Assembly (NCBI GenBank): GCA_963809485.1
Contig: CAWEJX010000008.1
Coordinates: 448,001-512,000, forward strand
Reading direction: 5' to 3'
Origin: an uncultured Acidobacteriota bacterium
GTDB taxonomy: Bacteria > Acidobacteriota > UBA6911
DNA: 64,000 nucleotides
The number at the start of each line of letters is the position of its first letter. Position 1 is the stretch's first letter. The translations under genes were made by a program, and so were the position numbers. The notes under the pieces are model-generated. The model ran no database searches. It was not told the DNA's origin and was given only the letters and a program-made list of their open reading frames with translations. Of the stretch, positions 1 to 64,000 are shown piece after piece.

Positions 1-210
1 CAGCTTCTCCAATGCTGCCTTGGGTGTCGCCGCGGCCTTCGGGACGACCGCCGGCGGTGTGTCGGCTAGACGGCCTTTGCTCCACCAAAAGCCAACTGCA
101 GCCACCACGGCGACCGCCATCACCAAAAAAGCGAAACCATGTATTCGCCGCCCGACTGCCACTGATGCGGGCGGCTTGGCGCTTCTTTTTTTGTTCCGTG
201 ATTGGCTCAT
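1..210 (-). CDS. N-terminal part of a membrane-anchored hypothetical protein (runs off the window edge)
   Basis: Manual translation from the ATG at 210 gives MSQSRNKKRSAKPP...GFAFLVMAVAVVAAVGFWWSKG...: a basic N-terminus plus one TM helix, open to position 1. Confidence 0.6.
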   Translation of the reverse strand, partial: MSQSRNKKRSAKPPASVAVGRRIHGFAFLVMAVAVVAAVGFWWSKGRLADTPPAVVPKAAATPKAALEKL

Positions 211-332
211 TTCACAAACCCGACCTCACCCGATCAGTCATCTTCGATTTTATTTACCAATTCAAGCAGCCGTTCGGCGCTGGCGCTCGCTACAGTCAGG
301 ATTGCTGGAATGAACGAACCTTAGCACGCGTA

Positions 333-1920
333 TCACTTTTTGCCTGCTTTCTTCTCGGCTTCCAGCCTTCTCAGATTCGTATCACCTGCCAAACGGTACG
401 CTATATAGTACTTGTATACATTCGCCACATACTGGGTTGTTTCCCGGCCGATCTACTTTTGCCACGGCGACTTCGACATTGTTGAACCATTTGTTCGGAT
501 CATAGCCCATATTCTTGGCCATAGTCCGACAACGGGCGATCTTCGCCGGACCAGCATTGTAGGAAGCAATGGCAAATAACATGCGGTTTATCAGGTCCAA
601 TCCTGGTTCGTTGAAGTTATCCTCGATCAGGAAATGCATCAGGCGCATACCCGCATGAATATTGTTCTCCTCGATTTCGATATTCGAGACCTTCACTGGC
701 GCGCCAGCCGCTGTGGATGGCATCACCTGCATGATTCCCACGGCACCAACCGGGCTCTTCACACTCTGGTCCAACCGTGATTCCTGGTAACCCTGCGCCG
801 CCATCAAGAGGTAGTCAAGATTGTACTGTGTGGAATATTTTTTGAAGTACGGCACAGTAGCTTGAAACTTCTTCATCTCACTTTCTTCTGTGGCGTTCCT
901 TACGTACTTGGCGCCTTTCAAGTACCTCCGCATCACCGTGTTGCCGAAAGACGTTCCTACGCCGTGTGTCTTGATAAATTCATCGAGAAACGCTTTCATC
1001 TGCGGCGTCCCTTTCTGGATCGCCCATCCCAGTTGCACATCCTCCGCTAATGCCAGATCATTGCGGGGCTTTACCTTGTCAAAAACCTGAGCCCAAAACT
1101 CCGCCTGGAAGCTTTGCATCAATGCAATCTGATATACGCCCGCATTTACCAGTTCCAGTACGTCGCCCGGTTCCAGCACCGGATCGGTCTCGCGCGTCTT
1201 CGCAGGAGCTTTCCCCTTGGATTTCAGCCTGGCATTCAGGTCTTCGAGGTCTTTCTTCATGCGCGTTTGGGGCATCACCCACACTTCTTTGCCGCTCAAA
1301 TCCTCGACGCTTTTAAGTTCGGGAGCGCCCGGCCCTGTCACTGCAATGATTTTCATCCCGGTTCTTGTCGGAACGGTGAAGTCCGCGATGGCCTTATGCG
1401 CTTCCGTGATCGAAATGCTTCCCGCCGCAATGTCACCATAACCGCCTTCCATCCGGTTTCGCATCCGGTCCATAGGAGTCGGCAACAGTACAACGACAAT
1501 CCTGTTTGCTGCAGTCGTCTTGTACTTCGTATTCAGAACCTTTTCGATCTCCTGGAAGGCCTCCTGGAGGATCCCTACCGGACGCCCTTCCATGTAGAAG
1601 AACTCCGGACGCCGGAACGGCACCAGCACGCGGAGGGCGCGCCGCTTGGCAATTGCATCCAGATCGCCTTTCCACGGCAGTTTGACGACCGGAGGGAGGT
1701 CCACATCCCCCGATGCGGCCGGTTGGGCAGCGGCGCTCTTCGGCGTCGGGGGGGCTTGCGGCTGACCGACGCTGATTCCACTCGAACCGACCAAGATGCA
1801 AATGGTAAGCACCACGAATAGTTTTGCAGCGTCCGGTAACCTCCGGAAAGCGCTACGAGGTCTTGGGGCATGGCAACCATCTGTAGCAAGAGATAGCAGT
1901 TGTGGCGAGTCGATCCTCAT
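333..1920 (-). CDS. MltF-like lytic transglycosylase (substrate-binding domain + SLT domain), +1 frameshift near 453
   Basis: SLT motifs QESRL, GAVGIMQVMP and ASYNAG. The family-typical C-terminus IGRETTQYVANVYKYYIAYRL continues in another frame to a TGA at 333-335. Confidence 0.85.
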
Positions 1921-2097
1921 GTATTTTCTCCTCTTTCGCGATGCTCGCAGGACAGAGCCGGCGCGCATCTTCATAAACATTCATCCGAAGCATCTTAGGG
2001 TGACATCGGCTGCCTCGGCCAATACTGAGCCCAACTGCAAAGCCGTGCGATCCCCCAACCAGTTGGCGCACCCATCATGACCATCGCACCGTTCGGA

Positions 2098-2254
2098 CGC
2101 TTCGGCGGAAGGATACGTAATCGGATTAAGGTGCTCAGCCCGTAGAGTAGGAACCAGTTCAACGATCGGCAAATGCTCTCGATGCTCGGGCTGCTGCTCA
2201 TGAAACAAGGGTAGCAGCCAGCGCGCTGAGATGGCTACTGCCCTTTGGGGTAGG
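2098..2254 (-). pseudogene. Decayed inverted duplicate of the upstream region and 5' end of the receiver-domain gene at 5519
   Basis: The DNA aligns with 5466-5642 (ATGAGCAGCAGCCCG..., NPITYPSAEA peptide) but has a deletion and frameshifts. Confidence 0.8.
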
Positions 2255-2267
2255 TGGCATTGGAATG

Positions 2268-2420
2268 GGACTAGTGATCAAGTGACCGGTGAATAGTATT
2301 CAGTGGTCTATGAGCTGGGGACCGTGTGCTGTGAGCAATGAATAGTCGGAAAGGTTCAAACGGCTTTACTGATCACCATCACTCATCGCCGACTATTGAT
2401 CACTGGTCACCAATCACCTT
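2268..2420. repeat. Degenerate 7-mer repeat hairpin (unit ~CAGTGAT/ATCACTG)
   Basis: Left arm agtgatcaagtgaccggtgaatagt; right arm actgatcaccatcactc...gatcactggtcaccaatcacc. Confidence 0.6.
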
Positions 2421-2519
2421 CGGCATGACTTCCCCCCCAAACCATGTTATTTATTTGAGTTGGATACTAGCTAATTACAGTCTGTCGGCCGGTTTCAAGC
2501 GCCAAGTTCAAGGCTGGTC

Positions 2520-4716
2520 ATGAGTTGGGTTACCGTCATCTGGTCCATGGTCGCGTCCGCGTGTCTCACGCTGGCGGCGATGCATTTGCTGATCTGGTGC
2601 AAGAAGCGCACGGCGTGGGCCAATCTGCTCTTTTCCCTGACGGCGGTGGCGACGGCCGGCCTTGGCGGGCTGTGAGTTGTGGATGATGCGGGCGGAGACG
2701 CCCGGACAGTTCGGAACGGCGCTGCGCTGGGTGCATGTTCCGGTCTTCGCGCTCATCGTTGGGCTGGTTGGTTTCGTGCAGACTTATCTGGGGGCCGGTC
2801 GGCGGTGGCTCGCCTGGACCACGTGCGCGGTGCGGGCGTTCTCGCTGCTGCTCAATTTCCTGATGGAGCCGAATGTCAACTACCGCGAGATCACCCGTCT
2901 GCGGCACATCCCATTCCTGGGCGATTCCGTCTCTGTCTGTGAGGGCGTCCCAAGTCCGTGGAACCTCGTCGGCCATCTGAGCCTGCTGTTGCTTGTGATC
3001 TTCGTCGCGGACGCCGGGATCACCGTCTGGCGACGCGGCGACCGGCGGCAGGCAGTGGTAGTGGGTGGTAGCATCGTGTTCTTCGTGCTGGCAGCGACAG
3101 TGCAGACTATGCTGACGCGCTGGGAAGTTTTCCACTGGCCGGAAACCGCGAGCTTATTCTTCCTGGGCATCGTCGCGGCGATGGGTTACGAAATGAGCAT
3201 TGAGGCGCGCCGGGCCGCGGACTTGTCGGACGAACTGCGCCAAAGCAAAGAGTGGGTAAACCTTGCTACGGATTCAGCAGGCGTGGGGATATGGTTATGG
3301 GATTTTAAATCCGGCGTCATATGGGCTACAGAAAAAGCCCGTACACTATACGGTTTTTTATCGGACGAACTGATACCCTTTGAGAAATTTCTTTCCAAGG
3401 TGCACCCCGACGATATTGATTGGGTCGTCCAGGCCTCACAGAAGTGCCTACAGGAAGGCGCTGATTTCCGCGATGACTACAGGATTGTGATGCCTGATGG
3501 AAGCACCCGATGGGTCAGGGTTCTGGCCAAAGCGTTCGTAACGCCCTCTGGAAAGCCAGAGCGTATGACGGGCGTATCTCTTGATATTACCGAGAACAAA
3601 AGGGCGGAGGAAGCGCTGGTACGAAGCCAGCATTTACTCAGAGAGACCGGAAGGTTGGGGAAGGTTGGCGGCTGGGAATTTAATATCGACACGGCGAAAC
3701 AGACATGGACGGAAGAGACTTACAATATCCACGAAGTGGACCTCACCTACGAACCGACAGTAGAAAGAGGACTCGATTTCTATACCACTGATTCCAAGCC
3801 AATAATTGAACGCGCTGTGCAGAGAGCCATCGAGCACGGCGAGCCGTTTGATTTGGAGCTGGAAATCATCACGGCCAAAGGCAATCTTCGGAGCGTAAAT
3901 GCCATTGGGAATGCGGATCTGAAACACCGCAGAGTTTATGGTTTCTTCCAAGACATTACCGAGCGCAAGCGGTCGGAGTTTGAGGCTTTGAATCAGCGCA
4001 ACCAATTAGCTCACGTCGCGCGTATCTCTACGATGGGCGAACTGGCTACGTCGTTGGCGCACGAATTAAGTCAACCGCTGGGCGCCATCCTCCGCAATGC
4101 CGAGGCGGCGGAGCTTTTTCTGCAGGCCACCTCACCGAACCTTGAGGAAGTGCGCGACATCCTGGCGGATATCCAGAAGGACGATCAGCGTGCAGGCGCG
4201 GTGATCGACCGGATGCGCTCGCTGCTGAAGCGGCGCGACGTTGAACACAGCCTGCTTGATTTGAACCTGCTCGCAAACGAAGTCATCAGCCTTATACGCC
4301 CGGAGGCCGGAGCTCGCAAAATCGGGCTGGAGCTTGTCCCCGATTCACCGCTTCCGCCGGTGCGCGGCGACCGGGTTCAATTGCAGCAGGTTTTGCTCAA
4401 TCTTCTGCTCAACGCGATGGACGCGATGAATGACTCCGCGCCTGATGACCGCCGGGTCACCGTGCGCATCCAGGCTGCGCGCGCGCAGGTCGAGGTCGCC
4501 GTGAGCGACACCGGCCAAGGCATTCCGGCGGACAAGCTCGCTAACGTCTTCGAGCCGTTCTTCACCACCAAGCCGAACGGCCTGGGCGTGGGCTTGCCGA
4601 TCTCCCGAAATATCATCGAAGCGCACGGAGGGAGCATCCGGGCGGAAAACGCTTCGGACGGCGGGGCCACCTTCTGCTTCACGCTGCCGGTGGCGAAAGA
4701 GGGAGGCACCGCATGA
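2520..4716 (+). CDS. Membrane PAS-PAS sensor histidine kinase (FixL/NtrB-like), +1 frameshift between 2641 and 2672
   Basis: H-box LAHELSQPL, N-box QVLLNLLLNA, G boxes DTGQG and GLGVGL, two PAS/PAC domains. A hydrophobic N-terminus MSWVTVIWSM... starts at 2520 in a different frame. Confidence 0.9.
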
Positions 4717-5330
4717 ACGACGCCGCGCCCATTGTGCACGTGGTGGACGACGACACGTCGTTTTTGACGGCGGTCGCACGTATGTTGCGCGCATCCGGTT
4801 TCTCGGTGAAGACCTTTGGCTCGCCGGCAGAGTTCCTGGCCTGCCGGGAACTCAACGTCCATGGGTGTGTCCTTGCGGACTTGCGGATGCCCGGCTTGAA
4901 CGGGCTGGAATTGCAGGAGGCACTCGCGAAGGAGGGGCACAGGATGCCGGTTATCTTTCTCAGTGGACATGGAGATATTCCGACCACCGTGCAAGCGATG
5001 CGGCGGGGCGCGGAAGATTTTCTTACGAAGCGCGCGCCGAAGGAGGACTTAATTAATGCCGTGAAACGCGCGCTCGAACGCGATGCTCGTGAGCGCGCGG
5101 AGCGGACGCGTCTGGAAGCGTTGCATGCTCGTTTCGCCGCGCTCACGCCGCGCGAGCTTGAAGTGCTGAAGCACGTCGTGCAGGGAAAACTGAACAAGCA
5201 GATCGCATACGACCTCGGCATCCACGAACGAACGGTGAAACTCCATCGCACCGCCATAACGACCAAGCTGGGTGTTCACTCCACCCCCGAGCTGACGAAA
5301 CTGTGGTTAGAAGCAGGCGAGAGGCGGTGA
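4713..5330 (+). CDS. FixJ/LuxR-family DNA-binding response regulator
   Basis: Receiver domain (VVDDD, DLRMP) plus LuxR HTH (LTPRELEVL...KQIA..LGI..RTVK). ATGA overlap with the kinase. Confidence 0.93.
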   Translation: MNDAAPIVHVVDDDTSFLTAVARMLRASGFSVKTFGSPAEFLACRELNVHGCVLADLRMPGLNGLELQEALAKEGHRMPVIFLSGHGDIPTTVQAMRRGAEDFLTKRAPKEDLINAVKRALERDARERAERTRLEALHARFAALTPRELEVLKHVVQGKLNKQIAYDLGIHERTVKLHRTAITTKLGVHSTPELTKLWLEAGERR

Positions 5331-5445
5331 TCGGTAATCAGTGATTAGTAATCAGTAGGAATATTACTAAAGCCGCCGCCTGACAATTGTTACCGTTTTA
5401 ATGGTTACCGCACATTGATGGTCTATCACTGGTCATCGATCAGCG
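5328..5445. repeat. Degenerate 7-mer repeat hairpin (unit ~CAGTAAT/CAGTGAT) starting at the regulator stop codon
   Basis: tgatcggtaatcagtgattagtaatcagta ... ctatcactggtcatcgatca. Confidence 0.55.
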
Positions 5446-5466
5446 CTCCTTGACCCCTCGTCCAAC

Positions 5467-5485
5467 CTACCCCTAAGGGCAGTAG
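5467..5485 (+). promoter_or_regulatory. Putative response-regulator binding box CTAC-N11-GTAG (second copy at 2235-2253, minus strand)
   Basis: CTACCCCTAAGGGCAGTAG versus CTACCCCAAAGGGCAGTAG. The box is conserved in both copies at a similar distance from the ATG. Confidence 0.5.
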
Positions 5486-5518
5486 TCAGCCCAGTGTGCC
5501 GGCTGCTATCCTTGTTTT

Positions 5519-5929
5519 ATGAGCAGCAGCCCGAACATCTATGTCGCGGTTATTGATGATGACGAGAGCATTTGCCAATCGGTGAGCCGGTTCCTGCGGG
5601 CCGCTCACATTAATCCGATCACCTATCCATCCGCAGAAGCGTTCCTCGAGGACGCGAAGCATCCGAAGTTTGATTGTCTGGTACTCGACATTCAACTCGA
5701 AGGGATGTCCGGGCTGGATCTGAGCCGGAGACTCTCTTCCGTCCAGGATGCCACTCCAGTCATCTTCATCACGGCACACGATGAACCTAAGGTGCGTGCG
5801 CAGGCGGAGGCATGCGGTTGTGCCGGCTACTTCCGCAAGACGGAATCCGGCGCTGACGTCCTCACTGCCATCCGTCGCGCCATCGGCCTGAAAGATTCTG
5901 AATCCGGGTGCAAGCAGAGAGACCCGTAG
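5519..5929 (+). CDS. Single-domain response regulator (receiver)
   Basis: VIDDD, LDIQL, FITAHD and conserved K motifs; no output domain. Confidence 0.9.
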   Translation: MSSSPNIYVAVIDDDESICQSVSRFLRAAHINPITYPSAEAFLEDAKHPKFDCLVLDIQLEGMSGLDLSRRLSSVQDATPVIFITAHDEPKVRAQAEACGCAGYFRKTESGADVLTAIRRAIGLKDSESGCKQRDP

Positions 5930-6144
5930 CGTAAAGAAACTCAACCCGAAATGACGCCTCTTTATCGATCTCAACCCCCATCCCAGCATCGGATCGGGTT
6001 CAATATAATCGACCAAACGATTGCATCCTTCCCGCCGGAGCAATCCAGACAGTTTTATGGTGAGTAACCGAAAACTTGAAAATCCGTCGCGGATCTCGTA
6101 AATCTCTGCTTCATTCCACCCAAGAATCGATCCCTATCACACCC

Positions 6145-6591
6145 TTACGTTTCGCTCTTATTCAGTTTGGACGGGAGGTGGAGAGGCTTGCTTGGATCAT
6201 AGTGGAACAACTGCGATCCAGTTTCGGTCGGTGCCGGCCGGCGTTTAAGATCTGCTATCCGCCTTTGGATCTCATCTGCAACTGATTCCGTTTCAGCTGG
6301 TATCTTCGTTTTGGGCAACAAGGCAGAATTCTCAGATCGAGTCTTTGGCTCAAGCGATCCGCACTTTTGTGAATTCCGTGTTTTCTTCAAGCGAGCGCGT
6401 ACGAAATCGTTAACGGTGCTACGCGACGCCTGAACATCACAACGTTCGGACAATATTCGCGAAATTTCCCGATATGTGCGACCGCGCCGACGTAGTTCGT
6501 GGATCAACTCGGCGTATGGTTCCAAGCGAGAGCGTGACGGCCTAGGGGGAATAGTTTCAAGAATGGCTCGAAATGCATCATCCTGTATCAT
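6145..6591 (-). CDS. Hypothetical HTH-like DNA-binding protein of the mobile element
   Basis: RGRTYREISRILSERCDVQASRSTVNDFVR resembles an HTH. Co-oriented with the relaxase operon. Start uncertain. Confidence 0.65.
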   Translation of the reverse strand: MIQDDAFRAILETIPPRPSRSRLEPYAELIHELRRRGRTYREISRILSERCDVQASRSTVNDFVRARLKKTRNSQKCGSLEPKTRSENSALLPKTKIPAETESVADEIQRRIADLKRRPAPTETGSQLFHYDPSKPLHLPSKLNKSET

Positions 6592-6600
6592 GATTCGCAC

Positions 6601-6666
6601 GACCGGACAAGAGGCTGACAAGTGCCGAACAAGTGGCGGTCAAAGGCCGGACAAGACCCGGATAGG
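6601..6666. repeat. Six tandem 11-bp iteron-like repeats (consensus nGCCGGACAAG)
   Basis: gaccggacaag aggctgacaag tgccgaacaag tggcggtcaaa ggccggacaag acccggatagg. Confidence 0.7.
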
Positions 6667-6772
6667 GAGCGCGGAGAGCAGGTCCGCGCAATCCTACGCC
6701 GAAGGCTTAGGGATGGTGTCTTCTTAAAAGAAATCAGCAATGGCCAAATGAAATCCATTTTCGATGGCCTCC

Positions 6773-7102
6773 TCATGCCTGATCCGGCTCGATTTTCTCA
6801 ACCGAGATTTCGCGGATGAATGGACAGGTTCCGGTAGAAAATCTATCCGGTCTCACGGGTTCCTGGATCAGCGCCAATCCATAAGCAGAGATGATGGCGA
6901 GCAGTGCGTTAAGATTTCTGCCCTTTACCCGAGCATCGTGGGTTGCGAAGGTAAGGCGCACCTCGTCAGTGCCGCCCTCTGCATAGAGGAACTGGCTCCA
7001 GGGCAAAACATAGGTGCGCTTCAGCAAAACTACCTGCAGGGTAAGTGAATGAGCCTGCGCGTCCATGTGCCGGGTCCGATCATCGGCTGATACCATGGTC
7101 AT
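6773..7102 (-). CDS. Hypothetical protein downstream of the relaxase
   Basis: 109-aa ORF overlapping the relaxase 3' end on the same strand. Confidence 0.6.
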   Translation of the reverse strand: MTMVSADDRTRHMDAQAHSLTLQVVLLKRTYVLPWSQFLYAEGGTDEVRLTFATHDARVKGRNLNALLAIISAYGLALIQEPVRPDRFSTGTCPFIREISVEKIEPDQA

Positions 7103-8352
7103 GGTCTCTTTCCATTCCGGGTTGTTTCTCCAAATGTTCCAGATGCAGCTCTCTCCTCATTATCAAGGACATATACAGGGCCGCGCGTTTCACCATCTGG
7201 TGCGCAGCTGCCAGGCCACGCTGGACGCCTCGGCCACATCCCGGCTTCGTTTTCCTGGCCAACTCGGAAGCAGACTGCCTTGCTGCAGATCGTGCAACCG
7301 ATTCGCGCAGCAATTGTTTGTCTCCGGTAAAAACCAGCACGCTTTTTCTTCCTCGGGAAGCCGCAACATAAAACAACTCCTTCCGCATGCCATCGGCTGA
7401 AATGATGACCGAATCAACCGACTTCCCCTGACTGCGATGCGCCGTTACCGCATATCCATGAGTGCATTGTCTGAAGTGGCGAGGAAGGATACGGCCATCC
7501 TCAAGGTGAATCCTACCCTTGGAATCAACCTTCCAAACGGTGACGATTTCGCCGTTAGTGCTGCGGAATTCTTCCGTCCGGAAATTTGCATTCAGGACAA
7601 GCTTGTCGCCGGATGCGACCTCGATGTCCTTGCGCTCGAACACATCGAAGCTGTTTGCTTGCCTAGCCGTAAGGATTCGAGTCTGGCCAAGCTCATTGCG
7701 AACTGTCAGGCGTTTATCCTCAACCTGAATCACATCAACGGTTTCATTCTTTCTAATGCCTTTGGCTGCACGATGAAATATCAGCAACTGACCAGGACGG
7801 AAATTTTTCATTTCGCTCTTTTGGGCGTTGGTCCAATTCAGAGAAACATCTCTGTTCAGCTGGACACTCTTACCGAGTTGGCCGGCTTTCTTCCGGGCTG
7901 AGCGGATTGCTCCCGTAAAACGGTCAATTTCTTCGTGGGTTGCACAAACCACCAATGCATTCTGTGGCTTTGCCTCTATATAAGCCTTTGCTATTGCCTG
8001 GGGGCGATCCAGGAAGGCGATTTCACGAACCGCTCCAATCTCATCCAGTTTTTTGAAACCGCTTTCAGGATTTCGCCTCAGCTCCTGAATTGCTTCGCGA
8101 TAGCCGATTGCCGTCTGGCGATGTGCGGTCGGCGCTCTGTCTTTGCCGCAAAAACTCGCCTGTTTTCGGATGACAGGCTTGCCGCAGGAACTCAAATTCC
8201 GTACCTTTAACTTCCCCGCTGAGTCCCAGCAGTTCTGCTCCACGTCCGCGCCATTGACCCATGACACGTTCACCCTCCGCATAGTAGTCGCTATGCTCGA
8301 GGTGTTTTGACGAATACCCTTGTCCATCGGACATGGCACGGAATGTAAGCAT
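7080..8352 (-). pseudogene. MOBF (TrwC/TraI-like) relaxase-helicase with a large internal deletion
   Basis: The N-terminus MLTFRAMS...SDYYAEGE...GQWRGRGAELLGL (TrwC motif I) is joined out of frame at ~8110-8120 to a RecD-like C-terminus (HGYAVTAHRSQGKSVD, YVAASRGR). The 3H motif and Walker A are absent. Confidence 0.85.
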
Positions 8353-8357
8353 GTAGG

Positions 8358-9143
8358 TCAATGTTTCTTCGGAATATGGATTGTCGGTCTGACCGGGGGG
8401 CTCACAAGTTGGATCGCACTCTCCGCCTTTGGAGGCCGATCGAGCCATTGCTGGAACAGCATGCCAATTCCGATCCCCAGAATCAGCGCAAGACAGGACA
8501 ATGCATAAAGGGACCATCGGTACTCCTGACGAAACGAGCAGGAAAGTTCTTGTGCGGCAAAGCTGGCCGTCTCCGCTGCATGGCGAATAGAGGATGTGAT
8601 CTCACTAATTGATCGATCAGCCTGTGCTACTACGCCTCGGTAAGAATCGCTGAGATGGTCTGCCGTACGCCCGAACTCGGCCGTTGTTTGTTTCATCTGT
8701 TCTGCAGCCAGGGTCAGGTCTTCAGCCGTTTGCGGGATAGTGGATCTGACAAACTGTTGCCTCAGGCTTTCATTGATATTGCCGGCGATAACGTCCGGAC
8801 TGATCCCTTGTTTGATTTGATCAGGGAGGCAGCTCAAGCGCTCGTCTAATAGCTTCTGATACGTCAGGGAGGACCGGAGATTCTCCTCGATCTTCTGCAT
8901 TGCAGAAGCAAACAAGTGTTCCAGTCTTTCCCGCTCCGCAACCACATCGGCAGGCACTTGAATCATCAGAATCGTGAGAAACTGAATTACCCTCATAACG
9001 CGAAGCATTTCATCATTTTCCGGAAGCGACCGTCAGTGCCCTAATTCCCGATAATAGTCGGAACGCACGCTTTCCGGCAGAGCATTAGCAATGCGATCTA
9101 TGAGATCAGGCTCAACCGAGTCGCCCAGTACTTTTTCTTTCAT
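8358..9143 (-). pseudogene. Mobilization-region coiled-coil/TM protein with an in-frame TGA at 9033-9035
   Basis: The ATG at 9143 overlaps the upstream stop (ATGA). The frame reads MKEKVLGD...YYRELGH*RSLPENDEMLRVMR and continues into the 216-aa ORF. Confidence 0.65.
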
Positions 9144-9862
9144 GGCAGGAGCAGTTCCTTTACTTTTTCAAATTCGTCAAACATTCTGCGCCGGTAACTC
9201 TGAGCACGCATCACAAGGGAGGACTTTTGCAGCTCGGGCACGCGGTTGGCTCTCGTGGCGATATCTCCCAAGGTGAGTCCGTGATTACGCGCGCCATTTT
9301 CGAGTTCCGGCAGCCGGTAATCCATGTGAATTACGGCCGGCTTAAATACCTCCCTAAACTGCCGGGCTTGTTCGCTTTCGTTCCAGTAGATAAAGTCGGC
9401 ATGCTCAGTGATGCTGTTTTCCACGATCAGGTACGTCACCTTGTTCTGGAGGCGCGCTGCCCAGGTAAGTAGGCTTTCAACACTTGCCGGATCGGCCGTC
9501 ACCACGCCAATGGCAGTAAACGCTATTCCGACCTCGGAGACATCCGGGTACATGCGATCAAACCACTCGTACGTGATCTGGCCGGCGCCGGCTCCCATAT
9601 CTGCCAGAATAACCGGCACTCCATTGGAGAGATGATCGATGAAAGCGTCGAGACCTGCCGGCGTGTGGATGTTTATTTTAGGAACGCGTCCACCGAAAAA
9701 GTGGGTCAGCGATCCTCGCGCTTTATTTTCGGTATCGAGATCCAACAGTTGCACTGGGATTTGGTTGGAGTCAAGCCACTCCGCCAGCCCTGTCATTATG
9801 CTCGTCTTCCCTACTCCGCCTTTCCCTCCCATGGAGAGAATGACTCTCTTTTCGGAATTCAT
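9140..9862 (-). CDS. ParA/MinD/CobQ-like P-loop ATPase (mobilization accessory protein)
   Basis: Deviant Walker A GGKGGVGKT and DLDTEN; first gene of the relaxase operon. Confidence 0.8.
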   Translation of the reverse strand: MNSEKRVILSMGGKGGVGKTSIMTGLAEWLDSNQIPVQLLDLDTENKARGSLTHFFGGRVPKINIHTPAGLDAFIDHLSNGVPVILADMGAGAGQITYEWFDRMYPDVSEVGIAFTAIGVVTADPASVESLLTWAARLQNKVTYLIVENSITEHADFIYWNESEQARQFREVFKPAVIHMDYRLPELENGARNHGLTLGDIATRANRVPELQKSSLVMRAQSYRRRMFDEFEKVKELLLP

Positions 9863-10297
9863 GAATAGGACCTCCTTCTACAATCCGACTTGCAGCTTCA
9901 TACGCACGGTTCTCCGATGGGTTCAGGCAAATCTCAACTTATGAGATTTTTTTTGAAGTAACCGCGCATTTATTCTCAGACCATTTGCTGAGGGCTACCC
10001 AAATGAGTTGGTCTGGAGCTGCACGGTACTACTAGAGAGCGAAGAAATACCCAGAAACTTACCTCTCACTCTGAAAGAGTGAGCCCTTCGATTTTAGGGT
10101 AAGAAGTCGCACCTTTTTTGACTCTATGGGGGAGGAAGACCTGCCACTGCAGAAAAAAATGGCCTTCGGAGAGAATCAGTGACGGATTAGTTCAAAAATT
10201 CTTTTGGTCGCTATTGACAGCTGCCAGGCGGCAATCTCATCTTGAACATTGATGGTAAGTGCCAATGGTTGAAAGCATATTTTCTACAAGGAATCTT

Positions 10298-10537
10298 ATG
10301 CTGCCGAATGATGGCATTCTGACCGTTTCTGATGTTGCCACGGAATTGCGCTGCTCAAAGGCTCACGTTCATAATGCAATTAAAGGAAAAGTCGCCGGAG
10401 TATCCCAACTGCCGGCAATCCATATGGGCCGTCGGAAACTGATCCGGCGAAGTGCACTGGAGCAATGGAAAACTGCCAATGAGAGGCATTCATTTGATGG
10501 TATGATGCCAAAATCATCGGAAATTGACGCCGCGTGA
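10298..10537 (+). CDS. Excisionase-like HTH protein
   Basis: LTVSDVATELRCSKAHV...LPAIHMGRRKLIRRSALEQW, directly upstream of the integrase. Start uncertain. Confidence 0.8.
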   Translation: MLPNDGILTVSDVATELRCSKAHVHNAIKGKVAGVSQLPAIHMGRRKLIRRSALEQWKTANERHSFDGMMPKSSEIDAA

Positions 10538-10554
10538 CCATGAGAGGAGACCTC

Positions 10555-11637
10555 ATGCGTAAGCGGCATCAAAAAGGCAGTTTGAAAATCAGAAACGGAA
10601 ACTGGATCGCCCAGTGGTGGCAGGAAGGACACCGTCGAAACAAAGTGCTCGGCAAAATCCGGAAGATAAGCAAATCGGAAGCTGAGGACAAGTTGGCGGA
10701 CATTCTTGCGCCCATCAACGGCGACCAGGATTTACCATCCAGCAAAACGAGCTTCGACGATTTCGTGAAGCAAGTCTACTTACCCTTCTATCGCCGGAAA
10801 TGGAAGAAGTCCACGGCAGGAACCAATGTGGACCGATTGGATCATCATCTTCTGTCCATTTTCACTGGACAGCCCCTCGCGGCTTTTGTCCGAGATGATT
10901 TGCAGAACTTCCTGGACAAGAAAGCGGCCGAAGGTCTGTCCTTCAGTACCATCGATCATCTTCGATGGGACCTAAAGCAGATATTCGAGATGGCAGTGCA
11001 CGAGGAATACCTAAGGAGGAATCCTGCGGCACTGTTATTTACGCCAAGGCAGGTCAGTTCCAGCCCAAAGGCGGTCATGACTTGGGGTGATGTGAAGTTA
11101 TTGTTTTTAACACTCGAGTCCAGAGAGCTTCTAGTTTGCATGCTTGCTACCACAGCCGGAATGCGTCCGGGAGAAATCTTTGGAATGAAGTGGAAGAATA
11201 TTGAACCAGATTCCATCGGCATTGAACAGCGGATCTACCGGGGGCGGCTGGATTCTCCAAAAACCGGCCGACGGAATGTCGCTCTTTCGGAACGGCTACA
11301 GGCGACTGTGGCACAATGGAGAGAACAATCCGGGTATCCCGGACCTGAAGAATGGGTATTCCCTTCCGAAAACCGGAAGACTCCCCTGGCAAAAGACAAT
11401 TGCTGGCATCGGGTGATCAAACCGAAGCTCAAGAAAGTCAACCTCGACTGGGTAAACTTCCAGGTTATGCGACGCACCCACGCTTCCCTGATGCGCGAAC
11501 TGGACGTAGATCCCAAGATCGTGGCGGACCAACTTGGCCATTCTGTTGATGTGAATCTCAACGTCTATACCAAAACTGGCTTGGGTCTTCGGAAAAAGGC
11601 TATGGATGCGATGGAAACGGCGCTTTCAGGGGCTTAA
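10555..11637 (+). CDS. Tyrosine recombinase/integrase
   Basis: GMRPGE, MRRTHAS, LGH and NVY catalytic motifs; GAGGAG RBS; ends about 54 bp from the tRNA 3' end. Confidence 0.92.
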   Translation: MRKRHQKGSLKIRNGNWIAQWWQEGHRRNKVLGKIRKISKSEAEDKLADILAPINGDQDLPSSKTSFDDFVKQVYLPFYRRKWKKSTAGTNVDRLDHHLLSIFTGQPLAAFVRDDLQNFLDKKAAEGLSFSTIDHLRWDLKQIFEMAVHEEYLRRNPAALLFTPRQVSSSPKAVMTWGDVKLLFLTLESRELLVCMLATTAGMRPGEIFGMKWKNIEPDSIGIEQRIYRGRLDSPKTGRRNVALSERLQATVAQWREQSGYPGPEEWVFPSENRKTPLAKDNCWHRVIKPKLKKVNLDWVNFQVMRRTHASLMRELDVDPKIVADQLGHSVDVNLNVYTKTGLGLRKKAMDAMETALSGA

Positions 11638-11690
11638 TGGAGTATATCGGAGTACGGATTTAAGTGGCTGGCTGTAAGTTGTTGATTTTA

Positions 11691-11765
<75 letters not shown>

Positions 11766-12169
11766 TCATATTACTACATGATTTAAAATAGCTTACAGCG
11801 CGAACTGATATTTTGTGCCACAGTACGTGCAACAAATCGGATTCAGAGCATCTCGGATGCCTTCGATAATTGCTGCACAACTGTTGCACGCCAGTTTCGC
11901 ATGTCGCTCAATTTAGCTTTACTTGCAGCTTTTTGCAAGGGGCAAACCAAATGAGTTCGCCAAGGGGCCCAATAAATTTCTTCCCCGGCTGGATTACTTG
12001 AGTTCATCTCTGCCCAAATCCTCCCGGGATCGCAGGCTTTATGATCCTATCAAAAAAACATTATCAAGCTTAAGCCGCAAAATAATCGCAGCTTTAAAAA
12101 ATACTTCCTGTATCAGGCCGTCGTTTGTGTCTGATATAAAGCATAATGAAATCAATTCTTGATTTTCAG

Positions 12170-12300
12170 GCGGCAGGCGGTGGGCGCGCGGCATATCGCG
12201 GCAAATACTTCCGTCGAACCCTTTCGCGGGTTGGGACGCAAGCACCTGCATGGATGCTGACTTGTCAGCCGAAGCCATGGCGAAGGCTGAAGCCTTCGAT
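12170..12300 (-). pseudogene. Possible IS91/ISCR-type transposase fragment
   Basis: One frame reads VSIHAGACVPTRERVRRKYLPRYAARPP, which resembles the S(L/V)HA...RY..RPP segment of Y2 transposases as I recall it. It is flanked by stops. Confidence 0.4.
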
Positions 12301-12306
12301 TTGGGT

Positions 12307-12419
12307 ACACCGCTCGGGAATATTGCCACGCGCTATCGTGCGCTTCTAAATGAATATTCCCGAACGGTAAAATAGTGTTTGACGGATCGCCAAGAACGTG
12401 AGATATTACCGCTCGGGAA
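12307..12419 (+). promoter_or_regulatory. hipBA promoter with three palindromic operators (TTMCCG-NN-CGGKAA)
   Basis: Copies at 12307-12320, 12357-12370 and 12406-12419; TTGACG -35 at 12379-12384. Confidence 0.7.
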
Positions 12420-12421
12420 CT

Positions 12422-12661
12422 ATGAAGATGAAAAACACAGAACAGCTCGGAACGGCGATCCGAATGCGGCGGAAGCAGCTGAAGATCACCCAGAAAGAAC
12501 TGGCCATGACCTGCGGAACGGGGCTGCGATTCATCGTCGATCTGGAGAAGGGAAAGCCCACCTGCCAGATAGGCAAGACACTACAAGTCCTGCAAGCGCT
12601 GGGGCTTGCCATCGAAACGACGATTCTCGGCAGCGATGAGACGGGAGGCAAGAGGTCATGA
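12422..12661 (+). CDS. hipB: HipB-like XRE antitoxin
   Basis: XRE HTH (ITQKELAMTCGTGLRFIVDLEKGK); ATGA overlap with hipA. Confidence 0.88.
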   Translation: MKMKNTEQLGTAIRMRRKQLKITQKELAMTCGTGLRFIVDLEKGKPTCQIGKTLQVLQALGLAIETTILGSDETGGKRS

Positions 12662-13902
12662 AACGGCTGATTGTCTATTTGAATGGCGAACGGGCGGGCA
12701 TCCTGGATGAGGATGACAGTGGACTTCTCGAGTTTCGATATGCCCCGGAATGGACAGGCAGGCCGGATGCCATACCTCTATCTCGGTCGCTGCCGCTGCA
12801 GGACGAACCGTTCCGGGGAAAACATGCGCGTCCCTTCTTCGCCGGTATTCTCCCCGATGAGGGACCAAGGCAGCAGATCGCGGCCATTCTAGGAATTAGC
12901 GAGCGCAACGATTTCGCCATGCTGGAACGTATCGGCGGCGAATGCGCGGGTGCCGTCAGCCTGCTGCCGGAAGACGCGCCCCCTCCTCCCGTGGGCGAAA
13001 CGCGTGTTCGGGAACTGAGCGAGAAAGAGTTGGGAAACATCGTCGCGGAACTGCCACGCCGCCCGCTGATGGCGGGGTGCGATGGACTGAGGCTTTCGCT
13101 GGCCGGATCGCAGTCGAAGCTGCCGGTCTTGATTTGGGATGCTGCCATCGCGCTGCCTCTCGGCAACACTCCAAGCACGCATATCATCAAACCGGAACCC
13201 GTGCGATTCCCCGGATTGGTGGCCACCGAGGTTCTCTGTATGACGCTGGCCGGAGCGGTCGGTTTGAATGTTCCTCCGGTATCCATTCGCCCAGTCTGCA
13301 ACCAGCCGTGCATCGTCGTCCAGCGATACGACCGCAACATCGGCGCGAACCGCTCCGTCACGCGCGTTCATCAGGAGGACTTCTGCCAGGCACTTGGATT
13401 CCCCCCCGAGCGCAAGTACCAACAGGAAGGTGGCCCGCTGCTTCGCGACTGCATAGGCCTGCTCCGCGAGTGGTCCACCGTCGCGGCCCTGGATATCCGG
13501 GATTTCCTTGATGGCCTGATCTTCAATGTGCTGATCGGGAATGCTGATGCGCACGGTAAGAACTACTCGATCCTCTATCGCAGGACCGAACGAAGGCTTG
13601 CGCCCTTCTACGATCTGGTTTGCACGCTGGCTTGGCCGGAATTGTCCAAGACTCCAGCCATGAAGATCGGGAAGAGCGACTCCATCGAGAGAATCACGCC
13701 CGCGCACTGGCAGAAGATGGCCCAGGAATGCCGTGTGGGTTGGCCCATGCTGCGCGAACGGATCGCCGACCTGTGCGGCAAGGTCGTCGATGGACTGCAG
13801 AACAAAGACCTTCTAGCCGCCACCGGCGATCTCACAATGGCCGAACGCGTGGCCGGCATCATCCAGGAGCGGGCAGCATCGCTTCTACGGAGCCTGAAAT
13901 AA
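12658..13902 (+). CDS. hipA: HipA-family Ser/Thr kinase toxin
   Basis: SLAGSQSK P-loop, HIIKP, HQEDFCQA, GNADAHGKN, LAPFYD. Confidence 0.95.
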   Translation: MKRLIVYLNGERAGILDEDDSGLLEFRYAPEWTGRPDAIPLSRSLPLQDEPFRGKHARPFFAGILPDEGPRQQIAAILGISERNDFAMLERIGGECAGAVSLLPEDAPPPPVGETRVRELSEKELGNIVAELPRRPLMAGCDGLRLSLAGSQSKLPVLIWDAAIALPLGNTPSTHIIKPEPVRFPGLVATEVLCMTLAGAVGLNVPPVSIRPVCNQPCIVVQRYDRNIGANRSVTRVHQEDFCQALGFPPERKYQQEGGPLLRDCIGLLREWSTVAALDIRDFLDGLIFNVLIGNADAHGKNYSILYRRTERRLAPFYDLVCTLAWPELSKTPAMKIGKSDSIERITPAHWQKMAQECRVGWPMLRERIADLCGKVVDGLQNKDLLAATGDLTMAERVAGIIQERAASLLRSLK

Positions 13903-13985
13903 ACACTGCTGCATCGCCGGTAGTAAAAGGTCGGATCACCAGCCTTTTGGTTCGTATCATTAATTTCTCCGAAATATATTGAATC

Positions 13986-14590
13986 TCATGGCATAACATC
14001 ACGGCTAAGGCGCACGGTTTGACGCATCGCCTCCAGCCGATTGTCGGCAATTCCCTTCCCCTTCATGGTCCGCACAACCTTCATCCCGAGCTCACGGCAA
14101 GCCGTCAGGACTTCCGGCATCTCTGTCACCTTGCCTTTCTGATAGACAGACGCACGCACATCACCAAGGTATGTTCCCTGCAAAACCTCTACCGTGAGCT
14201 TCATCGGCTCAATCACCCAGTCGCCGTGTCGTGTTTCCGGGCGACCATACGCACAGAGGACAACGTGGCCCTTCCCTCGGAACCGATCTCGGTAGTCCGG
14301 ATGGTTAAAATAGGATGACATGCGGTCGAGGAAGCATTTCATCTGGGCCGATGCGCCCTGCCAATACACTGGAGTGGACCACACCACGATATCAGCGATC
14401 AGGAAGCGCTCAAGAAGCGCCGGGAAATCATCATCTTTCCGGGGATCATCCCTCGTCCGGGTGTTGTCAGCTACATCGCCAACAGGGCGAATCCAATGAT
14501 CGTCCAAGTATATCTTGTCGACGGTAGCCCCGATCGACCTGGCTCCTTCCAGCACCTCGTCGGCCATGATATCCGTATTCCCCTTCTTCA
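13986..14590 (-). pseudogene. Flavodoxin-like/NADPH-dependent FMN reductase, apparently 5'-truncated
   Basis: ADIVVWSTPVYW...QMKCFLDR. The frame retains KKGNTD upstream of the Met but lacks the expected beta-strand + GSPR N-terminus. Confidence 0.6.
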
Positions 14591-14835
14591 GGAACCAGAA
14601 TGAATCAAGCCTGTGCGGGTGCTTTACAATATCCGTTCAGGCTGCGTATAGTGTGAAATCAGGAGCCGGACGGAAGGATTCGTGATCTGAAAGGCAATTT
14701 ATCCCGCCTATCCCCAGGTAGGAAAAAGCCCGCAAATCCGGAACAACCTGCAGCTTCACAAAATGGCCGATTGACTCCTGTTTTGGGCAAACTATCCTAT
14801 AATGGGCATTACAATGATCCGGAGGAAGATCTGCC

Positions 14836-17418
14836 ATGAAACCAGCTTACACATTTACCGTTATTCCCAGGCTCCCCGCTTCCCTGGAACGCCTGCGCGA
14901 ACTCGCCCATAACATCCGCTGGGCCTGGAACCACGACACGATTGCCCTGTTCCGCCGACTCGACAGCGATCTCTGGGAAACAAGCGGACACAATCCCGTG
15001 CGCATGCTGGGGACCGTCGACCAGAAACGCCTGGAGGAATCGGCAGCCGATGAGTCGTTCATGGCTCATTTCGAGCGCGTCCTGGAAGACTTCGACGCCT
15101 ACCTCAAGAACGAATCCAACTGGTTCCGCAAAACTCACAGCGAGGCCGGCAACGCATTGGTAGCCTACTTCTCCGCGGAGTTCGGCTTGACCGAATGCCT
15201 GTCCATTTTTGCCGGCGGCCTGGGAATCCTGGCCGGCGATCACCTGAAATCCGCCAGCGACCTGGGAATTCCGCTGGTCGGGGTCGGCCTCCTTTATCAG
15301 CAAGGCTACTTCCGCCAGTACCTGAATGCGGCCGGATGGCAGCAGGAGGACTACGAGGACAACGACTTCCATACCATACCCACGGCTCTGGTGCGCAAAC
15401 CCGATGGCTCTCCGCTGACCATTGAGATCGCCTACCCCGATGGAAAGGTTGTCGCGCAGATCTGGCGCATCGTGGCGGGCCGCGTTTCACTCTATCTCCT
15501 GGATACCAACCTTCCGCTAAATGCCCGCAGCGAAGACCGCGACATTACGGACCAGCTTTACGGTGGAAATCTCAACAACCGCATACGCCAGGAGATCCTG
15601 CTGGGTATCGGCGGATGCCGGGCGCTTGAAGCCCTGAATATCCACCCCACCGCCTATCACATGAATGAGGGACATTCCGCTTTTCTTTCGCTCGAGTTAA
15701 CGCGACGTCTGATGGAAAAGCATTCCATCTCGTTTGCCGAAGCCAGGCAGCTGGCATCTGCGGCGCTGGTCTTTACCACCCACACGCCCGTGGCGGCCGG
15801 ACATGACTATTTCTCCCCGGAGCTTATGGACCGGCATTTCTCCGATTACATCACGAGGCTTCGCATCAGCCGCAGCGAATTCCTGGCGCTGGGCCGCCTG
15901 AACCCTGCCAACGAAACCGAAGATTTCTGCATGACCATACTGGCTCTGCGCATGGCCGCCTTCAGCAACGGGGTCAGCCGCCTGCACGGACAGGTCAGCC
16001 GCCGCCTGTGGCGTGATATCTGGCCGAATGTGCCCGATGTCGAGGTCCCCATCCTGCACGTCACCAATGCCGTCCATTTCCAGTCCTGGATCTCGCAGGA
16101 GATGAACCAGCTCTATGAGCGCTACCTTGGCCCCAGCTGGCGGGAGCAACCGGCCGAGCAGAGCGTGTGGCGGCGGGTCGAGTCCATGGCGGCCGAGGAG
16201 CTGTGGCATACCCACGAGCGAAGGCGCGAAAGGCTCGTCTCGTTTGCCCGCAAGCGCCTGCGCGACCAGCTGCAGCGGCGCAGCGCGTCCCAATCGGACA
16301 TCGAGGCCGCCGAAGACGCCCTCGATCCCGAAACTCTGACCATAGGATTCGCGCGCCGCTTCGCGACTTACAAACGAGGCACTCTGCTTCTGCGTGATAA
16401 GAACCGTCTGGCAAACCTTCTCAACGATCCCAAGCGGCCGGTACAGATCATCTACGCCGGGAAAGCGCACCCCCGCGACGATGCCGGCAAGGAGCTGATC
16501 CAGCAGATTGCGTCGCTGGCGCGCGAGCCCAGGTTTCGCCGCCGTATGGTGTTTTTGGAAGACTACGACCTGAGCGTCGCCCGGTACCTCGTCCAGGGAG
16601 TTGATGTCTGGCTGAACACCCCTCTTAGGCCCAATGAAGCCAGCGGCACGAGCGGGATGAAGGCCCTCGCCAACGGCGTCCTCAACCTGAGCACCCTCGA
16701 TGGCTGGTGGGATGAGGCCTATCTTGCAGGCAGTAAGGATGGATCCCTTATCGGTTGGGCAATCGGCAAAGGCGAATCCTACGCCGACCGCAATTATCAG
16801 GACCAGGTTGAAATGGAAGCCCTGTACGACATCCTCGAACGCGACGTGATCCCTGCCTTCTACGAGCGGCGGGCGGACGGCCTTCCCCGCCGGTGGATTT
16901 CGCATATGAAGGCCTCCATCGCGCATTTATGCCCCACCTTCAACACCAACCGGATGCTCCGCGAATATACCGAGCGGTTCTACCTCGAGGCGCACGCCGA
17001 CCATCAGCGTCTCGCAGCCGACGGCGCAGCGCTGGCCAAAGCCCTGGCCGCATCTATGGCGCGGATACGCGCCGCCTGGAGCCAGGTCCGCATCACAATG
17101 CTGGACTCGGAACTACCCGCGGAAATCCAGATGGGAGAAGGCGTCCGCTTCCGGGCCCTGGTCCAGCCCGGATTGCTGGCGCCTGAGGATCTCAGGGTGG
17201 AACTCTATGCAGGCCGCCTGGATGCGGACGGCGAAATCGTTGAGCCCGTGGTCACCGAGATGAAGGCAGCAAGCCGCGAAAAGGGTGGCTACCTGTACGA
17301 AGCCCAGGCGATCCCCTGCTGCGGGAGCGGACGCCATGGCTACACCGCGCGCGTGCTGCCGCGGCATGCCGATCTGAAGAATCCTTTCGTGCCGGGATTG
17401 ATAACCTGGGCGAACTGA
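14836..17418 (+). CDS. glgP: Alpha-glucan (glycogen/maltodextrin) phosphorylase
   Basis: AYFSAEFG, GGLGILAGD, ARRFATYKR and PLP motif EASGTSGMK; GGAGG RBS. Confidence 0.96.
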   Translation: MKPAYTFTVIPRLPASLERLRELAHNIRWAWNHDTIALFRRLDSDLWETSGHNPVRMLGTVDQKRLEESAADESFMAHFERVLEDFDAYLKNESNWFRKTHSEAGNALVAYFSAEFGLTECLSIFAGGLGILAGDHLKSASDLGIPLVGVGLLYQQGYFRQYLNAAGWQQEDYEDNDFHTIPTALVRKPDGSPLTIEIAYPDGKVVAQIWRIVAGRVSLYLLDTNLPLNARSEDRDITDQLYGGNLNNRIRQEILLGIGGCRALEALNIHPTAYHMNEGHSAFLSLELTRRLMEKHSISFAEARQLASAALVFTTHTPVAAGHDYFSPELMDRHFSDYITRLRISRSEFLALGRLNPANETEDFCMTILALRMAAFSNGVSRLHGQVSRRLWRDIWPNVPDVEVPILHVTNAVHFQSWISQEMNQLYERYLGPSWREQPAEQSVWRRVESMAAEELWHTHERRRERLVSFARKRLRDQLQRRSASQSDIEAAEDALDPETLTIGFARRFATYKRGTLLLRDKNRLANLLNDPKRPVQIIYAGKAHPRDDAGKELIQQIASLAREPRFRRRMVFLEDYDLSVARYLVQGVDVWLNTPLRPNEASGTSGMKALANGVLNLSTLDGWWDEAYLAGSKDGSLIGWAIGKGESYADRNYQDQVEMEALYDILERDVIPAFYERRADGLPRRWISHMKASIAHLCPTFNTNRMLREYTERFYLEAHADHQRLAADGAALAKALAASMARIRAAWSQVRITMLDSELPAEIQMGEGVRFRALVQPGLLAPEDLRVELYAGRLDADGEIVEPVVTEMKAASREKGGYLYEAQAIPCCGSGRHGYTARVLPRHADLKNPFVPGLITWAN

Positions 17419-17490
17419 CAAAACGATGCGGTTGGAAATAAAGGTGAGTTCAAAGGATTTGCACGCGGAGACGCGGGGCCCACGGAGTCA

Positions 17491-17727
17491 GTCAGGTGCT
17501 TCCGGCAAAGCCGGAGGCTGGAAAGATTTGAACCGCTCAAAGCGGTTGGAGGAGTTACGCCGGTCTTGAACGCTGACTTACGCGGGCAAAAGCCGATGAG
17601 GCGCTTCCGATCCCCGCCGAACAAATCGGCGTTTGTCAGCGCTTTTATCAGCGTTTCTCAGCGTTTTAAAATGCGGAGCTGTCAAACTCTTTGAGTCTCC
17701 CGGAAGAGCCGAGGGTTTACCAATGTA
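17491..17727 (-). mobile_element. Non-autonomous IS200/IS605-type element (PATE/MITE-A), copy 1
   Basis: Left-end hairpin CCC(C/T)CGGC-TCT-(G/T)CCGGG, right-end hairpin CCTCCGGC-TTT-GCCGGA.G ending CTGAC; preceded by TAAT. Confidence 0.85.
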
Positions 17728-17776
17728 ATTACCCTGCTTGCTGGCCAGGACGGTTCTCCGGAACCGTCCGGCCCAG

Positions 17777-18745
17777 TTAAAACATTTCGGTGCGCCACAA
17801 ATCGTGGACGTGCACGACGCCGATCACGATTCTTTCCGGATCAACCACGACCAGGCTGGTGATTTTCATCTTTTCCATTTTCGCCAGCGCGACGGTCGCC
17901 AGTTCATGCTCCCCGATCGTCTTCGGTTCCTTCGTCATAGCCTGCCCCGCCAGCAGCTTCAGCGGGTCCGGAGACTTCTGAAGCAGCCGTCTCAGGTCTC
18001 CATCGGAGATCACCCCCGCTAAAACGCCGCGATCATCGGTGACGGCCGTCATTCCCAGGCTCTTGCGGGACATTTCATAAATGACATCCGGCATGGGAGT
18101 GGACTCCAGGACACGAGGAATGGATTCCCCACGGTGCATCAGCTCGCCCACCCGAAGGAGCTTTTTGCCGATGCTCCCAGCCGGGTGAACGGACGCAAAA
18201 TCCTCCCTGCCGAATCCCTTCCGCTCCATCAGGGTGATCGCCAGCGCATCGCCCATCGCCAGCGCCGCAGCGGTGCTGGTAGTCGGAGCCAGGCCGAAAG
18301 GACACGCTTCTTCGGCAACACTCACATCCAGGAAAACATCCGCATCCCGCGCGAGGGTGGATTCCCTCTCGCCCGTCATTGCGATCACCGGCAGTTCCAG
18401 GCGTTTCGCCACATTCAGGACCTGAAGAAGCTCGAAGGTCTCGCCGCTCTTGGAAATGGCCAGAATGACATCGTCCCGGCGAAGCAGCCCTACGTCGCCG
18501 TGGAGGGCATCGGCCGCATGAAGGAAGATCGCCGGCGAACCGGTGCTGCTGAGGGTCGCCGCAATTTTCTTGCATATGATTCCCGATTTGCCCAGTCCGG
18601 TGACGGCGATTTTGCCGCTGCAGGCCGCAGCAATATCCAGGGCGCGCAGGAAAGGAGCGCCAATGCGTCCCGTGAGGTTTCGGATGGCTTCCGCTTCGGT
18701 CTCAAGAACCCGTATCGCGGTTTCCACGGCGGATGAACCGTTCAT
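17777..18745 (-). CDS. kdsD: Arabinose-5-phosphate isomerase (KpsF/GutQ; SIS + CBS)
   Basis: GLGKSG, ALHGDVG, APTTST, HPAGSIG and a CBS pair; adjacent to kdsA. Confidence 0.95.
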   Translation of the reverse strand: MNGSSAVETAIRVLETEAEAIRNLTGRIGAPFLRALDIAAACSGKIAVTGLGKSGIICKKIAATLSSTGSPAIFLHAADALHGDVGLLRRDDVILAISKSGETFELLQVLNVAKRLELPVIAMTGERESTLARDADVFLDVSVAEEACPFGLAPTTSTAAALAMGDALAITLMERKGFGREDFASVHPAGSIGKKLLRVGELMHRGESIPRVLESTPMPDVIYEMSRKSLGMTAVTDDRGVLAGVISDGDLRRLLQKSPDPLKLLAGQAMTKEPKTIGEHELATVALAKMEKMKITSLVVVDPERIVIGVVHVHDLWRTEMF

Positions 18746-19566
18746 GAGATCCTCCGAAGCGAGCTGCGGATCTTGAGGATGTCTTCGACCAGTTGCGGAA
18801 ACATTTTCAGGTTGAGCGCATTGGGCCCGTCCGAAAGGGCCTTCGACGGATCGTCATGCACCTCGAAAAAAAAACCGTCCACCCCGGCCGCGGCGCCGGC
18901 GCGCGCCAGGTATGGGATGAAACGGGCATCGCCCCCGGACCGGTCGCCCTGCCCACCCGGCGCCTGCACGCTGTGCGTCACATCGAAAACCACAGGCTGC
19001 CCGAACGATCGCATAATCACGAACGACCGGAAGTCGACCACAAGATTGTTGTATCCGAAGGAAGCTCCCCTCTCCGTAAGCAGGAGGTTGCGGTTGCCCG
19101 TTGCCCGGGCCTTTTCCAGCACCTTGCTCATCTCCTGGGGAGAGAGAAACTGCCCCTTCTTCAGGTTCACACAGAGGCCTGTCGCTGCCGCCGCCTGCAC
19201 CAGATCAGTCTGGCGGCAGAGAAATGCGGGGATCTGAATCGCGTCCAGGACGTCCGCCGCCGAAGGAACCTGGGATTTCTCATGAACGTCGCTCAGGACC
19301 GGAAGACCGCTTGCCTCGCGGGCTTTTTCGAGAATGCGCAGGCCCTCCTCCAGCCCCGGCCCCCGGAAGGACCCGGCGGAAGTCCGGTTGGCCTTGTCGT
19401 ACGAGGCTTTGAATATCAAATCGATCTTCAGCCGCGACGCAACGCCGGCCAGCCGCTCGGCCATCTTGAGACAATGTCTTTCACTTTCGATGACGCACGG
19501 GCCGGCGATGAAAAAAGGCCGGGAGCGGTTACCGATCCTGTAGGATCCAACTTTCACCGATTGCAT
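18742..19566 (-). CDS. kdsA: KDO 8-phosphate synthase
   Basis: AGPCVIES, KASYDKANRTS, QIPAFLCRQTDL, SDGPN. Confidence 0.97.
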   Translation of the reverse strand: MQSVKVGSYRIGNRSRPFFIAGPCVIESERHCLKMAERLAGVASRLKIDLIFKASYDKANRTSAGSFRGPGLEEGLRILEKAREASGLPVLSDVHEKSQVPSAADVLDAIQIPAFLCRQTDLVQAAAATGLCVNLKKGQFLSPQEMSKVLEKARATGNRNLLLTERGASFGYNNLVVDFRSFVIMRSFGQPVVFDVTHSVQAPGGQGDRSGGDARFIPYLARAGAAAGVDGFFFEVHDDPSKALSDGPNALNLKMFPQLVEDILKIRSSLRRIS

Positions 19567-19604
19567 GCTTCCCTTCTCCTGCCCGATCCGCCCAATCGCG
19601 GTTT

Positions 19605-19859
19605 GTCAGGCATCTCCGGCAAAGCCGGAGGCTTGAAGGATTGGAACCGCTCAAAGCGGTTGGAGGAGTTACGCCAATCTTGAACGCTGACTTGCGCGGG
19701 CAAGAGCCGATGAGGTGCTTCCGATTGGCCTTTGCTCGCCGACCCTCGCCGACCAAATCGGCGTTTGTCGGCGCTTTGGTCAGCGTATCTCAGCGTTTCA
19801 AAATATCGAGCCGTCAAACTCTATGAGTCCCCCGGAAGAGCCGGGGGTTTACCAATAGA
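19605..19859 (-). mobile_element. MITE-A copy 2
   Basis: Same ends as copy 1; TAAT target at 19860-19863 (minus strand). Confidence 0.85.
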
Positions 19860-19879
19860 ATTATAAACCCGGTCAAAAA

Positions 19880-19940
19880 AAACGCCACGAATTCCACGGA
19901 TCGAAAATCGATATCCCGACCCGCGGAATTCGTGGCGTTT
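19880..19940. repeat. 9-mer-unit palindromic element (GCCACGAATTCCACGG...CCGCGGAATTCGTGGC)
   Basis: Near-perfect 20-bp stem. Related copies at 37143-37194, 39718-39752 and 62985-63453. Confidence 0.75.
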
Positions 19941-19967
19941 GGGGAGTGGACCGGAATCCCGCAGCGA

Positions 19968-21062
19968 CTAGAAATTGATCAGCTCGATCTCGCGCGTATC
20001 CTTCACGTATTGCTGGTTGGTTTGCGGATAGCAATACTGCTTGCCTTCGAAGTTGCGCAGGATAATCTCCTTTTCGTCGAAATGCACAACGTAATCCGGC
20101 ATGAGCGGTATTTTCCCCCCTCCGCCCGGAGCGTCGATCACGAATTGAGGCACGGCGAACCCTGTCGTATAACCGCGCAGCGCCTGCATGATCTCCAGGC
20201 CCGTCTCCACCCGCGTCCGGAAGTGATTGGTCCCCCTCGTGAGATCCGCCTGGTACAGGTAGTAGGGGCGCACGCGCATCATGAGCAGCTTGTGCATCAG
20301 TTCCTTCAGAACGGCCGGGTCGTCGTTGACGCCCTTCATGAGAACCGTCTGGCAGCCGAGCGGTATCCCGGCGTTTGCCAGGCGTTCGCAGGCTTCCTTC
20401 GACTGGGCCGTGACTTCGCGCGGATGGTTGAAATGCGTGTTGATGAAAATAGGATGATACTTCTTGAGCATAGTGCACAGGGAGTCCGTGATGCGGCTCG
20501 GCAGCACGCAGGGGAACCTTGTCCCTATGCGAATGATCTCCACATGGCGGATGGCGCGCAGGCTGGAGATAATGCGCTCGAGTTTGCGGTCGCTCACCAT
20601 CAGCGGGTCACCGCCCGACAGCAGGACATCCCGTATTTCCGTGTGGCTCCGGATGTAGTCGATTCCCATGGCGATGGTCTTTTCGGAAATCGCGCTGGTC
20701 TGGCCCACCATTCGCTTGCGGGTGCAGAACCGGCAATACATCGGGCAGCGATCGGTGATCAGCAGCAGAACGCGATCGGGGTACCGATGCGTCAGCCGCG
20801 GAACCGGGCTGTCTTCTTCCTCGTGCAGCGGATCCTCGGGAGAGCTCTTGTCCATCAGTTCGTTTACGGACGCGACCGACTGCATCCAGATCGGGTCCCC
20901 CTTCTCCCGGATCAGGCTGTAATAGTACCGGGGAATTCTCATCGGGTACACGCTGCATACCGCGTCGATTTCCCCGGGGTCCGCCGCGTAATCCCCGGCG
21001 ATCACTTCGCCCTGCGTCACGCTGTTTCGCAAATCAATCGTCCACTGCTCCATTCGTTCCAT
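19968..21062 (-). CDS. KamA-family radical SAM aminomutase (lysine 2,3-aminomutase-like)
   Basis: HRYPDRVLL, CPMYCRFC, LSGGDPL, HFNHPRE and the PLP-lysine motif APGGGGKIP. Confidence 0.93.
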   Translation of the reverse strand: MERMEQWTIDLRNSVTQGEVIAGDYAADPGEIDAVCSVYPMRIPRYYYSLIREKGDPIWMQSVASVNELMDKSSPEDPLHEEEDSPVPRLTHRYPDRVLLLITDRCPMYCRFCTRKRMVGQTSAISEKTIAMGIDYIRSHTEIRDVLLSGGDPLMVSDRKLERIISSLRAIRHVEIIRIGTRFPCVLPSRITDSLCTMLKKYHPIFINTHFNHPREVTAQSKEACERLANAGIPLGCQTVLMKGVNDDPAVLKELMHKLLMMRVRPYYLYQADLTRGTNHFRTRVETGLEIMQALRGYTTGFAVPQFVIDAPGGGGKIPLMPDYVVHFDEKEIILRNFEGKQYCYPQTNQQYVKDTREIELINF

Positions 21063-21081
21063 GTGCGGACTTGTCTCCTTG

Positions 21082-21582
21082 TCAGGATAGCCTCTTCACT
21101 AATGTAAGCTTATCGTCCCCGACCTCGTAGAAATCTCCTGTTCTGTAAATTTCCCCATAGCCGAGACGGCGATAAAACTCAACGGTACTTGCGTAGGATA
21201 ATTTGGAGGAAGTCTCCACGGCCAGAAGCGGGAGTTTCTGCTCCAGCGCTTTGCCTTCCACGTAAGCCATCAACGCGCGCCCGGAACCCTGCCCTCTCGA
21301 GCCCGGGTGCGTCGCGATCCAGTAGAGATCGAAAGCTCCGCGTGTCAGCGGCACAGGCCCCCAGCACGCGTAGGCATGCACCTCAGACGCGCGATCCAGC
21401 GCCACGGCAACACGGTAATCCGTCTGCCTTTCGTCCGTGAGATAAATATCCGCCCGTTCCAGGGCGCACTCGATTTCCGTTTGGCTGAAGTTTCCCGCGG
21501 ACACGACGATATCGGCGACCGCGGCGCGGTCGGCCGGGATCATAGGCCGGATGAACACGGATGGGGGGTCGTCAGATTGCAT
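21082..21582 (-). CDS. GNAT-family N-acetyltransferase
   Basis: LYWIAT..SRGQGSGRALM acetyl-CoA motif and FYRRLGY. Confidence 0.9.
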   Translation of the reverse strand: MQSDDPPSVFIRPMIPADRAAVADIVVSAGNFSQTEIECALERADIYLTDERQTDYRVAVALDRASEVHAYACWGPVPLTRGAFDLYWIATHPGSRGQGSGRALMAYVEGKALEQKLPLLAVETSSKLSYASTVEFYRRLGYGEIYRTGDFYEVGDDKLTLVKRLS

Positions 21583-22615
21583 AAACGGCGGCGACTACCT
21601 TTGCGCCACGCTCCATGGCCGCTTGACTGATCCGCAGAATAATGTCGGCATAGGAATATCCGGCGGCGTTTGCGGCCCTTGCGAATCCAGCCCTGGGAGA
21701 AATGTCCGGATTCGGGTTGACTTCGAGTACATGAATACATCCGCGAGAGTCGGTACGCATATCGACGCGAGCGTAGTCCCGGCAACCGATACACTGATGG
21801 CTTCGAATGGCAATGTCCCTGATCCGCTTCTCGAGCCGTCTGGTGATATTCGCGGGACAGATCGGGACGGTGCAGCGGTACAGGGGGCTTTCTTCGTCCC
21901 ACTTGGCGCGATAGCTCACAATTTTCGGCTCATCCTCCGGCAGACCGGAAAAATCTATTTCGGAAATGGCCAGCACTTCGGGATTCTGATGACCCACGAC
22001 CGAAACGTTGAATTCCCTGCCGTCCAGGTATTCCTCGACGAGGGCCTCCTGCTCGTAGATATCGTGGATGTACCGGATCTGTTTCTGGAGCTGCTCCGGA
22101 TTGCGGCAGACAGAGTGGCTGTTGATTCCCAGGCTGGCGTCCTGGCGCGAAGGCTTGACGATCATGGGGAAGCGCATGCCGCGCGGGATCGTGAGCTTCT
22201 GCCCCGGATAGCGCACATACCCGCGGGGCGTCGGGATCCCGGCAGACCTCAGAATCTGCTTGACGTGAAATTTGTTCAGGGCAAGCCCCAAGGCAAAGGG
22301 ATCCGAACCCGTGTACGGGATGCCCATCAATTCCAGAAGGCCCGCCATGCACATCTCCAGCTCGCATTTTCCATTGAGCTCTTCGCAGAGATTGAAGACA
22401 AACTTGGGCGCGATTTCTTTGAGAGTCTCGATCAGTTCCCTGGAGAAGCAATCGACGGACAGAACGTAGGGACGGAATCCGCGGCCTCTCAGACTCTCCT
22501 CGATAGCCCCCACTTCCTCGCGCAGGATGTTGGCGGGATAGATAATCTCCTCGCAGGCATTGCGATCCGAGATGATAGCCGCGTTGTAGAGAACGACACA
22601 GTCGTAGGATTCCAT
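21572..22615 (-). CDS. D-Ala-D-Ala ligase-like ATP-grasp protein 2
   Basis: VFNLCE, GIPYTGSD, KPSRQDASLGI, YARVDMR, EVNPNPD. Confidence 0.9.
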   Translation of the reverse strand: MESYDCVVLYNAAIISDRNACEEIIYPANILREEVGAIEESLRGRGFRPYVLSVDCFSRELIETLKEIAPKFVFNLCEELNGKCELEMCMAGLLELMGIPYTGSDPFALGLALNKFHVKQILRSAGIPTPRGYVRYPGQKLTIPRGMRFPMIVKPSRQDASLGINSHSVCRNPEQLQKQIRYIHDIYEQEALVEEYLDGREFNVSVVGHQNPEVLAISEIDFSGLPEDEPKIVSYRAKWDEESPLYRCTVPICPANITRRLEKRIRDIAIRSHQCIGCRDYARVDMRTDSRGCIHVLEVNPNPDISPRAGFARAANAAGYSYADIILRISQAAMERGAKVVAAVYAI

Positions 22616-23640
22616 CACGCCAACCCGTGTCGCCTGCAGGCGATGTCCAAGACCGAGTTGATCAGCCGGTTGTAGCTCATACCCGCCGCGCGGGCGGCTT
22701 TCGGAAAACAGGAGTTGTCCTCCGGGCGCGGAAGGATGCCCGGCAGAGGGTTCAGTTCCATGATATGCGGCCGCCCCGCCGCGTCCAGGCGGACATCGAC
22801 GCGGCACCAGTCGCGGCACCTCAAGATCGAGTAGGCGCGCAGGGAGGCGTCTTCTATTTCGGCCCGCAGCCCGTCGCTCAGGCGGGCCGGGCACTCGAAT
22901 ATCTTCAGGGGATTGGCGCTCTGATCCCAAATCCACTTGGCTTCGTACGAATAAATGGGATGGACGCCCGCCGGAAGAGAGTCGAATAGAATCTCCACGA
23001 TCGGAAGAACGCGCACTTCGCTTCCGTTTCCCAGGATGGCGACCGTGAATTCCCGGCCCGGAAGGAATTCCTCGACAAGAGCGGGTTCATGATAATTGTC
23101 GAGCAGCCACAGGACGCGCTCCTGCATCTCCCGCCGCGTATTCACGAGCGAGTTGTCGCGGATCCCCATGCTGGAGCCTTCGTACAACGGCTTCACCATC
23201 AACGGGTAGTGAAGGCTGTTGAAGGACACATCGCGGTCTCTCACAACCCGGAAGCGCGATGTCGGGATGCCGTAATAGGAGAGGATTTCCTTGGTCCTGG
23301 ATTTGTCCAGGCAGATGTTCAGGGTGAGGGGATCGCTGGCGGTATAGGGAATCCCGAGATGCTCCAGTATGGACGGGATATATCCTTCCCTGCAAGGGCC
23401 GGAAGAACCTTCCGCAATATTAAACACGATATCAGGCCGGGTCTTCTCCAGGAGGTCGTAGGCATCGTCGGCGGCGTCGATCCGGATGACCTCGTGCCGC
23501 TCTTCCAACGCGCTTTGAACCGCAAAAATGGTTTCCGGGGCATCCCACTCCGCCTGAACGTCCGACCGGCCGCTACTCGGGGGCTCCGATGAATCTTCGG
23601 CGTCACCCCTTTTCATATTAAAAGTTAGCCCAACTCTCAT
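22615..23640 (-). CDS. D-Ala-D-Ala ligase-like ATP-grasp protein 1
   Basis: VFNIAEG, KPLYEGSSMGI, EEFLPGREF, RVDVRL, ELNPLPG; TGATG coupling to the next gene. Confidence 0.9.
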   Translation of the reverse strand: MRVGLTFNMKRGDAEDSSEPPSSGRSDVQAEWDAPETIFAVQSALEERHEVIRIDAADDAYDLLEKTRPDIVFNIAEGSSGPCREGYIPSILEHLGIPYTASDPLTLNICLDKSRTKEILSYYGIPTSRFRVVRDRDVSFNSLHYPLMVKPLYEGSSMGIRDNSLVNTRREMQERVLWLLDNYHEPALVEEFLPGREFTVAILGNGSEVRVLPIVEILFDSLPAGVHPIYSYEAKWIWDQSANPLKIFECPARLSDGLRAEIEDASLRAYSILRCRDWCRVDVRLDAAGRPHIMELNPLPGILPRPEDNSCFPKAARAAGMSYNRLINSVLDIACRRHGLA

Positions 23641-23662
23641 CGAACCCGACCTTTCGCAACCT

Positions 23663-23691
23663 GATATAAGGGAATCGCAATTCCTTGTCAA
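23663..23691 (-). promoter_or_regulatory. Putative sigma70 promoter of the ATP-grasp/KamA operon with a palindrome in the spacer
   Basis: TTGACA-17 bp-TATATC; the spacer contains GGAAT-TGCG-ATTCC. Confidence 0.5.
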
Positions 23692-23844
23692 GAATTTTTT
23701 CAAATTTTATACAAGATAATGGGGCAAAATCTTCTTTGAATACAAAATCTAGGGGGTAACTTGTGACACATAATCCGCTTTCCGCCCACAAGCAAGAATC
23801 AGGCCAATCCCCTCCCGGAGCCGCGCAAAACGGCCGTTTGGCAT

Positions 23845-24132
23845 AATTCGAGGCTCGAAAGTTAAGATTCGAAATTGGTTTTCATAATTAATCAAACGCC
23901 GGCTGGGGGGCAAAAACACTAGGGCGCGTGCCGGACGAGCCGACCGCGCTGTCTGCAAAATGGTTTAGGAAATTGGATCAATTACGAAAGGGCTCGCGGG
24001 AAGGCGCAGCATTTCAAAGATTCTAAAATCGAAATTGGACATTCGAAATTTGATAAAGAAATTCCGGCCTGAGGGATTCCATGGCGTCCCTCCCCCCATT
24101 AAAATTTTTTTTTGCGGAACCTGAATTTCGAA
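23845..24132. repeat. Degenerate 7-mer repeat tract (unit ~TTCGAAA/ATTCGAA)
   Basis: attcgaggctcgaaagttaagattcgaaatt; atttcaaagattctaaaatcgaaattggacattcgaaattt. Confidence 0.45.
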
Positions 24133-24197
24133 GCCCGGGCCCCGTTCCTCAGGTATAATGACGCACCACATATGCGGGACTTGAGGAGTTTTGAAAG

Positions 24198-24716
24198 ATG
24201 ATGGCCCCGGAACACGGCAGCGGAATTTATGCGCGCTTCCTGCTGGCCGCAGCGTGGGGCATCCTCTGCCTGTCCTTCACGGCCGCGCCGGTCCTTGCAG
24301 CGCATGCCTTCGATAGGACCGCGGCGGTCCTTTACCTTTTCTTTTCCTTTATCTGCCATCAGATTCCGGAACGCTCGTTCCTGGTTTGCGGACACACGCT
24401 GGCCGTATGCCATCGATGTTCCGGCATCTATCTCGGTCTTTTCCTGGCAGCGCCTATCGATCTTTCCTTTATCCATAAATCACCGCGCGTCCGGAGGTGT
24501 TGGGTTCTGGCCGCGACGGTTCCGCTCGTGCTCGATGCGCTTCTGCCCTGCGTCGGGCTCTGGCACAGCGGCGATCTCAGCCGCTTTCTGACGGGCATGC
24601 TGTTCGGGACCGCGGCCGCGCCGCTGCTGGTGCGCGGCGTGACGGAGCTTTTGCAGGAAGCCCCATGGCGGCGCTTCCCGCTCCGCAACCTGTCTTTCAA
24701 GGGAGGCCTTTCATGA
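24198..24716 (+). CDS. DUF2085-like membrane protein
   Basis: ICHQIPERSF...VCHRCSGIYLG motif and several TM helices. Confidence 0.8.
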   Translation: MMAPEHGSGIYARFLLAAAWGILCLSFTAAPVLAAHAFDRTAAVLYLFFSFICHQIPERSFLVCGHTLAVCHRCSGIYLGLFLAAPIDLSFIHKSPRVRRCWVLAATVPLVLDALLPCVGLWHSGDLSRFLTGMLFGTAAAPLLVRGVTELLQEAPWRRFPLRNLSFKGGLS

Positions 24717-25276
24717 ACGACGCAGGAATGCTCAAGCCGGCCTTAATCGGCGGAGTTCTCCTTGGTATCCTTTCCGCTCTGCCCGTTATCAGTCTCTTCA
24801 ATTGCCTCTGCTGCGCCTGGGTCATCGGGGGCGGGATACTCGCGGCCTATCTCTACGTGAAAGACTCTCCCGTCGCCGTGACGCTGGGACGCGGGGTGGC
24901 CCTCGGCCTGATGACGGGCATCATCGGCACGATCGTCAGCGGGCTGTTCATGGTGCCCCTGTTCATGCTCTGGAACCGGGGAGGCGTCGGCATCATGGAA
25001 CAGGTCCGGGAAGCTCTCGAACGGATTCCCAACCTCCCGCCCGAGGCAGAAGAATCAATCCGTGCCTTGTCGGAAAGGGGAGGCATGGACGTCTTCTTTT
25101 TCGCCACCAGCCTGATTTTCATGCTGGGGACCTATTGCCTGGTAGCCATGCTGGGAGGCGCGATAGGAGTGGCGATCTTTGAGAGGCGAAAATCGAATTC
25201 AGCGCCGGGCCATGGGACCCCGCCGCCGTCGGAACCCCCGGTAAATATTCCCCCTCCCCCGCCGCCGGATGTATAA
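24713..25276 (+). CDS. Hypothetical membrane protein
   Basis: ATGA-coupled to the upstream gene with a GGAGG RBS; 4 TM helices, CLCC motif, Pro-rich tail. Confidence 0.8.
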   Translation: MNDAGMLKPALIGGVLLGILSALPVISLFNCLCCAWVIGGGILAAYLYVKDSPVAVTLGRGVALGLMTGIIGTIVSGLFMVPLFMLWNRGGVGIMEQVREALERIPNLPPEAEESIRALSERGGMDVFFFATSLIFMLGTYCLVAMLGGAIGVAIFERRKSNSAPGHGTPPPSEPPVNIPPPPPPDV

Positions 25277-25297
25277 AAGATACTCCGAAATCCTGAT

Positions 25298-25654
25298 TTT
25301 CGTGAGGACGGGTCCGTAAAGACTGTCTCAAAACTGCCGACGAGAATCTCGCTATAGTCGTTTTGGGACCGACTCTGGGGGTCCGCCCATAAATTTTAAC
25401 GCTGAGAAACGCTGATAAAAGCGCTGATAAACGCCGATTTGTCGGCGAAGGTCGGCGTAACTCCTCCAACCGCTTTGAGCGGTACAAATCCTTCAAGCCT
25501 CCAGCTTTGCCGGAGGCACCTGAAATAAATATTATTTTCCCGGCATTTTTTATTGGTTGGGTAAGGACGGCCCTCCGGAAACTTTCTCAAAACTGCCCGC
25601 GAGGATCACACGACAGTCGTTTGAGACGGTCTCTGAAGACCCGTCCTCACGAAA
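25298..25654. mobile_element. Composite of two MITE-B units (GTCTCAAAA...TTTTGAGAC-like IRs) flanking a partial MITE-A
   Basis: Outer 17-bp perfect IR TTTCGTGAGGACGGGTC / GACCCGTCCTCACGAAA. MITE-B cores at ~25321-25375 and ~25580-25634. MITE-A interior and right end at 25393-25523. Confidence 0.7.
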
Positions 25655-25733
25655 CATTATTCCTATCGGGCGGATCAGGAGAGCCGTGCTCACTAAAAGA
25701 ACTCCTAAAAGATGTTCCTGAAATTCGGGCTCT

Positions 25734-26660
25734 TTATTCGCAGGGCAGTGGCGCATCCGACCCGGGATTCTGCCGGCGGCCCGCCCAATTTTCATATTCA
25801 ATCTGGATCGTCGTGTGCGCAAAGCGGTATTTCTCCCTCATGATACGGCTCAACTCGGCCAGGGCCGGTCCTGCATCCACTCCTTCCTTCAGCACGACGT
25901 GGCAGCTCATCGCGGTTGTTTCCGGCGTAATGGACCAAACGTGAAGGTCGTGAACCGAAACCACTCCGTGCATGGAACCGAGGTCTCTCAAAATGTGCTG
26001 AATTTTCATGTGGCGCGGCGTGCCCTCGAGCAGGACGTCCACGCTCTCTCTCACCAGTTCCCAGGAACTGTACAGCACCAGCATTCCCACCAGGGTCGAC
26101 ACGACCGGGTCCGCCAGATACCATTGCCGCAGCAGCATCATGAGTCCGGCGATGATCACCCCGATGGACCCCAGGGTGTCTCCCAGCACATGAAGAAAGG
26201 CGCCTCTCAGATTCAGGCTCTCCAGCCGGCTGCCGTATAGCAGCCGCGCCGTAACCAGGTTGGCCAGAAGGCCGGCGACCGCCACAGCCAGCATCGGGCC
26301 GCTCTTCACCTCCGGCGGCGCCAGGAAGCGCCGGTAAGATTCATAGAAAATGTAAAGCCCGATCAGTATGAGGAATATTCCATTGGCGAGGGCGGCCAGA
26401 ATCTCCGCGCGCAGCCACCCGTAAGTCTTTTCATGCGTCGCCGGACGCGCGGAAATCTTGAGGGCAAAAAGGCTCAGACCGAGCGCGGCAAGGTCCGTCA
26501 GCATATGCGCAGCGTCGGCCAGCAAGGCCAGACTGTTCGCATAAATCCCCCCCGCCAGCTCGATGATGAACCAGGTTCCGGTGATGGCCAGCGCCTGCAC
26601 CAGCCGCCTTTGTCCATTATGTTTCTGTTCGATATGCGAACTATGATGGCTCATGTCCAT
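25734..26660 (-). CDS. czcD: Cation diffusion facilitator (CzcD/ZitB-like Zn/Co/Cd efflux)
   Basis: SLALLADAAHMLTD, LHVLGD, HDLHVW, HTTIQIE. Confidence 0.92.
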   Translation of the reverse strand: MDMSHHSSHIEQKHNGQRRLVQALAITGTWFIIELAGGIYANSLALLADAAHMLTDLAALGLSLFALKISARPATHEKTYGWLRAEILAALANGIFLILIGLYIFYESYRRFLAPPEVKSGPMLAVAVAGLLANLVTARLLYGSRLESLNLRGAFLHVLGDTLGSIGVIIAGLMMLLRQWYLADPVVSTLVGMLVLYSSWELVRESVDVLLEGTPRHMKIQHILRDLGSMHGVVSVHDLHVWSITPETTAMSCHVVLKEGVDAGPALAELSRIMREKYRFAHTTIQIEYENWAGRRQNPGSDAPLPCE

Positions 26661-26676
26661 GCAAGGGAGCGGAGAA

Positions 26677-26761
26677 AATTACGAATTACGAATGACGAAT
26701 TACGAATGAAAACAAGCATCGAATGTTTCAATTCGTCATTCGTAATTCGTATTTCGTAATT
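26677..26761. repeat. 7-mer repeat hairpin (unit ATTACGA/ATGACGA)
   Basis: aattacgaattacgaatgacgaattacgaatga-loop-attcgtcattcgtaattcgtatttcgtaatt. Confidence 0.9.
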
Positions 26762-27222
26762 CATTTGGCGGCTTGTTTACGGGCGAATTCGCCGATAAAC
26801 GGGATCATGTAGCGTTCCCTGCTATAGGCTTTATACATCAGGAACAGCCAATAACAGAAAATCGCCAGGCTGATCAATTTGCTGATCATGTTAAGGATCG
26901 GCCAGAGAAATCCGAAGGGGAAGAATATGCCCCAGATGACGCTGTTCCAGATCGCCCAGAAAACCATTGCGACAATAGTGAAGAAGATGGACTGAAACGC
27001 GTGAAAACGCACAAACGAATCACGCTTGTAGGGCTCCATCGCCAGAAAAAGGATCCCGGTGATGAGCCACAGCAGATAGCACAGCGCCGCAGCCACGTGG
27101 GAGGTCATGCCGGCCCCGGAAGCCGGTTCGCGGCCGCCGGCAGCCGAAACGGGAGATCCGCAAACGGTGCAAAAGACAGCGCCCTCCGCAAGAACCGAAC
27201 CGCATTTCGTGCAAGCCGCCAT
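26761..27222 (-). CDS. Zinc-ribbon + DUF4870-like membrane protein
   Basis: CTKCG...FCTVCG, then AALCYLL...FVRFHAFQS...YMIPFIG. Confidence 0.85.
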   Translation of the reverse strand: MAACTKCGSVLAEGAVFCTVCGSPVSAAGGREPASGAGMTSHVAAALCYLLWLITGILFLAMEPYKRDSFVRFHAFQSIFFTIVAMVFWAIWNSVIWGIFFPFGFLWPILNMISKLISLAIFCYWLFLMYKAYSRERYMIPFIGEFARKQAAK

Positions 27223-27332
27223 TCTATTCCCTCCTGATATCGTGTTTGACAATGCAATAGCACACTCGCCCCTGTGAACTCAATGAATAAGAAAATTCAT
27301 CATTCGGGATTCGTCATTCCCCGATGGAACGA

Positions 27333-27400
27333 GTCAGGTACCTCCGGCAAAGATGGAAGCTTTGCGGTTGCCGGCCTCTCGAGGCGGTCTGATCTCAACC
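27333..27400 (-). mobile_element. Degenerate isolated right end of an IS200-type element
   Basis: gtcaggtacctccggcaaag matches the MITE-A right end; the rest is diverged. Confidence 0.55.
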
Positions 27401-27451
27401 GATAAAGGATTAAACCGATTCCAACCGCAAAAAACATCTGAAAAGCCTTTT

Positions 27452-27538
27452 GAACCGCAGAATGTCGAATAATGAATGATGAATTTCGAGGTCATAACTT
27501 CTGCGGTTTGATATTCGACATTCGATATTCGATATTCA
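27452..27538. repeat. 7-mer repeat hairpin (unit TCGAATA/TATTCGA) with a CCGCAGAA/TTCTGCGG inner IR
   Basis: aaccgcagaatgtcgaataatgaatgatgaa ... ttctgcggtttgatattcgacattcgatattcgatattc. Confidence 0.7.
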
Positions 27539-27608
27539 AAGCTGATACTGCCTCACCAGCAGAGCCGGTGGATCGCCCATTGGATTCAACAATTCCCGAC
27601 AGAACGAA

Positions 27609-30068
27609 CTAAAGCAGGGAGAGGGGATCAACGTCGACGTGGATTCTGGAGGAGGAAACCTTGTGGCGGGCAAGATCTTCAAAGCATCCCTGGAGCAACG
27701 CCGTAGCGTTTGAATCGGAAAACCATTTCACCAATATCTGCACCCTATGGTTGCCGCGCAGTTTTTCCAGGGGCGCCGGCGCCGGACCCAGCACGCGCGG
27801 CCTCGATCCTTCCGCGCAACCGCGAAAATGTTCTTTCAAACTGCCCGCGACTTTTTCGGCTGTCCGGTTCGCCCTGGATGAGTCAGGATCCGCGATCAGT
27901 ATCTGTATCAGGTTCCGGAATGGGGGATATCCCATCAACCGCCTGAATTCTATCTCCTGGCTGTAGAACCCTGCGTAATCCTGTTTCCTGGCGAAACGCA
28001 GCGCGTAATTTTCCGGATAAAACGACTGCAAAATCACCCTGCCCGGCGCCGATCCCCTGCCTGCCCTGCCCGCAACCTGGGTCAGCAGTTGAAACGTTCG
28101 TTCCGCCGAACGGAAATCGGGAAAAGCGAGCCCGGAGTCCGCTGCAACGACACCAACCAGGGTGACGTCGGGAAAGTCATGCCCTTTGGCCAGAATCTGG
28201 GTCCCGACCAGTAGGTCCAGTTTTCGCCGGGCGAAGTCGAGCAGGGTTGTCCGTAACGCCCCGCGCCGGCGCGATATGTCCCGGTCCAGGCGCGCGATGC
28301 GCGCCGCAGGCAGCAGCGAACGAAGGATGCTTTCGAGCTGCTCCGTGCCCACGCCCGCATAGTATATGTAGGGACCGCCGCAGTTGGTGCAAAGGGACGG
28401 CACCTCCCGCTCCTGTCCGCAGTAGTGACAGGTCAGCGTGTTCTCCTGCTGATGATAGGTCATGCTGACGCTGCAGTCCGTGCAGGTATAAACGTGCCCG
28501 CAGCTGCGGCACAGCAGGGTCCGCGAATAACCCCGCCGGTTCAGCAGAACAATCGCCTGCTCGCCGCGCCGCATGCAGCTGTGCAGCTCCTCCTCCAGCG
28601 TGTGCGACAGAACGGTGTTTTTGCCGTGCCGCTGGAACTCGACGCTCATATCCACGATGGTCACCTGCGGCAAGGGCTTCGCGTCGATCCGCTCCGGCAG
28701 CGAGAAATATTTTATGTCGTTTTTTCCTACGGCCGAGTAATAGGTCTCAACCGAAGGCGTCGCCGAGCCCATCAGCAATACCCCGTTCGTCTGCTGCAGG
28801 CGGTGCCACGCCACTTCGCGAGCGTTGTAGCAGGGCGACTCGTCCTGCTTGTAGGACCCGTCCTGCTCTTCGTCGATAACGACGAGGCGCAAATTCTCCA
28901 GCGGCGCGAAAACCGCGGACCGCGTACCGACCACAACGCTCGACGCTCCTTCGCGAATCCTGCGCCACTGATCGAATCGCTCTCCCGACGACATGCCGCT
29001 GTGCAGCAGGGACACCCGGCCGGGAAAGCGGGACACGACCAGCCGGCTTAGCAGGGGCGTCAGCCCAATTTCCGGCACGAGGAACAATGCGGTCTCTTCC
29101 CGCTTCACGACCTCGGCGATCAGCCTGAGGTATATCTCGGTTTTTCCGCTTCCCGTAATCCCGTGAATCAGGCAGCGCTCCGCTCTGCGTTGCAGGATAA
29201 TTTCCAGAATTTTTTCCACCAGCTCCTTTTGGGAAGGCGTAAGCGTCAAGTGAGCGGCTGCTTCAACCTCGGCCAGATCGGCCGGCACACGATCGATCCT
29301 CGCCGGTCCAATGGCAACAAGGCCCTTCCGTTCCAGGGACCGTGCCGTACTGAGATTGGTTTGGGCAGCTCGCACAGCCTCCTGAAGCAGAATGGGATCG
29401 CGAGCGGATTCGAGAATGGATAATAGCCTTTTCTGCCCGGGAGCCAATCCTTCAAGGATTTCCGGTCCGGCGGGGAGCGCACGAATTCCAAGCTGCTCTT
29501 TTGCTTTTACCCTCGGCTGATCCGGAAGCGTTTCCACTTGAATCCAGCCGCCGGCCAGCAGGGATTCAATCCATCTGTTGGCATTGCGCATTCCGGAATG
29601 GTCCGCCAGTTCTCTGGCGGTCATGGTTGTTGCCTGCGCCAGGATATCGAGCAGTTCATTCTCCTGAGGACGCAATCCCGGCGGCCGCAGCCCGCCGCCC
29701 AGAAGCGTCGCCGCCTTTGCCGTAAGAGCAATCCTTCGGGCCCCCGTAATCTCTGTCCCCGCCGGGAACAGCGCCCTGAAGACTTCTCCGGGAGGCGCAA
29801 AATAGTAGCGCGCAACCCACAGCGCCGTATCCACCAGCGAAACGGGGATTGCGGGTTTGATATCAAGCAGCTGCCTGACGTTGCGCAGTTTCAGGCTGCC
29901 CACCTGGGACGGATCTGGAATTCCGACAACATACCCGGTCACAAGTTTGCGGCCAAAAGGAGCCAGCACGCGCATGCCTGCCGAGACCGGGCCCAGCTCC
30001 CGCGGCACATTATAAGTAAAGGTCTTGCGCACTCCGACCGGCACAGCTACATCGACAATGGTGGACAT
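27609..30068 (-). CDS. priA: Primosomal protein N' (replication restart helicase)
   Basis: GITGSGKTE, DEEQD, SATPS, two CxxC pairs, KGHDFP. Confidence 0.97.
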   Translation of the reverse strand: MSTIVDVAVPVGVRKTFTYNVPRELGPVSAGMRVLAPFGRKLVTGYVVGIPDPSQVGSLKLRNVRQLLDIKPAIPVSLVDTALWVARYYFAPPGEVFRALFPAGTEITGARRIALTAKAATLLGGGLRPPGLRPQENELLDILAQATTMTARELADHSGMRNANRWIESLLAGGWIQVETLPDQPRVKAKEQLGIRALPAGPEILEGLAPGQKRLLSILESARDPILLQEAVRAAQTNLSTARSLERKGLVAIGPARIDRVPADLAEVEAAAHLTLTPSQKELVEKILEIILQRRAERCLIHGITGSGKTEIYLRLIAEVVKREETALFLVPEIGLTPLLSRLVVSRFPGRVSLLHSGMSSGERFDQWRRIREGASSVVVGTRSAVFAPLENLRLVVIDEEQDGSYKQDESPCYNAREVAWHRLQQTNGVLLMGSATPSVETYYSAVGKNDIKYFSLPERIDAKPLPQVTIVDMSVEFQRHGKNTVLSHTLEEELHSCMRRGEQAIVLLNRRGYSRTLLCRSCGHVYTCTDCSVSMTYHQQENTLTCHYCGQEREVPSLCTNCGGPYIYYAGVGTEQLESILRSLLPAARIARLDRDISRRRGALRTTLLDFARRKLDLLVGTQILAKGHDFPDVTLVGVVAADSGLAFPDFRSAERTFQLLTQVAGRAGRGSAPGRVILQSFYPENYALRFARKQDYAGFYSQEIEFRRLMGYPPFRNLIQILIADPDSSRANRTAEKVAGSLKEHFRGCAEGSRPRVLGPAPAPLEKLRGNHRVQILVKWFSDSNATALLQGCFEDLARHKVSSSRIHVDVDPLSLL

Positions 30069-30073
30069 AGGAA

Positions 30074-30146
30074 TTTACAATTGACGATTGACGATTGGAA
30101 ACAAACCGTGGAGGATTTTCAATTGTCAATCGTCAATTGTCAGTTG
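30074..30146. repeat. 7-mer repeat hairpin (unit ATTGACG/CGTCAAT)
   Basis: caattgacgattgacgattgga-loop-tcaattgtcaatcgtcaattgtca. Confidence 0.85.
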
Positions 30147-30148
30147 AG

Positions 30149-30973
30149 TCAGGGTTTGTTCCGGGTCCGCAGGGAAAGCAAATAGTCGCGGACGATCTGC
30201 ACGTCCTCCCAGACTTTGCGCTTTTCGTTTGGATTTCTCAACAGATAGGCGGGATGGAAGGTTGCCATCAGTTTGATGCCCCTGTAATCCAACAGCCGCC
30301 CGCGGAGCCTGCCGATAGGTTCTTTCGTGCGCAGGAGCGTTTGAGACCCGAATAATCCCAGGGCGCAAATCACCTTCGGTTTCACCGCAGCAATCTGACG
30401 AAACAGGAAGGGCTCGCACGCCCCGATCTCGTCCAGCTCGGGATTGCGGTTTTCGGGAGGACGGCATTTGAGAATATTACAGATATAGACTTCCTCCCTG
30501 CTCATTCCCATTGCCTCGATGATCCGGGTGAGCAAATGTCCCGCTCTGCCGACAAACGGCAGGCCCTGCTCGTCTTCATCCGCTCCCGGTGCTTCCCCGA
30601 CAAACATGAGCTCCGCATGCGGATTTCCGGATCCGAAAACGATGTTCTGGCGGGTCGGGCAAAGCTTGCAGCGGCGGCAATCGTTCAGATCGGCTCGTAT
30701 GGCCTCCAGCGATTCCTCCGCCGTTGAAATTGAATCCACCACGGAAATGCCCGCCATCGTTTTTTGCGTGGCGGCCGGCATCGCCGGTTTTCGCGCAGGC
30801 ACCGGGGGGATAGCGGTTTGGGGAACAGGCGCAACCGAGGCCGAGGGCGTGACAGGCTTGCCTGCTGCCGGCCGCTTCCTCGGTTCCTGCTTCCCAACCC
30901 ATTGAACGCCCAGGCTACGGTAAAGCTTGAGATGGCCCAGGATCTGTTCCTCGAGTTGACTCTTATGGCTCAT
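30149..30973 (-). CDS. Family 4 uracil-DNA glycosylase ([4Fe-4S])
   Basis: CRRCKLC, GEAPG, KCRPPENR, FHPAYLLR. Confidence 0.93.
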   Translation of the reverse strand: MSHKSQLEEQILGHLKLYRSLGVQWVGKQEPRKRPAAGKPVTPSASVAPVPQTAIPPVPARKPAMPAATQKTMAGISVVDSISTAEESLEAIRADLNDCRRCKLCPTRQNIVFGSGNPHAELMFVGEAPGADEDEQGLPFVGRAGHLLTRIIEAMGMSREEVYICNILKCRPPENRNPELDEIGACEPFLFRQIAAVKPKVICALGLFGSQTLLRTKEPIGRLRGRLLDYRGIKLMATFHPAYLLRNPNEKRKVWEDVQIVRDYLLSLRTRNKP

Positions 30974-31861
30974 GTACCTAGCTCCAGCTCATCGAGTATG
31001 GCATCGTTGTTGCGCCAGTTCGGGGCTGTGCGGACCTGGAGCCCAAGATATACCTTGCAATCCAGCAATTGCTCCAGTTCCTGCCTGCGCGGCAATCCCC
31101 AGGTCGCGCAGCTGAGAGGCGCCGGCGCCCACGACGATACCCTGCTGGGATTTTTTTTCAACCAGTATGTCCGCCTCGATAACAACCAGTTTGTTTTCGT
31201 CCCTGCGGCTTTCGTCGAACTTCCTGATAAGCACTGCCGAGGTGTACGGCATCTCTTCGCGCATGCGCTCCAGAAGCTTTTCCCGTATAAATTCGGCCGC
31301 CAGAAATCTCTCACTGCGGTCGGTGATCAGCTCCGACTCGTAAAGCGGCTCTCCCTCGGGCAGGTATTCAAAAATCCGGTTGCGCAGCAACTGCAGGTTA
31401 TCACCGGTCCGGGCAGAGATGGGGATGATCTCCAGGAAATTGCACGCGTCCCCGTACCGCTGCATGATGGGAAGCAACCGTGATTTCACAATCGCATCTA
31501 TTTTGTTGAGCAACAGCAGCGCCGGCGTTCCGGCTTTCTTCACAGTCTCCAGCACAAAGCTTTCGCCGTGCCCGAATGATATCGAAGCATCCACAACCAG
31601 AAGCGCCAGGTCGACGCATCTCAGCCCGTCATACACCGTGTGCAGCATGCGCCGGTTCATCCCGTAAGCCGGCTTGTGGATTCCCGGCGTGTCCATGAAA
31701 ACTATTTGCCCGCGCTCCTCGGTCACGATCCCGAGGATCCGGTGACGGGTTGTCTGAGGCTTTTCGGAGACGATCGATATTTTCTGCCCCACGAATGCAT
31801 TCAAAAGCGTGGATTTGCCCGAATTGGGGCGCCCGATGATGACAACAGTGCCGCTTTTCAT
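30970..31861 (-). CDS. era: GTPase Era, +1 frameshift at ~31088
   Basis: GRPNSGKS, QTTR, DTPG, NKID. The KH-domain end (RQELEQLLDCKVYLGLQV...WR) is in a second frame. Confidence 0.93.
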
Positions 31862-31864
31862 ATC

Positions 31865-31982
31865 AAAAGGTGGAAAGTGGAAGGTGGAACGTGAAACGTG
31901 GAACGTGAGAAATGGAAAGTGGATTTACACTCTCCACTTTGCACTTTTCACTTTCCACCTTCCACATTTCACTTTCCACTTT
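31865..31982. repeat. 7-mer repeat hairpin (unit AAAGTGG/CCACTTT)
   Basis: About 8 units on each arm with a short loop; overlaps the last codons of coaBC. Confidence 0.9.
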
Positions 31983-33192
31983 TCGAGTGCACGGGCTTGT
32001 TTGCATTCTGCTTTTTGAGCGCCAGGGCCATATCCAGGATTTTGCCGGCGATGGCTCGCTTGGACTGATCACTGAGCGTCACTGCTTCACCGGACCGGCT
32101 CAAAATGTGGACCGTGGACATATCCGATCCGAAAACACCCGCCGAGACGTCATTGGCCACCAGCAGATCCAGGTTCTTGCGTTCCAGCTTTCTTTTGGCT
32201 GAATCAAGCAGGCGCTCGGTTTCCGCGGCAAATCCAATCAGGACCTGATTCTTCTTTTTCATCCCGAGCTGCGCCAGTATGTCCTCAGTCCGGGTAAGAC
32301 GAAGCATTAGATCGTCGCCGCTTTTTTTGATCTTCTGCGGGGCAGCTGCTTCAGGACGGTAGTCCGCGACGGCGGCGGCCTTTATAACGATGTCCACCTT
32401 GGGGAAGATCCGCATCACCGCATCCTTCATATCCGCCGCAGACCGGACCTGTACCGTGCACGCGCCCGCAGGAGGCGTCAAGGCAGTCGGACCTGAAACC
32501 AGGTAAACCTCCGCTCCCCTGTGCAGCGCAGACTCGGCTACCGCATATCCCATCTTTCCCGAGCTGCGGTTCGACAGAAACCTTACCGGATCGATATCCT
32601 CAACAGTCGGCCCTGCTGTAACCAGCACCTTCAGGCCTGCAAGGGATTTATCTCCTTCGAGCAGATCGAGAATGCGCCTGACGATCACATCTACGGACGC
32701 CAGCTTGCCATCCCCCTCCATTCCGCAGGCCAGAACACCGGGTTCCGGGTCGACAAAGTAATGACCCCTTGCCTTCAGGATTTCGACATTGGCCTGCACC
32801 GCCGGGTGATGCCACATCTCAACATTCATGGCCGGAGCGATCAGCACCGGCGACGGAGTGGAAAGGTAAAGCGTGGAGAGGAAATCGTCGGCGACGCCGT
32901 GCGCGAATTTGCCGAGTATGTTCGCGGTCGCAGGCACTACCGCCAGCATCTGTATCGATTGGGCTACACTGATATGATGGATGTCGCGGTTTTGTCCCGG
33001 CTGAAACATATCCGTAATGACGTTCTGAGTGGATAGGGACTCGAAGGTCAGAGGCGTGACAAATTCGGCGGCAGACCGCGTCAGCACAACCTGCACCGAT
33101 ACTCCGGCCTTCTGCAGACCCCGCATCACCTCGATAGACTTGTAAGCGGCAATACAACCCGTAACACCCAGCGCGATTTTCACGGCGTTCAT
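31969..33192 (-). CDS. coaBC: Bifunctional phosphopantothenoylcysteine decarboxylase/synthetase
   Basis: GCIAAYK, PAMNVEM, TAGPTVEDIDPVR, SSGKMG, GFAAET. Confidence 0.97.
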   Translation of the reverse strand: MNAVKIALGVTGCIAAYKSIEVMRGLQKAGVSVQVVLTRSAAEFVTPLTFESLSTQNVITDMFQPGQNRDIHHISVAQSIQMLAVVPATANILGKFAHGVADDFLSTLYLSTPSPVLIAPAMNVEMWHHPAVQANVEILKARGHYFVDPEPGVLACGMEGDGKLASVDVIVRRILDLLEGDKSLAGLKVLVTAGPTVEDIDPVRFLSNRSSGKMGYAVAESALHRGAEVYLVSGPTALTPPAGACTVQVRSAADMKDAVMRIFPKVDIVIKAAAVADYRPEAAAPQKIKKSGDDLMLRLTRTEDILAQLGMKKKNQVLIGFAAETERLLDSAKRKLERKNLDLLVANDVSAGVFGSDMSTVHILSRSGEAVTLSDQSKRAIAGKILDMALALKKQNANKPVHSKSGK

Positions 33193-33193
33193 C

Positions 33194-33397
33194 CTAAGTC
33201 TGGCTCGGCGGCTCGACCGGCGGCGGCATCTCGAAGCTTATCAGGTCAGCCTCCAGTTCCTTCATCGCGATGAACGCCGGCTTCGTGGATTTGGTTTTTA
33301 TTTTGGGCTTCGCGTTGTTCTGCAGCTGCTTCGCCCGCTCTGCCGCGAGAATGATGAAGCGATACTTGGACCCTATTTTTTCAGGGATTTTCTGCAT
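33194..33397 (-). CDS. rpoZ: RNA polymerase omega subunit
   Basis: SKYRFIILAAERAKQL; gmk-rpoZ-coaBC synteny. Confidence 0.9.
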   Translation of the reverse strand: MQKIPEKIGSKYRFIILAAERAKQLQNNAKPKIKTKSTKPAFIAMKELEADLISFEMPPPVEPPSQT

Positions 33398-34025
33398 CCA
33401 TTCCTCCAAACGTAGCTAATACCGACCCGGCGGACTCCATCCTGGCCGCTGTCCGGCAGCGGGCGCTCAGAATGATGAAACCGAGCTCCTTCACGGAGGC
33501 GCCGAGGTCTTCGTTGATGATCAGATAATCGTAATCCTTATAATGGCTGATTTCCTGGCAGGCCTTTTTAAGTCTCTGCTCGATCACGAAACCGGCGTCG
33601 AGGCTCCTGCGCTGGAGCCTTTCGCGGAGCACCTGAAACGAGGGCGGCATGATGAATATCGCCACTGCGTCCTGGCGCTTCCGGCGGATTATTTGCGCGC
33701 CCTGTACGTCGATATCCAGGAGCACATCGTCGCCTGCCTTCAGGATGTTGTCCACAAAGCTCCGGGATGTCCCGTAATAGTTGTCGTGGACCTCCGCCCA
33801 CTCCAGCAGCTCGTCCCCGCGAATCAGGGACTGGAATTCCTGGCTGCTGATGAAGAAATATTCCACACCGTGACGCTCGTCACCACGCGGCACCCGCGTG
33901 GTATAGGATACGGAAAATTTCAAACGGGGCACCGATTGCAGGACCCCTCCCGCCAAAGCGGACTTCCCGGCGCCGGAGGGCCCGGAAACAATAATCAGGT
34001 TGCCTCTGCCGTTCCTGTTACTCAA
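33381..34025 (-). CDS. gmk: Guanylate kinase
   Basis: SGPSGAGKS, SYTTR, YYGT, DIDVQG. Probable TTG start overlapping the yicC end. Confidence 0.95.
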   Translation of the reverse strand: MSNRNGRGNLIIVSGPSGAGKSALAGGVLQSVPRLKFSVSYTTRVPRGDERHGVEYFFISSQEFQSLIRGDELLEWAEVHDNYYGTSRSFVDNILKAGDDVLLDIDVQGAQIIRRKRQDAVAIFIMPPSFQVLRERLQRRSLDAGFVIEQRLKKACQEISHYKDYDYLIINEDLGASVKELGFIILSARCRTAARMESAGSVLATFGGMDAENP

Positions 34026-34896
34026 CGTTCTGAACCTGTTCGCGAAGCTTCTCGATATCCGTCTTGATGGCAAGCGCGTGGCGCGAAATATCCAGGTTGC
34101 CCGATTTTGACAGTATGGTATTGGCCTCGCGCTGCAGCTCCTGCAGGAGGAAATCCAGTTTCTTGCCCGCTTTTTCCTTCGCGTCCACCAACTCTCGATA
34201 CTGCTCAATATGGCTTTCCAGCCGGGCGATTTCTTCCGAGATATCGGATTTGTCCGCGATTAGAGCGGCTTCCTGGGCCAGCCGCTGAGGATCGATGCCG
34301 CCCTGGGGTAAAAGCTGTGAGAGCCTTTCCCGGAGTTTGAGCAGATACTCGCCGGCCAGGTTTACACTCAGCTCGCGAATGTGCCGGGCGCTTTCCTCGA
34401 TGCGTCCGAGGTTGCTCAACATGTCCGCACGCAGAGCGTCCCCTTCCTGCCGCCGCATCTGCAAAACGCCGTCGAGCGCTGTGCGCACGCTCCGGTTCAT
34501 CAGCTCGGACAGGGTGCCCGCAGTCTCAGGCTGAACCACCTCCCGGTTCTGAATGACGCCCGGCAGACTGAGGACCGTCTTCAAATCCGGCGTTTCCTGA
34601 AGGTTGAACTCTTCCTTCAGCTTTGCCGCCGCTTCCAGATAGCCTTTGACAAGGCCGGAATTGACCAGGAACGCCGAGGAGCCGGCGCTTTGAATAGTTG
34701 CGTTGACTTCAACCCGCCCGCGGTCAAGGGCGCTTCGAATCAGCGGCTGGATCTCCGCTTCCAGGAACAGGTATTCCCTGGAAAGACGGACATGGAGATC
34801 CAGAAAACGGTGATTTACAGTCCTGATTTCCACAGATACAGAGGTATCCTCTTTCTGAGCGGCGCCCGTTCCATACCCCGTCATGCTCAGAATCAT
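34018..34896 (-). CDS. yicC: YicC/YloC-family endoribonuclease
   Basis: SMTGYG, VNHRFLD, KLDFLLQE..REANT..SK, REQVQNVE. Confidence 0.95.
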   Translation of the reverse strand: MILSMTGYGTGAAQKEDTSVSVEIRTVNHRFLDLHVRLSREYLFLEAEIQPLIRSALDRGRVEVNATIQSAGSSAFLVNSGLVKGYLEAAAKLKEEFNLQETPDLKTVLSLPGVIQNREVVQPETAGTLSELMNRSVRTALDGVLQMRRQEGDALRADMLSNLGRIEESARHIRELSVNLAGEYLLKLRERLSQLLPQGGIDPQRLAQEAALIADKSDISEEIARLESHIEQYRELVDAKEKAGKKLDFLLQELQREANTILSKSGNLDISRHALAIKTDIEKLREQVQNVE

Positions 34897-35002
34897 TCCT
34901 CGCTCCGTTGCAATACCTAAAACTTATTATTATATTGTCTTCAGAACGGTTCGTCAAGGCTTAACCTTTGATATTCCATATCTTATGGTCTTGGGGAGGC
35001 TG

Positions 35003-35204
35003 TAAGGATTTAAGGATCAGAGGATCAGAGGATCAGAGGATCAGAGGATCAAAGGGAAAAAACACAACCAAATTGCCGATGGGGGTCTATTTAGGTAATT
35101 GCGTCTCCTGTCTCTACCCTCTAATCCTTTGTTCCTTGAATCCTCTATTCCCTGAACCCCTTTGATCCTTTGATCCTTTGATCCTTGACTCCTTTGATCC
35201 TTCT
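35003..35204. repeat. 8-mer repeat hairpin (unit AGGATCAG/AGGATCAA versus CCTTTGAT)
   Basis: (aggatcag)x4 on the left arm and (cctttgat)x3+ on the right arm. Confidence 0.9.
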
Positions 35205-35235
35205 ACCCCCCCAACCTTCATCGCCACATACACTA

Positions 35236-37071
35236 TCACTCCCGATTCCCCTGACCCTCCGTAGAGGACTCCTCAGTTTGAAGTCGGAAAAAGCGGCGGT
35301 AGGGGCCATCGTTCGCCATAAGGCTATCGTGGCTCCCGGACTCCACGATTCTGCCCCGGTCAAGCACGAGGATCAGATCGGCGTTGCGTATGGTGGACAG
35401 GCGATGCGCGATTACGAACGTCGTGCGGTCTCGTATAAGATTGGTCAGAGCCTGCTGAACGAGTTTCTCGGATTCCGAATCCAGCGCCGAAGTCGCTTCG
35501 TCCAAAATCAGGATCGGCGCATTTTTAAGAAGGGCGCGCGCGATCGAGATGCGCTGCCGTTCGCCGCCGGAAAGCCTTTGGCCCCTCTCGCCGATCAAGG
35601 TGTCGTACTTCATTGGAAAGCCATTGATGAAATCATCCGCCAGGGCGGCGCGCGCTGCCGCGAAAATATTCTCCTCCGGCGCGTTCACATCCCCGTAAGC
35701 GATGTTGTTCCGAACCGTATCATTGAACAGAAAGGTCTCCTGCGTCACGATGGCGATCTGTTTCCGCAGAGAACTCTGCGTGTATTCGCGGATATCGGTG
35801 CCGTCGATGCGCACAGTACCGGCGGTAGGGTCATAAAAGCGCGGTAATAACCCGACCAGCGTGGTTTTACCCGATCCGCTGCTGCCCACGATCGCAATCA
35901 CCTGGTTCCGTTTGACCTCGAGATGAATGTCTCTCAGGACTTGAGTGGCGCCATTCTGGTCGACGTAATCGAAGGAAACGTTTTGAAATTGGATCGAGCC
36001 GCGAAATCCGTCCAGAGCCCGGGCATCACCCCGGTCCTGGATTTCCTTGTGCGTATCCAGCAATTCCACTATCCGGGACGCTGAAGCAAGAGCCCGTTGT
36101 ATCTGAACATGTATCCGGCTCAGTTTCCGGATCGGGTCGTACATGCGAAAGAGAGCAAACAGCGATCCCCCGAACATCCCCAGCGTCAGGGTCCCTTCCG
36201 CGATGCGCGTGTGGGCATAATACAAAAGCGGAATGAACGCCACCACGCCCAGCAGTTCCATGACAGGGGAATTGACAAAAAGAATGGCGGCGGCTTTCAT
36301 ATTGCTTCGAAACAGCTTGGCTGCGGTTTTCCGGAATCCGTTTTCCTCGTGCTGTTCCATGCCGAACGCCTTGATGATGCGCATTCCCGTAATCGACTGC
36401 TGGAGCTGGTCGTTCAGATCGGCGGCGTCCTCGCGGCCTTTCCGGCTGACGTGCCGTATGCGTTTGCCCATGCCGAGAGTCAACAGGAGAGCCAATGGCG
36501 CGATGAGCAGGGACAGCAGCGCCAGCTTCCAGTCGATGCAGAAGACCAGGATAATCAGGGAAGCCAGCAGAACGGTCTCCCGGAACAATTCCGCCAGGAT
36601 GGTTGAAACCGCCTCCTGAACCTGCTCGACATCGCCGCTCATCCTGGACATGAGACGGCCGGTCGAGTTCAGGGAGAAAAAACCCATGGATTGGCCCAGG
36701 ACGTGGTGGAAAAGCTCATTCCGCAGATCCATCACGACGCTTTGGCCGACATGGCTCATGGAATAATTGGAGTAATACAGGCATACGCCCTTGAGGAGGG
36801 TCAGAATCAGGAGCGCAAGCGAAAGCTGGGTAATCACGCTGCCGGGCATCAGCGAGAGAATAAGCGAGACATACCTTTCAACGAAACTCAGCCTCTGGCC
36901 GGCCGGGCCGGCTTCAATCGATCCTGTGGCAAGAACCTTATCAAAAAGCGGGATTGACAGGGTTGTAGTAGTGGATTCAAAAATGCCGACAAAAAGAAGG
37001 AGCAGCAGAGAAAGAGCCAGTCCGCCCCGGTGAGGCCGTATGAAAGGAAAGAGTCTTCGAAAATCGGTCAT
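35236..37071 (-). CDS. msbA: MsbA-like lipid A/ABC exporter (TMD + NBD)
   Basis: 6 TM helices, GSSGSGKT, LSGGERQR, DEATSALD. Confidence 0.85.
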   Translation of the reverse strand: MTDFRRLFPFIRPHRGGLALSLLLLLFVGIFESTTTTLSIPLFDKVLATGSIEAGPAGQRLSFVERYVSLILSLMPGSVITQLSLALLILTLLKGVCLYYSNYSMSHVGQSVVMDLRNELFHHVLGQSMGFFSLNSTGRLMSRMSGDVEQVQEAVSTILAELFRETVLLASLIILVFCIDWKLALLSLLIAPLALLLTLGMGKRIRHVSRKGREDAADLNDQLQQSITGMRIIKAFGMEQHEENGFRKTAAKLFRSNMKAAAILFVNSPVMELLGVVAFIPLLYYAHTRIAEGTLTLGMFGGSLFALFRMYDPIRKLSRIHVQIQRALASASRIVELLDTHKEIQDRGDARALDGFRGSIQFQNVSFDYVDQNGATQVLRDIHLEVKRNQVIAIVGSSGSGKTTLVGLLPRFYDPTAGTVRIDGTDIREYTQSSLRKQIAIVTQETFLFNDTVRNNIAYGDVNAPEENIFAAARAALADDFINGFPMKYDTLIGERGQRLSGGERQRISIARALLKNAPILILDEATSALDSESEKLVQQALTNLIRDRTTFVIAHRLSTIRNADLILVLDRGRIVESGSHDSLMANDGPYRRFFRLQTEESSTEGQGNRE

Positions 37072-37142
37072 GGAACCGCCAGCTCCGCACCCCGAATTAG
37101 CTTCTACCGCGATCCAGAGACTAGCATGCCCCTAACAAAGCT

Positions 37143-37229
37143 GCCACGAATTTCACGAATTGCTGCTTTGTTTTTCATTCGTGGAATTCGTGGCCTTTGT
37201 TTGATATCGAATTTCGAATCTCGAATCTT
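37143..37229. repeat. 9-mer-unit palindrome plus a TCGAATY 7-mer tract abutting MITE-A
   Basis: gccacgaatttcacgaat...attcgtggaattcgtggc; tcgaatttcgaatctcgaatc. Confidence 0.75.
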
Positions 37230-37466
37230 GTCAGGTACCTCCGGCAAAGCCGGAGGCTTGAAAGATTGGAACCGCTCAAAGCGGTTGGAGGAGTTACGCC
37301 GGTCTTGAACGCTGACTTACGCGGGCAAAAGCCGATGCGGCGCTTCCGACCCTCGCCGAACAAATCGGCGTTTGTCAGCGCTTTTATCAGCGTTTCTCAG
37401 CGTTTCAAAATACGGAGCTGTCAAACTCTTTGAGTCTCCCGGCAGAGCCGGGGGTTTACCAATGCA
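37230..37466 (-). mobile_element. MITE-A copy, inserted at the TAA(T) stop of the upstream gene
   Basis: Best-conserved ends; the target TAAT (37467-37470) includes the stop codon. Confidence 0.88.
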
Positions 37467-37467
37467 A

Positions 37468-39516
37468 TTAGCGGTTCCTGCTGGGGCGTGACACTCCGCC
37501 GGGCCTCCCGCCGGCGGCAGGGCCGGAGTTCCCTCCGCTCCTGCCCGCGGAAGGAGCAGGCATCGATCGGGCCCCACTGCTGCGTCCGGCGCCAGAAAAT
37601 GAGCTGGACCGCTGGGGTGCGCTGTATATCGTCATGCGCCGGGACTCAGGCGCTCGCGCGCCCGCACCCGGATTGTTCCAGCCGCCGCCACCGTTTGAAC
37701 GCGGAATGACGGGGTTGTTTTGCGGCCGGACTTCAGCAGGCGCCGCCGGCGCGACCGGAGCGTTGTAGGTTCGCGGCTGCTCCTGCACCGCGCGTTCGGA
37801 GCGCCACGTGTATGATCTCCCCTGAGTGGAGCGATCCGTCGCCTGGGGGCGGGCAACAGGATCGGTGATCGTCCGCGCGCCGGCATCCGGCACCGTTGAA
37901 TAGGACCTCCGGGCGGCAGGCGCAGAGGTTTGAGGCCGCGCGGCCGGCTCGGTCGCAGTCCGCGCTTCCCTGGCTGTTGGGATCGGCCTTGTGGCCGGGC
38001 CTGTATTCCGGATGGTGCGTCCTACGCCCGGGACATCCACCACCTGGATATTGGATTGCGTTCTGCGGCCTTCATCGCCCGCTATCCCTGTATTTATGAC
38101 CTGCCGGGGCGCAGCGCCGTTTGAGCGTATCTGCGGATTGCTTATTGCCGTGAGTCTATTTCGGTCGCCGTTGATGGTTCGGGGCATATTACGGACCACC
38201 GCAGGCAAGGATGCGTTTTCATTCGGCCGGACAGCGGGACGGTCGGGCGCGGCCGGTCTGTAACTGGTTGCCGTGGGCTGAACGGCAGGCCGATCCCCGG
38301 ACCATGAACCCTGTCTCCACGGCTGATCGACATTGGGAAAAGGCGTTCTGCGGTCCCTGTTTTCGAACCTGCCATTCCTGAAGTGCTCGATCCCCGTGGT
38401 GTGGAAGGCTCCGTGAACATTTCTATTGAAAGGATCGCCGGGCCGCCGGGTGTGCAGATTGCCCAATTGACTCAGCTGGTAGCTGTAAATGCCCCTGTTG
38501 TAGCGGTAGTGGTTAATGCCGTAATAATCTCCGGGGCCCAGCGGGCACCAGGAGACCCAGCCTGGGCCGCTGTAAAAACTTACCAGGCCGGGAGACCAGA
38601 AATTAAACGAGAACCCCGGGCCCGGGAGCCAGCACCATCCGTGATGAGAATGGCGATACCACCGGCCGTAATGGTACGGCAACCATCCCCAAGGCTCATA
38701 GGAAATCCATGTCCAGCCCGATAGCGGGCGATAGCACCAGCGTCCGAGAGAATATGGAGACCAGTAGGAATCCACATAATATGGGACCCAGGCGCTGCCA
38801 TAGTAGTCAACGTCCACCCATTGTCCATACCGGTCCAGTTCAGACACTCCCATGTAAAGGCTGTCGGGCAGATATTGCCTGCTCTTATAGGCATTGCGGT
38901 CCACATTGCGCCGGTCCTGCCATTCGTCCCATTCGTCCCGCTTGTTATATTTGGAAAGTAATGCTTCCCTGCCTCTCCCGGGACTGACACGAAGCATCTC
39001 CCCGGAATCGATGGTGCGCGAAAATTCGTTGCTGGCAACCTCAAGTTCGCCTTTTCGGACAATGGCCTCGGTATCCCCGTTTTCCGCGACACTGAAACGA
39101 TATACGCCCTTGCGCCGGGCATTGAAAGCCGCCGCCGGGGTGTTGATCTCGAAATCCAGGCCGCTGGATACATTCAGGGTGGATAAACCGATGAGTATGC
39201 GCAGCTGGATCCGTTTCTCGTCGAGGCTAAGAACTTCTATATCGGTGTTTTCAGCCAGCCGATAAACCGAACCGTCGTCGAGCTCAATTTCGGCTCTTCC
39301 ATCCGGCCCGGTGTATATGCGGTCTCCCGGTTCCAGCGGCAGATTGATGCTTGCCGCCGACCAGTCCGCATCCGAGGCATGCTGAAAACTGACATGCCCG
39401 ACAAGGTAGGATAGGCGTGCAAGACGCACATAATCGTCGTTATCGGATTCTGCCTGAGAAGCAGAAACGGCCAGAAATGAAGTTGTCAGGAATGCTGTTA
39501 CGAGGACATACGACAA
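37468..39516 (-). CDS. Secreted FecR-like domain + DUF6600-like Trp/Tyr-rich protein with a low-complexity tail
   Basis: Signal peptide, ARLSYLVGHV...GDRIYTG.DGRAEI, and WTWISYEPWGWLPYHYGRW repeat region. Confidence 0.8.
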   Translation of the reverse strand: MSYVLVTAFLTTSFLAVSASQAESDNDDYVRLARLSYLVGHVSFQHASDADWSAASINLPLEPGDRIYTGPDGRAEIELDDGSVYRLAENTDIEVLSLDEKRIQLRILIGLSTLNVSSGLDFEINTPAAAFNARRKGVYRFSVAENGDTEAIVRKGELEVASNEFSRTIDSGEMLRVSPGRGREALLSKYNKRDEWDEWQDRRNVDRNAYKSRQYLPDSLYMGVSELDRYGQWVDVDYYGSAWVPYYVDSYWSPYSLGRWCYRPLSGWTWISYEPWGWLPYHYGRWYRHSHHGWCWLPGPGFSFNFWSPGLVSFYSGPGWVSWCPLGPGDYYGINHYRYNRGIYSYQLSQLGNLHTRRPGDPFNRNVHGAFHTTGIEHFRNGRFENRDRRTPFPNVDQPWRQGSWSGDRPAVQPTATSYRPAAPDRPAVRPNENASLPAVVRNMPRTINGDRNRLTAISNPQIRSNGAAPRQVINTGIAGDEGRRTQSNIQVVDVPGVGRTIRNTGPATRPIPTAREARTATEPAARPQTSAPAARRSYSTVPDAGARTITDPVARPQATDRSTQGRSYTWRSERAVQEQPRTYNAPVAPAAPAEVRPQNNPVIPRSNGGGGWNNPGAGARAPESRRMTIYSAPQRSSSFSGAGRSSGARSMPAPSAGRSGGNSGPAAGGRPGGVSRPSRNR

Positions 39517-39573
39517 TCGGCGGGATCATGGCGGATACCCTCCCGGAGGTCATCCCTCCATCTTTACAACATA

Positions 39574-39601
39574 TCAGATGCATCCCCGCGCGGAAAGTAT
39601 C
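39574..39601 (-). promoter_or_regulatory. Possible ECF sigma promoter
   Basis: GATACTT-N16-TCTGA upstream of the FecR-like gene. Confidence 0.3.
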
Positions 39602-39759
39602 AATAAAAATGCCTTATTTTGATTTTAATGAGACATTTCCCGCCCTCAAAGGGCGTCGTCTCAAAGTCCAGGAGTGACCCCGATTTTTTCGGCCTGCCCT
39701 GGGTATGCGATTTGGCTAGCCCCTGGAATTAATGCCGCGCGGAATTCGTGGCTCTTCCG

Positions 39760-41556
39760 CTACTCGGAGCTGCTGTTGGGCGCGAGGATCTCCTTGGCAT
39801 AGGAAGCGAGATCCATCTTGACCAGTTTCGCCACGGCATCCGTCAAATACTCGCAAGTCTCCCGGGCGGTGGCGAACGACAGCGTCCGTACCGCTATCTT
39901 GCGGCAGGATGCCACGGAAACCTCCTGCAAAACCCTGCGGATCGTCGGTATGGACAGAGGATTCATGCTGAGCTGCGTGAATCCCATGCCGAGCAGCAGA
40001 ACCGCATAGAACGGATTGGACGATATTTCCCCGCAGATCCTGGCCGGTATCTTCGATTTCCCTGCCACATGGGCTATACGGGAAAGGCAATGCAGCACCG
40101 AAGGATGGAGCGGCTGGTAGAGATACGCGACGTGGGGATTTCCGCGGTCTACGGCCAGCATATATTGGATCAGGTCATTGGTGCCTACGCAAAGGAAGTC
40201 TACCTCCCTGGCCAGCACTTCCAGCGCGAGCACCGCAGCGGGCACCTCGATCATGACCCCGATAGGCACCGGTTTCAGTTCGACTTTAGGCGTTTTAAGG
40301 AGCTTGGACCGGACCTGGCCGATCAGCGCCTTCGCCTGCCGGATCTCCTCCACCGTGGAAACCATCGGCAAGACCATTTCTATATTGCCTTCGCTGCTCG
40401 CTCGGAGGATCGCCTCCAGCTGCGTGCAGAACGCCTCCCTGAGATGCAGGCTCAGGCGTATGCCACGAAGCCCCATGCTCGGATTCACCTGGCTCGCCAG
40501 GTCTTGCGCCTCGAAGATGCTTTCCGATCCGGCGTCCAGGGTTCGAATCGCCACGGGATAGGGACTCATCTCTCTTGCAAGCGTCCGGTAGGCGGAAAGC
40601 TGCTCTTCCATGCCCGGCATTCCGCCGCGATGCCTGAAATACAGGAACTCCGAGCGGAACATCCCAATTCCTTCAGCGCCGCTCTTCTTTGCAGCTCTCA
40701 ATTCGTGCGGCAGTTCCGTATTGGCGCGCAAGGAAACTGCCTTGCCGTCCCGTGTCAGGGTCCCCGGGCCTGCCTGTGCGGGCGCTGCTTCGGCCGCGGC
40801 GCCGAAGGCCTCGATGCGCCGGCGCTGGCTCTGAATGCGTTTCTGTGAAGGATTAACGACCACCTGGCCATCGTCTCCGTTCAGCAAAAGGGTATCTCCG
40901 CTGACGATGGAGGTCAGAAAGTCCTGAATGCCCATTACGGCCGGAAGGCGCAAACCTCTGCTGATGATTGCCGTGTGAGAGTTGCGTCCGCCCGATTCCA
41001 GCACAAGGCCGCGAACCTTCTGCAGGTCCATGGAAGCGAAATTGGACGGATTGAAATCGTGCGATACGATAATCAGGTCCCCGGGCAGGGCCTCCCAACT
41101 GACCGGGCGCCCCCCCGAAAGATTGATCAGGATGCGTTCCACGACATCTTCGATGTCGCTGTGGCGCTCCCGGAAGTATTCGTCTTCCAGCGACTCATAG
41201 GCATGCACCAGACGGTCGGCAGCCTGAGTGACGGCCCACTCGGCGTTGGCGTGGCTGTCGCGGACCGTGGAAAGGATTTCGGCGTTCAGAGACTTGTCCT
41301 CCAGCATCAGGATATGAGCATCCAGAATAATGCTGTGCTCCCGCCCCACCTTCTCTTCCAGGCGGGATTTCAGAGCCGCCAGTTGTTCCTTGGAGGCCTC
41401 GATCGCACGCAGGTACCTGCGCACTTCCTCCTCGACGTCGTCGACGCGGATCCTCAGGATCACACGGTTGTGGCTGTCCAGCTTGAGCGCCTGTCCCAAA
41501 ACAATGCCGCCTGAAACACCGTTACCCTGGAAAACCCTCTCCCGTTTGCGGACCAT
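39760..41556 (-). CDS. ptsI: PEP-protein phosphotransferase (enzyme I)
   Basis: GGRNSHTAI phospho-His motif, GIGMFRSE, GTNDLIQY, ICGE. Confidence 0.95.
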   Translation of the reverse strand: MVRKRERVFQGNGVSGGIVLGQALKLDSHNRVILRIRVDDVEEEVRRYLRAIEASKEQLAALKSRLEEKVGREHSIILDAHILMLEDKSLNAEILSTVRDSHANAEWAVTQAADRLVHAYESLEDEYFRERHSDIEDVVERILINLSGGRPVSWEALPGDLIIVSHDFNPSNFASMDLQKVRGLVLESGGRNSHTAIISRGLRLPAVMGIQDFLTSIVSGDTLLLNGDDGQVVVNPSQKRIQSQRRRIEAFGAAAEAAPAQAGPGTLTRDGKAVSLRANTELPHELRAAKKSGAEGIGMFRSEFLYFRHRGGMPGMEEQLSAYRTLAREMSPYPVAIRTLDAGSESIFEAQDLASQVNPSMGLRGIRLSLHLREAFCTQLEAILRASSEGNIEMVLPMVSTVEEIRQAKALIGQVRSKLLKTPKVELKPVPIGVMIEVPAAVLALEVLAREVDFLCVGTNDLIQYMLAVDRGNPHVAYLYQPLHPSVLHCLSRIAHVAGKSKIPARICGEISSNPFYAVLLLGMGFTQLSMNPLSIPTIRRVLQEVSVASCRKIAVRTLSFATARETCEYLTDAVAKLVKMDLASYAKEILAPNSSSE

Positions 41557-41831
41557 CAGTTTTCTTCTCCAAATTTCCCTTCGAACAGCTGTTTGATCGC
41601 CTCTCCGGCTTCAGACTCGTCCCGGCCTTCTATGGAAATCACCAGCCGTGTGCCTTTCGAGGCAGCCAGCATGAGAATTCCAAGGATGCTCTTCGAATCG
41701 ATCTGCTGATTCGCGTCTTCGCGCGAGATATGAATCTCGCTGGAAAAACGGGACGCAAGCCGCACCAGTTTGGCCGCGGCGCGTGCATGCAAACCCAGCC
41801 TGTTTGATACTGTAATGGGTTGACGGATCAT
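41556..41831 (-). CDS. ptsH: Phosphocarrier HPr
   Basis: GLHARAA (His15) and KSILG (Ser46). Confidence 0.95.
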   Translation of the reverse strand: MIRQPITVSNRLGLHARAAAKLVRLASRFSSEIHISREDANQQIDSKSILGILMLAASKGTRLVISIEGRDESEAGEAIKQLFEGKFGEEN

Positions 41832-42226
41832 GCCGTAAGAAAATCACTGGCCATGGCGATGCTCGAACGCCCCTGGTCGCGCACAATACGGGCCAGTGAA
41901 GCCAAGGTTTCTCCCTCTTTCTGGCTGGCAATCTTGATAATCATAGGCAGGTTAACCCCTGTCACCACGTCCACTTTCCCGGGATCATGAAATGAGAGCG
42001 CGATGTTCGACGGCGTGCCTCCGAACATATCGGTCAATATGAGTACGCCGCTCCCATCCTCGACCTCCAGGATATGCTTCTCTATGTCGTTGTGTGCGTC
42101 ATTCACATCATCATGCCAGCCGATGGAAACGGATTTTATATGGGAAATATCCCCAACAATCATTTCCGCCGCAGCCACCAGTTCCTGGCCAAGGTGTCCG
42201 TGGGTTACCACCAAAGCGCCGATCAT
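41828..42226 (-). CDS. PTS mannose/fructose-type EIIA
   Basis: VVTHG, TDMFGGTPSN, GVNLPM. Confidence 0.92.
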   Translation of the reverse strand: MIGALVVTHGHLGQELVAAAEMIVGDISHIKSVSIGWHDDVNDAHNDIEKHILEVEDGSGVLILTDMFGGTPSNIALSFHDPGKVDVVTGVNLPMIIKIASQKEGETLASLARIVRDQGRSSIAMASDFLTA

Positions 42227-42244
42227 AAAGGTAAGTCCGTTTCT

Positions 42245-43108
42245 TCAGAGGTTCACGTCACGATGGCGGACGTGGATCTCCCGTTTATGGCTTTTCAGAT
42301 GCCTGGCTAGCTCCTCTGCAACAAAAACCGAGCGGTGCCGCCCTCCGGTACAACCGACCGCTATCGTGAGATAACTTTTGCCTTCGCGAACGTAAGAGGG
42401 CAAAAGGTATTTTAAGAGATTTCCGACCTTTTTGACAAACTCCATCGTTTCGGGAAACGATCGCAGGTACTGTATCACCTTGCGGTCCTTCCCGCTTAAA
42501 TCCTTGATCCGCGGCACAAAATGGGGATTGGGAAGGAACCGCGTGTCGAACACCAGGTCCGCCTCAAGCGGTAATCCATGCTTATAGCCGAAGCTCATCA
42601 GCTGGATATTGAGGCCGCTGAATGTCGGGCGCTTCCGAAAACGCTCCGTGATCAGAGCCTTCGCCTGGTGCACCGTGTAATCGGAAGTATCGATGATGAC
42701 GTCCGCGAGCGCGGCCACCCGGCGCAGCCTCCTGCGCTCCATCCGGATCGCCTCCAGCAGCGGCCTTTCCGCCGACAGGGGATGCGGCCGGCGCGTCTCG
42801 CTGTAACGGCGCACCAGCACATGATCCCTGGCCTCGAGGTAAATCACCAGTACGCGGGCGATGGATTTCCTGAGGTCCCCGATAATTTTCCCCAGGTCAT
42901 CCAGCCTTTCGCCGGCGCGTATGTCTATGACGAGGGCCACGTCTTTTATTTCCGCCCCCTTGTCCCTCATCCCTTCACTGAATCTATGAATCAGATTTAC
43001 CGGGAGGTTGTCGACACAGATATACCCGAGGTCTTCAAAGGCCTTTAAAACGGTTCCCTTCCCGGAACCGCTCATGCCCGTTACGATGACGAGGTGGCGC
43101 AAAGACAT
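42245..43108 (-). CDS. rapZ: RNase adapter RapZ/YvcJ
   Basis: GMSGSGK, DNLP, SFGYKHG, GCTGGRHRSV. Confidence 0.95.
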   Translation of the reverse strand: MSLRHLVIVTGMSGSGKGTVLKAFEDLGYICVDNLPVNLIHRFSEGMRDKGAEIKDVALVIDIRAGERLDDLGKIIGDLRKSIARVLVIYLEARDHVLVRRYSETRRPHPLSAERPLLEAIRMERRRLRRVAALADVIIDTSDYTVHQAKALITERFRKRPTFSGLNIQLMSFGYKHGLPLEADLVFDTRFLPNPHFVPRIKDLSGKDRKVIQYLRSFPETMEFVKKVGNLLKYLLPSYVREGKSYLTIAVGCTGGRHRSVFVAEELARHLKSHKREIHVRHRDVNL

Positions 43109-43111
43109 ATC

Positions 43112-43605
43112 AATTTATGATTTACGAATTACGAATGACGAATTACGAATTTAAACACACGGTGATGATTTCCGGTAAGCTGTTTGTTGTACCGGAAGTC
43201 TATTTTCTTTACGGTGCTCGGGACTGGGGCCTTCATGGGATTCACCCGTTGCGCGCCGGTTTCAGATTGGCAACTCTTATCTAATTCCATTGGTAAACCG
43301 GCTCTGCCGGGAGACTCAAAGAGTTTGACAGCTCCGTAATTTGAAACGCTGACGTACGCTGAAAAAATATAAATTTTTTTCGGCGTGGGTCGGCGTCCGT
43401 TCAGCGTGCGTCGGCGTTCAAGACCGGCCTAACGCCTCCAACCGCTTTGAGCGGTTCAAATCTTTCAAGCCTCCGGCTTTGCCGAGGTACCTGACTGCCA
43501 TTGAAGATTGCATTCTGACTATCGACTGAATAAAAAATGATCGCAAAACATCACCGCGCTTTTTAATTCGTCATTCGTCATTCGTCATTCGTAATTCGCA
43601 ATTCG
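43112..43605. repeat. ATTACGA/ATGACGA repeat arms (43112-43152 and 43565-43605) enclosing a ~410-bp loop
   Basis: Same unit as 26677-26761; the arms are inverted; the loop contains MITE-A. Confidence 0.85.
43286..43495 (+). mobile_element. MITE-A copy with a variant interior
   Basis: TAAT|TCCATTGGTAAACC ... GTACCTGAC; small deletions in both hairpins. Confidence 0.82.
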
Positions 43606-44538
43606 TGAGGGGTTATAGCCGCGCTGGCGCAGAAGCTGAATCCGCGCGGCTACCTCCACCAGTGTCGCTATATTCCTTCCCGGGCCTACAGGCATCTCGA
43701 TGACAGGAACGGTTATGCCGAGGAATTCAATGGTCGACGGATCGAGTCCCAGCCGGTCGTACTCGGCGTCCGGCTTCCACCGCTCCAGCCGCACTGCAAA
43801 ATCGATATTCTGCCGCCCGCCGGTGGCGGAAACCCCGAACAGCTCCTTGATGTCTATGATCCCGAGCCCGCGCAGTTCAATATGGTGTTTGAGCACCTTT
43901 CCGCCCGTTCCGGAAAGTTTGTCGATCCCATGCCGTGTGATTTCCACGTAATCATCCGTAATCAGGCGATGCCCCTTGACGATCAGCTCCAGCGCACACT
44001 CGCTTTTGCCGATTCCCGATGGCCCCAGAATCAGGACGCCCAGCCCGAAAACTTCCAGCAGAACTCCGTGGATCGTCATCCGCGGCGCCAGCCGCTCCTC
44101 CAGGTAGCTGCTGATTCTTGCGATGCACATCGAACTGAGCGAGGCGCTACGAAAAACCGGGATCCCTTCGTCGCTCGAGACCTTGAGGAGCTCTTCCGGG
44201 ATTTCCAGGCCTTTGGTGACCACGATGCAGCAGATTTTGTTGTTCTTCAGGCGATGGATCGCCGCCGTGCGACCTTCCGGCTCGAGGGTTCGCAGGAAGT
44301 GCATCTCGCTGCTGCCGAAAATATGAACCCGGTCCAGGTGGATGCATCCGCTGAATCCGGCAAGTATCATCCCCAGCTTCTGGACCCTGGGGGACCGGAT
44401 TTGATTCTCCATGCCCTGCCCGCTCTGCAAAGACTCCAGTTTTAAAACAGGGGCCAAAGCAGCGAGTAATTCCCCTGCAGAGACGCTGTCTGCTTTCCCT
44501 TTGACATCGTCGATTATGATTCCATGGCCTTCGGGCAT
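43585..44538 (-). CDS. hprK: HPr kinase/phosphorylase
   Basis: HGVLL, GPSGIGKSE, LITDD, ELRGLGI, PGRN. Confidence 0.96.
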   Translation of the reverse strand: MPEGHGIIIDDVKGKADSVSAGELLAALAPVLKLESLQSGQGMENQIRSPRVQKLGMILAGFSGCIHLDRVHIFGSSEMHFLRTLEPEGRTAAIHRLKNNKICCIVVTKGLEIPEELLKVSSDEGIPVFRSASLSSMCIARISSYLEERLAPRMTIHGVLLEVFGLGVLILGPSGIGKSECALELIVKGHRLITDDYVEITRHGIDKLSGTGGKVLKHHIELRGLGIIDIKELFGVSATGGRQNIDFAVRLERWKPDAEYDRLGLDPSTIEFLGITVPVIEMPVGPGRNIATLVEVAARIQLLRQRGYNPSRIANYE

Positions 44539-44696
44539 AGCCGGTTCCCCATCCCAGTATACGGCTTTGTCTTATGAGGCGAAGGCAGAAAACCAGCAGG
44601 ATATTAAGCGTTCGCCGCGATGCAGTGCACGCAGATCCTCCCCTGGTTTAGCAGCGTTCCTCAGAGCTTTTGCCAGCCTATGCCGGCGTTACCGGA

Positions 44697-45236
44697 TCAG
44701 TCGTGAATCAGGACAAGAGTGCCGTCTTTGCGGCGGTAAAGCACGCTGACAGTGCCGGAATCTGCATTCCGGAAGACGACAAACGGGTAATCCGAATGAT
44801 TGAGTTCAAGCAGCGCTTCCTCAACCACCATGGGTTTTCTTTGTACTTCTTCTTCCTGGATTCCGTCGCTCTTTCGAGCCAGAACTCGAGCCGCTCGCTC
44901 TCCACCTCCGGTCGATACGGCAACCGTCTTTGCTTTGGCACGCTGGCGTTTTCCTTCGATAAGCTTGCTTTTCTGCTTTAAAGCCTGGCGCTCAAGCTTC
45001 TCGATGGCCCGCACGATCGAGCTGTACATGTCGTCCGTCTGACCCTTTCCCGTCAGATCCAGTATCTTCGATTTGAGCAGGATTTCGGCCGTTTGACGCT
45101 CCTTTTCCACGTCAATAATCACGTGGAAATTGATGTCATCACCGAGGATTTTTACAAACTTGCGCAACCTTTTAAGCACATAGGCGCGTATTGCAGGGGT
45201 AATGACGACGTGTCTGCCGGTTATTTCCACATTCAT
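44697..45236 (-). CDS. hpf: Long ribosome hibernation promoting factor
   Basis: ITGRH, DMYSSI, KPM.VEEA, VLYRRKDG; downstream of rpoN. Confidence 0.93.
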   Translation of the reverse strand: MNVEITGRHVVITPAIRAYVLKRLRKFVKILGDDINFHVIIDVEKERQTAEILLKSKILDLTGKGQTDDMYSSIVRAIEKLERQALKQKSKLIEGKRQRAKAKTVAVSTGGGERAARVLARKSDGIQEEEVQRKPMVVEEALLELNHSDYPFVVFRNADSGTVSVLYRRKDGTLVLIHD

Positions 45237-45336
45237 ATCGAGTTTCCCTTCCAGGTAGAAAAAACAAACGGGTTCTTGCAGCACTCAACACCGGGATAAC
45301 AGGAAAGCCTCATCAGGGAGCCAAACGCAGCAGCGG

Positions 45337-46791
45337 TCAGAAGAGGTATCCGATCTTCCGCTCTCGAGAACCGGGAACCTGCATCTGCTCGCGGTATTTG
45401 GCCACCGTGCGGCGTGTGATAAAAATATTGTCCCGGCGCAACAACTGTCCAATCTGATTGTCCGAATAAGGTTTTTTTTTGTTTTCGCCCTCGATCCACT
45501 GCTTGATTTTTAATTTGACCTGAACGATTGAAAACTCTTCGCCGTCGGAGTTTTCAACGCCCATCGTGAAGAACTTCCTCAGCTCCATCACTCCCTGCGG
45601 CGTATCGACATATTTGTTGGTGACGACTCGGCTTATGGTCGAGCTGTGGACCCCCAGTTCGCTGGCAACATCCTTAATTAGCATCGGCCGCAGGCGCGAA
45701 GGGCCGTTATCCAGGAAATCCTTCTGGCGGTTTACGATGCACACACAGACGCGGTAGATCGTCTGCTTCCTCTGATTGACGCTCCTGAGCAGATCCACCG
45801 CCGAACGGAATTTTTCCCTGAGAAAGGCCTTGGTCTCACCGCTGACACCGTTGCTTTTCAGAAGATCCCTGTAGCCGGCATTCAGCCGCAGTTGCGGCAT
45901 GCCTTCGTCGTTCAGGATAATGACGAACTCGTCGTCCACCTTGCTGATGGTCACTTCCGGCTGCACATAGGTCGCTTCCTGATTGCCGTATTTCTGCCCG
46001 GGCTTCGGGATCAGGTGCTTGATGCAATCCACCGCTTGGAGCACCTCCTCGAAATTCGCGCCCGTGTGGCTGGCAATTTCCTTGAACCTGTGGCCTTCGA
46101 GCGAAGGCAGATGATCCTGGATGATCCTGTAGGCAAGACTTTCCTTGAGATCCAGGCTTTCCAGCTGCAGCGAAAGGCACTCGCGCAGATCCCGCGCCCC
46201 GACTCCCACGGGATCCATGGCCTGCACAACTTCCAGGGCCTCAACCGCTTCCTCCATGGTGCAATTTGCCACCTGACACAGTTCTTCAAGGCTGATCAGC
46301 AGATACCCGTCTTCGTTGAGATTGCCGATGATCTGGCCTGCAATCTCCGCAATGCGAGGCTTTGCGTCCGACAGGCCAAGCTGCCAGTTAAGGTGCTCTT
46401 CGAGCGAAGGGGGCCGGGTTAGAAAGGTTTCAAACGAAGGTTTTTCGGAATCCTCGGTTTCACGGTTTTTATAGCCCGTATCGAGATATTCGTCGAAGAA
46501 ATAGCGAAAATCAATCTCGTCAAAGGAATCCGTTTCCTTGGGGCCGGGCGCGCTTTCGGCGGACACAGGCTCGTCTGTCGCCCCGGCATTCTGAATCGCT
46601 TCCTGAGGAGAATCCTGCTCGGTAACCTCTTCCAGGATCGGATTTTCAACCAGCTCCTGGTTGAGCATTTCCTGGAGTTCGAGCTTATTGAGCTGAAGTA
46701 ATTCAATTTTTTGAAGCAGCGAAGGAGTAAGGGCTAATCTCTGGCTGAGACGCAAATCCAAAGTCTGCCGAAGATATGGTTTTCGATTCAT
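45337..46791 (-). CDS. rpoN: RNA polymerase sigma-54 factor
   Basis: Gln/Leu-rich region I, HSSTISR and RpoN box RRTVAKYRE. Confidence 0.97.
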   Translation of the reverse strand: MNRKPYLRQTLDLRLSQRLALTPSLLQKIELLQLNKLELQEMLNQELVENPILEEVTEQDSPQEAIQNAGATDEPVSAESAPGPKETDSFDEIDFRYFFDEYLDTGYKNRETEDSEKPSFETFLTRPPSLEEHLNWQLGLSDAKPRIAEIAGQIIGNLNEDGYLLISLEELCQVANCTMEEAVEALEVVQAMDPVGVGARDLRECLSLQLESLDLKESLAYRIIQDHLPSLEGHRFKEIASHTGANFEEVLQAVDCIKHLIPKPGQKYGNQEATYVQPEVTISKVDDEFVIILNDEGMPQLRLNAGYRDLLKSNGVSGETKAFLREKFRSAVDLLRSVNQRKQTIYRVCVCIVNRQKDFLDNGPSRLRPMLIKDVASELGVHSSTISRVVTNKYVDTPQGVMELRKFFTMGVENSDGEEFSIVQVKLKIKQWIEGENKKKPYSDNQIGQLLRRDNIFITRRTVAKYREQMQVPGSRERKIGYLF

Positions 46792-46797
46792 GATTGC

Positions 46798-47529
46798 CTA
46801 TCTGAGCCTGAAATTCTCGCCCAGGTACACCTTTTTTACTTCAGCATCGTTCGTCAGCTGCTCGGGTGAGCCTTCACGCAGAATCCGTCCCTCATTTATT
46901 ATATAGGCACGGTCCGTTATATTCAAAGTCTCCCGCACATTGTGATCGGTTATCAGCACCCCGATCCCGCGTTCCTTCAAACGGCCGATAATTCGCTGGA
47001 TATCCAGCACGGCCAGGGGGTCGATGCCCGCAAAAGGCTCATCCAGCAGGATAAACCGCGGCGTCAAAACAAGCGCACGGGCTATTTCCAAACGGCGCCT
47101 CTCACCGCCCGAAAGCGTGTAAGCCCCTTGATTGCGAAGGTGCTCAATGCCGAACTCCTCCAAAAGACCCTCCGTCAGCTCGTCCCGTTTCTCCGATGAA
47201 ATATCCAATGTCTCGGCAATGCTACGCAGGTTTTCCTCTACGGACAGTTTACGAAAAACGGATGGCTCCTGCGGAAGGTAGCTGATTCCCGAACGCGCTC
47301 TCTGATACATAGGGAGACGGGTGATTTCCTCATCTCCAAGCCGGACCTGCCCGGCTTCCGGCGGGATCAGGCCCACAATAATATAGAAAGTCGTCGTTTT
47401 CCCTGCCCCGTTGGGACCGAGCAGCCCCACAATCTCTCCGCAGCGCAGCCTGAGGCTGACATCGTTGACGACTTTCCGGCCTCCATAGGATTTGCATAAA
47501 GAGGAGGCTACCAGCAGGCCGTTATTCAT
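46798..47529 (-). CDS. lptB: LPS export ABC ATPase
   Basis: [40 protein letters not shown]. Confidence 0.96.
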
Positions 47530-47533
47530 ACGT

Positions 47534-47570
47534 AAATAATTGATAATTAATAACTTAAATACTAACTACT
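47534..47570. repeat. Short AT-rich 7-mer tract between lptC and lptB
   Basis: aataattgataattaataacttaaatactaacta. Confidence 0.4.
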
Positions 47571-50058
47571 GATCCTCGATCAGAATCCTATCATCCGTGG
47601 TGAAGGATGTCAATCGGCGGGCAAAGGATCGTCCCTTGCCTGGGTCATAGATTTCGGCAGGTTCTCCGGTCACCACGAATTTGCCGGGGTCCAGGTAGTA
47701 GTCCGCGGTTTCCCCCTTGCATTCCCTGGCGCCCTGCCGGATAGCTACCTTCCCTTTCGCTGTCGCCCGCTCGATTCTTTTGCCCTGCTTGTCCAGAACG
47801 GCATCCAGGCTGGCTGACGAAAGGTTGACATCCCGGGAGCGCAGAGTGACATTTCCAGTGTAAGTTATTGAATTTTTTTCCTTTAAATACCGTAATCGGG
47901 AACTCTTGATTATCATCGGCACATTTTCTGAGTTCCTTGCCTTTTTCGCTTCCGTCTGTGGCGGCCTGGTCTCCGTGGCCCCGGAAGCTTCCGAGATTGG
48001 CACAAGGTGCACGATATCCCCCCGGGCTTCAACCTGGTTTCCTGCGCCAAAAATCTCGAGCTCTCTGGATTGAAGCTGCCCGTTTTCCGACAGCAACTGA
48101 ACGCTTCCCGAGTACCGTGCGCGTTGGTTTTCCATCCAGTATTGCAGTTCATCGGCCGTAATGATGCTGGGGGAGGTATTAGAAGCGCCGAAAAACGCGC
48201 CTCCATTCGCGGCCAGTTTCGACCGGACCCGCTTATGGACAAGAAGCAGTTTTTGCCGCTGGTCGTATTCCACGAGCTCCCCGGATGTAGAGCCCGTTTC
48301 CCGGGACACGATGAGGGGCGATTCGCTCAGAACAAGGATAGCCTTATGCGCGTCATAATCGCAGCGTCCCGCCGTTGCGGTCCTGGAATCATCCCGATAA
48401 CGGAAATTACCCCATTGAGAGACGCTGCGCACTGCGCTTTCGCGGTCCTTGAGCTCGAATGCCGCCTGCATATTTTCGCTCTCGGTGTGATATTTCTCGA
48501 GGGATGAACCGGCAGTCCGGACCGGCTTCTTTTCGTAGTCCACTCGAACGTGCCCCCGGGCATCCAGGCTTTTGAGCTGATTGTTTTCCGGGAAAAAGCG
48601 GAATTGGGCATCGTCGGCCTGCAGGCGCCGGATTTGCGGACGGGCTGCTCCATCGGCGGACGTTTCGGTCATTATGACCTTGCCGGCTGCGTGGCCCGAC
48701 TCGAGAAAGTCTCCCAGGGGGGAGTAAATCATTTCCAGCCGTGACGTCTCGAGCGTCCTCGCCGGATCACGCCGTGCGGATGGATTTTTCCGCGGCGGCT
48801 TCAGTGTCCACCGCGCTGCGCCTTCGGCATCAAGTCTTTCGATCCCGGTTTGACCTTCCCGCTTGCGGAAAGAAAGGCGGATTTCATCCGCTTCGAGTTC
48901 CTGGCTTGCGGCATCCGCAGAGCCCTGAGCAGACATTCTGGCATGCTTGCCGACCGTGAGGTTTTCGACATTATTGCTCCCGGCAGCAAATTTTGCCGTG
49001 ATCTGATCCCCTGAGATGAATGTCTCTTCCGGTCCTTTTTTCATCCTGAGACTGGCGCCGTTGCGGCTCAGGACATCGCGCGGCAGATTCCTTGCCACAT
49101 CAAACTCGATATAGATCTCCGCGCCATTCAGAGTCTGCTCCGCAGAGGGCGATGCCAACGAAAATTTCGCGTCGCCCAGCACAGCCATTCTTTCCAATGC
49201 GCCGCTGGTTTCGCCCATTCCGAAGATGATGCGCTGGCCGCTCAACTGTCTTTCGCCGCCGGGATCCCCGGAGCGGTAGACAGCGTCCTGGCTCGCCGTC
49301 AAATAGGTAAGCTTTTTCTCGTCGCTGCTGAAAATAGCCTCAACCTTTTCACCCGAGAGAGTGGAAGTCCCGGAATCCAGCCGCACATTGCCCTCGAGCA
49401 GAATGTGCCGCGCCCCCTCGGAGGCGCGCGCCCGGTTGGAAGTGGCGTGAAGCTTCTCGGTTTCAACACGCCCTCCCTCAACCGTCCTCTTTGGCATGAC
49501 CACCAGTTCGACCTCGCTCTTGAGTTCCAGCAATTTGCTTTTCTGGTCGAAATGCAGGCCGCGGGCTTTGCCGCTGGCTTCCTGCGAATAGAATTGAAGA
49601 GGATCGGAGCTCTCGCCAATACCCGAGTTCAAATCGTAGTGCAGGGACTCGGTACGCATTTCAATCCCATCGCCGAAAAACACGCGGACATCCCCGGAAA
49701 AATCGGCCAGATTCCGGTCGCGGTCGTATTTGGCCCTCTTGCTGCGAATTTCATTGCGAATGCTCCCATCCGGATTGAAATCGCGAGCTTCGATCCCTTC
49801 GAGCAGGCTTTTGCCGAGGTTCGTTTCAAGCAGTTTCTCGGCATGAATCCTGAACCGCAGTTTTCCGTTCTGGTGGTCGGAATAGTCAAGGCCTTCGGCC
49901 GATCGCACCATTTCCGAGCCGAGGACCTGGGGCGTTTTCTGGACATTCTGCGTGCGGTTATACCGGGTAAACAGGTAGTTGATCAATACGGAGAGGGAAA
50001 CGGCCACAATGATGCCGATCATCAACCGGCTAAGGATTTTAATGGCCGACGCTCTCAT
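47566..50058 (-). CDS. Long LptC/LptA(OstA)-like multi-beta-jellyroll LPS bridge protein
   Basis: N-terminal TM anchor, repeated A.G.V / G....Y beta motifs, directly upstream of lptB. Confidence 0.8.
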   Translation of the reverse strand: MRASAIKILSRLMIGIIVAVSLSVLINYLFTRYNRTQNVQKTPQVLGSEMVRSAEGLDYSDHQNGKLRFRIHAEKLLETNLGKSLLEGIEARDFNPDGSIRNEIRSKRAKYDRDRNLADFSGDVRVFFGDGIEMRTESLHYDLNSGIGESSDPLQFYSQEASGKARGLHFDQKSKLLELKSEVELVVMPKRTVEGGRVETEKLHATSNRARASEGARHILLEGNVRLDSGTSTLSGEKVEAIFSSDEKKLTYLTASQDAVYRSGDPGGERQLSGQRIIFGMGETSGALERMAVLGDAKFSLASPSAEQTLNGAEIYIEFDVARNLPRDVLSRNGASLRMKKGPEETFISGDQITAKFAAGSNNVENLTVGKHARMSAQGSADAASQELEADEIRLSFRKREGQTGIERLDAEGAARWTLKPPRKNPSARRDPARTLETSRLEMIYSPLGDFLESGHAAGKVIMTETSADGAARPQIRRLQADDAQFRFFPENNQLKSLDARGHVRVDYEKKPVRTAGSSLEKYHTESENMQAAFELKDRESAVRSVSQWGNFRYRDDSRTATAGRCDYDAHKAILVLSESPLIVSRETGSTSGELVEYDQRQKLLLVHKRVRSKLAANGGAFFGASNTSPSIITADELQYWMENQRARYSGSVQLLSENGQLQSRELEIFGAGNQVEARGDIVHLVPISEASGATETRPPQTEAKKARNSENVPMIIKSSRLRYLKEKNSITYTGNVTLRSRDVNLSSASLDAVLDKQGKRIERATAKGKVAIRQGARECKGETADYYLDPGKFVVTGEPAEIYDPGKGRSFARRLTSFTTDDRILIEDQ

Positions 50059-50115
50059 TGAATTGAGTATAGAAGCGCCTGCAGGGGGCGTCAATGATAT
50101 GGGTATTTATTTATA

Positions 50116-50256
50116 GTTTTTCAGCGTGCGTCAGCGTTTATCGGCGTGCGTCAGCGTTAAAATATAAGGATGGGCCTCCAGAGTCGGTCTCAAAACGACC
50201 GTCGCGAGATCCTCGCCGGCAGTTATGAGACAGTCTCATGGAGAGCCGTCCTGACT
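50116..50256 (-). mobile_element. MITE-B copy fused to an ACGCTGA repeat tract
   Basis: The reverse complement aligns with 25305-25420, including ATTTTAACGCTGA. Confidence 0.7.
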
Positions 50257-50285
50257 GGAACCCAGGATTATGGGGATTCGGGAGG

Positions 50286-50828
50286 CTAGTTTTTTTTAAG
50301 CCTGTCGGCGAAGACCTGGCGGAACTTTTCAATCTTGGGCATGATCACCACGCGGCAATAACTTTTGTCGGGATTTTTTTCGTAATAGTTCTGATGATAA
50401 TCCTCCGCCGGCCAGAATTTCTCAAAGGGAACGATTTCGGTCACTATAGGCTTCTTCCAGATCCCCGCTGCGTCGAGAGTGGCTTTGTATTCCGCGGCGA
50501 GCCGTTTCTGTTCGCTATTGTGGTAAAAAATCACGGACCGGTATTGCGTCCCGATATCGTTCCCCTGGCGATTCCTGGTCGTCGGATCGTGGGTCTTCCA
50601 AAAGACCTCCAGCAGCTGCTCATAGGAGATGCGCGACGGATCGTACGTAATCTGGGTTACTTCGGCGTGCCCGGTCTTCCCCGTGTAGACAGCCTGGTAG
50701 CTCGGACTATCCACGAATCCGCCGGAATATCCGGACACTACGATAACCACTCCCGCGAGACGCCGGAATATGGCCTCGACGCACCAGAAGCAGCCTGCGC
50801 CGAATGTGGCGAGCTGGAGATTGTCCAT
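50286..50828 (-). CDS. msrA: Peptide methionine sulfoxide reductase A
   Basis: GCFWC, TGHAE, QGNDIGTQYRS, AEDYHQNY. Confidence 0.96.
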   Translation of the reverse strand: MDNLQLATFGAGCFWCVEAIFRRLAGVVIVVSGYSGGFVDSPSYQAVYTGKTGHAEVTQITYDPSRISYEQLLEVFWKTHDPTTRNRQGNDIGTQYRSVIFYHNSEQKRLAAEYKATLDAAGIWKKPIVTEIVPFEKFWPAEDYHQNYYEKNPDKSYCRVVIMPKIEKFRQVFADRLKKN

Positions 50829-50841
50829 AAAATTTCCCCCA

Positions 50842-51559
50842 TCAGTCGATAGACCGCGCGTTGTAGCTGAGCGGTGTCACCTGCTTGGTATCGAGATTCA
50901 CCTGCCATATGTAATCGACATCCGGATTCCCGTCCGACGCGAACCGGACACGCACCCAATAAATGCTGTTTCCTCTGACCGCCGCGTCCCAGGATTTGAA
51001 TTGCAGTGAAGGATTGCTTCCCTGAATCATGCCCGCGATTGCTTTGTTTGACTCCTGCAGCATGTCATAGGCTTCCTGCTCAATTTTGCCTGTTTTATAT
51101 ACCGGCCCCGTATCTGCATCAGGTTCCGCGCCCGCAACGGATTCCGCATCCGTTAAAGCAGCCGCTGCCGGCTCTTCCGACGGCGGCGGGGATTTTATAA
51201 TCCTTTCAATTCTGATGGTCCGAGGCTGGGATGGAGTGGACGGCACGACAACGCCGCCGGGTTTCACGGCGTATACCTGATCGCTTTCAGGGACAGGCAA
51301 GCTGAACGTGACCCGGCATCTGATGCGCCGGCCGCTCGAATTCCTCGGGAAACGGTTCGAGGTTCTCACCCACCTTAAGGTTTACCGGCCGGACTTCGCC
51401 CGCCACCGCTGCCCTCAAAGTCATCATCCGCTCCGACAAACGGTTTCGAAGGGAGGGGACCGCTATCATCGGTAATCCTGCAGCCACCACAAATAAAAGC
51501 ATCGCGCCATAAACGATCGTGCGTTTTTTGTAGAAAGCCGCCGGCCCCGAAAACCTCAC
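50842..51559 (-). CDS. Hypothetical membrane-anchored protein split by a +1 frameshift near 51300
   Basis: The 90-aa ORF with a TM helix and an RBS (AGGAGG) overlaps the 175-aa ORF, whose C-terminal part looks protein-like. Confidence 0.65.
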
Positions 51560-51686
51560 TTTACCCCTCCTGATTCAATTATAGGACCGCCTTTTATGTT
51601 TCGCCGGCACCAAAAAGACTCGGGAATCCTGCACTTTTATGCAGGGTCGGACTTCCGGCCGCCCCTACGCATATTCTGAACAGGGT

Positions 51687-52791
51687 TTACGCGCGATTGC
51701 GGACGCCTCTGTAGACAAGGTATTTGTAGATGAAGTCCTCGATATCCCCGTCCAGGACGCGGTCCGCGTTGGAGGTTTCATACTTCGTCCTGTGATCCTT
51801 CACCAGCCGGTACGGATGAAGAACATAGGACCGTATCTGACTTCCCCAGCCGATATCCAGCTTCAAATCCTCAACCGCCTGAAGTTCCTGCCTCTTCTTG
51901 GACAACTCCAGTTCGTAAAGCCGCGCCCGCAGGACCTGCCGGGCCATTTCACGGTTCCTTATCTGCGACCGTTCATTCTGGCAGGAAACCACGATTCCGG
52001 TCGGAATGTGAGTGATGCGAACGGCGGAGTCGGTGACGTTGACGTGCTGTCCGCCGGCGCCCGATGACCTGTAGGTATCGATGCGAAGGTCCTTCTCGTC
52101 GATCTGAATGTCGATTGTTTCGTCCAGTTGCGGATACACGAACACGGAAGCGAAGCTGGTCTGGCGTTTACCCATGGCGCCGAACGGCGAGATGCGCACG
52201 AGACGATGCACTCCGCTCTCGGAGGAAAGGTAGCCGTAGACATAATCCCCTTCCACGAGAAAAGTCGCCGACTTTATGCCCGCTTCTTCTCCCGGCTGAT
52301 AGTCGAGCATCTTGGTGACATAGCCGGAACGTTCGCTCCATCTCAGGTACATGCGGACCAGCATCTCGGCCCAGTCTTGCGACTCGACTCCGCCGGCGCC
52401 CGGATGGACCGTGACGATGGCATTCGACGCGTCGTGCTCGCCGGAGAGAAGCATGCGAATCTCCGTGTGCTGAGCCTCCTGCTCGAGCTTCTCGACCTCG
52501 CTCGTGAGTTCGGCGATCACATCCTCGCCCTCCTCCGCAAGTTCGGCGAGCGCCCTGAGGTCGCCGGCATCGGATGCCAATTGGGAATCTAACTGGATAT
52601 CCCGATCCAGGCGGCTGCGCGTTTGCAGCACCGTCTGTGCTTCTTCCTGATTGCTCCAAAAATCCGGTTTGGCTGCTTTCTTTTCCAGCTCGAGAACTTG
52701 TGCGCGCTTGTTGTCCGCATCAAAGATAACCTCGAATCTGCCGTATCTTTTCTTCGATCGCGTTTACCCTGTCATGAAGTTCCTCGAGCAT
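51687..52791 (-). CDS. prfB: Peptide chain release factor 2 with a programmed +1 frameshift
   Basis: GGQ and SPF motifs. ORF1 MLEELH...RGYL ends CGA GGT TAT CTT TGA T at 52719-52734. Confidence 0.97.
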
Positions 52792-52820
52792 TCAAATCCT
52801 CCCTTGGTTATGGAATATAT

Positions 52821-54353
52821 TTAGGTCCCAATGTCTCTGGCAGAGCCGCGCATTCCGGCAATTGCCGCTAAAACAGTAATGATAGCACACAGGAAAATGA
52901 AAACGTCGCCATAACGGGTGTAGGGTGTTTGATCCGCAATAAATGCAAAACCGCCCCGGCAAACGGCTTCCTTTAGAATGCCTGTGGGTGATTGGATCTT
53001 TCCCGTAGGCTCGATTACGGCGGTGATCCCGGAATTCGCGGCCCGGAGCAGATACCTGCGGTTTTCAATTGCCCTCCAGCGCGCAATGGCAAGATGCTGA
53101 TACGGGGCGGAGCTGTTCCCGTACCAGCGGTCATTGGTTAAATTCACGATCAGCCGGCTGCCTTCCCTGACGAAACGCCGCACCAGGCCCGGGAAGGCCG
53201 CCTCAAAACAGATGATGGCATTAGCAGGATATTGCCCGACATGCACGATGCGATAGTCACTCCCGGGAGCAAAACTGCCGACATCTTTGGAAATGGTTTC
53301 CACGAAGGAAAACATCTTTTTAAGCGGGATGTACTCCCCAAAAGGCACCAGGTGGATCTTGTCGTAGATGCCTGCCAGATTTCCCTTTGCATCCAGAAAA
53401 TAGGCGCTGTTGAAGTATCGCTCCTGGCCCTGCACCACCCTGTAGCTGATGTTGTTGAAAACCAGTCCCAGCGAGTAACGTTTCGCCAGGCTCTCGAGCA
53501 TTTCGCGATAGGCCGGATCATTTTCAAAAGACACCGGGGACGGAGACTCGGGCAGAACCAGCAGATCAGGCGCCGGAGGTCCCAGGCTGTCCGCCATGCG
53601 CACATAGCCCCGCTGGAATTTATCCATCAGGACCTGTTGATCATCATCGATATCCAGGTTCCCCTGGAGCATGGCGGCCTGAAAGGCCGGCCTGAACTTT
53701 CCCCAATGCCGCAGGGACATTTCGCCGTACGCCAGGCACCCGAAGACCATAATCCCGGCTCCAACCAGGGGCGCCCAGACCGCAGGCCTGCGTGTCTTCC
53801 GCAAACAGGGCCAGGCTGCGGCGGTATTCACAGACGCTATCAGGAAAGAAATCCCATAAACTCCCGCGAGGTCCGCAACCTGGATGAGACCCAGCCAGCC
53901 GGACTGTGAGTAACCCGTAAGCAGCCAGGGGAATCCGCCGAACGGTGAAACGCTCTGAGCGTATTCCGAAACCGCCCAAACGAGCGGGAATAAGAGAAAA
54001 CACGATTCTCCGCAACGCTTCATCAGGAACTTCACCGCGGCACAAACCGCTGCCGGATAGCATGCGAGCATTGCAGCGGTCAGCGAATATGCAATCCAGG
54101 CCAACGCTTCGGGCAGGCCGCCGTAGCCGGCGAGAACCGTGGGCATCCAGATCAGCAAAGGGAAAAGCTGCAGGATTCCCGCCAGAAATCCGCCCGCCAA
54201 AGCCTGCGCCACGGATTTTGCGCGGAAAACAAATAGGAGCAGCGGGATGAAAGCTACCCATGCCAGATAGCCTTGGTTGAACTGCGGGAAGGATGCCGCC
54301 AGGAGAAGCCCGGTCAGCGCCGGCAGAAGCAGCTGCATGGCATGGTTCTTCAA
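52821..54353 (-). CDS. lnt: Apolipoprotein N-acyltransferase
   Basis: GFPW, LPES, KIHLVPFGEY, ICFE, TNDRWY. Confidence 0.95.
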   Translation of the reverse strand: MKNHAMQLLLPALTGLLLAASFPQFNQGYLAWVAFIPLLLFVFRAKSVAQALAGGFLAGILQLFPLLIWMPTVLAGYGGLPEALAWIAYSLTAAMLACYPAAVCAAVKFLMKRCGESCFLLFPLVWAVSEYAQSVSPFGGFPWLLTGYSQSGWLGLIQVADLAGVYGISFLIASVNTAAAWPCLRKTRRPAVWAPLVGAGIMVFGCLAYGEMSLRHWGKFRPAFQAAMLQGNLDIDDDQQVLMDKFQRGYVRMADSLGPPAPDLLVLPESPSPVSFENDPAYREMLESLAKRYSLGLVFNNISYRVVQGQERYFNSAYFLDAKGNLAGIYDKIHLVPFGEYIPLKKMFSFVETISKDVGSFAPGSDYRIVHVGQYPANAIICFEAAFPGLVRRFVREGSRLIVNLTNDRWYGNSSAPYQHLAIARWRAIENRRYLLRAANSGITAVIEPTGKIQSPTGILKEAVCRGGFAFIADQTPYTRYGDVFIFLCAIITVLAAIAGMRGSARDIGT

Positions 54354-55078
54354 TTGGTTTTTATGAAGGACGTGAATCCGCTCTTCTTCAGCCGGAGCTG
54401 CATGGCTACCGCATCGGCCCGGGATTTGAAATTTCCTACCTTGACAAGATACAGCTGGCCGGCCGAGCCGGGAGGCTCCACCCTGCAGTCGAACCCCTTG
54501 GCCTTCAGCATGCGTGCCTTGACATCCGACTCGGATTTTTGACGGAAAGCGCCGACCTGCACCGAGTAGCCGATCGGCCCGGCAGCTGCCGCAGCCGGCT
54601 TGGGGGCGGTCCCGGCAGCAGTTTCAATACTTGGCTCATCCACGGTCTTCGCAATGGTTGAAGCGGTGCCTGAAGCCGTTGTTGTTTTCTGTTTGGCGGC
54701 GGCATCCGCTGTGGCGACGGGGGTTCCCTTTTTGGGCGGCGCCGGCATTATTTTTTGGGTGTTGTCGGGCTCCCCTTCTTTCCGGTTTACGGTCTTATAC
54801 CAGTCCAGCGGCTGCTCCTCCGTTCCCTCCTTCGGAGTCTCCGCAACAGGGCTCGAGTCGGCCGGCTGCGTCGCTTGGGCCTGAGTGCTGTCGGAATCCC
54901 CACTGGGCATGGACTCCGCGGCTGCCTGAATTCCTTCCTGGTATCCCTGGCGCTTACCCTCGACGAATCCCACCACAAAAGAGCATCCGAGAATCGCAAC
55001 GAGCAAAACAAACGCGATTATGAGCTTACGATTGTCCAGCACAACTTCTATCCCGGCTTCCGAAGCATTCTCCGCCAT
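54350..55078 (-). CDS. SPOR-domain cell division protein (DedD/FtsN-like)
   Basis: TM helix, disordered linker, C-terminal YSVQVGAF...YLVKVG. Confidence 0.88.
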   Translation of the reverse strand: MAENASEAGIEVVLDNRKLIIAFVLLVAILGCSFVVGFVEGKRQGYQEGIQAAAESMPSGDSDSTQAQATQPADSSPVAETPKEGTEEQPLDWYKTVNRKEGEPDNTQKIMPAPPKKGTPVATADAAAKQKTTTASGTASTIAKTVDEPSIETAAGTAPKPAAAAAGPIGYSVQVGAFRQKSESDVKARMLKAKGFDCRVEPPGSAGQLYLVKVGNFKSRADAVAMQLRLKKSGFTSFIKTN

Positions 55079-55096
55079 CACGACTCTCTCCTCGCT

Positions 55097-55352
55097 GAAC
55101 GTTGAACGTTTGAACGTTAGAACGTTAAACGTTAAAAACAAATCACGTCTTCTGACATGAACGTTTCAATCATCAATCTTTTTTTAAGGTGCAAACCTTG
55201 CAACGTGAAAACGTTTGAACGTTTGAACGTTGAACGTTAAAAACAAATGTGTTTTTCCCAGAATTTGCCGTATCAATGGATACTGCTTTATAAACGTGCA
55301 AACGTTTAAACGTTCTAACGTGCCAACGTTCCAACGTTCTAGCGTTCAACGT
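55097..55352. repeat. AACGTT(T)G 7/8-mer repeat arrays
   Basis: Three clusters of aacgtt-based units; they overlap the stomatin stop. Confidence 0.9.
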
Positions 55353-56100
55353 CTTTTTTGGGCACTAACCAGTCTTTTATGATGTCGATGGGCACGGGGA
55401 AAACAACGGTCGTATTCTTCTCCACGCCGATCTCGGTTAATGTTTGCAGATATCGCAGCTGCAGTGCAACAGGTTCTTTATTTATGACGCCGGCCGCCTC
55501 CGCGAGCTTGGCTGCAGCCTGGAATTCGCCATCGGCGTGAATGATTTTTGCGCGCTTCTCGCGCTCCGCCTCAGCCTGCTTGGCCATGGCCCGCTGCATC
55601 ACCTCGGGCAGGTCCACCTGCTTGACCTCGACAAGGCCGACCTTGATACCCCAGGCGTCCGTGTGCTGATCGAGTATTTCCTGAAGCTTGACGTTCAGCT
55701 TCTCCCGGCGGCTCAGAAGGTCATCCAGTTCGACTTCGCCCAACACCGAACGCAGCGTGGTCTGGGCAAGCTGAGAAGTTGCGTACATATAATTCTCAAC
55801 CTCAACAATTGCCCGCGGGGCGTTCATCACACGGAAATAGACGATCGCATTGACCTTCACCGACACGTTGTCGCGTGTGATGATGTCCTGGGGCGGGACT
55901 TCAAGCACGATCGTCCGCAGGCTGACGCGCACCAGCTTGTAGATCGGCCAGAGGACAAATACCAGGCCGGGGCCCATAGCCTTCGGCAGAAGACGGCCCA
56001 GCCGGAACACGACTCCCCTTTCATACTCCCTAAGAATATGGATCGTGCTCCACAGGTACAGCAGAACGATAACAATGCCTACCAGCAGCGTTGATTCCAT
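55339..56100 (-). CDS. Stomatin/slipin SPFH protein
   Basis: [34 protein letters not shown]. Confidence 0.95.
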
Positions 56101-56124
56101 GAGAGCCTCCCTGAAAAGTGCGGC

Positions 56125-57417
56125 TTATTGCCCGACCTCCTCAACTTTCAGCATAAGGTTTTCAACGTCCACAACTCTTACGCTCTTCCCTGCAGGTATG
56201 GGAGAGGCGGAGCGCGCAGTCCAATATTCTCCACGGACCTTGACGCGTCCGCTCTGGTGAACGTCGCTGTCGGCAATCCCTATCAGGCCGATCATCCCCT
56301 GGTCGCCGGTTGCGGCCTTCTGCCTGAAGGACTTGAACAGAGCGATCAGCAGGATAAGGAAGATGGCGGCAAACGGCAGAGCCAGCGCAAGCGCCGTGTA
56401 GAGGCCGATCCGGACCGCCGGATCGGGCGAATCGATAAGGATCAGCATCCCCATAACCATAGCCACTAATCCTCCTATGCCGAGCACACCGAATCCCCCG
56501 ACCTTGACCTCGGCCACAAACAATCCTAAAGCCAGAATTATCAAAAGAACGCCCACGTAATTGATCGGCAGGAAGGAAAGCCCAAGCACCGACAGCAGCA
56601 CGCAGATGCCCCCGATCACTCCCGGCGCGATGAGCCCGGGATGAGTGAACTCGAAGTACAGCAGGAGAAGCCCGAAAATTCCCAACAGCAGCGCCAGGTT
56701 CGGTTGTGAAACTGCCGCCAGCAGCTTCTCTCGCGCCGTCATGCGGTATTCGACAATTTTCCGGCCCTGCAGGTCGAGAACGCGCTCCTCTCCCGAAAAG
56801 GACCGCACCTTATACCCCTGCAGTTTGCCCAGAAGCTCCGGCTCGTTCCCGGCAACAAAGTCTATGAGATGGGCCGCGAGAGCTTCCGCTTCGGTGAAGG
56901 ATTTGCTCTCCAATACACCCTTCTCCGCTTCCGCCACATTGCGGTTGCGTTTGCCGGCAATGCTGCGCAAATATGCTGTCGAATTGCTGGTGATTTTTTC
57001 CGTCAGGGTTTTGCCGGCCTGGCCGCCGTCGACGGGAAACCCGCCAATGGCCATAAGCGGATGGGCTGCGCCGGTATTGGTGCCCGGAGCCATGACCGCC
57101 ACATCAGCCGCCAAAAGGATAAAAAAGCCCGCCGAAGCCGCTTTGGCGCCGCTCGGAGCAACGTAAACCACGACGGGCACCTTGCTTCTCAGAATCCGCC
57201 CGATGATCTCCTCCATGGAAGACCCAAATCCGCCGGGAGTCTGAAGACGCATCAGGAAAATTTCAGCCCGCTCCGCCTCGGCCCGGTCGATGCTGCGGAC
57301 CACGAAACCCGCGGTCACGGGATCGATGGCGCCGTCAACCTCGATGCGCGCAATATCGCCCCGCGCAGGAAGAGCGACAAAGAGAAGCAATAAGGTTAAC
57401 GATAATATTCGTGACAT
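56125..57417 (-). CDS. nfeD: Long NfeD (ClpP-like protease + TM + OB fold)
   Basis: TPGG, AASAG, GTNTGAAHP, GEYWTARS; paired with stomatin. Confidence 0.92.
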   Translation of the reverse strand: MSRILSLTLLLLFVALPARGDIARIEVDGAIDPVTAGFVVRSIDRAEAERAEIFLMRLQTPGGFGSSMEEIIGRILRSKVPVVVYVAPSGAKAASAGFFILLAADVAVMAPGTNTGAAHPLMAIGGFPVDGGQAGKTLTEKITSNSTAYLRSIAGKRNRNVAEAEKGVLESKSFTEAEALAAHLIDFVAGNEPELLGKLQGYKVRSFSGEERVLDLQGRKIVEYRMTAREKLLAAVSQPNLALLLGIFGLLLLYFEFTHPGLIAPGVIGGICVLLSVLGLSFLPINYVGVLLIILALGLFVAEVKVGGFGVLGIGGLVAMVMGMLILIDSPDPAVRIGLYTALALALPFAAIFLILLIALFKSFRQKAATGDQGMIGLIGIADSDVHQSGRVKVRGEYWTARSASPIPAGKSVRVVDVENLMLKVEEVGQ

Positions 57418-57448
57418 GGCGTTTGGTCTTATTGTAGCACGATGGAGG

Positions 57449-57580
57449 TTAAACGTTGAACGTTTGAACGTTTTAACGTTGAACGTTTGCACGTTTGAAC
57501 GCTAAAAACTATACAAGTTATGGGGATCTCTGTGATCCTCGCGTTTGCTTTTAACGTTTAACGTTTAACGTTCAACGTTT
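57449..57580. repeat. AACGTT 7/8-mer arrays between lipA and nfeD
   Basis: Arrays at 57449-57502 and 57550-57580; the second contains the lipA stop. Confidence 0.88.
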
Positions 57581-58431
57581 TGTTCGTGCGCGTGGTACGA
57601 GGAACGCACGAGCGGCCCCGAAGCGACGTGCCGGAAACCCATGGAATACGCCAAATCGCGGAATTCCCTGAACTCGTCCGGTGTGTAGAATTTCTCCACG
57701 GGCAGGCTTTCGCGGGTCGGCTGCAGATATTGACCCAGCGTCACGATATCCACGTCGGCCTCGCGCAGATCCCTTAATACATCCAGGATCTCATCGCGGC
57801 TTTCACCCAGGCCAAGCATGATGCCGGACTTTGTCGTTACCCGGATGCCGAAGGATTTGGCGTTTGCGAGATGACTGAGGGACCGTTGATAGCGCGATCC
57901 TGCCCGCGCCAGCGGATAAAGCCGCGGAACCGTTTCGACATTGTGGCCCAGAACGTCCGGCACGGCCTCGACAACCGCGCGCAGCGCCTCCGTGCTCCCC
58001 TGGAAATCGGGAATCAGAACCTCGATTCGTATGCCTGGGCAGGAGTCCCGCGTCTTGCGGATTGTCTCGGCAAAAATAGAGGCGCCGCCGTCCTTTAGAT
58101 CGTCCCGGTCCACCGAGGTTATGACGGCATATTTCAGACCCAGTTTCCGGATTGCCTCCGCAATCCGGCGGGGTTCGTCCCGATCGAATGCCGGAGGCAT
58201 GCCGGTCTTCACGGCGCAGAACTTGCACGCCCGTGTGCACACCTCTCCCAGGATCATGAAAGTGGCTGTGCCCGCTCCCCAGCATTCGCCAATGTTGGGG
58301 CAGCGCGCGTCCTCGCAAACCGTATTCAGTTTGTGCTCGTGAACCAGCCCCTTGACCCTGGAATACCCTGCCCCGCCGGGCAGCCTCACCTTCAGCCATT
58401 CCGGCCGGCGCCGATGATTTTCCTGCAGCAT
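57565..58431 (-). CDS. lipA: Lipoyl synthase
   Basis: CEDARCPNIGEC, CTRACKFC, RSSY. Confidence 0.97.
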   Translation of the reverse strand: MLQENHRRRPEWLKVRLPGGAGYSRVKGLVHEHKLNTVCEDARCPNIGECWGAGTATFMILGEVCTRACKFCAVKTGMPPAFDRDEPRRIAEAIRKLGLKYAVITSVDRDDLKDGGASIFAETIRKTRDSCPGIRIEVLIPDFQGSTEALRAVVEAVPDVLGHNVETVPRLYPLARAGSRYQRSLSHLANAKSFGIRVTTKSGIMLGLGESRDEILDVLRDLREADVDIVTLGQYLQPTRESLPVEKFYTPDEFREFRDLAYSMGFRHVASGPLVRSSYHAHEQNVER

Positions 58432-58502
58432 TGCTTCCTCTCAAAAATATTACACTACACCCATTCAATCCCGATTTTTAGCCAATCTCTCCTCCCCCAT
58501 CT

Positions 58503-58558
58503 TTTAACGTTCAACGTTCAAACGTTAGAACGTTTAAACGTTCCAACGTTCAACGCAA
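58503..58558. repeat. AACGTT 7/8-mer array in the divergent lipA/SNF2 promoter region
   Basis: taacgttcaacgttcaaacgttagaacgtttaaacgttccaacgttcaacg. Confidence 0.88.
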
Positions 58559-58606
58559 CAACGAGTATTCCCGAAATGCCATCGTAAAATGTATAATAGT
58601 AGGTTT

Positions 58607-61600
58607 ATGTCGCCATTGGAATTGCTGGGACGGGACGTCAGCCAGAAAATAAAAAACCGCGGCAGGGACTATTTCGAGATGAATGCCGTCCGTATCCTGT
58701 TCGCAGACAAGGAGTTCGTGTCTGCGCGGGTCTCCGGGTCACGCGCTTACGAAGTGGATCTGGAGCGGGACGGGAAGGCCCTCATTTATTCCTGTGATTG
58801 CCCCTATTTTGAAGACCGTTTGGAAGTCTGCAAGCATGTCTGGGCAACCATTCTGGCGGCTGAAAAAAAGGGACTCCTCGGAAATTTGACAGGCGGCGGC
58901 AACCTGGAACTCCTTCCCACGGGTCTTCATGGCGACCTGGATGACGAGGAGCTTGAGGAACTGGACTTTGAAGAAGCCGAAGACTTTCCCGCCTCAATCG
59001 AGTATGAAAGAGCACTTCAGGCTCCAGGGAAACGCCGGGATCCGGCACGCCCCGGCTCCTGGCAGCAGATTCTCAATAAAATTACGCAACAGGAGCCGCC
59101 CGATCCAAGGGTGCCGGCCTGGCCCCCGGACCGGGAAATTCTATATGTCATCGATTACGGCGGCCGGTATTACGGCGCCAACCTGGCGATTCAGGTCGAT
59201 GTGCGCGAGCGCAAAAAAAACCGGGACTGGAAAAAGTCGAAACCCCTGTCGCTTTCGCATGACATGCTTTCCATGATTCCCGATCCGGCCGACCGGGAGA
59301 TTCTTACCCGCCTCATCGGCGTAAAGCGCGAAACCTGGTACCAGGGGCCCTATGAATCCATCTACCGTTTTCAGCCTGCAAAACTTGAGCTGGCTGCGCT
59401 TTTGCCCGTGATTTCCCGCACCGGCCGCCTGTTTTTCCGCACGCCCGAACATGAAACTCCGCTTTCCGTCCACCTCGATGAGGGCGCTCCCTGGGCTTTG
59501 CGGATTGAAGTGCGGGCGGATGAAGATGGACAGCGGTATGAAGTCTGCAGCGCGCTCCGCCGGGACGGCCAGCGCCTCAGCCTTTCCCACCCCGAGCACA
59601 TATTCCGCCAGGGCTTTTTAATCGCCGGCGAAACCATCGCTTTCTTCGAAGGATCTTTCGATTGGATTTCGTTCTTTCGGAGTGAGGGATCCTTTTTCGT
59701 CCCCAGAGAAGAGGCTGTTTCATGGCTGGAAACCATGCTGTCGATTCCGGCCCTTCCCCCGATGGATTTGCCCGACGAATTACGGCTCGAGCAGGTGGAA
59801 GCCACACCCTGCCCGATCGTGCGCGTGAGCACGCGAAAGGAAACCTGGGGCTCCTCCTATCTGCATGCGGAGATGTTCTTCGACTACCAGGGCAATTTCG
59901 TGACGGAAACGGCGCCGGCAACAGGGATTCCCCTTGTTTCGGAGCGGCGGATGATTTTGCGCAACATGGGTTTTGAACGCCTGGCGGCGCAGAAATTCGA
60001 GGAGACCGGCTTCCGGCGCCAGCAAGCCTATGGCGGCAGCCGCTTCTGGACGATCTCCCAATCCCGGCTGCCTTCGGCCGTGCGGGATCTGGTATCGGCC
60101 GGATGGCATGTGGAAGCCGAGGGGAAGCTATTCCGCAATCCGGATTCTTTTAAGCTTCAAATCCATTCCGGCATCGACTGGTTCGAGTTGCACGGCACGG
60201 TTGAGTTCGGCGATGCCCGCGTCGCCATCCCGCGTCTGCTTGCGGCCCTGAAGCGCCGCGAGAACACTATCCGGCTCGACGACGGCAGTTACGGCATGCT
60301 GCCCGAGGAGTGGCTGCAAAAGTACGGGATGCTCGCGAGCCTGGGCACCGCCCAGGCGGATCACGTCCGGTTCAGCCGCAATCAGGCCGGTCTTCTGGAC
60401 GCTCTTCTGGCTTCCCAGCCCGATGTGAGCTGCGACCAGCTTTTCGAAAAGCTGCGCGGCGAACTGCATTCCTTTGGCGGGGTTGAGCCCGCGGACCCCC
60501 CGCCGGGATTTTGCGGGACGCTGCGCCCTTACCAGCGCGAAGGACTGGGCTGGCTGCATTTCCTCGAGCAGTTCGGATTCGGCGGCTGCCTCGCCGACGA
60601 CATGGGACTGGGCAAAACGATCCAGGTCCTGGCGCTGATCGAAGAGCGCCGTGCCCTGCGCGGCGCAAACGGTTCCGCAGACCGCCCGCCTCCATCTCTG
60701 GTGGTGATGCCGCGGTCGCTGGTTTTCAACTGGCGGCGGGAAGCCGAACGGTTTACGCCCAACCTGCGCATCCTGGAACACACCGGGGTCGAGCGCGTAC
60801 GCAGCCACGAACACTTCGACGACTACGATGCGATTTTCACCACTTACGGAACGCTCCGCAGGGATGCGCCGTTCTTCAGGGAGAAGATGTTCGACTACGT
60901 AATCCTGGACGAGGCGCAGGCCATCAAGAATGCATCGACCGAATCGGCCAAAGCGGCCCGCCTGCTGCGCGGCCAGCATCGCCTGGCCTTGAGCGGCACG
61001 CCGATCGAAAATCATCTGGGCGAACTCTGGAGCCTGTTCGAGTTCCTGAATCCGGGCATGCTCGGATCCGCTTCCGTGTTCAAGCTGGGCAAAGGATCCA
61101 TGAGCAAGCTCGACGAGGCTCAACGGGAGCTTCTGGCCCAGGCGCTGCGGCCGTTTATCCTCCGCCGCACCAAGGCGCAGGTAGCCAAAGACCTTCCAGC
61201 CAAAGTGGAACAGACCCTGTTCTGCCAGCTCGAAGCGGCGCAGCGCGCGCTTTACGACGAACTGCGCGATCACTACCGGCGCACCCTTCTGGACCGCATC
61301 GAAACCGAAGGCCTGGAAAAATCCAAGATTCACATCCTGGAAGCGCTCCTCAGGCTGCGCCAGGCGGCGATTCACCCCGGGCTCATCGACCGCTCGCGCG
61401 CCGGCCATGCAAGCGCAAAGCTGGATATGCTGATGCCTCAGCTTGCCGAAGTGCTGGATGAGGGACACAAGGCCCTCGTCTTCTCACAATTCACCTCCAT
61501 GCTCGCCATCCTGCGCGAGAGGCTTGACAAAGAAAATATCCGCTACGAATATCTGGATGGACAGACGCGCGACCGGGAATCGCCGGTCGAGCGGTTCCAG

Positions 61601-61918
61601 AACGATCCGGATTCGAGACTGTTCCTCATAAGCCTGAAGGCGGGAGGATTGGGACTGAACCTTACCGCGGCGGAATATGTGTTTCTACTTGATCCCTGGT
61701 GGAATCCGGCCGTCGAGGCGCAGGCAGTGGACCGGACGCACCGAATCGGGCAGATGCGGTCGGTTTTTGCCTACCGCCTGATCGCCAAAGATACGGTGGA
61801 GGAAAAAGTGCTCGCTTTGCAGAATACAAAGCGCGAAATTGCCGATGCAATCATCAACCAGGACAACAGCCTGATGCGAAACCTCCGCCCGGAGGACCTC
61901 GCGGTTCTGTTAAGCTGA
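58607..61918 (+). CDS. SWIM zinc finger + SNF2-family helicase
   Basis: CDC...CKH SWIM; LADDMGLGKT, DEAQ, SGTP.EN, QAVDRTHRIGQ. TATAAT at 58592. Confidence 0.95.
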   Translation: MSPLELLGRDVSQKIKNRGRDYFEMNAVRILFADKEFVSARVSGSRAYEVDLERDGKALIYSCDCPYFEDRLEVCKHVWATILAAEKKGLLGNLTGGGNLELLPTGLHGDLDDEELEELDFEEAEDFPASIEYERALQAPGKRRDPARPGSWQQILNKITQQEPPDPRVPAWPPDREILYVIDYGGRYYGANLAIQVDVRERKKNRDWKKSKPLSLSHDMLSMIPDPADREILTRLIGVKRETWYQGPYESIYRFQPAKLELAALLPVISRTGRLFFRTPEHETPLSVHLDEGAPWALRIEVRADEDGQRYEVCSALRRDGQRLSLSHPEHIFRQGFLIAGETIAFFEGSFDWISFFRSEGSFFVPREEAVSWLETMLSIPALPPMDLPDELRLEQVEATPCPIVRVSTRKETWGSSYLHAEMFFDYQGNFVTETAPATGIPLVSERRMILRNMGFERLAAQKFEETGFRRQQAYGGSRFWTISQSRLPSAVRDLVSAGWHVEAEGKLFRNPDSFKLQIHSGIDWFELHGTVEFGDARVAIPRLLAALKRRENTIRLDDGSYGMLPEEWLQKYGMLASLGTAQADHVRFSRNQAGLLDALLASQPDVSCDQLFEKLRGELHSFGGVEPADPPPGFCGTLRPYQREGLGWLHFLEQFGFGGCLADDMGLGKTIQVLALIEERRALRGANGSADRPPPSLVVMPRSLVFNWRREAERFTPNLRILEHTGVERVRSHEHFDDYDAIFTTYGTLRRDAPFFREKMFDYVILDEAQAIKNASTESAKAARLLRGQHRLALSGTPIENHLGELWSLFEFLNPGMLGSASVFKLGKGSMSKLDEAQRELLAQALRPFILRRTKAQVAKDLPAKVEQTLFCQLEAAQRALYDELRDHYRRTLLDRIETEGLEKSKIHILEALLRLRQAAIHPGLIDRSRAGHASAKLDMLMPQLAEVLDEGHKALVFSQFTSMLAILRERLDKENIRYEYLDGQTRDRESPVERFQNDPDSRLFLISLKAGGLGLNLTAAEYVFLLDPWWNPAVEAQAVDRTHRIGQMRSVFAYRLIAKDTVEEKVLALQNTKREIADAIINQDNSLMRNLRPEDLAVLLS

Positions 61919-61963
61919 AAAAAACACCAGAGATTTTGGCAATTATGAAAAGGGGGCCCGCTC

Positions 61964-62986
61964 ATGCACAGAAATTGTATTGTTCCACCCTACATGCTGC
62001 GCGCTATCCCCCGGAACGGGGACTCCAGGCAGCAGGCGCTGGCCTGGTCCACGTTGACAGATTCCGAGCAGTTTCGCGGTGAACGCCGGGTGATGACGGT
62101 CCTGGCTCCGCTGGCGGCGACCTCGCCGGGGCGCAAGCGCCGCACGGTTTATGATGCGCGCCACAAATACGACCTGCCCGGCAGGCTGGTCCGATCGGAA
62201 GGCGATCCCAAATCAAGGGACCCGCGGGTCAACGAAGCCTATGACGGCGCCGGGTTCACCTATGACATGTTCAAAAAGGCGTTTTCCCGCAATTCGATTG
62301 ACGACCGCGGCATGCGCATCGATTCGACGGTCCATTACGGGGATTGCTACGACAACGCTTTCTGGAACGGCCGGCAGATGGTCTACGGCGACGGGGACGG
62401 CCGGATTTTCGCCCCGTTCACCAAAGCCCTCGATGTCATCGGCCACGAATTGACCCACGGCATCACACAATGCGAAGCCGGGCTGAATTACCGCGGCCAG
62501 CCGGGCGCCTTGAACGAATCGTTTTCGGACGTCTTCGGAAGCCTGGTCAAACAGTACAGGCGACGCCAGACCGCCAAGGAAGCCGACTGGCTGATCGGCG
62601 CGGACCTGTTTCTTCCGGGCGTAAAGGCCAAAGCCATCCGGTCCATGAGAGAGCCCGGCACGGCCTACAACGATCCCGTGCTGGGCAAGGATCCTCAGCC
62701 CGGCCACATGGACGATTACATTGTCACCGAAGAGGACAACGGCGGCGTGCACCTGAACTCCGGAATCCCCAACCGGGCTTTCTACGAGCTGGCGATGCGC
62801 CTGAAAGGGTACGCCTGGGAGAAAGCGGGCGCTATCTGGTACCTGACCTTGACCGAAAAATTGCGCCCCGGATCGAAATTCCGCGACGCCATGACGATGA
62901 CGCTCACGGCTGCCGCCGAGCTTTACGGCATCAACAGCCGCGAGCAGAAAGCCGTGCGGGAAGCCTGGTCCGAAGTCGGACTATAA
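61964..62986 (+). CDS. Protealysin-like M4 metallopeptidase
   Basis: Short propeptide IVPPYML, NAFW, HELTH, ALNESFSD, DNGGVH.NSG; no signal peptide. Confidence 0.93.
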   Translation: MHRNCIVPPYMLRAIPRNGDSRQQALAWSTLTDSEQFRGERRVMTVLAPLAATSPGRKRRTVYDARHKYDLPGRLVRSEGDPKSRDPRVNEAYDGAGFTYDMFKKAFSRNSIDDRGMRIDSTVHYGDCYDNAFWNGRQMVYGDGDGRIFAPFTKALDVIGHELTHGITQCEAGLNYRGQPGALNESFSDVFGSLVKQYRRRQTAKEADWLIGADLFLPGVKAKAIRSMREPGTAYNDPVLGKDPQPGHMDDYIVTEEDNGGVHLNSGIPNRAFYELAMRLKGYAWEKAGAIWYLTLTEKLRPGSKFRDAMTMTLTAAAELYGINSREQKAVREAWSEVGL

Positions 62987-63026
62987 AAAACGCCACGGAT
63001 TCCACGGATAAATCCTGTTTTTTATT

Positions 63027-63424
63027 TCTATTGGTAAACCCACGGCTCTGCCGGGGGACTCATAGAGTTTGACAGCTCCGTATTTTGAAACGCTGAGATA
63101 CGCTGACAAAAGCGCTGACAAACGCCGATTTGTTCGGCGAGGGTCGGCGAGCAAAAGCCGATGAGGCGCTTCCGATGGAGTTTTCTGCGGCGGCACTGTG
63201 GCAAACGCCCGGTTTCTCATACCCTTCATCTCCTTGCCGCACGGCGCTTGCCACAGTGCCGCCGCAGAAAACTGTCCAGCGCAGAGCGCTGGCCCCTGCG
63301 GGGATCGGAAGCGCCTCATCGGCTTTTGCCCGCGTAAGTCAGCGTTCAAGACCGGCGTAACTCCTCCAACCGCTTTGAGCGGTTCAAATCTATCAAGCCT
63401 CCGGCTTTGCCGGAGGTACCTGAC
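63027..63424 (+). mobile_element. MITE-A long copy carrying extra nested inverted repeats
   Basis: TATT|TCTATTGGTAAACC ... GGTACCTGAC, with a ~160-bp internal insert. Confidence 0.85.
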
Positions 63425-63451
63425 ATTTAATCTGTGGAATCCGTGGCGTTT

Positions 63452-64000
63452 TTATACCTGTTCGAGGATTGGTTCCATTTTGGCTGGATCAAAGCCTGCA
63501 GTAATAGTGCGGATGTTGTCCGCTATCGGTTCCGGTTTCGCTTCTCCCCCGGGATCTATCACCATGAGGCACATGCCAAGGCGTGGATTCATCGCGTTGA
63601 AGTGCCGCCGGACATCATCCAGCGCGGTTTGACTTTCGAACTCATCCGCGGTCAGAAACTCGATCATCATATCGGGGCTTACGAGCTTGCGGTCGTAGAT
63701 TTCGGCAACGATCGGAATTTCATCCGGCGTGGGCAGGAAAGTCAGAAGCATCACGCGCGAATCGAGGCCATAGGACGTGTCCCCGGTCTTCTTCTTCGGC
63801 CGGACCGGAGGCGTGAAGCGAACGACGAATGTGTCTATCTCTCTTGCCGGCCCCATTTTAACCGTCACATATTTGTCCACTTTGCGCGAATGGAGCACGA
63901 ACTCAGGAATGCGCAGGGTCGGATGATGGGCCTGGCGTCCAAAGGCGATTTCCTTCAGATCGGTCAGATACGGCTTGTAATCATCGTCCAGGTCGACGAA
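63452..64000 (-). CDS. C-terminal part of a hypothetical protein (starts beyond the window)
   Basis: The frame is open from 64000 to the TAA at 63452-63454; no family recognised. Confidence 0.7.
   Translation of the reverse strand, partial: FVDLDDDYKPYLTDLKEIAFGRQAHHPTLRIPEFVLHSRKVDKYVTVKMGPAREIDTFVVRFTPPVRPKKKTGDTSYGLDSRVMLLTFLPTPDEIPIVAEIYDRKLVSPDMMIEFLTADEFESQTALDDVRRHFNAMNPRLGMCLMVIDPGGEAKPEPIADNIRTITAGFDPAKMEPILEQV

Follow-up and report, generated by a model that had tools for sequence, protein, structure and literature searches.

Fast-evolving hairpins with heptamer-repeat arms in the intergenic spacers of an uncultured Acidobacteriota clade

The spacers of a 64,000-nt stretch of an uncultured Acidobacteriota genome (GCA_963809485.1 CAWEJX010000008.1:448001-512000; hereafter the window, by which the whole stretch is meant) hold short tandem repeats, many with their reverse complement close by. 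The question that they raise is whether these repeats form a genuine population of hairpins and, if so, how it arose and whether it serves the cell. The original prediction saw in them pervasive intergenic hairpins of an undescribed kind. The heptamer-arm hairpins are real and fast-evolving, and are akin to repeat hairpins found in a few other bacteria.

Tandem Repeats Finder recovered period-7/8 arrays at nearly all of the loci first proposed (26677/26730, 27510, 30080/30115, 31870/31924, 35013/35118, 43122/43566, 55096/55193/55292, 57452/57550 and 58506), but gave none at two degenerate CAGTGAT loci (2268 and 5328). An ungapped detector that permitted periods of 5-12 found 16 arrays in the window, 11 of period 7 and five of period 8, and none of any other period, against a mean of 0.74 and a maximum of 4 in 100 dinucleotide-preserving shuffles of the whole window. 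The concatenated intergenic DNA (9,442 nt) held 12 arrays, whereas its shuffles averaged 0.06 and never exceeded 1. On the window gene map each of the 16 arrays is either intergenic or extends into the end of a gene; the start codons of this map were taken as the first start of each ORF and could be in error. The gene pairs that had been named (udg-priA, coaBC-era, hprK-rapZ and lipA-nfeD, the last partner being NfeD/SppA-like) agree with NCBIfam. There is no rRNA within the window, and no Rfam family matched the hairpins. The loci are given below, with the folded region and its z-score in brackets (each of 13 regions was compared with 60 shuffles).

2262..2420, plus strand: degenerate hairpin with GTGATCA/GTGACC-type heptamer arms, from sequence reading and not called by the strict detector, located where an MltF-like gene (-) and a PAS histidine kinase gene (+) diverge (2255-2425, z = -3.1)
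5322..5446, plus strand: degenerate hairpin with the same GTGATCA/GTGACC-type unit, from sequence reading, immediately 3' of a FixJ-type response regulator gene in a convergent spacer (5320-5450, z = -3.0)
26672..26768, minus strand: ATTACGA-unit hairpin (Tandem Repeats Finder; inverted pair I7, 87% complementarity; fold) in the h163-CDF spacer, between a zinc-ribbon membrane ORF (26761-27252) and a CDF transporter gene, the 5' arm overlapping the stop codon and the 3' arm stopping 16 nt before the called start (26665-26775, z = -8.1)
27446..27540, minus strand: weak TATTCGA-unit hairpin (Tandem Repeats Finder 27510-27537) in the spacer from PriA to the zinc-ribbon ORF, inside ~256 nt missing from the relative L001 by alignment (27440-27545, z = -1.9)
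30068..30150, minus strand: ATTGACG/CAATTGA-unit hairpin (Tandem Repeats Finder; inverted pair I18; fold) occupying the whole 80-nt UDG-PriA spacer (30060-30155, z = -6.7)
31860..31990, minus strand: GTGGAAA-unit hairpin with ~8 units per arm (Tandem Repeats Finder; pairs I2, I4 and I5; fold) in the CoaBC-Era spacer, its 5' arm overlapping the CoaBC 3' end and the 3' arm stopping ~5 nt before the Era start (31855-31995, z = -9.6)
34992..35268, minus strand: 277-nt segment bearing a AGGATCAG-unit (period 8) hairpin at 34995-35220 (Tandem Repeats Finder; pair I3; fold), starting within the last MsbA codons and stopping just upstream of a YicC promoter-like site (34957-34929, 11/12 match), which the hairpin precedes (34990-35225, z = -5.5)
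37204..37228, no strand assigned: single unpaired TCGAATC array (Tandem Repeats Finder; ungapped detector) in the MsbA-h682 spacer, the orthologous L004 spacer holding a full TCGAATC hairpin (37195-37240, one arm only, z = +0.3)
43113..43605, minus strand: ATTACGA-unit arms at 43113-43174 and 43542-43605 (inverted pair I1, 56 nt, 84%; fold) in the HprK-RapZ spacer (43105-43615, z = -5.7)
55096..55352, minus strand: three AACGTTn arrays (Tandem Repeats Finder; inverted pairs I9, I12 and I21; fold) occupying the SPFH-to-SPOR-gene spacer (55090-55360, z = -6.9)
57452..57580, minus strand: AACGTTn arrays (Tandem Repeats Finder; fold) in the spacer between LipA and the NfeD/SppA-like gene (57440-57590, z = -5.2)
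58506..58553, no strand assigned: self-folding AACGTTn array (Tandem Repeats Finder; fold) in the divergent LipA/SNF2-helicase spacer (58495-58560, z = -5.3)
62986..63453, no strand assigned: two CCACGGAT octamers per arm, at 62986-63012 and 63427-63453 (inverted pairs I10, I14 and I19; folds)

With looser detector settings a reverse-complement partner was present for 15 of the 18 window arrays. An inverted-repeat search of the window returned 64 inverted pairs; most of the 25 listed are the repeat-hairpin loci, and the arms in these listed pairs are 25-60 nt long with 70-96% complementarity. Eight of the 13 regions fold strongly, with z-scores of about -5 to -10; the other five, among them 27270-27345 (z = -0.2), are weaker or not significant. 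The main stem was 17-58 bp long in the 20 hairpins measured, and the correlation of arm lengths was weak (Spearman 0.42, p = 0.08, n = 18). Period-7/8 arrays and their reverse-complement pairing thus occur far above chance and are restricted to spacers, which bears out the proposal of pervasive inverted-array hairpins. The accompanying argument that plain slippage is insufficient also stands, since it leaves the reverse-complement arms unaccounted for. The hairpins lie mostly between co-directional conserved genes, with three of the 11 window loci in divergent (2262, 58506) or convergent (5322) spacers. In four spacers the arms touch or cover stop codons and leave 3-16 nt to the called starts.

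At least a dozen unrelated units are present in the 64-kb window, and a few unit families recur over loci and genomes. ATTACGA is found at 26677, at 43113 and in L016 (at 14681), at all three mixed with the variant ATGACGA. Up to six genomes carry ATTGACG, at two spacers, and in L001, L013 and L014 it is mixed with ATTTACG at both. AACGTTn is found in three window spacers as well as in L001 and L020; these units are palindromic, so that their arrays are self-complementary by construction. AAGGATCA, GAATATC and AAAGTGG each occur at one window locus and nowhere else among the loci compared (AAAGTGG only as imperfect copies), and the AGGATCAG unit has no match outside the window among all the loci compared. 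The claim of a different unit at each locus therefore holds for several units but not for ATTACGA, ATTGACG and AACGTTn, and to say that sequence is not shared was an overstatement. Copies of one family share the unit only, with different loops, copy numbers and arm-adjacent sequence.

Comparison with relatives revealed both retention and rapid turnover. The hairpin population is specific to a single clade of uncultured Acidobacteriota, and the clade signal is strong: arrays were paired in 15/18 cases in the window, 26/57 in syntenic relatives and 2/58 at other loci fetched by the same query. Locus L063 shows a direct-repeat-only pattern, with nine arrays and none paired. The hairpins of the UDG-PriA and h163-CDF spacers retain their unit family in 5-6 genomes, with PriA 65-72% identical to that of the window, although the spacer sequence around them is not alignable across those genomes. 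At the orthologous UDG-PriA spacer the ATTGACG/CAATTGA family is present in L001, L006, L010, L013 and L014, and in L001 (91% PriA identity) the hairpin is one unit longer on both arms than in the window. Orthologues of the h163-CDF hairpin in L001, L004, L005, L013 and L014 have the ATTGACG unit. Between the window and these five relatives an identical U-A to A-U swap is found in four successive units (alignment columns 20/88, 27/81, 34/74 and 41/67), and pairing survives a two-sided change in 6 of 27 predicted pairs. Gain, loss or replacement of hairpins is seen even against L001, from which the GTGGAAA hairpin at CoaBC-Era is missing; five unit families occur in that spacer in different lineages, and further lineages have none there. 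The 277-nt segment in the last MsbA codons is present in the window only, being missing from L001 by alignment, and the MsbA-YicC spacer is at most 176 nt in 10 of 14 relatives. No hairpins were found in the compared spacers of the close relatives L002, L008, L009, L011, L015 and L021, and since so many close relatives lack hairpins at equivalent spacers any function must be dispensable.

The reading that we prefer, with a probability of roughly 0.45, is that the arrays are made at the DNA level by slippage, inverted duplication, insertion and conversion and persist as intercistronic double-stranded RNA stems that probably process, protect or mask. The arms would be microsatellite-like arrays of 7-8-nt units in which, as the comparisons suggest, slippage-type events add, lose and homogenise units, and an entire hairpin may arise, give way to another or disappear through inverted duplication, through insertion or through conversion by a hairpin of its own unit family. 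Position and published precedent suggest that persistence is at the RNA level. Presumably lying within transcripts between cistrons, from the upstream stop codon often to a few nt before the next start, the hairpins would on transcription yield the 17-58-bp stems, which, by analogy, most likely serve either for RNase III-type processing or as barriers shielding upstream 3' ends. In either role they would make the stability of one cistron independent of that of its neighbour and would cover the start region that follows. We propose that they may act in the manner of REP/BIME hairpins or 23S IVS stems, with simple repeats as the building material, and the suggestion in the original prediction of long dsRNA stems for RNase III processing is plausible by the same analogy. 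An intercistronic role is inapplicable at the divergent (2262, 58506) and convergent (5322) loci. At UDG-PriA and h163-CDF it is the unit sequence, not pairing alone, that is conserved across genomes, as would be expected of sequence-specific recognition, or of copying, more than of an RNA role that depends on structure alone. Also at odds with this reading are the weak correlation of arm lengths, the hairpin-free spacers of many close relatives and the similar stability of sense and antisense folds.

The description of the system as undescribed was too strong because of precedents in Geobacter, Coxiella and Haemophilus, found in the parts of PMC2700814, PMC4990558 and PMC12721329 drawn on here. 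RNase III cleaves a hairpin formed with heptamer repeats in the 5'-UTR of Haemophilus influenzae hmw1A, and change in repeat number requires transcription, the hairpin and RNase III (PMC12721329, in part). There, too, a heptamer array supplies an arm of a long, imperfectly paired hairpin, but at a single 5'-UTR locus, in adhesin phase variation and with a G-rich stretch as the second arm, whereas the acidobacterial hairpins have two array arms and many loci, mostly between housekeeping cistrons. The 23S IVS of Coxiella burnetii has terminal inverted repeats that form a ~28-bp stem with 2-3 tandem heptamers, strain-variable in copy number, and RNase III cuts within the stem; its unit resembles that of L003/L004 (PMC4990558, in part). 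The IVSs described there are located within helices of 23S rRNA and in many cases include a small ORF, whereas the acidobacterial hairpins lie in mRNA spacers and are ORF-free.

Intergenic heptanucleotide simple repeats also include the STRR of cyanobacteria. Among long simple repeats, those with heptanucleotide units are the most frequent class in many prokaryotes, and TAACTGA repeats are concentrated in the intergenic DNA of Beggiatoaceae, cyanobacteria and Bacteroidetes (PMC4679880, in part); intergenic heptamer repeats are likewise described for Nostoc (bioRxiv 10.1101/2022.06.06.494920, in part). The likeness lies in short 7-nt tandem runs in intergenic DNA, often up to start codons, with 7 the favoured period. 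The repeats described in those sources are, however, direct, with one or a few genome-wide units, and for a Beggiatoa genome just one inverted set among 170 is reported (PMC4679880, in part), whereas the acidobacterial arrays have reverse-complement partners and many units.

A neutral or selfish by-product, whereby the replication and repair of this clade grow palindromic seeds by slippage and fold-back copying and the useless products are tolerated in spacers only, is somewhat unlikely. It would agree with the rapid gain and loss relative to L001, with the hairpin-free spacers of several relatives, with one-armed remnants (in L003, L004, L006, L010, L012 and L020 and at 37204 in the window) and with further near-perfect inverted duplications in the same genome (63147-63333). 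Folds are, moreover, about equally stable on the two strands, the sense fold being the better in just 14 of 32 hairpins, so that the G-U/A-C asymmetry expected from selection on one RNA strand is absent. It is less easily reconciled with the two orthologous spacers that keep hairpin and unit family amid unalignable surroundings, with the double changes that preserve pairing at h163-CDF, or with the order of the arms on the sense strand, the purine-rich one preceding the other in 27 of 32 hairpins, a non-independent count in which the halves include loops and flanks.

REP, BIME and REPIN sequences are abundant imperfect palindromes in proteobacterial spacers, within and after operons; they stabilise upstream mRNA, are targets of some IS elements and are strain-variable in presence. 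REPs form families with one conserved 20-40-nt sequence and are mobilised by RAYT transposases. That the acidobacterial hairpins are mobile elements of this MITE/REPIN type, each unit family an element family copied by a transposase or by conversion with the units as binding sites, is improbable, even though families recur at non-orthologous loci with a matching variant mix (ATTACGA, ATTGACG, AACGTTn), the presence/absence difference of 277 nt is clean and extends into the MsbA 3' end, and the window h163-CDF hairpin has apparently been replaced by an ATTACGA type. Family copies have only the unit in common, three units were found at single window loci only, no sequence is common to all loci as in REPs, the arms being tandem repeats, and the single junction inspected showed no target-site duplication. 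A scan of 50 window ORFs gave neither a relevant transposase nor a RAYT-like gene.

Binding of abundant nucleoid or regulatory proteins to the DNA is very doubtful. A dozen or more unrelated units in one 64-kb window would require many proteins, a 7-8-bp period is out of step with the DNA helical repeat, and the arrays lie between cistrons, not at promoters. The idea stems from Geobacter metallireducens, in which paired tandem 7-9-mers on opposite strands were called 'global regulator sites' (classes 1-3) and binding of IHF/HU was offered as a guess, without experimental backing in the part of PMC2700814 used here. The architecture is the same, with intergenic opposite-strand pairs of 3-5 tandem 7-9-nt units at variable distance, several unit classes per genome and some sites within an operon (proBA), and IS elements are inserted beside some sites (PMC2700814, in part). 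The L014/L016 unit also agrees with the class 3 consensus, and two spacers keep their unit sequence from genome to genome. The Geobacter classes, however, are few, BLAST-found and in tens of copies each (PMC2700814, in part), whereas many units, several of them single, are present here, with mostly short loops that give tight hairpins, in another phylum.

The proposal that the hairpins are empty sites of small mobile genes (IVS/four-helix-bundle, GxxExxY or integron-like) carried between the arms fared poorly and is highly improbable. No ORF lies between the arms in any of the listed inverted array pairs of the window or of relatives, the gaps of which are at most 415 nt, barring chance cross-gene pairings of the palindromic AACGTT arrays. 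Fifteen small or flanked ORFs gave no match to the Pfam families that we take to be of IVS/four-helix-bundle or GxxExxY type, and the genes beside the window hairpins are housekeeping genes in conserved order. An ORF does lie between AACGTT-type arrays in L012, L020 and L002, where the window has a different gene, but it encodes a B3_4-domain protein. The Coxiella IVS, in which a small ORF accompanies a stem with heptamers (PMC4990558, in part), lends the idea some appeal, as do the inserts enclosed by two window hairpins, but these are a non-coding 245-nt repeat. The arms at 43113-43605 enclose 367 nt with one copy of it (43283-43497; nhmmer E = 3e-66), and those at 62986-63453 a longer copy (nhmmer matches 63026-63150 and 63297-63425) in which near-perfect hairpins are nested at 63147-63333.

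Ordinary intrinsic terminators can be all but dismissed: stable stems do lie 3' of stop codons, one of them at a gene end just before a promoter-like site, but a scan of 25000-44900 gave 20 terminator-like sites against 20.5 expected, none of which coincides with a repeat hairpin, no T-run follows the stems, whose composition is AT-rich to mixed, and many hairpins occupy very short spacers in apparent operons. The 62986..63453 hairpin lies beyond the range of coordinates covered by the original prediction, and related two-octamer hairpins are found at 19880-19944 and 37134-37203.

Repeat hairpins, that is, intergenic stem-loops whose two arms are mutually reverse-complementary tandem runs of 7-8-nt units, were sought at several levels in the window. 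In the spacers named in the original prediction Tandem Repeats Finder recovered arrays of period 7 and 8. An ungapped detector that permitted periods of 5-12 gave 16 arrays, of which 11 had period 7 and five had period 8, with no other period represented. Shuffled versions of the window (100 dinucleotide-preserving shuffles) gave a mean of 0.74 and a maximum of 4 arrays, and for the intergenic DNA alone (9.4 kb) the corresponding comparison was 12 arrays against a shuffle mean of 0.06. The 16 arrays are confined to spacers and gene ends, their units arranged head to tail as in heptanucleotide simple repeats. A reverse-complement partner was present for 15 of the 18 window arrays found by a looser detector, with gaps of 18-415 nt between paired arrays, an architecture of the Geobacter paired-site type. 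Arms were 25-60 nt long and 70-96% complementary among the matches listed by an inverted-repeat search, and the main stems of the 20 hairpins measured contained 17-58 base pairs. When folded as RNA, eight window loci were more stable than shuffled sequences by 5 to 10 standard deviations; two CAGTGAT-type loci folded more weakly (z about -3), 27440-27545 was marginal (z = -1.9) and 37204-37228 is a single arm without a partner. The existence of hairpins built from short tandem repeats, as predicted, was thus confirmed by array number, pairing and folding. Stem interruptions, whose spacing was measured over the same 20 hairpins, did not recur once per unit: the spacings spread broadly about a mode of 3-5 nt, and in period-7 hairpins only 5 of 60 were 7 nt.

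The window is gene-dense with a G+C content of 49-61% per 2 kb, and its housekeeping genes are mostly on the minus strand. Names assigned with NCBIfam include KdsD/KdsA, a CDF transporter, PriA, a family-4 UDG, Era, CoaBC, Gmk, YicC and MsbA, together with PtsI/HPr/IIA, RapZ, HprK, HPF, RpoN, LptB, PrfB, Lnt, LipA and a SNF2 helicase. There is about one hairpin per 6 kb. At four spacers the arms touch the upstream stop codon or extend over it and leave 3-16 nt to the called start, and the following called gene ends are overlapped by a repeat arm.

Called gene ends overlapped by a repeat arm
31969-31990, CoaBC
35236-35268, MsbA
43585-43605, HprK
55096-55141, SPOR-domain gene
57452-57492, NfeD-like gene

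Automatic ORF starts and ends at these genes are unreliable, and such overlaps may distort gene calls in metagenome-assembled genomes. A PAS histidine kinase / FixJ-type regulator pair (2521-5330) is flanked by hairpins at 2262-2420 and 5322-5446 that have a degenerate GTGATCA-type unit in common.

A PriA-based scan using one genome per species returned 73 homologous loci. The best PriA matches were uncultured Acidobacteriota, the closest locus (L001) at 91% identity and about 18 more at 58-72%. As these relatives have the gene order h682-MsbA-YicC-Gmk-CoaBC-Era-UDG-PriA-(zinc-ribbon ORF)-CDF in common, h682 being the ORF beside MsbA, their spacers could be compared one to one. Inverted pairs were formed by 26 of 57 arrays in the syntenic relatives versus 2 of 58 in all remaining loci fetched, which came from other Acidobacteriota classes and other phyla. 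Paired arrays occupied five of the eight spacers compared in the window, which also had one lone arm, and were found in five of the compared spacers in L014, three each in L004 and L013 and two in L001. The repeat hairpins are a real, statistically overwhelming and lineage-wide feature. Outside the syntenic group, one locus from an unclassified bacterium (L063, about 22 kb, G+C 38%) contained nine period-7 arrays, one of them a perfect four-copy run, and no inverted partners; this is the direct-repeat-only pattern known from descriptions of Beggiatoaceae and cyanobacteria.

Among 75 arrays from the window and 18 relatives there were 43 exact unit classes. Single-linkage grouping at one mismatch reduced these to 18 groups by merging unrelated units and was kept only to show recurrence. 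A limited set of unit families recurs across loci and genomes and the units are not truly locus-specific, so that the original observation of a unit changing from locus to locus holds only in part. Palindromic unit cores were considered as seeds for fold-back; about 9 of 15 unit types contained a 4-nt palindrome when read in tandem context versus about 36% expected, a marginal tally, made by eye, that carries no conclusion.

Comparison of orthologous spacers revealed both turnover and persistence. In the CoaBC-Era spacer the arms are built of GTGGAAA in the window, of GACAGGA in L004 (L003 has a single arm), of GGAGTCA in L014 and of a GAAGGTC-like unit in L002, L012 and L020; L001 has a short run of AACGTTC there, and L007, L008, L009, L013 and L016 have no array at all. 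Between MsbA and YicC a 277-nt segment carrying a hairpin with the period-8 unit AGGATCAG is present in the window and missing from L001; it starts within the last MsbA codons, giving an altered C-terminal tail relative to L001, and the spacer is no longer than 176 nt in 10 of 14 relatives. After PriA the window has about 256 extra nt compared with L001, including the TATTCGA hairpin. A hairpin of the ATTGACG/ATTTACG family occupies the UDG-PriA spacer in the window, L001, L006, L010, L013 and L014, with one unit more per arm in L001, and the same family occurs in the spacer between the zinc-ribbon ORF and the CDF gene in L001, L004, L005, L013 and L014. The spacer sequence around these persistent hairpins is unalignable at that divergence. 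In the CDF-upstream hairpin an identical U-A to A-U swap is found in four successive units between the window and five relatives, and pairing survives a two-sided change in 6 of 27 predicted pairs. That the swap arose through eight identical but independent substitutions is not credible; it came about either by the spread of a variant unit and its mirror along the two arms or by replacement or conversion of the original by a hairpin of the ATTACGA type, which is present elsewhere (window 43113-43605 and L016). Arm lengths are only weakly correlated (Spearman 0.42, p = 0.08, n = 18 pairs).

What is observed of the hairpins is their placement, their stability, their distribution among clades and their persistence, turnover and concerted change; their origin and mode of action are inferred. 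Seven is the favoured period of long simple repeats in prokaryotes, which in the summary given in PMC4679880 is ascribed to polymerase slippage. Slippage would lead to growth and homogenisation of units within each arm. As it would leave the mirror arm unexplained, a further DNA-level process would be needed, be it fold-back copying or inverted duplication, the arrival of an already complete hairpin by insertion, or conversion of one hairpin by another, and the 277-nt indel and the four-unit swap, as read from the sequence comparison, fit duplication, insertion or conversion events. Strand asymmetry of folding as a mark of selection on the sense RNA gave a negative result, the sense-strand fold being more stable in 14 of 32 hairpins; because there is no sense/antisense difference, complementarity appears to arise at the DNA level and not by adjustment of a single RNA strand. 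Read in the sense direction, 27 of 32 hairpins begin with the purine-rich arm; these hairpins are not mutually independent, their halves take in loops and flanks, and the directions of transcription and replication are confounded.

Persistence at two spacers across deep divergence, along with placement at stops and starts, suggests that at least some hairpins are kept. The role best supported by precedent would be that of a dsRNA stem recognised by RNase III, or of a 3'-end barrier. RNase III-type processing, which the original prediction had proposed, would be the leading candidate among functional readings. The MsbA-YicC hairpin is at a gene end and just ahead of the region's best promoter-like site, as would be expected of a 3'-end structure. 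In Coxiella the heptamer-containing stem of the IVS is described as an RNase III cleavage target (PMC4990558), and the account of the Haemophilus hmw1 leader describes a heptamer-repeat hairpin that is cleaved by RNase III, with change in repeat number requiring the hairpin, transcription and RNase III (PMC12721329). Counted against an RNA role are three hairpin loci that sit in divergent or convergent spacers, the weak correlation of arm lengths and the complete lack of hairpins in the compared spacers of L002, L008, L009, L011, L015 and L021. Also counted against it is the conservation of the unit sequence itself at two spacers (UDG-PriA and CDF-upstream), which would be easier to reconcile with a sequence-specific binder, or with copying, than with a role of structure alone. 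By analogy with Haemophilus, folding of the transcript and RNase III-type cleavage might themselves cause the two DNA arms to expand, contract and homogenise in step, in a self-reinforcing loop, to which we would assign a probability of roughly 15%. Were it true, an entire lineage would have gained a "hairpin punctuation" of its operons, and one process could lie behind Geobacter paired sites, 23S IVS stems and the intergenic heptamer repeats found in Beggiatoaceae and cyanobacteria.

Other explanations have to be weighed against an RNA role of the hairpins. That the hairpins are a neutral or selfish by-product is somewhat doubtful; the equal stability of the two strands sits comfortably with it, and the persistence at two spacers less so. 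Mobile families of the MITE or REPIN kind, for which the presence and absence of the 277-nt segment might speak, are unlikely. No near-identical copies of the repeat hairpins were found in the window and the loci fetched, and no target-site duplication was found at the one hairpin junction examined. No single conserved palindrome recurs at many loci, given the number of unit classes and the differing loops and flanks of loci with the same unit, and no RAYT (Y1 transposase) gene was found among 50 window ORFs scanned. As for 23S IVSs, which are inserted in an rRNA helix and excised by RNase III, the window has no rRNA, and every hairpin is flanked by protein genes. Protein-binding arrays, a guess made for Geobacter, are improbable.

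Still more improbable is the suggestion that the hairpins are cassette footprints. In an integron cassette array each promoterless ORF is followed by a hairpin site, the cassettes vary and an integrase is nearby. An array of attC sites was rejected, since the hairpins are flanked by housekeeping genes whose order is shared by 18 relatives, and the sole tyrosine recombinase in the window (10534-11637) adjoins tRNA-Gly and scores far below all cut-offs. The original prediction had also proposed, as one example, empty sites of small cargo genes that travel between repeat arms. This was not supported: there was no ORF between the arms of any inverted array pair listed for the window and the relatives, the gaps of true pairs never exceeding 415 nt, and 15 ORFs scanned with Pfam gave no match to the families that we take to be of the IVS/four-helix-bundle (S23p) or GxxExxY type. 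The ORF between AACGTT-type arrays in L012, L020 and L002 encodes a B3_4-domain protein. Intrinsic terminators, in which a T-run follows a G+C-rich stem, can be dismissed almost entirely, with 20 terminator-like sites in 25000-44900 versus 20.5 expected by chance and none at a repeat hairpin. A search of the window with Rfam 15 gave no match at the hairpins, tRNA alone reaching the gathering score, and at E <= 0.5 only miRNA-precursor-like resemblances of 27-35 bits against cut-offs of 73-97.

Among known systems REP/BIME elements are nearest in genomic behaviour, the IVS stem in element type and the Haemophilus hmw hairpin in mechanism. Nearest in architecture are the paired sites of G. metallireducens, described in 2009 (PMC2700814) as sites of 3-5 tandem 7-9-mers, paired on opposite strands and separated by a variable distance, with several classes and some sites within operons, and not known to have been explained since. 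The unit of L014/L016 fits the class 3 consensus by eye, and no window unit was matched to a class as those are outlined there. Unlike these systems, the acidobacterial hairpins have arrays on both arms, many coexisting unit families and short loops, and they fill spacers between housekeeping cistrons clade-wide and in another phylum. No account of such hairpins in Acidobacteria was found in the literature searched. Intergenic heptamer repeats arranged as hairpins belong to a known but poorly understood kind of repeat. In many bacteria no long simple repeat is commoner than the heptanucleotide kind (as summarised in PMC4679880); the function of heptanucleotide repeats and the cause of the 7-nt period are presented as open questions in the field (PMC4679880; bioRxiv 10.1101/2022.06.06.494920). 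The clade is a dense natural experiment on such repeats: orthologous spacers can be compared across some twenty genomes in which the hairpin is present, absent, one-armed, replaced in unit or changed in copy number on both arms. Such comparison bears on any joint change of both arms, on any involvement of RNA folding and RNase III, as at the single Haemophilus locus, and on whether stems set the relative expression of neighbouring housekeeping genes.

A separate, structured non-coding repeat of 245 nt, which is not a heptamer array, was found in six copies in the window with an nhmmer profile built from four of them. A further candidate at window 20-270 was left out of the profile, as alignment showed that it is not a copy.

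Copies of the 245-nt element in the window
17489-17730, plus strand, copy
19603-19862, plus strand, copy
25387-25523, minus strand, internally deleted copy within a non-tandem inverted repeat at 25298-25654
37228-37469, plus strand, copy
43283-43497, minus strand, copy within the hairpin at 43113-43605
63026-63425, minus strand, copy with an internal insertion, within a hairpin with arms of two octamers at 62986-63453

The copies are 85-90% identical, as estimated by eye from the alignment; six copies in the window accord with a MITE. The element holds several small hairpins and a period-10 repeat run, which accounts for the period-10 rows in the tandem-repeat results. It matched no Rfam family and was not found in the relatives' loci save for a 35-nt fragment in L001 (9221-9255). 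It has the appearance of a MITE that was active not long ago, or else of a new family of small RNA genes. Inverted-repeat arms enclose three of the copies, and the other three adjoin hairpins; because some copies are so enclosed, hairpins may be favoured insertion sites of the element. Some IS elements target REP sequences. IS elements are also noted beside the Geobacter paired sites in the description of the latter (PMC2700814).

Further inverted repeats accompany these copies. Three hairpins have arms of two CCACGAAT/CCACGGAT octamers after an A-run, and each adjoins or surrounds a copy of the 245-nt element.

Hairpins with arms of two octamers
19880-19944
37134-37203
arms 62986-63012 and 63427-63453

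Within the last of these, 63147-63333 contains nested near-perfect inverted repeats with 30- and 31-nt arms (97% complementary) inside the element copy, one arm being element sequence and the other an inverted copy of it; either an inverted duplication took place here recently, or this copy is the full-length form, whose palindrome the other copies lost. The deleted copy is surrounded by a non-tandem 35-nt inverted repeat (25298-25332 / 25620-25654, 86% complementary). A similar sequence recurs near 50200 (50180-50237), and the two probably represent one more family of spacer repeats.

The region 5486-11765, beside tRNA-Gly(CCC) (11691-11765), is a likely integrated element. It includes several ORFs of no family as well as the genes listed here, and is followed by a HipA-type kinase gene at 12658-13902.

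Genes of the integrated element
7080-8339, TraA/RecD-like helicase fragment
9140-9862, ParA-like ATPase
10534-11637, tyrosine recombinase

At 47566-50094 there is one ORF of 842 aa with a match to LptC at its start and to LptA near its end, which is either an LPS-transport fusion protein of unusual length or an ORF that was wrongly joined in calling. The PrfB match (51687-52631) begins at profile position 48, and the N-terminal part must be in another frame; prfB carries a well-known programmed +1 frameshift, with which the split frame agrees.

Follow-up and report, generated by a model that had tools for sequence, protein, structure and literature searches.

The repeats described here as family A are very probably PATEs (palindrome-associated transposable elements) of the IS200/IS605 family, derived by internal deletion from an IS200-type element (IS-A) and moved by a single-strand route. 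A PATE family mobilised in trans had been proposed in the first-pass annotation of this DNA, and this reading was supported by the ends of the elements, the lack of target duplication, a guide–target pairing rule with covariation of guide and site, a strand bias, presence/absence differences among relatives and an autonomous IS200-type element with cognate ends. The chemistry of movement and the identity of the working TnpA we infer. In the 6.04 Mb genome (completeness 95.7%), family A is represented by about 300 left and about 300 right ends and occupies 89 kb (1.5%), and both its abundance and its ends are far beyond chance.

Copies in the window and across the genome

The window, the whole 64,000-nt stretch of contig C8 that was analysed, had been described as containing five full and two partial copies and no transposase. 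Elements were found at all seven places, and there was no Y1_Tnp match on C8. The five full copies and the partial copy at 25393 stand as described, but the supposed partial copy at 27333 is a whole element of a sibling family. TAAT precedes the left end of four full copies and TATT that of copy 5, all five terminate in TGAC, and the tetramers (guides) located 5' of the left and right hairpins are TAAA and CAAG, respectively, with CCAG replacing CAAG in copy 1, all as first recorded. The features are as follows.

17491..17727, minus strand: family A copy 1, short form, 237 nt; target TAAT at 17728–17731 (read on the minus strand); right guide CCAG
19605..19859, minus strand: family A copy 2, short form, 255 nt; target TAAT at 19860–19863
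25393..25524, plus strand: family A copy, 5'-truncated, without the left hairpin; right hairpin present; terminus TGAA
27333..27584, minus strand: whole element of sibling family B type, 252 nt; left end TGAA/TCCAATGGGCGAT CCACCGGC TCT GCTGGTG (slash, junction)
37230..37466, minus strand: family A copy 3, short form; target TAAT at 37467–37470
43286..43495, plus strand: family A copy 4, short form, 210 nt; TAAT at 43282–43285
63027..63424, plus strand: family A copy 5, long form, 398 nt; TATT at 63023–63026
63039..63057, plus strand: left subterminal hairpin of copy 5, CCCACGGC TCT GCCGGGGG; guide TAAA at 63035–63038
63398..63416, plus strand: right subterminal hairpin of copy 5, CCTCCGGC TTT GCCGGAGG; guide CAAG at 63394–63397; cleavage tetramer TGAC at 63421–63424
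63149..63299 (bounds approximate), plus strand: internal palindromic module of copy 5; 63140–63289 folds at -55 kcal/mol, z -9

The sibling element at 27333..27584 has a right terminus like that of family A (..GCCGGAGGTACCTGAC) with a decayed hairpin, and its last 32 nt resemble family A. The TAA within the target of copy 3 (37470–37468) is the stop codon of a 682-aa ORF (37468..39516). As a lead only, the 682-aa protein falls in DUF6600/FecR clusters of the Atlas that are commonest in Acidobacteriota and Aminicenantota.

Genome-wide probing with both ends, as had been suggested at the outset, returned 301 left and 298 right matches, and a BLAST search with copy 5 as the query produced 930 HSPs; as the copies are related by descent, these and the counts below do not represent independent events. 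The elements are 210–400 nt long and occur in two forms of about 235 nt and about 395 nt. Copy 5 contains short ORFs that overlap one another, and family A elements are too short, and non-coding, to encode a transposase. Most are located outside long ORFs. The internal palindromic module is restricted to the long form and was found at 129 places in the genome, of which 121 lie within paired elements of family A.

No Rfam match at gathering scores was found within the elements. Sub-threshold matches to microRNA precursors and to COG2908 (E up to 1) fell only in the long internal hairpin and were treated as long-stem artefacts. One weak promoter-like and three terminator-like sites detected in a scan of copy 5, two of them in its flanks, were not taken as evidence of function.

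Ends, landing sites and guide pairing

The subterminal hairpins of family A have 8-bp stems and 3-nt loops at both ends and lie on the same strand, and ssDNA folds agree with this structure. Each stem position is paired in 78–98% of copies. The usual loop at the left end is TCT (175 of 201 ends), and at the right end it is TTT (176 of 197). Covariation in the stems is uninformative within family A because compensatory changes within the family are few. The left-end consensus bears no relation to that of the right end, and there are no terminal inverted repeats.

The preference for TAnT landing sites predicted from the window holds genome-wide. Among 285 anchored left ends, the preceding tetramer was TAAT in 173, TGAT in 39 and CAAT in 10, while TAAT makes up 0.17% of the tetramers in the genome. 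Flanks other than TAAT or TGAT were seen at 73 of the 285, and indels in the anchoring account for part of these by shifting the register. Base composition of the left flank is flat outward of position -8. At the other end, 209 of 267 anchored right ends terminate in TGAC, and T directly follows the terminus in 211. This T was considered as a 1-nt duplication or a sign of a shifted boundary, and both were rejected because the count of T residues is unchanged in paralogous empty sites and because IS608 has a known preference at target position +1 (described in PMC5934647). The claim that these elements are able to land on TAA stop codons was also borne out, copy 3 being one example; a stop triplet is present at 222 of the 285 left junctions, and 38 of these triplets terminate open frames of 100 codons or more.

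Target duplication was examined by joining the flanks of 189 full elements, and non-self paralogues bridging the joined flanks were available for 10. Paralogous empty sites were ungapped at the junction for eight of these 10 elements (108 of 130 HSPs), and no repeated target bases were found among the 10. The empty sites were drawn from paralogues 72–86% identical and from related strains about 95% identical, rather than from isogenic strains.

Empty sites in relatives had also been proposed as a check. In the sister species G006, whose orthologous DNA is about 90% identical to that of this genome, there was no clean empty site among the window copies, and paralogous sites and metagenome contigs were therefore used. 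G006 has copy 1 as well, its contigs break off where copies 2 and 3 would lie, and its sites matching 25393 and 27333 also hold elements or fragments. The counterpart site of copy 4 is without the element, in intergenic DNA too diverged for a base-exact empty site, and unrelated sequence of similar length occupies the site of copy 5. Metagenome contigs from related strains lack elements that are present here. On L112, for instance, position 19027 is joined to 19435, and the right-end side of this joint is base-exact.

In IS608, as described in PMC3201880 and PMC5934647, the left cleavage site TTAC is paired with the guide AAAG and the right cleavage site TCAA with the guide GAAT, and the contacts include C-3:G-35, T-4:A-34 and A+17:T-4. 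The left guide TAAA of family A pairs with TAAT, and the right guide CAAG with TGAC, in the same fashion. The first-pass annotation had derived TAnT and TGnC from the IS608 rule, and the rule was borne out when it was applied to 11 ends from families A, A', B and C and the elements IS-A, IS-B and IS-C. In the IS608 register, three of three pairs were formed at all 11 ends, compared with none of 66 control windows slid by 1–6 nt. The right-end fold can gain a G.T pair at the foot of the stem, in which case the guide would become TCAA and the pairing rule would fail.

Guides and landing sites also vary together. Copies with the guide TAAA (n=162) are preceded by TAAT in 112 cases and TGAT in 24. 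For the guide TAAT (n=10) the site ends in A in eight, and for CAAT (n=3) it is TGAA or CGAA. In family B, AGAT was found with CTAA and AAAG with TTAC.

In 225 of 301 copies the top strand of the element coincides with the strand that is locally richer in G, a strand bias that is confounded with gene orientation. Contig C20 carries four copies in the plus and 71 in the minus orientation, contig C6 carries 20 plus and no minus copies, and on contig C7 the orientation of the elements flips at the turn of the cumulative skew. The same orientation is described for the IS200/IS605 family in PMC5027513.

The autonomous relative and its transposase

A tnpA flanked by the same ends, which the first-pass annotation had recommended seeking, was found intact in IS-A. 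This IS200-type element of 629 nt is present in three identical copies in genome G059 (loci L113, L115 and L116), which belongs to another genus of the same family. Its flanks are TAAT, TAAT and TGAT, and the terminus TGAC is followed by T in all three. The tnpA in G059 is of the IS200 type (NF033573, 139 bits) and codes for 143 aa, and the full-length relative encodes a Y1 TnpA of 143–155 aa rather than a DDE or Y2 enzyme. IS-A and family A have the same left hairpin and loop, guides (TAAA and CAAG), targets (TAAT and TGAT) and terminus (TGAC, then T). Their common sequence extends on the left from GGTAAA as far as GAGTTTGACA, and on the right it starts at CCGCTTTGAGCGGTTC and continues to the terminus. 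In place of the IS-A coding core, family A carries about 110–270 nt of unrelated sequence, and it starts with TAC/TCT-ATTGG while IS-A starts with TTAATGAGG.

A cognate tnpA in the lineage is thus present, if narrowly: the gene is intact in another genus, while the copies in the genus of the genome studied here (G002 and G007) are all damaged. Neither this genome nor G006, the second genome in which family A is abundant, yielded an intact IS-A tnpA. When the TnpA of G007 was compared with genome contigs, IS200 genes 60–71% identical were found in many phyla, and none of those examined had family A ends. There are four Y1_Tnp matches in this genome, on contigs C6, C15 and C20, and the TnpB domain (PF07282) was not found. 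Near these four loci, the only trace of family A ends was one left-end fragment 3.2 kb from L001. An intact 150-aa Y1 gene on C15 (L002) scores 77.9 bits as an IS200/IS605 transposase (cut-off 55), and it is flanked by hairpin repeats of its own (CCGTCGC GTGA GCGACGG) that are unlike family A and have 13 matches genome-wide. A further relative in this genome, IS-C, shares the guide TAAA, the target TAAT and the terminus TGAC with family A. Its TnpA is 46% identical to that of IS-A, its tnpA has TAG in place of a conserved Tyr codon and its right end is degenerate. In two elements, a left hairpin of the IS-C type is joined to the body of family A.

Loss of the IS-A core would have spared only some 65 nt at the left end and some 55 nt at the right, the rest of family A being unrelated filler. 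Movement, whether now or in the past, would be of the single-strand 'peel and paste' kind known from the IS200/IS605 family. Both 8-bp, 3-nt-loop hairpins on the top strand would be bound by a Y1 HUH TnpA supplied in trans, and each guide would pair with its own cleavage tetramer, TAAA with TAAT or TGAT in the flank and CAAG with TGAC at the terminus. This strand would then leave as a circle and re-insert 3' of another TAAT or TGAT, preferably one followed by T, in the single-stranded lagging-strand template and without duplication. As no intact cognate tnpA was found in the assembly, family A is probably now orphaned in this genome.

Rival readings and known systems

It is also conceivable, though rather unlikely, that family A is still mobile here through a non-cognate Y1 enzyme, namely L002, the IS-C TnpA before it acquired the TAG, or a tnpA that is unassembled or arrives on incoming DNA. 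Copy 5 is 97–98% identical to the best 21 other copies listed, compared with about 90% for orthologous DNA in G006, which suggests spread after the species split. The guide, target and terminus shared with IS-C, the two hybrid elements and the intact L002 gene point the same way, and strain-specific PATE insertions are described in a Haloquadratum strain in which all IS200-type genes are pseudogenes (PMC3119063). However, L002 is flanked by different hairpin repeats, the IS-C TnpA is distant from that of IS-A, and no same-strain insertion polymorphism was seen. A wider form of this idea, which we regard as unlikely, is that this one genome holds a natural retargeting series, in which sibling PATE families descend from related IS200 elements, guides and landing sites changed together, and family A spread on after its cognate tnpA was lost. 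The guides and sites of this series would be TAAA with TAAT, TAAT with TAAA, CAAT with TGAA, and AGAT or CGAT with CTAA or TGAA. If so, Y1 transposases would recognise only the generic shape of an 8-bp stem with a 3-nt loop, and a non-cognate enzyme (the IS-C TnpA or the RAYT-like L002) could therefore drive any of these families, with target choice encoded by the passenger DNA alone.

Domestication is far less probable. We found no evidence here for the suggestion in the first-pass annotation that the repeats are on their way to becoming REP-like, and it is very unlikely that they are REP/REPIN-like sequences that selection retains because they serve the host, with a RAYT-type Y1 enzyme, single-copy and inherited vertically, as the agent of their spread. 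The high copy number, the hairpins and the location mostly outside long ORFs fit this, the genome does contain a single-copy Y1 gene with REP-like flanks, and flanks complementary over at least 8 nt surround 10 of 189 elements compared with 1.6% of control sites. However, elements of 210–400 nt with distinct left and right ends are not the 20–40-nt single palindromes or inverted doublets of REP sequences, their ends match those of a bona fide multi-copy IS200 element, and family A does not flank the RAYT-like gene, whose repeats differ. The copy shared with G006 is conserved no better than the adjacent genes, a 601-nt stretch that includes both being 90.7% identical. An origin as a MITE of a DDE transposon, or from a rolling-circle element (IS91/ISCR or Helitron-like), has next to no probability. 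Family A is short, non-coding and high-copy, and IS91-type elements also insert beside a fixed tetranucleotide without duplication. The absence of both terminal inverted repeats and duplication, the subterminal hairpins with guide tetramers in the same orientation at both ends, and the Y1 enzyme of the full-length relative all argue against it.

PATEs are an already known class, and none of the points made here alters the class of family A. As described by Dyall-Smith et al. (2011, PMC3119063), those of Haloquadratum walsbyi are likewise too short to encode a transposase, are reported to have no terminal inverted repeats and no target duplication, have near-terminal palindromes akin to those of IS200/IS605-type elements and an origin by core deletion, and number hundreds per genome, with insertion differences despite IS200-type pseudogenes. 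Family A differs from the PATEs described there in its bacterial host, in a parent with tnpA only and no tnpB, and in forming one homogeneous family of about 300 copies rather than 177–194 PATEs over six families. That both PATE-rich genomes are without an intact cognate tnpA repeats the unexplained observation in Haloquadratum, and trans-mobilisation by non-cognate Y1 enzymes is now testable with defined ends and proteins. The IS200/IS605 guide–target rule rests mainly on the biochemistry of IS608 and ISDra2, and the rule is seen directly here in a large natural data set that comprises about 300 copies of one family, siblings with other guides, the exact parent and a strong replication-strand bias. 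Because family A makes up 1.5% of the genome and closes frames of at least 100 codons at 38 of 285 left junctions, it should be masked or annotated, which guards against misread gene ends and intergenic 'conserved' hairpins.

With IS608 of Helicobacter pylori, as far as it is described in PMC3201880, PMC5934647 and PMC5027513, family A shares subterminal hairpins at both ends, the guide register G1:C2, G2:C1, G4:C4, an A at both G3 and C3, insertion on the 3' side of a target that is not duplicated, a further small hairpin beyond the left palindrome in the 3' direction, a +1 preference and the lagging-strand-template orientation. The sites differ (TAAT/TGAC compared with TTAC/TCAA in these accounts), as does the +1 preference (T compared with C). 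Unlike IS608, family A has its left cleavage site 12 nt from the hairpin, lacks an internal tnpA or tnpB and is known from sequence alone. The IS608 stem contains an extrahelical T, whereas the family A stems are perfect, G+C-rich and 8 bp long, with no extrahelical T seen. REP/BIME sequences with their RAYT (TnpA-REP), as described in PMC3333891 and PMC8266576, are also high-copy hairpin repeats outside genes and linked to a Y1 HUH enzyme; compared with these, family A consists of a body between two ends that differ, and it has a mobile IS200 origin and no clustering with RAYT genes.

Copies and class of the repeat family

The copies listed in the first-pass annotation were recovered by repeat finding in the window. 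Both elements taken there for partial copies were present, but only the one at 25393 is a truncated member of the transposase-less family (family A), the one at 27333 being a whole element of a sibling family, with the guide CGAT and the adjoining site TGAA.

Elements in the window (family A by BLAST of the family consensuses)
17491–17727, minus strand, family A copy 1
19605–19859, minus strand, family A copy 2
25393–25524, plus strand, family A copy, 5'-truncated
27333–27584, minus strand, whole sibling-family element of 252 nt by own-strand reading; the consensus match, 27331–27362, is its right tip, which is family A-like
37230–37466, minus strand, family A copy 3
43286–43495, plus strand, family A copy 4
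63027–63424, plus strand, family A copy 5

The window lies on contig C8 of the source genome, which comprises 6.04 Mb in 21 contigs with 55.6% G+C. A BLAST search of this genome with copy 5 and its flanks produced 930 HSPs, and end probes matched 301 left and 298 right ends, none of them less than 600 nt from a contig end. When each left end was paired with the next right end, two size classes were seen, with 134 pairs of 200–259 nt and 104 pairs of 360–419 nt, and 28 left ends were unpaired. Matches to the two consensus forms make up 89,395 bases, or 1.48% of the genome. The long form differs from the short one by an additional internal palindromic module of approximately 160 nt (fold −55 kcal/mol, z −9), which is found at 129 places in the genome, 121 of them within paired family A elements. 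A microRNA-precursor identity for the internal hairpin of the long form at 63180–63272 was rejected, as the plant and animal Rfam matches are sub-threshold (41 bits; gathering score 88) and are an artefact of the long perfect stem.

The available text on Haloquadratum (PMC3119063) defines PATEs as elements without inverted termini or duplication, with near-terminal palindromes and too short for a transposase, which arise by core deletion of IS605-type elements. It reports 177–194 PATEs per genome, and insertion differences in a strain in which all IS200-type genes are pseudogenes. The available text of PMC7290912 describes one PATE-like element in Halanaerobium. The features of family A are those of the Haloquadratum definition, core-deletion origin from IS605-type elements included, and family A is therefore a PATE, a class already known. 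It is an unusually large and clean family, new within that class. The earlier suggestion of REP-like domestication found nothing in its support in this analysis.

Boundaries, target sites and guide pairing

Left ends were aligned on the conserved ATTGGTAAA-hairpin block (n=285). Upstream base composition was flat as far as position −8, followed by T (237), A (201; G 54), A (257) and T (244). The flanking tetramer was TAAT, which makes up 0.17% of all genome tetramers, in 173/285, TGAT in 39/285 and CAAT in 10/285. The next three bases (TAC 133, TCT 63, TCC 30) are part of the element, as the triplet tracks internal subfamily differences. At the right end, the terminus was TGAC in 209 of 267 copies, with the base 3' of the terminus distributed as T 211, A 35, C 15 and G 6. 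The full window copies have the flanks and termini originally described, namely TAAT at four copies, TATT at copy 5 and TGAC in all five.

To look for target duplication, the 60 nt on either side of each of 189 full elements were joined and searched against the genome. Non-self paralogues, mostly copies of a second repeat family, extended across the joined junction for 10 of the 189; the junction was ungapped in eight of these (108/130 HSPs), and no extra bases were found in the occupied copy in any of the 10. In the clearest empty site, CGCCACCAAT and TTTGAGACAG on either side of the element correspond to continuous CGCCGCCAAT-TTTGAGACAG at C8:542299. From these junctions and the boundary counts, the element spans exactly TAC/TCT to TGAC and inserts without duplication. 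The T after TGAC is a target base, not an element base. IS608 has a known preference at target position +1, there for C (available text of PMC5934647) rather than the T seen here.

Copy 5 occupies the centre of a palindrome, with terminator-like hairpins at 62993–63007 and 63432–63446 that are mutual reverse complements. Flanks complementary over at least 8 nt were found for 10/189 elements genome-wide, versus 1.6% of 2,999 random T[AG]ATT sites drawn genome-wide, coding DNA included.

Both ends of family A carry a hairpin with an 8-bp G+C-rich stem and a 3-nt loop, CCCCCGGC TCT GCCGGGGG on the left and CCTCCGGC TTT GCCGGAGG on the right. Each stem position is paired in 78–98% of copies and single-stranded DNA folding reproduces both hairpins. 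The guide tetramers 5' of them are, as first reported, TAAA on the left and CAAG (CCAG in copy 1) on the right. In IS608, according to the available texts of PMC3201880 and PMC5934647, the left cleavage site TTAC goes with the guide AAAG and the right site TCAA with GAAT, the pairs are C-3:G-35, T-4:A-34 and A+17:T-4, and the enzyme is activated by an A in the guide. The register used in the first-pass annotation (G1:C2, G2:C1, G4:C4) is that of the published pairs, and the TAnT and TGnC it predicts from TAAA and CAAG agree with the observed TAAT and TGAC. TGAT is compatible with TAAA via a T.G wobble. Among ends with a cleavage tetramer set by family boundaries, the stem-foot tetramer made all three pairs in 11/11, versus 0/66 windows slid by 1–6 nt, and the agreement is not an accident of register. 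At minimum energy, however, the right end folds with an extra G.T pair at the foot, and with that foot TCAA would be the guide and the rule would fail.

Guide and site also covary. In the sibling family B, AGAT goes with CTAA and AAAG with TTAC. The related tnpA-bearing element IS-B of G041, G004, G015 and G016 has AGGT with CTAA and, at the right ends that were readable (G041, G004, G015), AAAG with TTAC, and an element in G035 has CATA with TGAT. Family A-like left ends with the guide TAAA (n=162) adjoin TAAT in 112 cases and TGAT in 24; with TAAT (n=10) the adjoining site ends in A in eight, and with CAAT (n=3) it is TGAA or CGAA.

Transposase genes and autonomous relatives

Four Y1_Tnp matches were found in the source genome, none of them on C8 and none flanked by family A ends, and no TnpB domain was found in this genome.

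Y1_Tnp loci in the source genome
L001 (contig C6): 617-nt IS200-type element, IS-C; left end TAAT/TCGCATTAGGGTAAA-hairpin, terminus ..CCTGAC/T
L002 (C15:225400–227000): intact 150-aa Y1 transposase gene (NF033573, 77.9 bits)
L003: truncated Y1_Tnp gene
L004: 279-aa protein matching a REP-associated tyrosine transposase model below the cut-off

The tnpA of L001 has TAG at the Tyr position of its relatives (VPK*RKR), and the right hairpin of the element is degenerate. Either side of L002 carries arrays, in inverted orientation, of a REP-like module of three hairpins (CCGTCGC GTGA GCGACGG, GGCCGCGTAGCGGCC and CCCGGCCTTTCAAGGCCGGG) that is unlike family A. The first hairpin has 13 genome matches, seven of them at this locus, and L002 with its repeats resembles a small RAYT/REP-type system distinct from family A.

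Some match to the element was found in 12 of 31 related genomes, the source genome counted, but high copy among the relatives only in G006, a congeneric genome of another species (63 matches). Of the tnpA-bearing elements, only IS-C was found in G006, at another site (L023), and its tnpA has a 2-nt deletion near the 3' end. IS-A, which has family A-type ends, is present in two further genomes of the genus. In G007 a conserved Trp position of tnpA reads TGA in frame and the right hairpin is truncated, and in G002 the 5' end of tnpA is lost. All IS-A and IS-C tnpA read in the genus are damaged, each differently (L001; L008/L015 in G007; L021 in G002; L023 in G006). Intact tnpA were seen in IS-B of G041, G004 and G015 and in IS-A of G059, from another genus of the family.

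In a family-wide search of 51 genomes, G059 was found to hold three 100% identical copies of 629 nt flanked by TAAT, TAAT and TGAT. The left end after the flank is TTAATGAGGTAAA CCCCCGGC TCT GCCGGGGG ACTCACAGAGTTTGACA, and the right end is ..AACCGCTTTGAGCGGTTCCCAATTCAAG CCTCCGGC TTT GCCGGAGG TCACTGAC, followed by T in 3/3. The tnpA is intact (143–155 aa; Y1_Tnp 128 bits, NF033573 139 bits). This IS-A is the cognate autonomous element of family A, and family A retains the left end of IS-A up to and including GAGTTTGACA and the right end beginning at CCGCTTTGAGCGGTTC.

At least two sibling PATE families are also present in the source genome. Family B (left CTAA/TCCAATGGGAGAT-hairpin, right AAAG-hairpin-ATACTTAC; 27 strict left-end matches) is a frequent insertion place of family A copies, and family C has about nine copies with an IS-C-type left end.

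Insertion history, gene ends and strand

Copy 1 has an orthologue in G006 with identical flanks and common private substitutions, so family A is older than the species split. No counterpart of copy 4 was found at the corresponding G006 site. The best 21 other copies listed are 97–98% identical to copy 5, and orthologous DNA of the two genomes is approximately 90% identical. Contigs of four wetland or soil metagenome runs, in which about a fifth of sampled words were present and long pieces were ~95% identical, were aligned to a 20-kb stretch of C8 with four elements. In that stretch, one contig of run X4 joins 19027 to 19435 via six other letters, base-exact on the right-end side, and lacks the element at 19028–19425. 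One contig of X3 skips 5248–5508, around the element at 5261–5470, and contigs of X1 and X3 have 81 letters in place of 13045–13767. As these contigs come from related strains and not the same one, they record insertion differences in the lineage, not present-day movement.

A stop triplet is found at 222 of 285 left junctions (TAA 178, TGA 42, TAG 2). Of these, 38 close open frames that reach at least 100 codons, and in 27 the frame reaches at least 200; random T[AG]AT sites (n=7,208) do so in 5.5% and 1.6%, respectively. In the window, a 682-aa ORF (37468..39516) ends at the TAA adjoining copy 3.

Orientation is heavily skewed from contig to contig (plus/minus: C20 4/71, C6 20/0, C1 1/20, C16 0/10). 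The leading-strand sequence is the G-rich one, and the G-rich strand is hence the lagging-strand template. The top strand of the element is the locally G-rich strand in 225 of 301 copies (50-kb windows), a figure confounded with gene orientation, and the binomial p of 3e-18 is too strong because copies and regions are non-independent. On C7, orientation switches from minus to plus near 410–450 kb, at the cumulative GC skew minimum. The available text of PMC5027513 reports this lagging-strand-template orientation for the IS200/IS605 family.

Two other repeats were seen in the window. An inverted repeat pair of 75 nt with 87% complementarity lies outside family A at 2181–2255 and 5465–5539. The segment at 34992–35271, approximately 275 nt versus 3 nt at the corresponding G006 site, consists of an 8-nt unit repeated in inverted arrays, first as GAGGATCA and then as TTGATCCT, and is possibly a further small element that is mobile or expandable.
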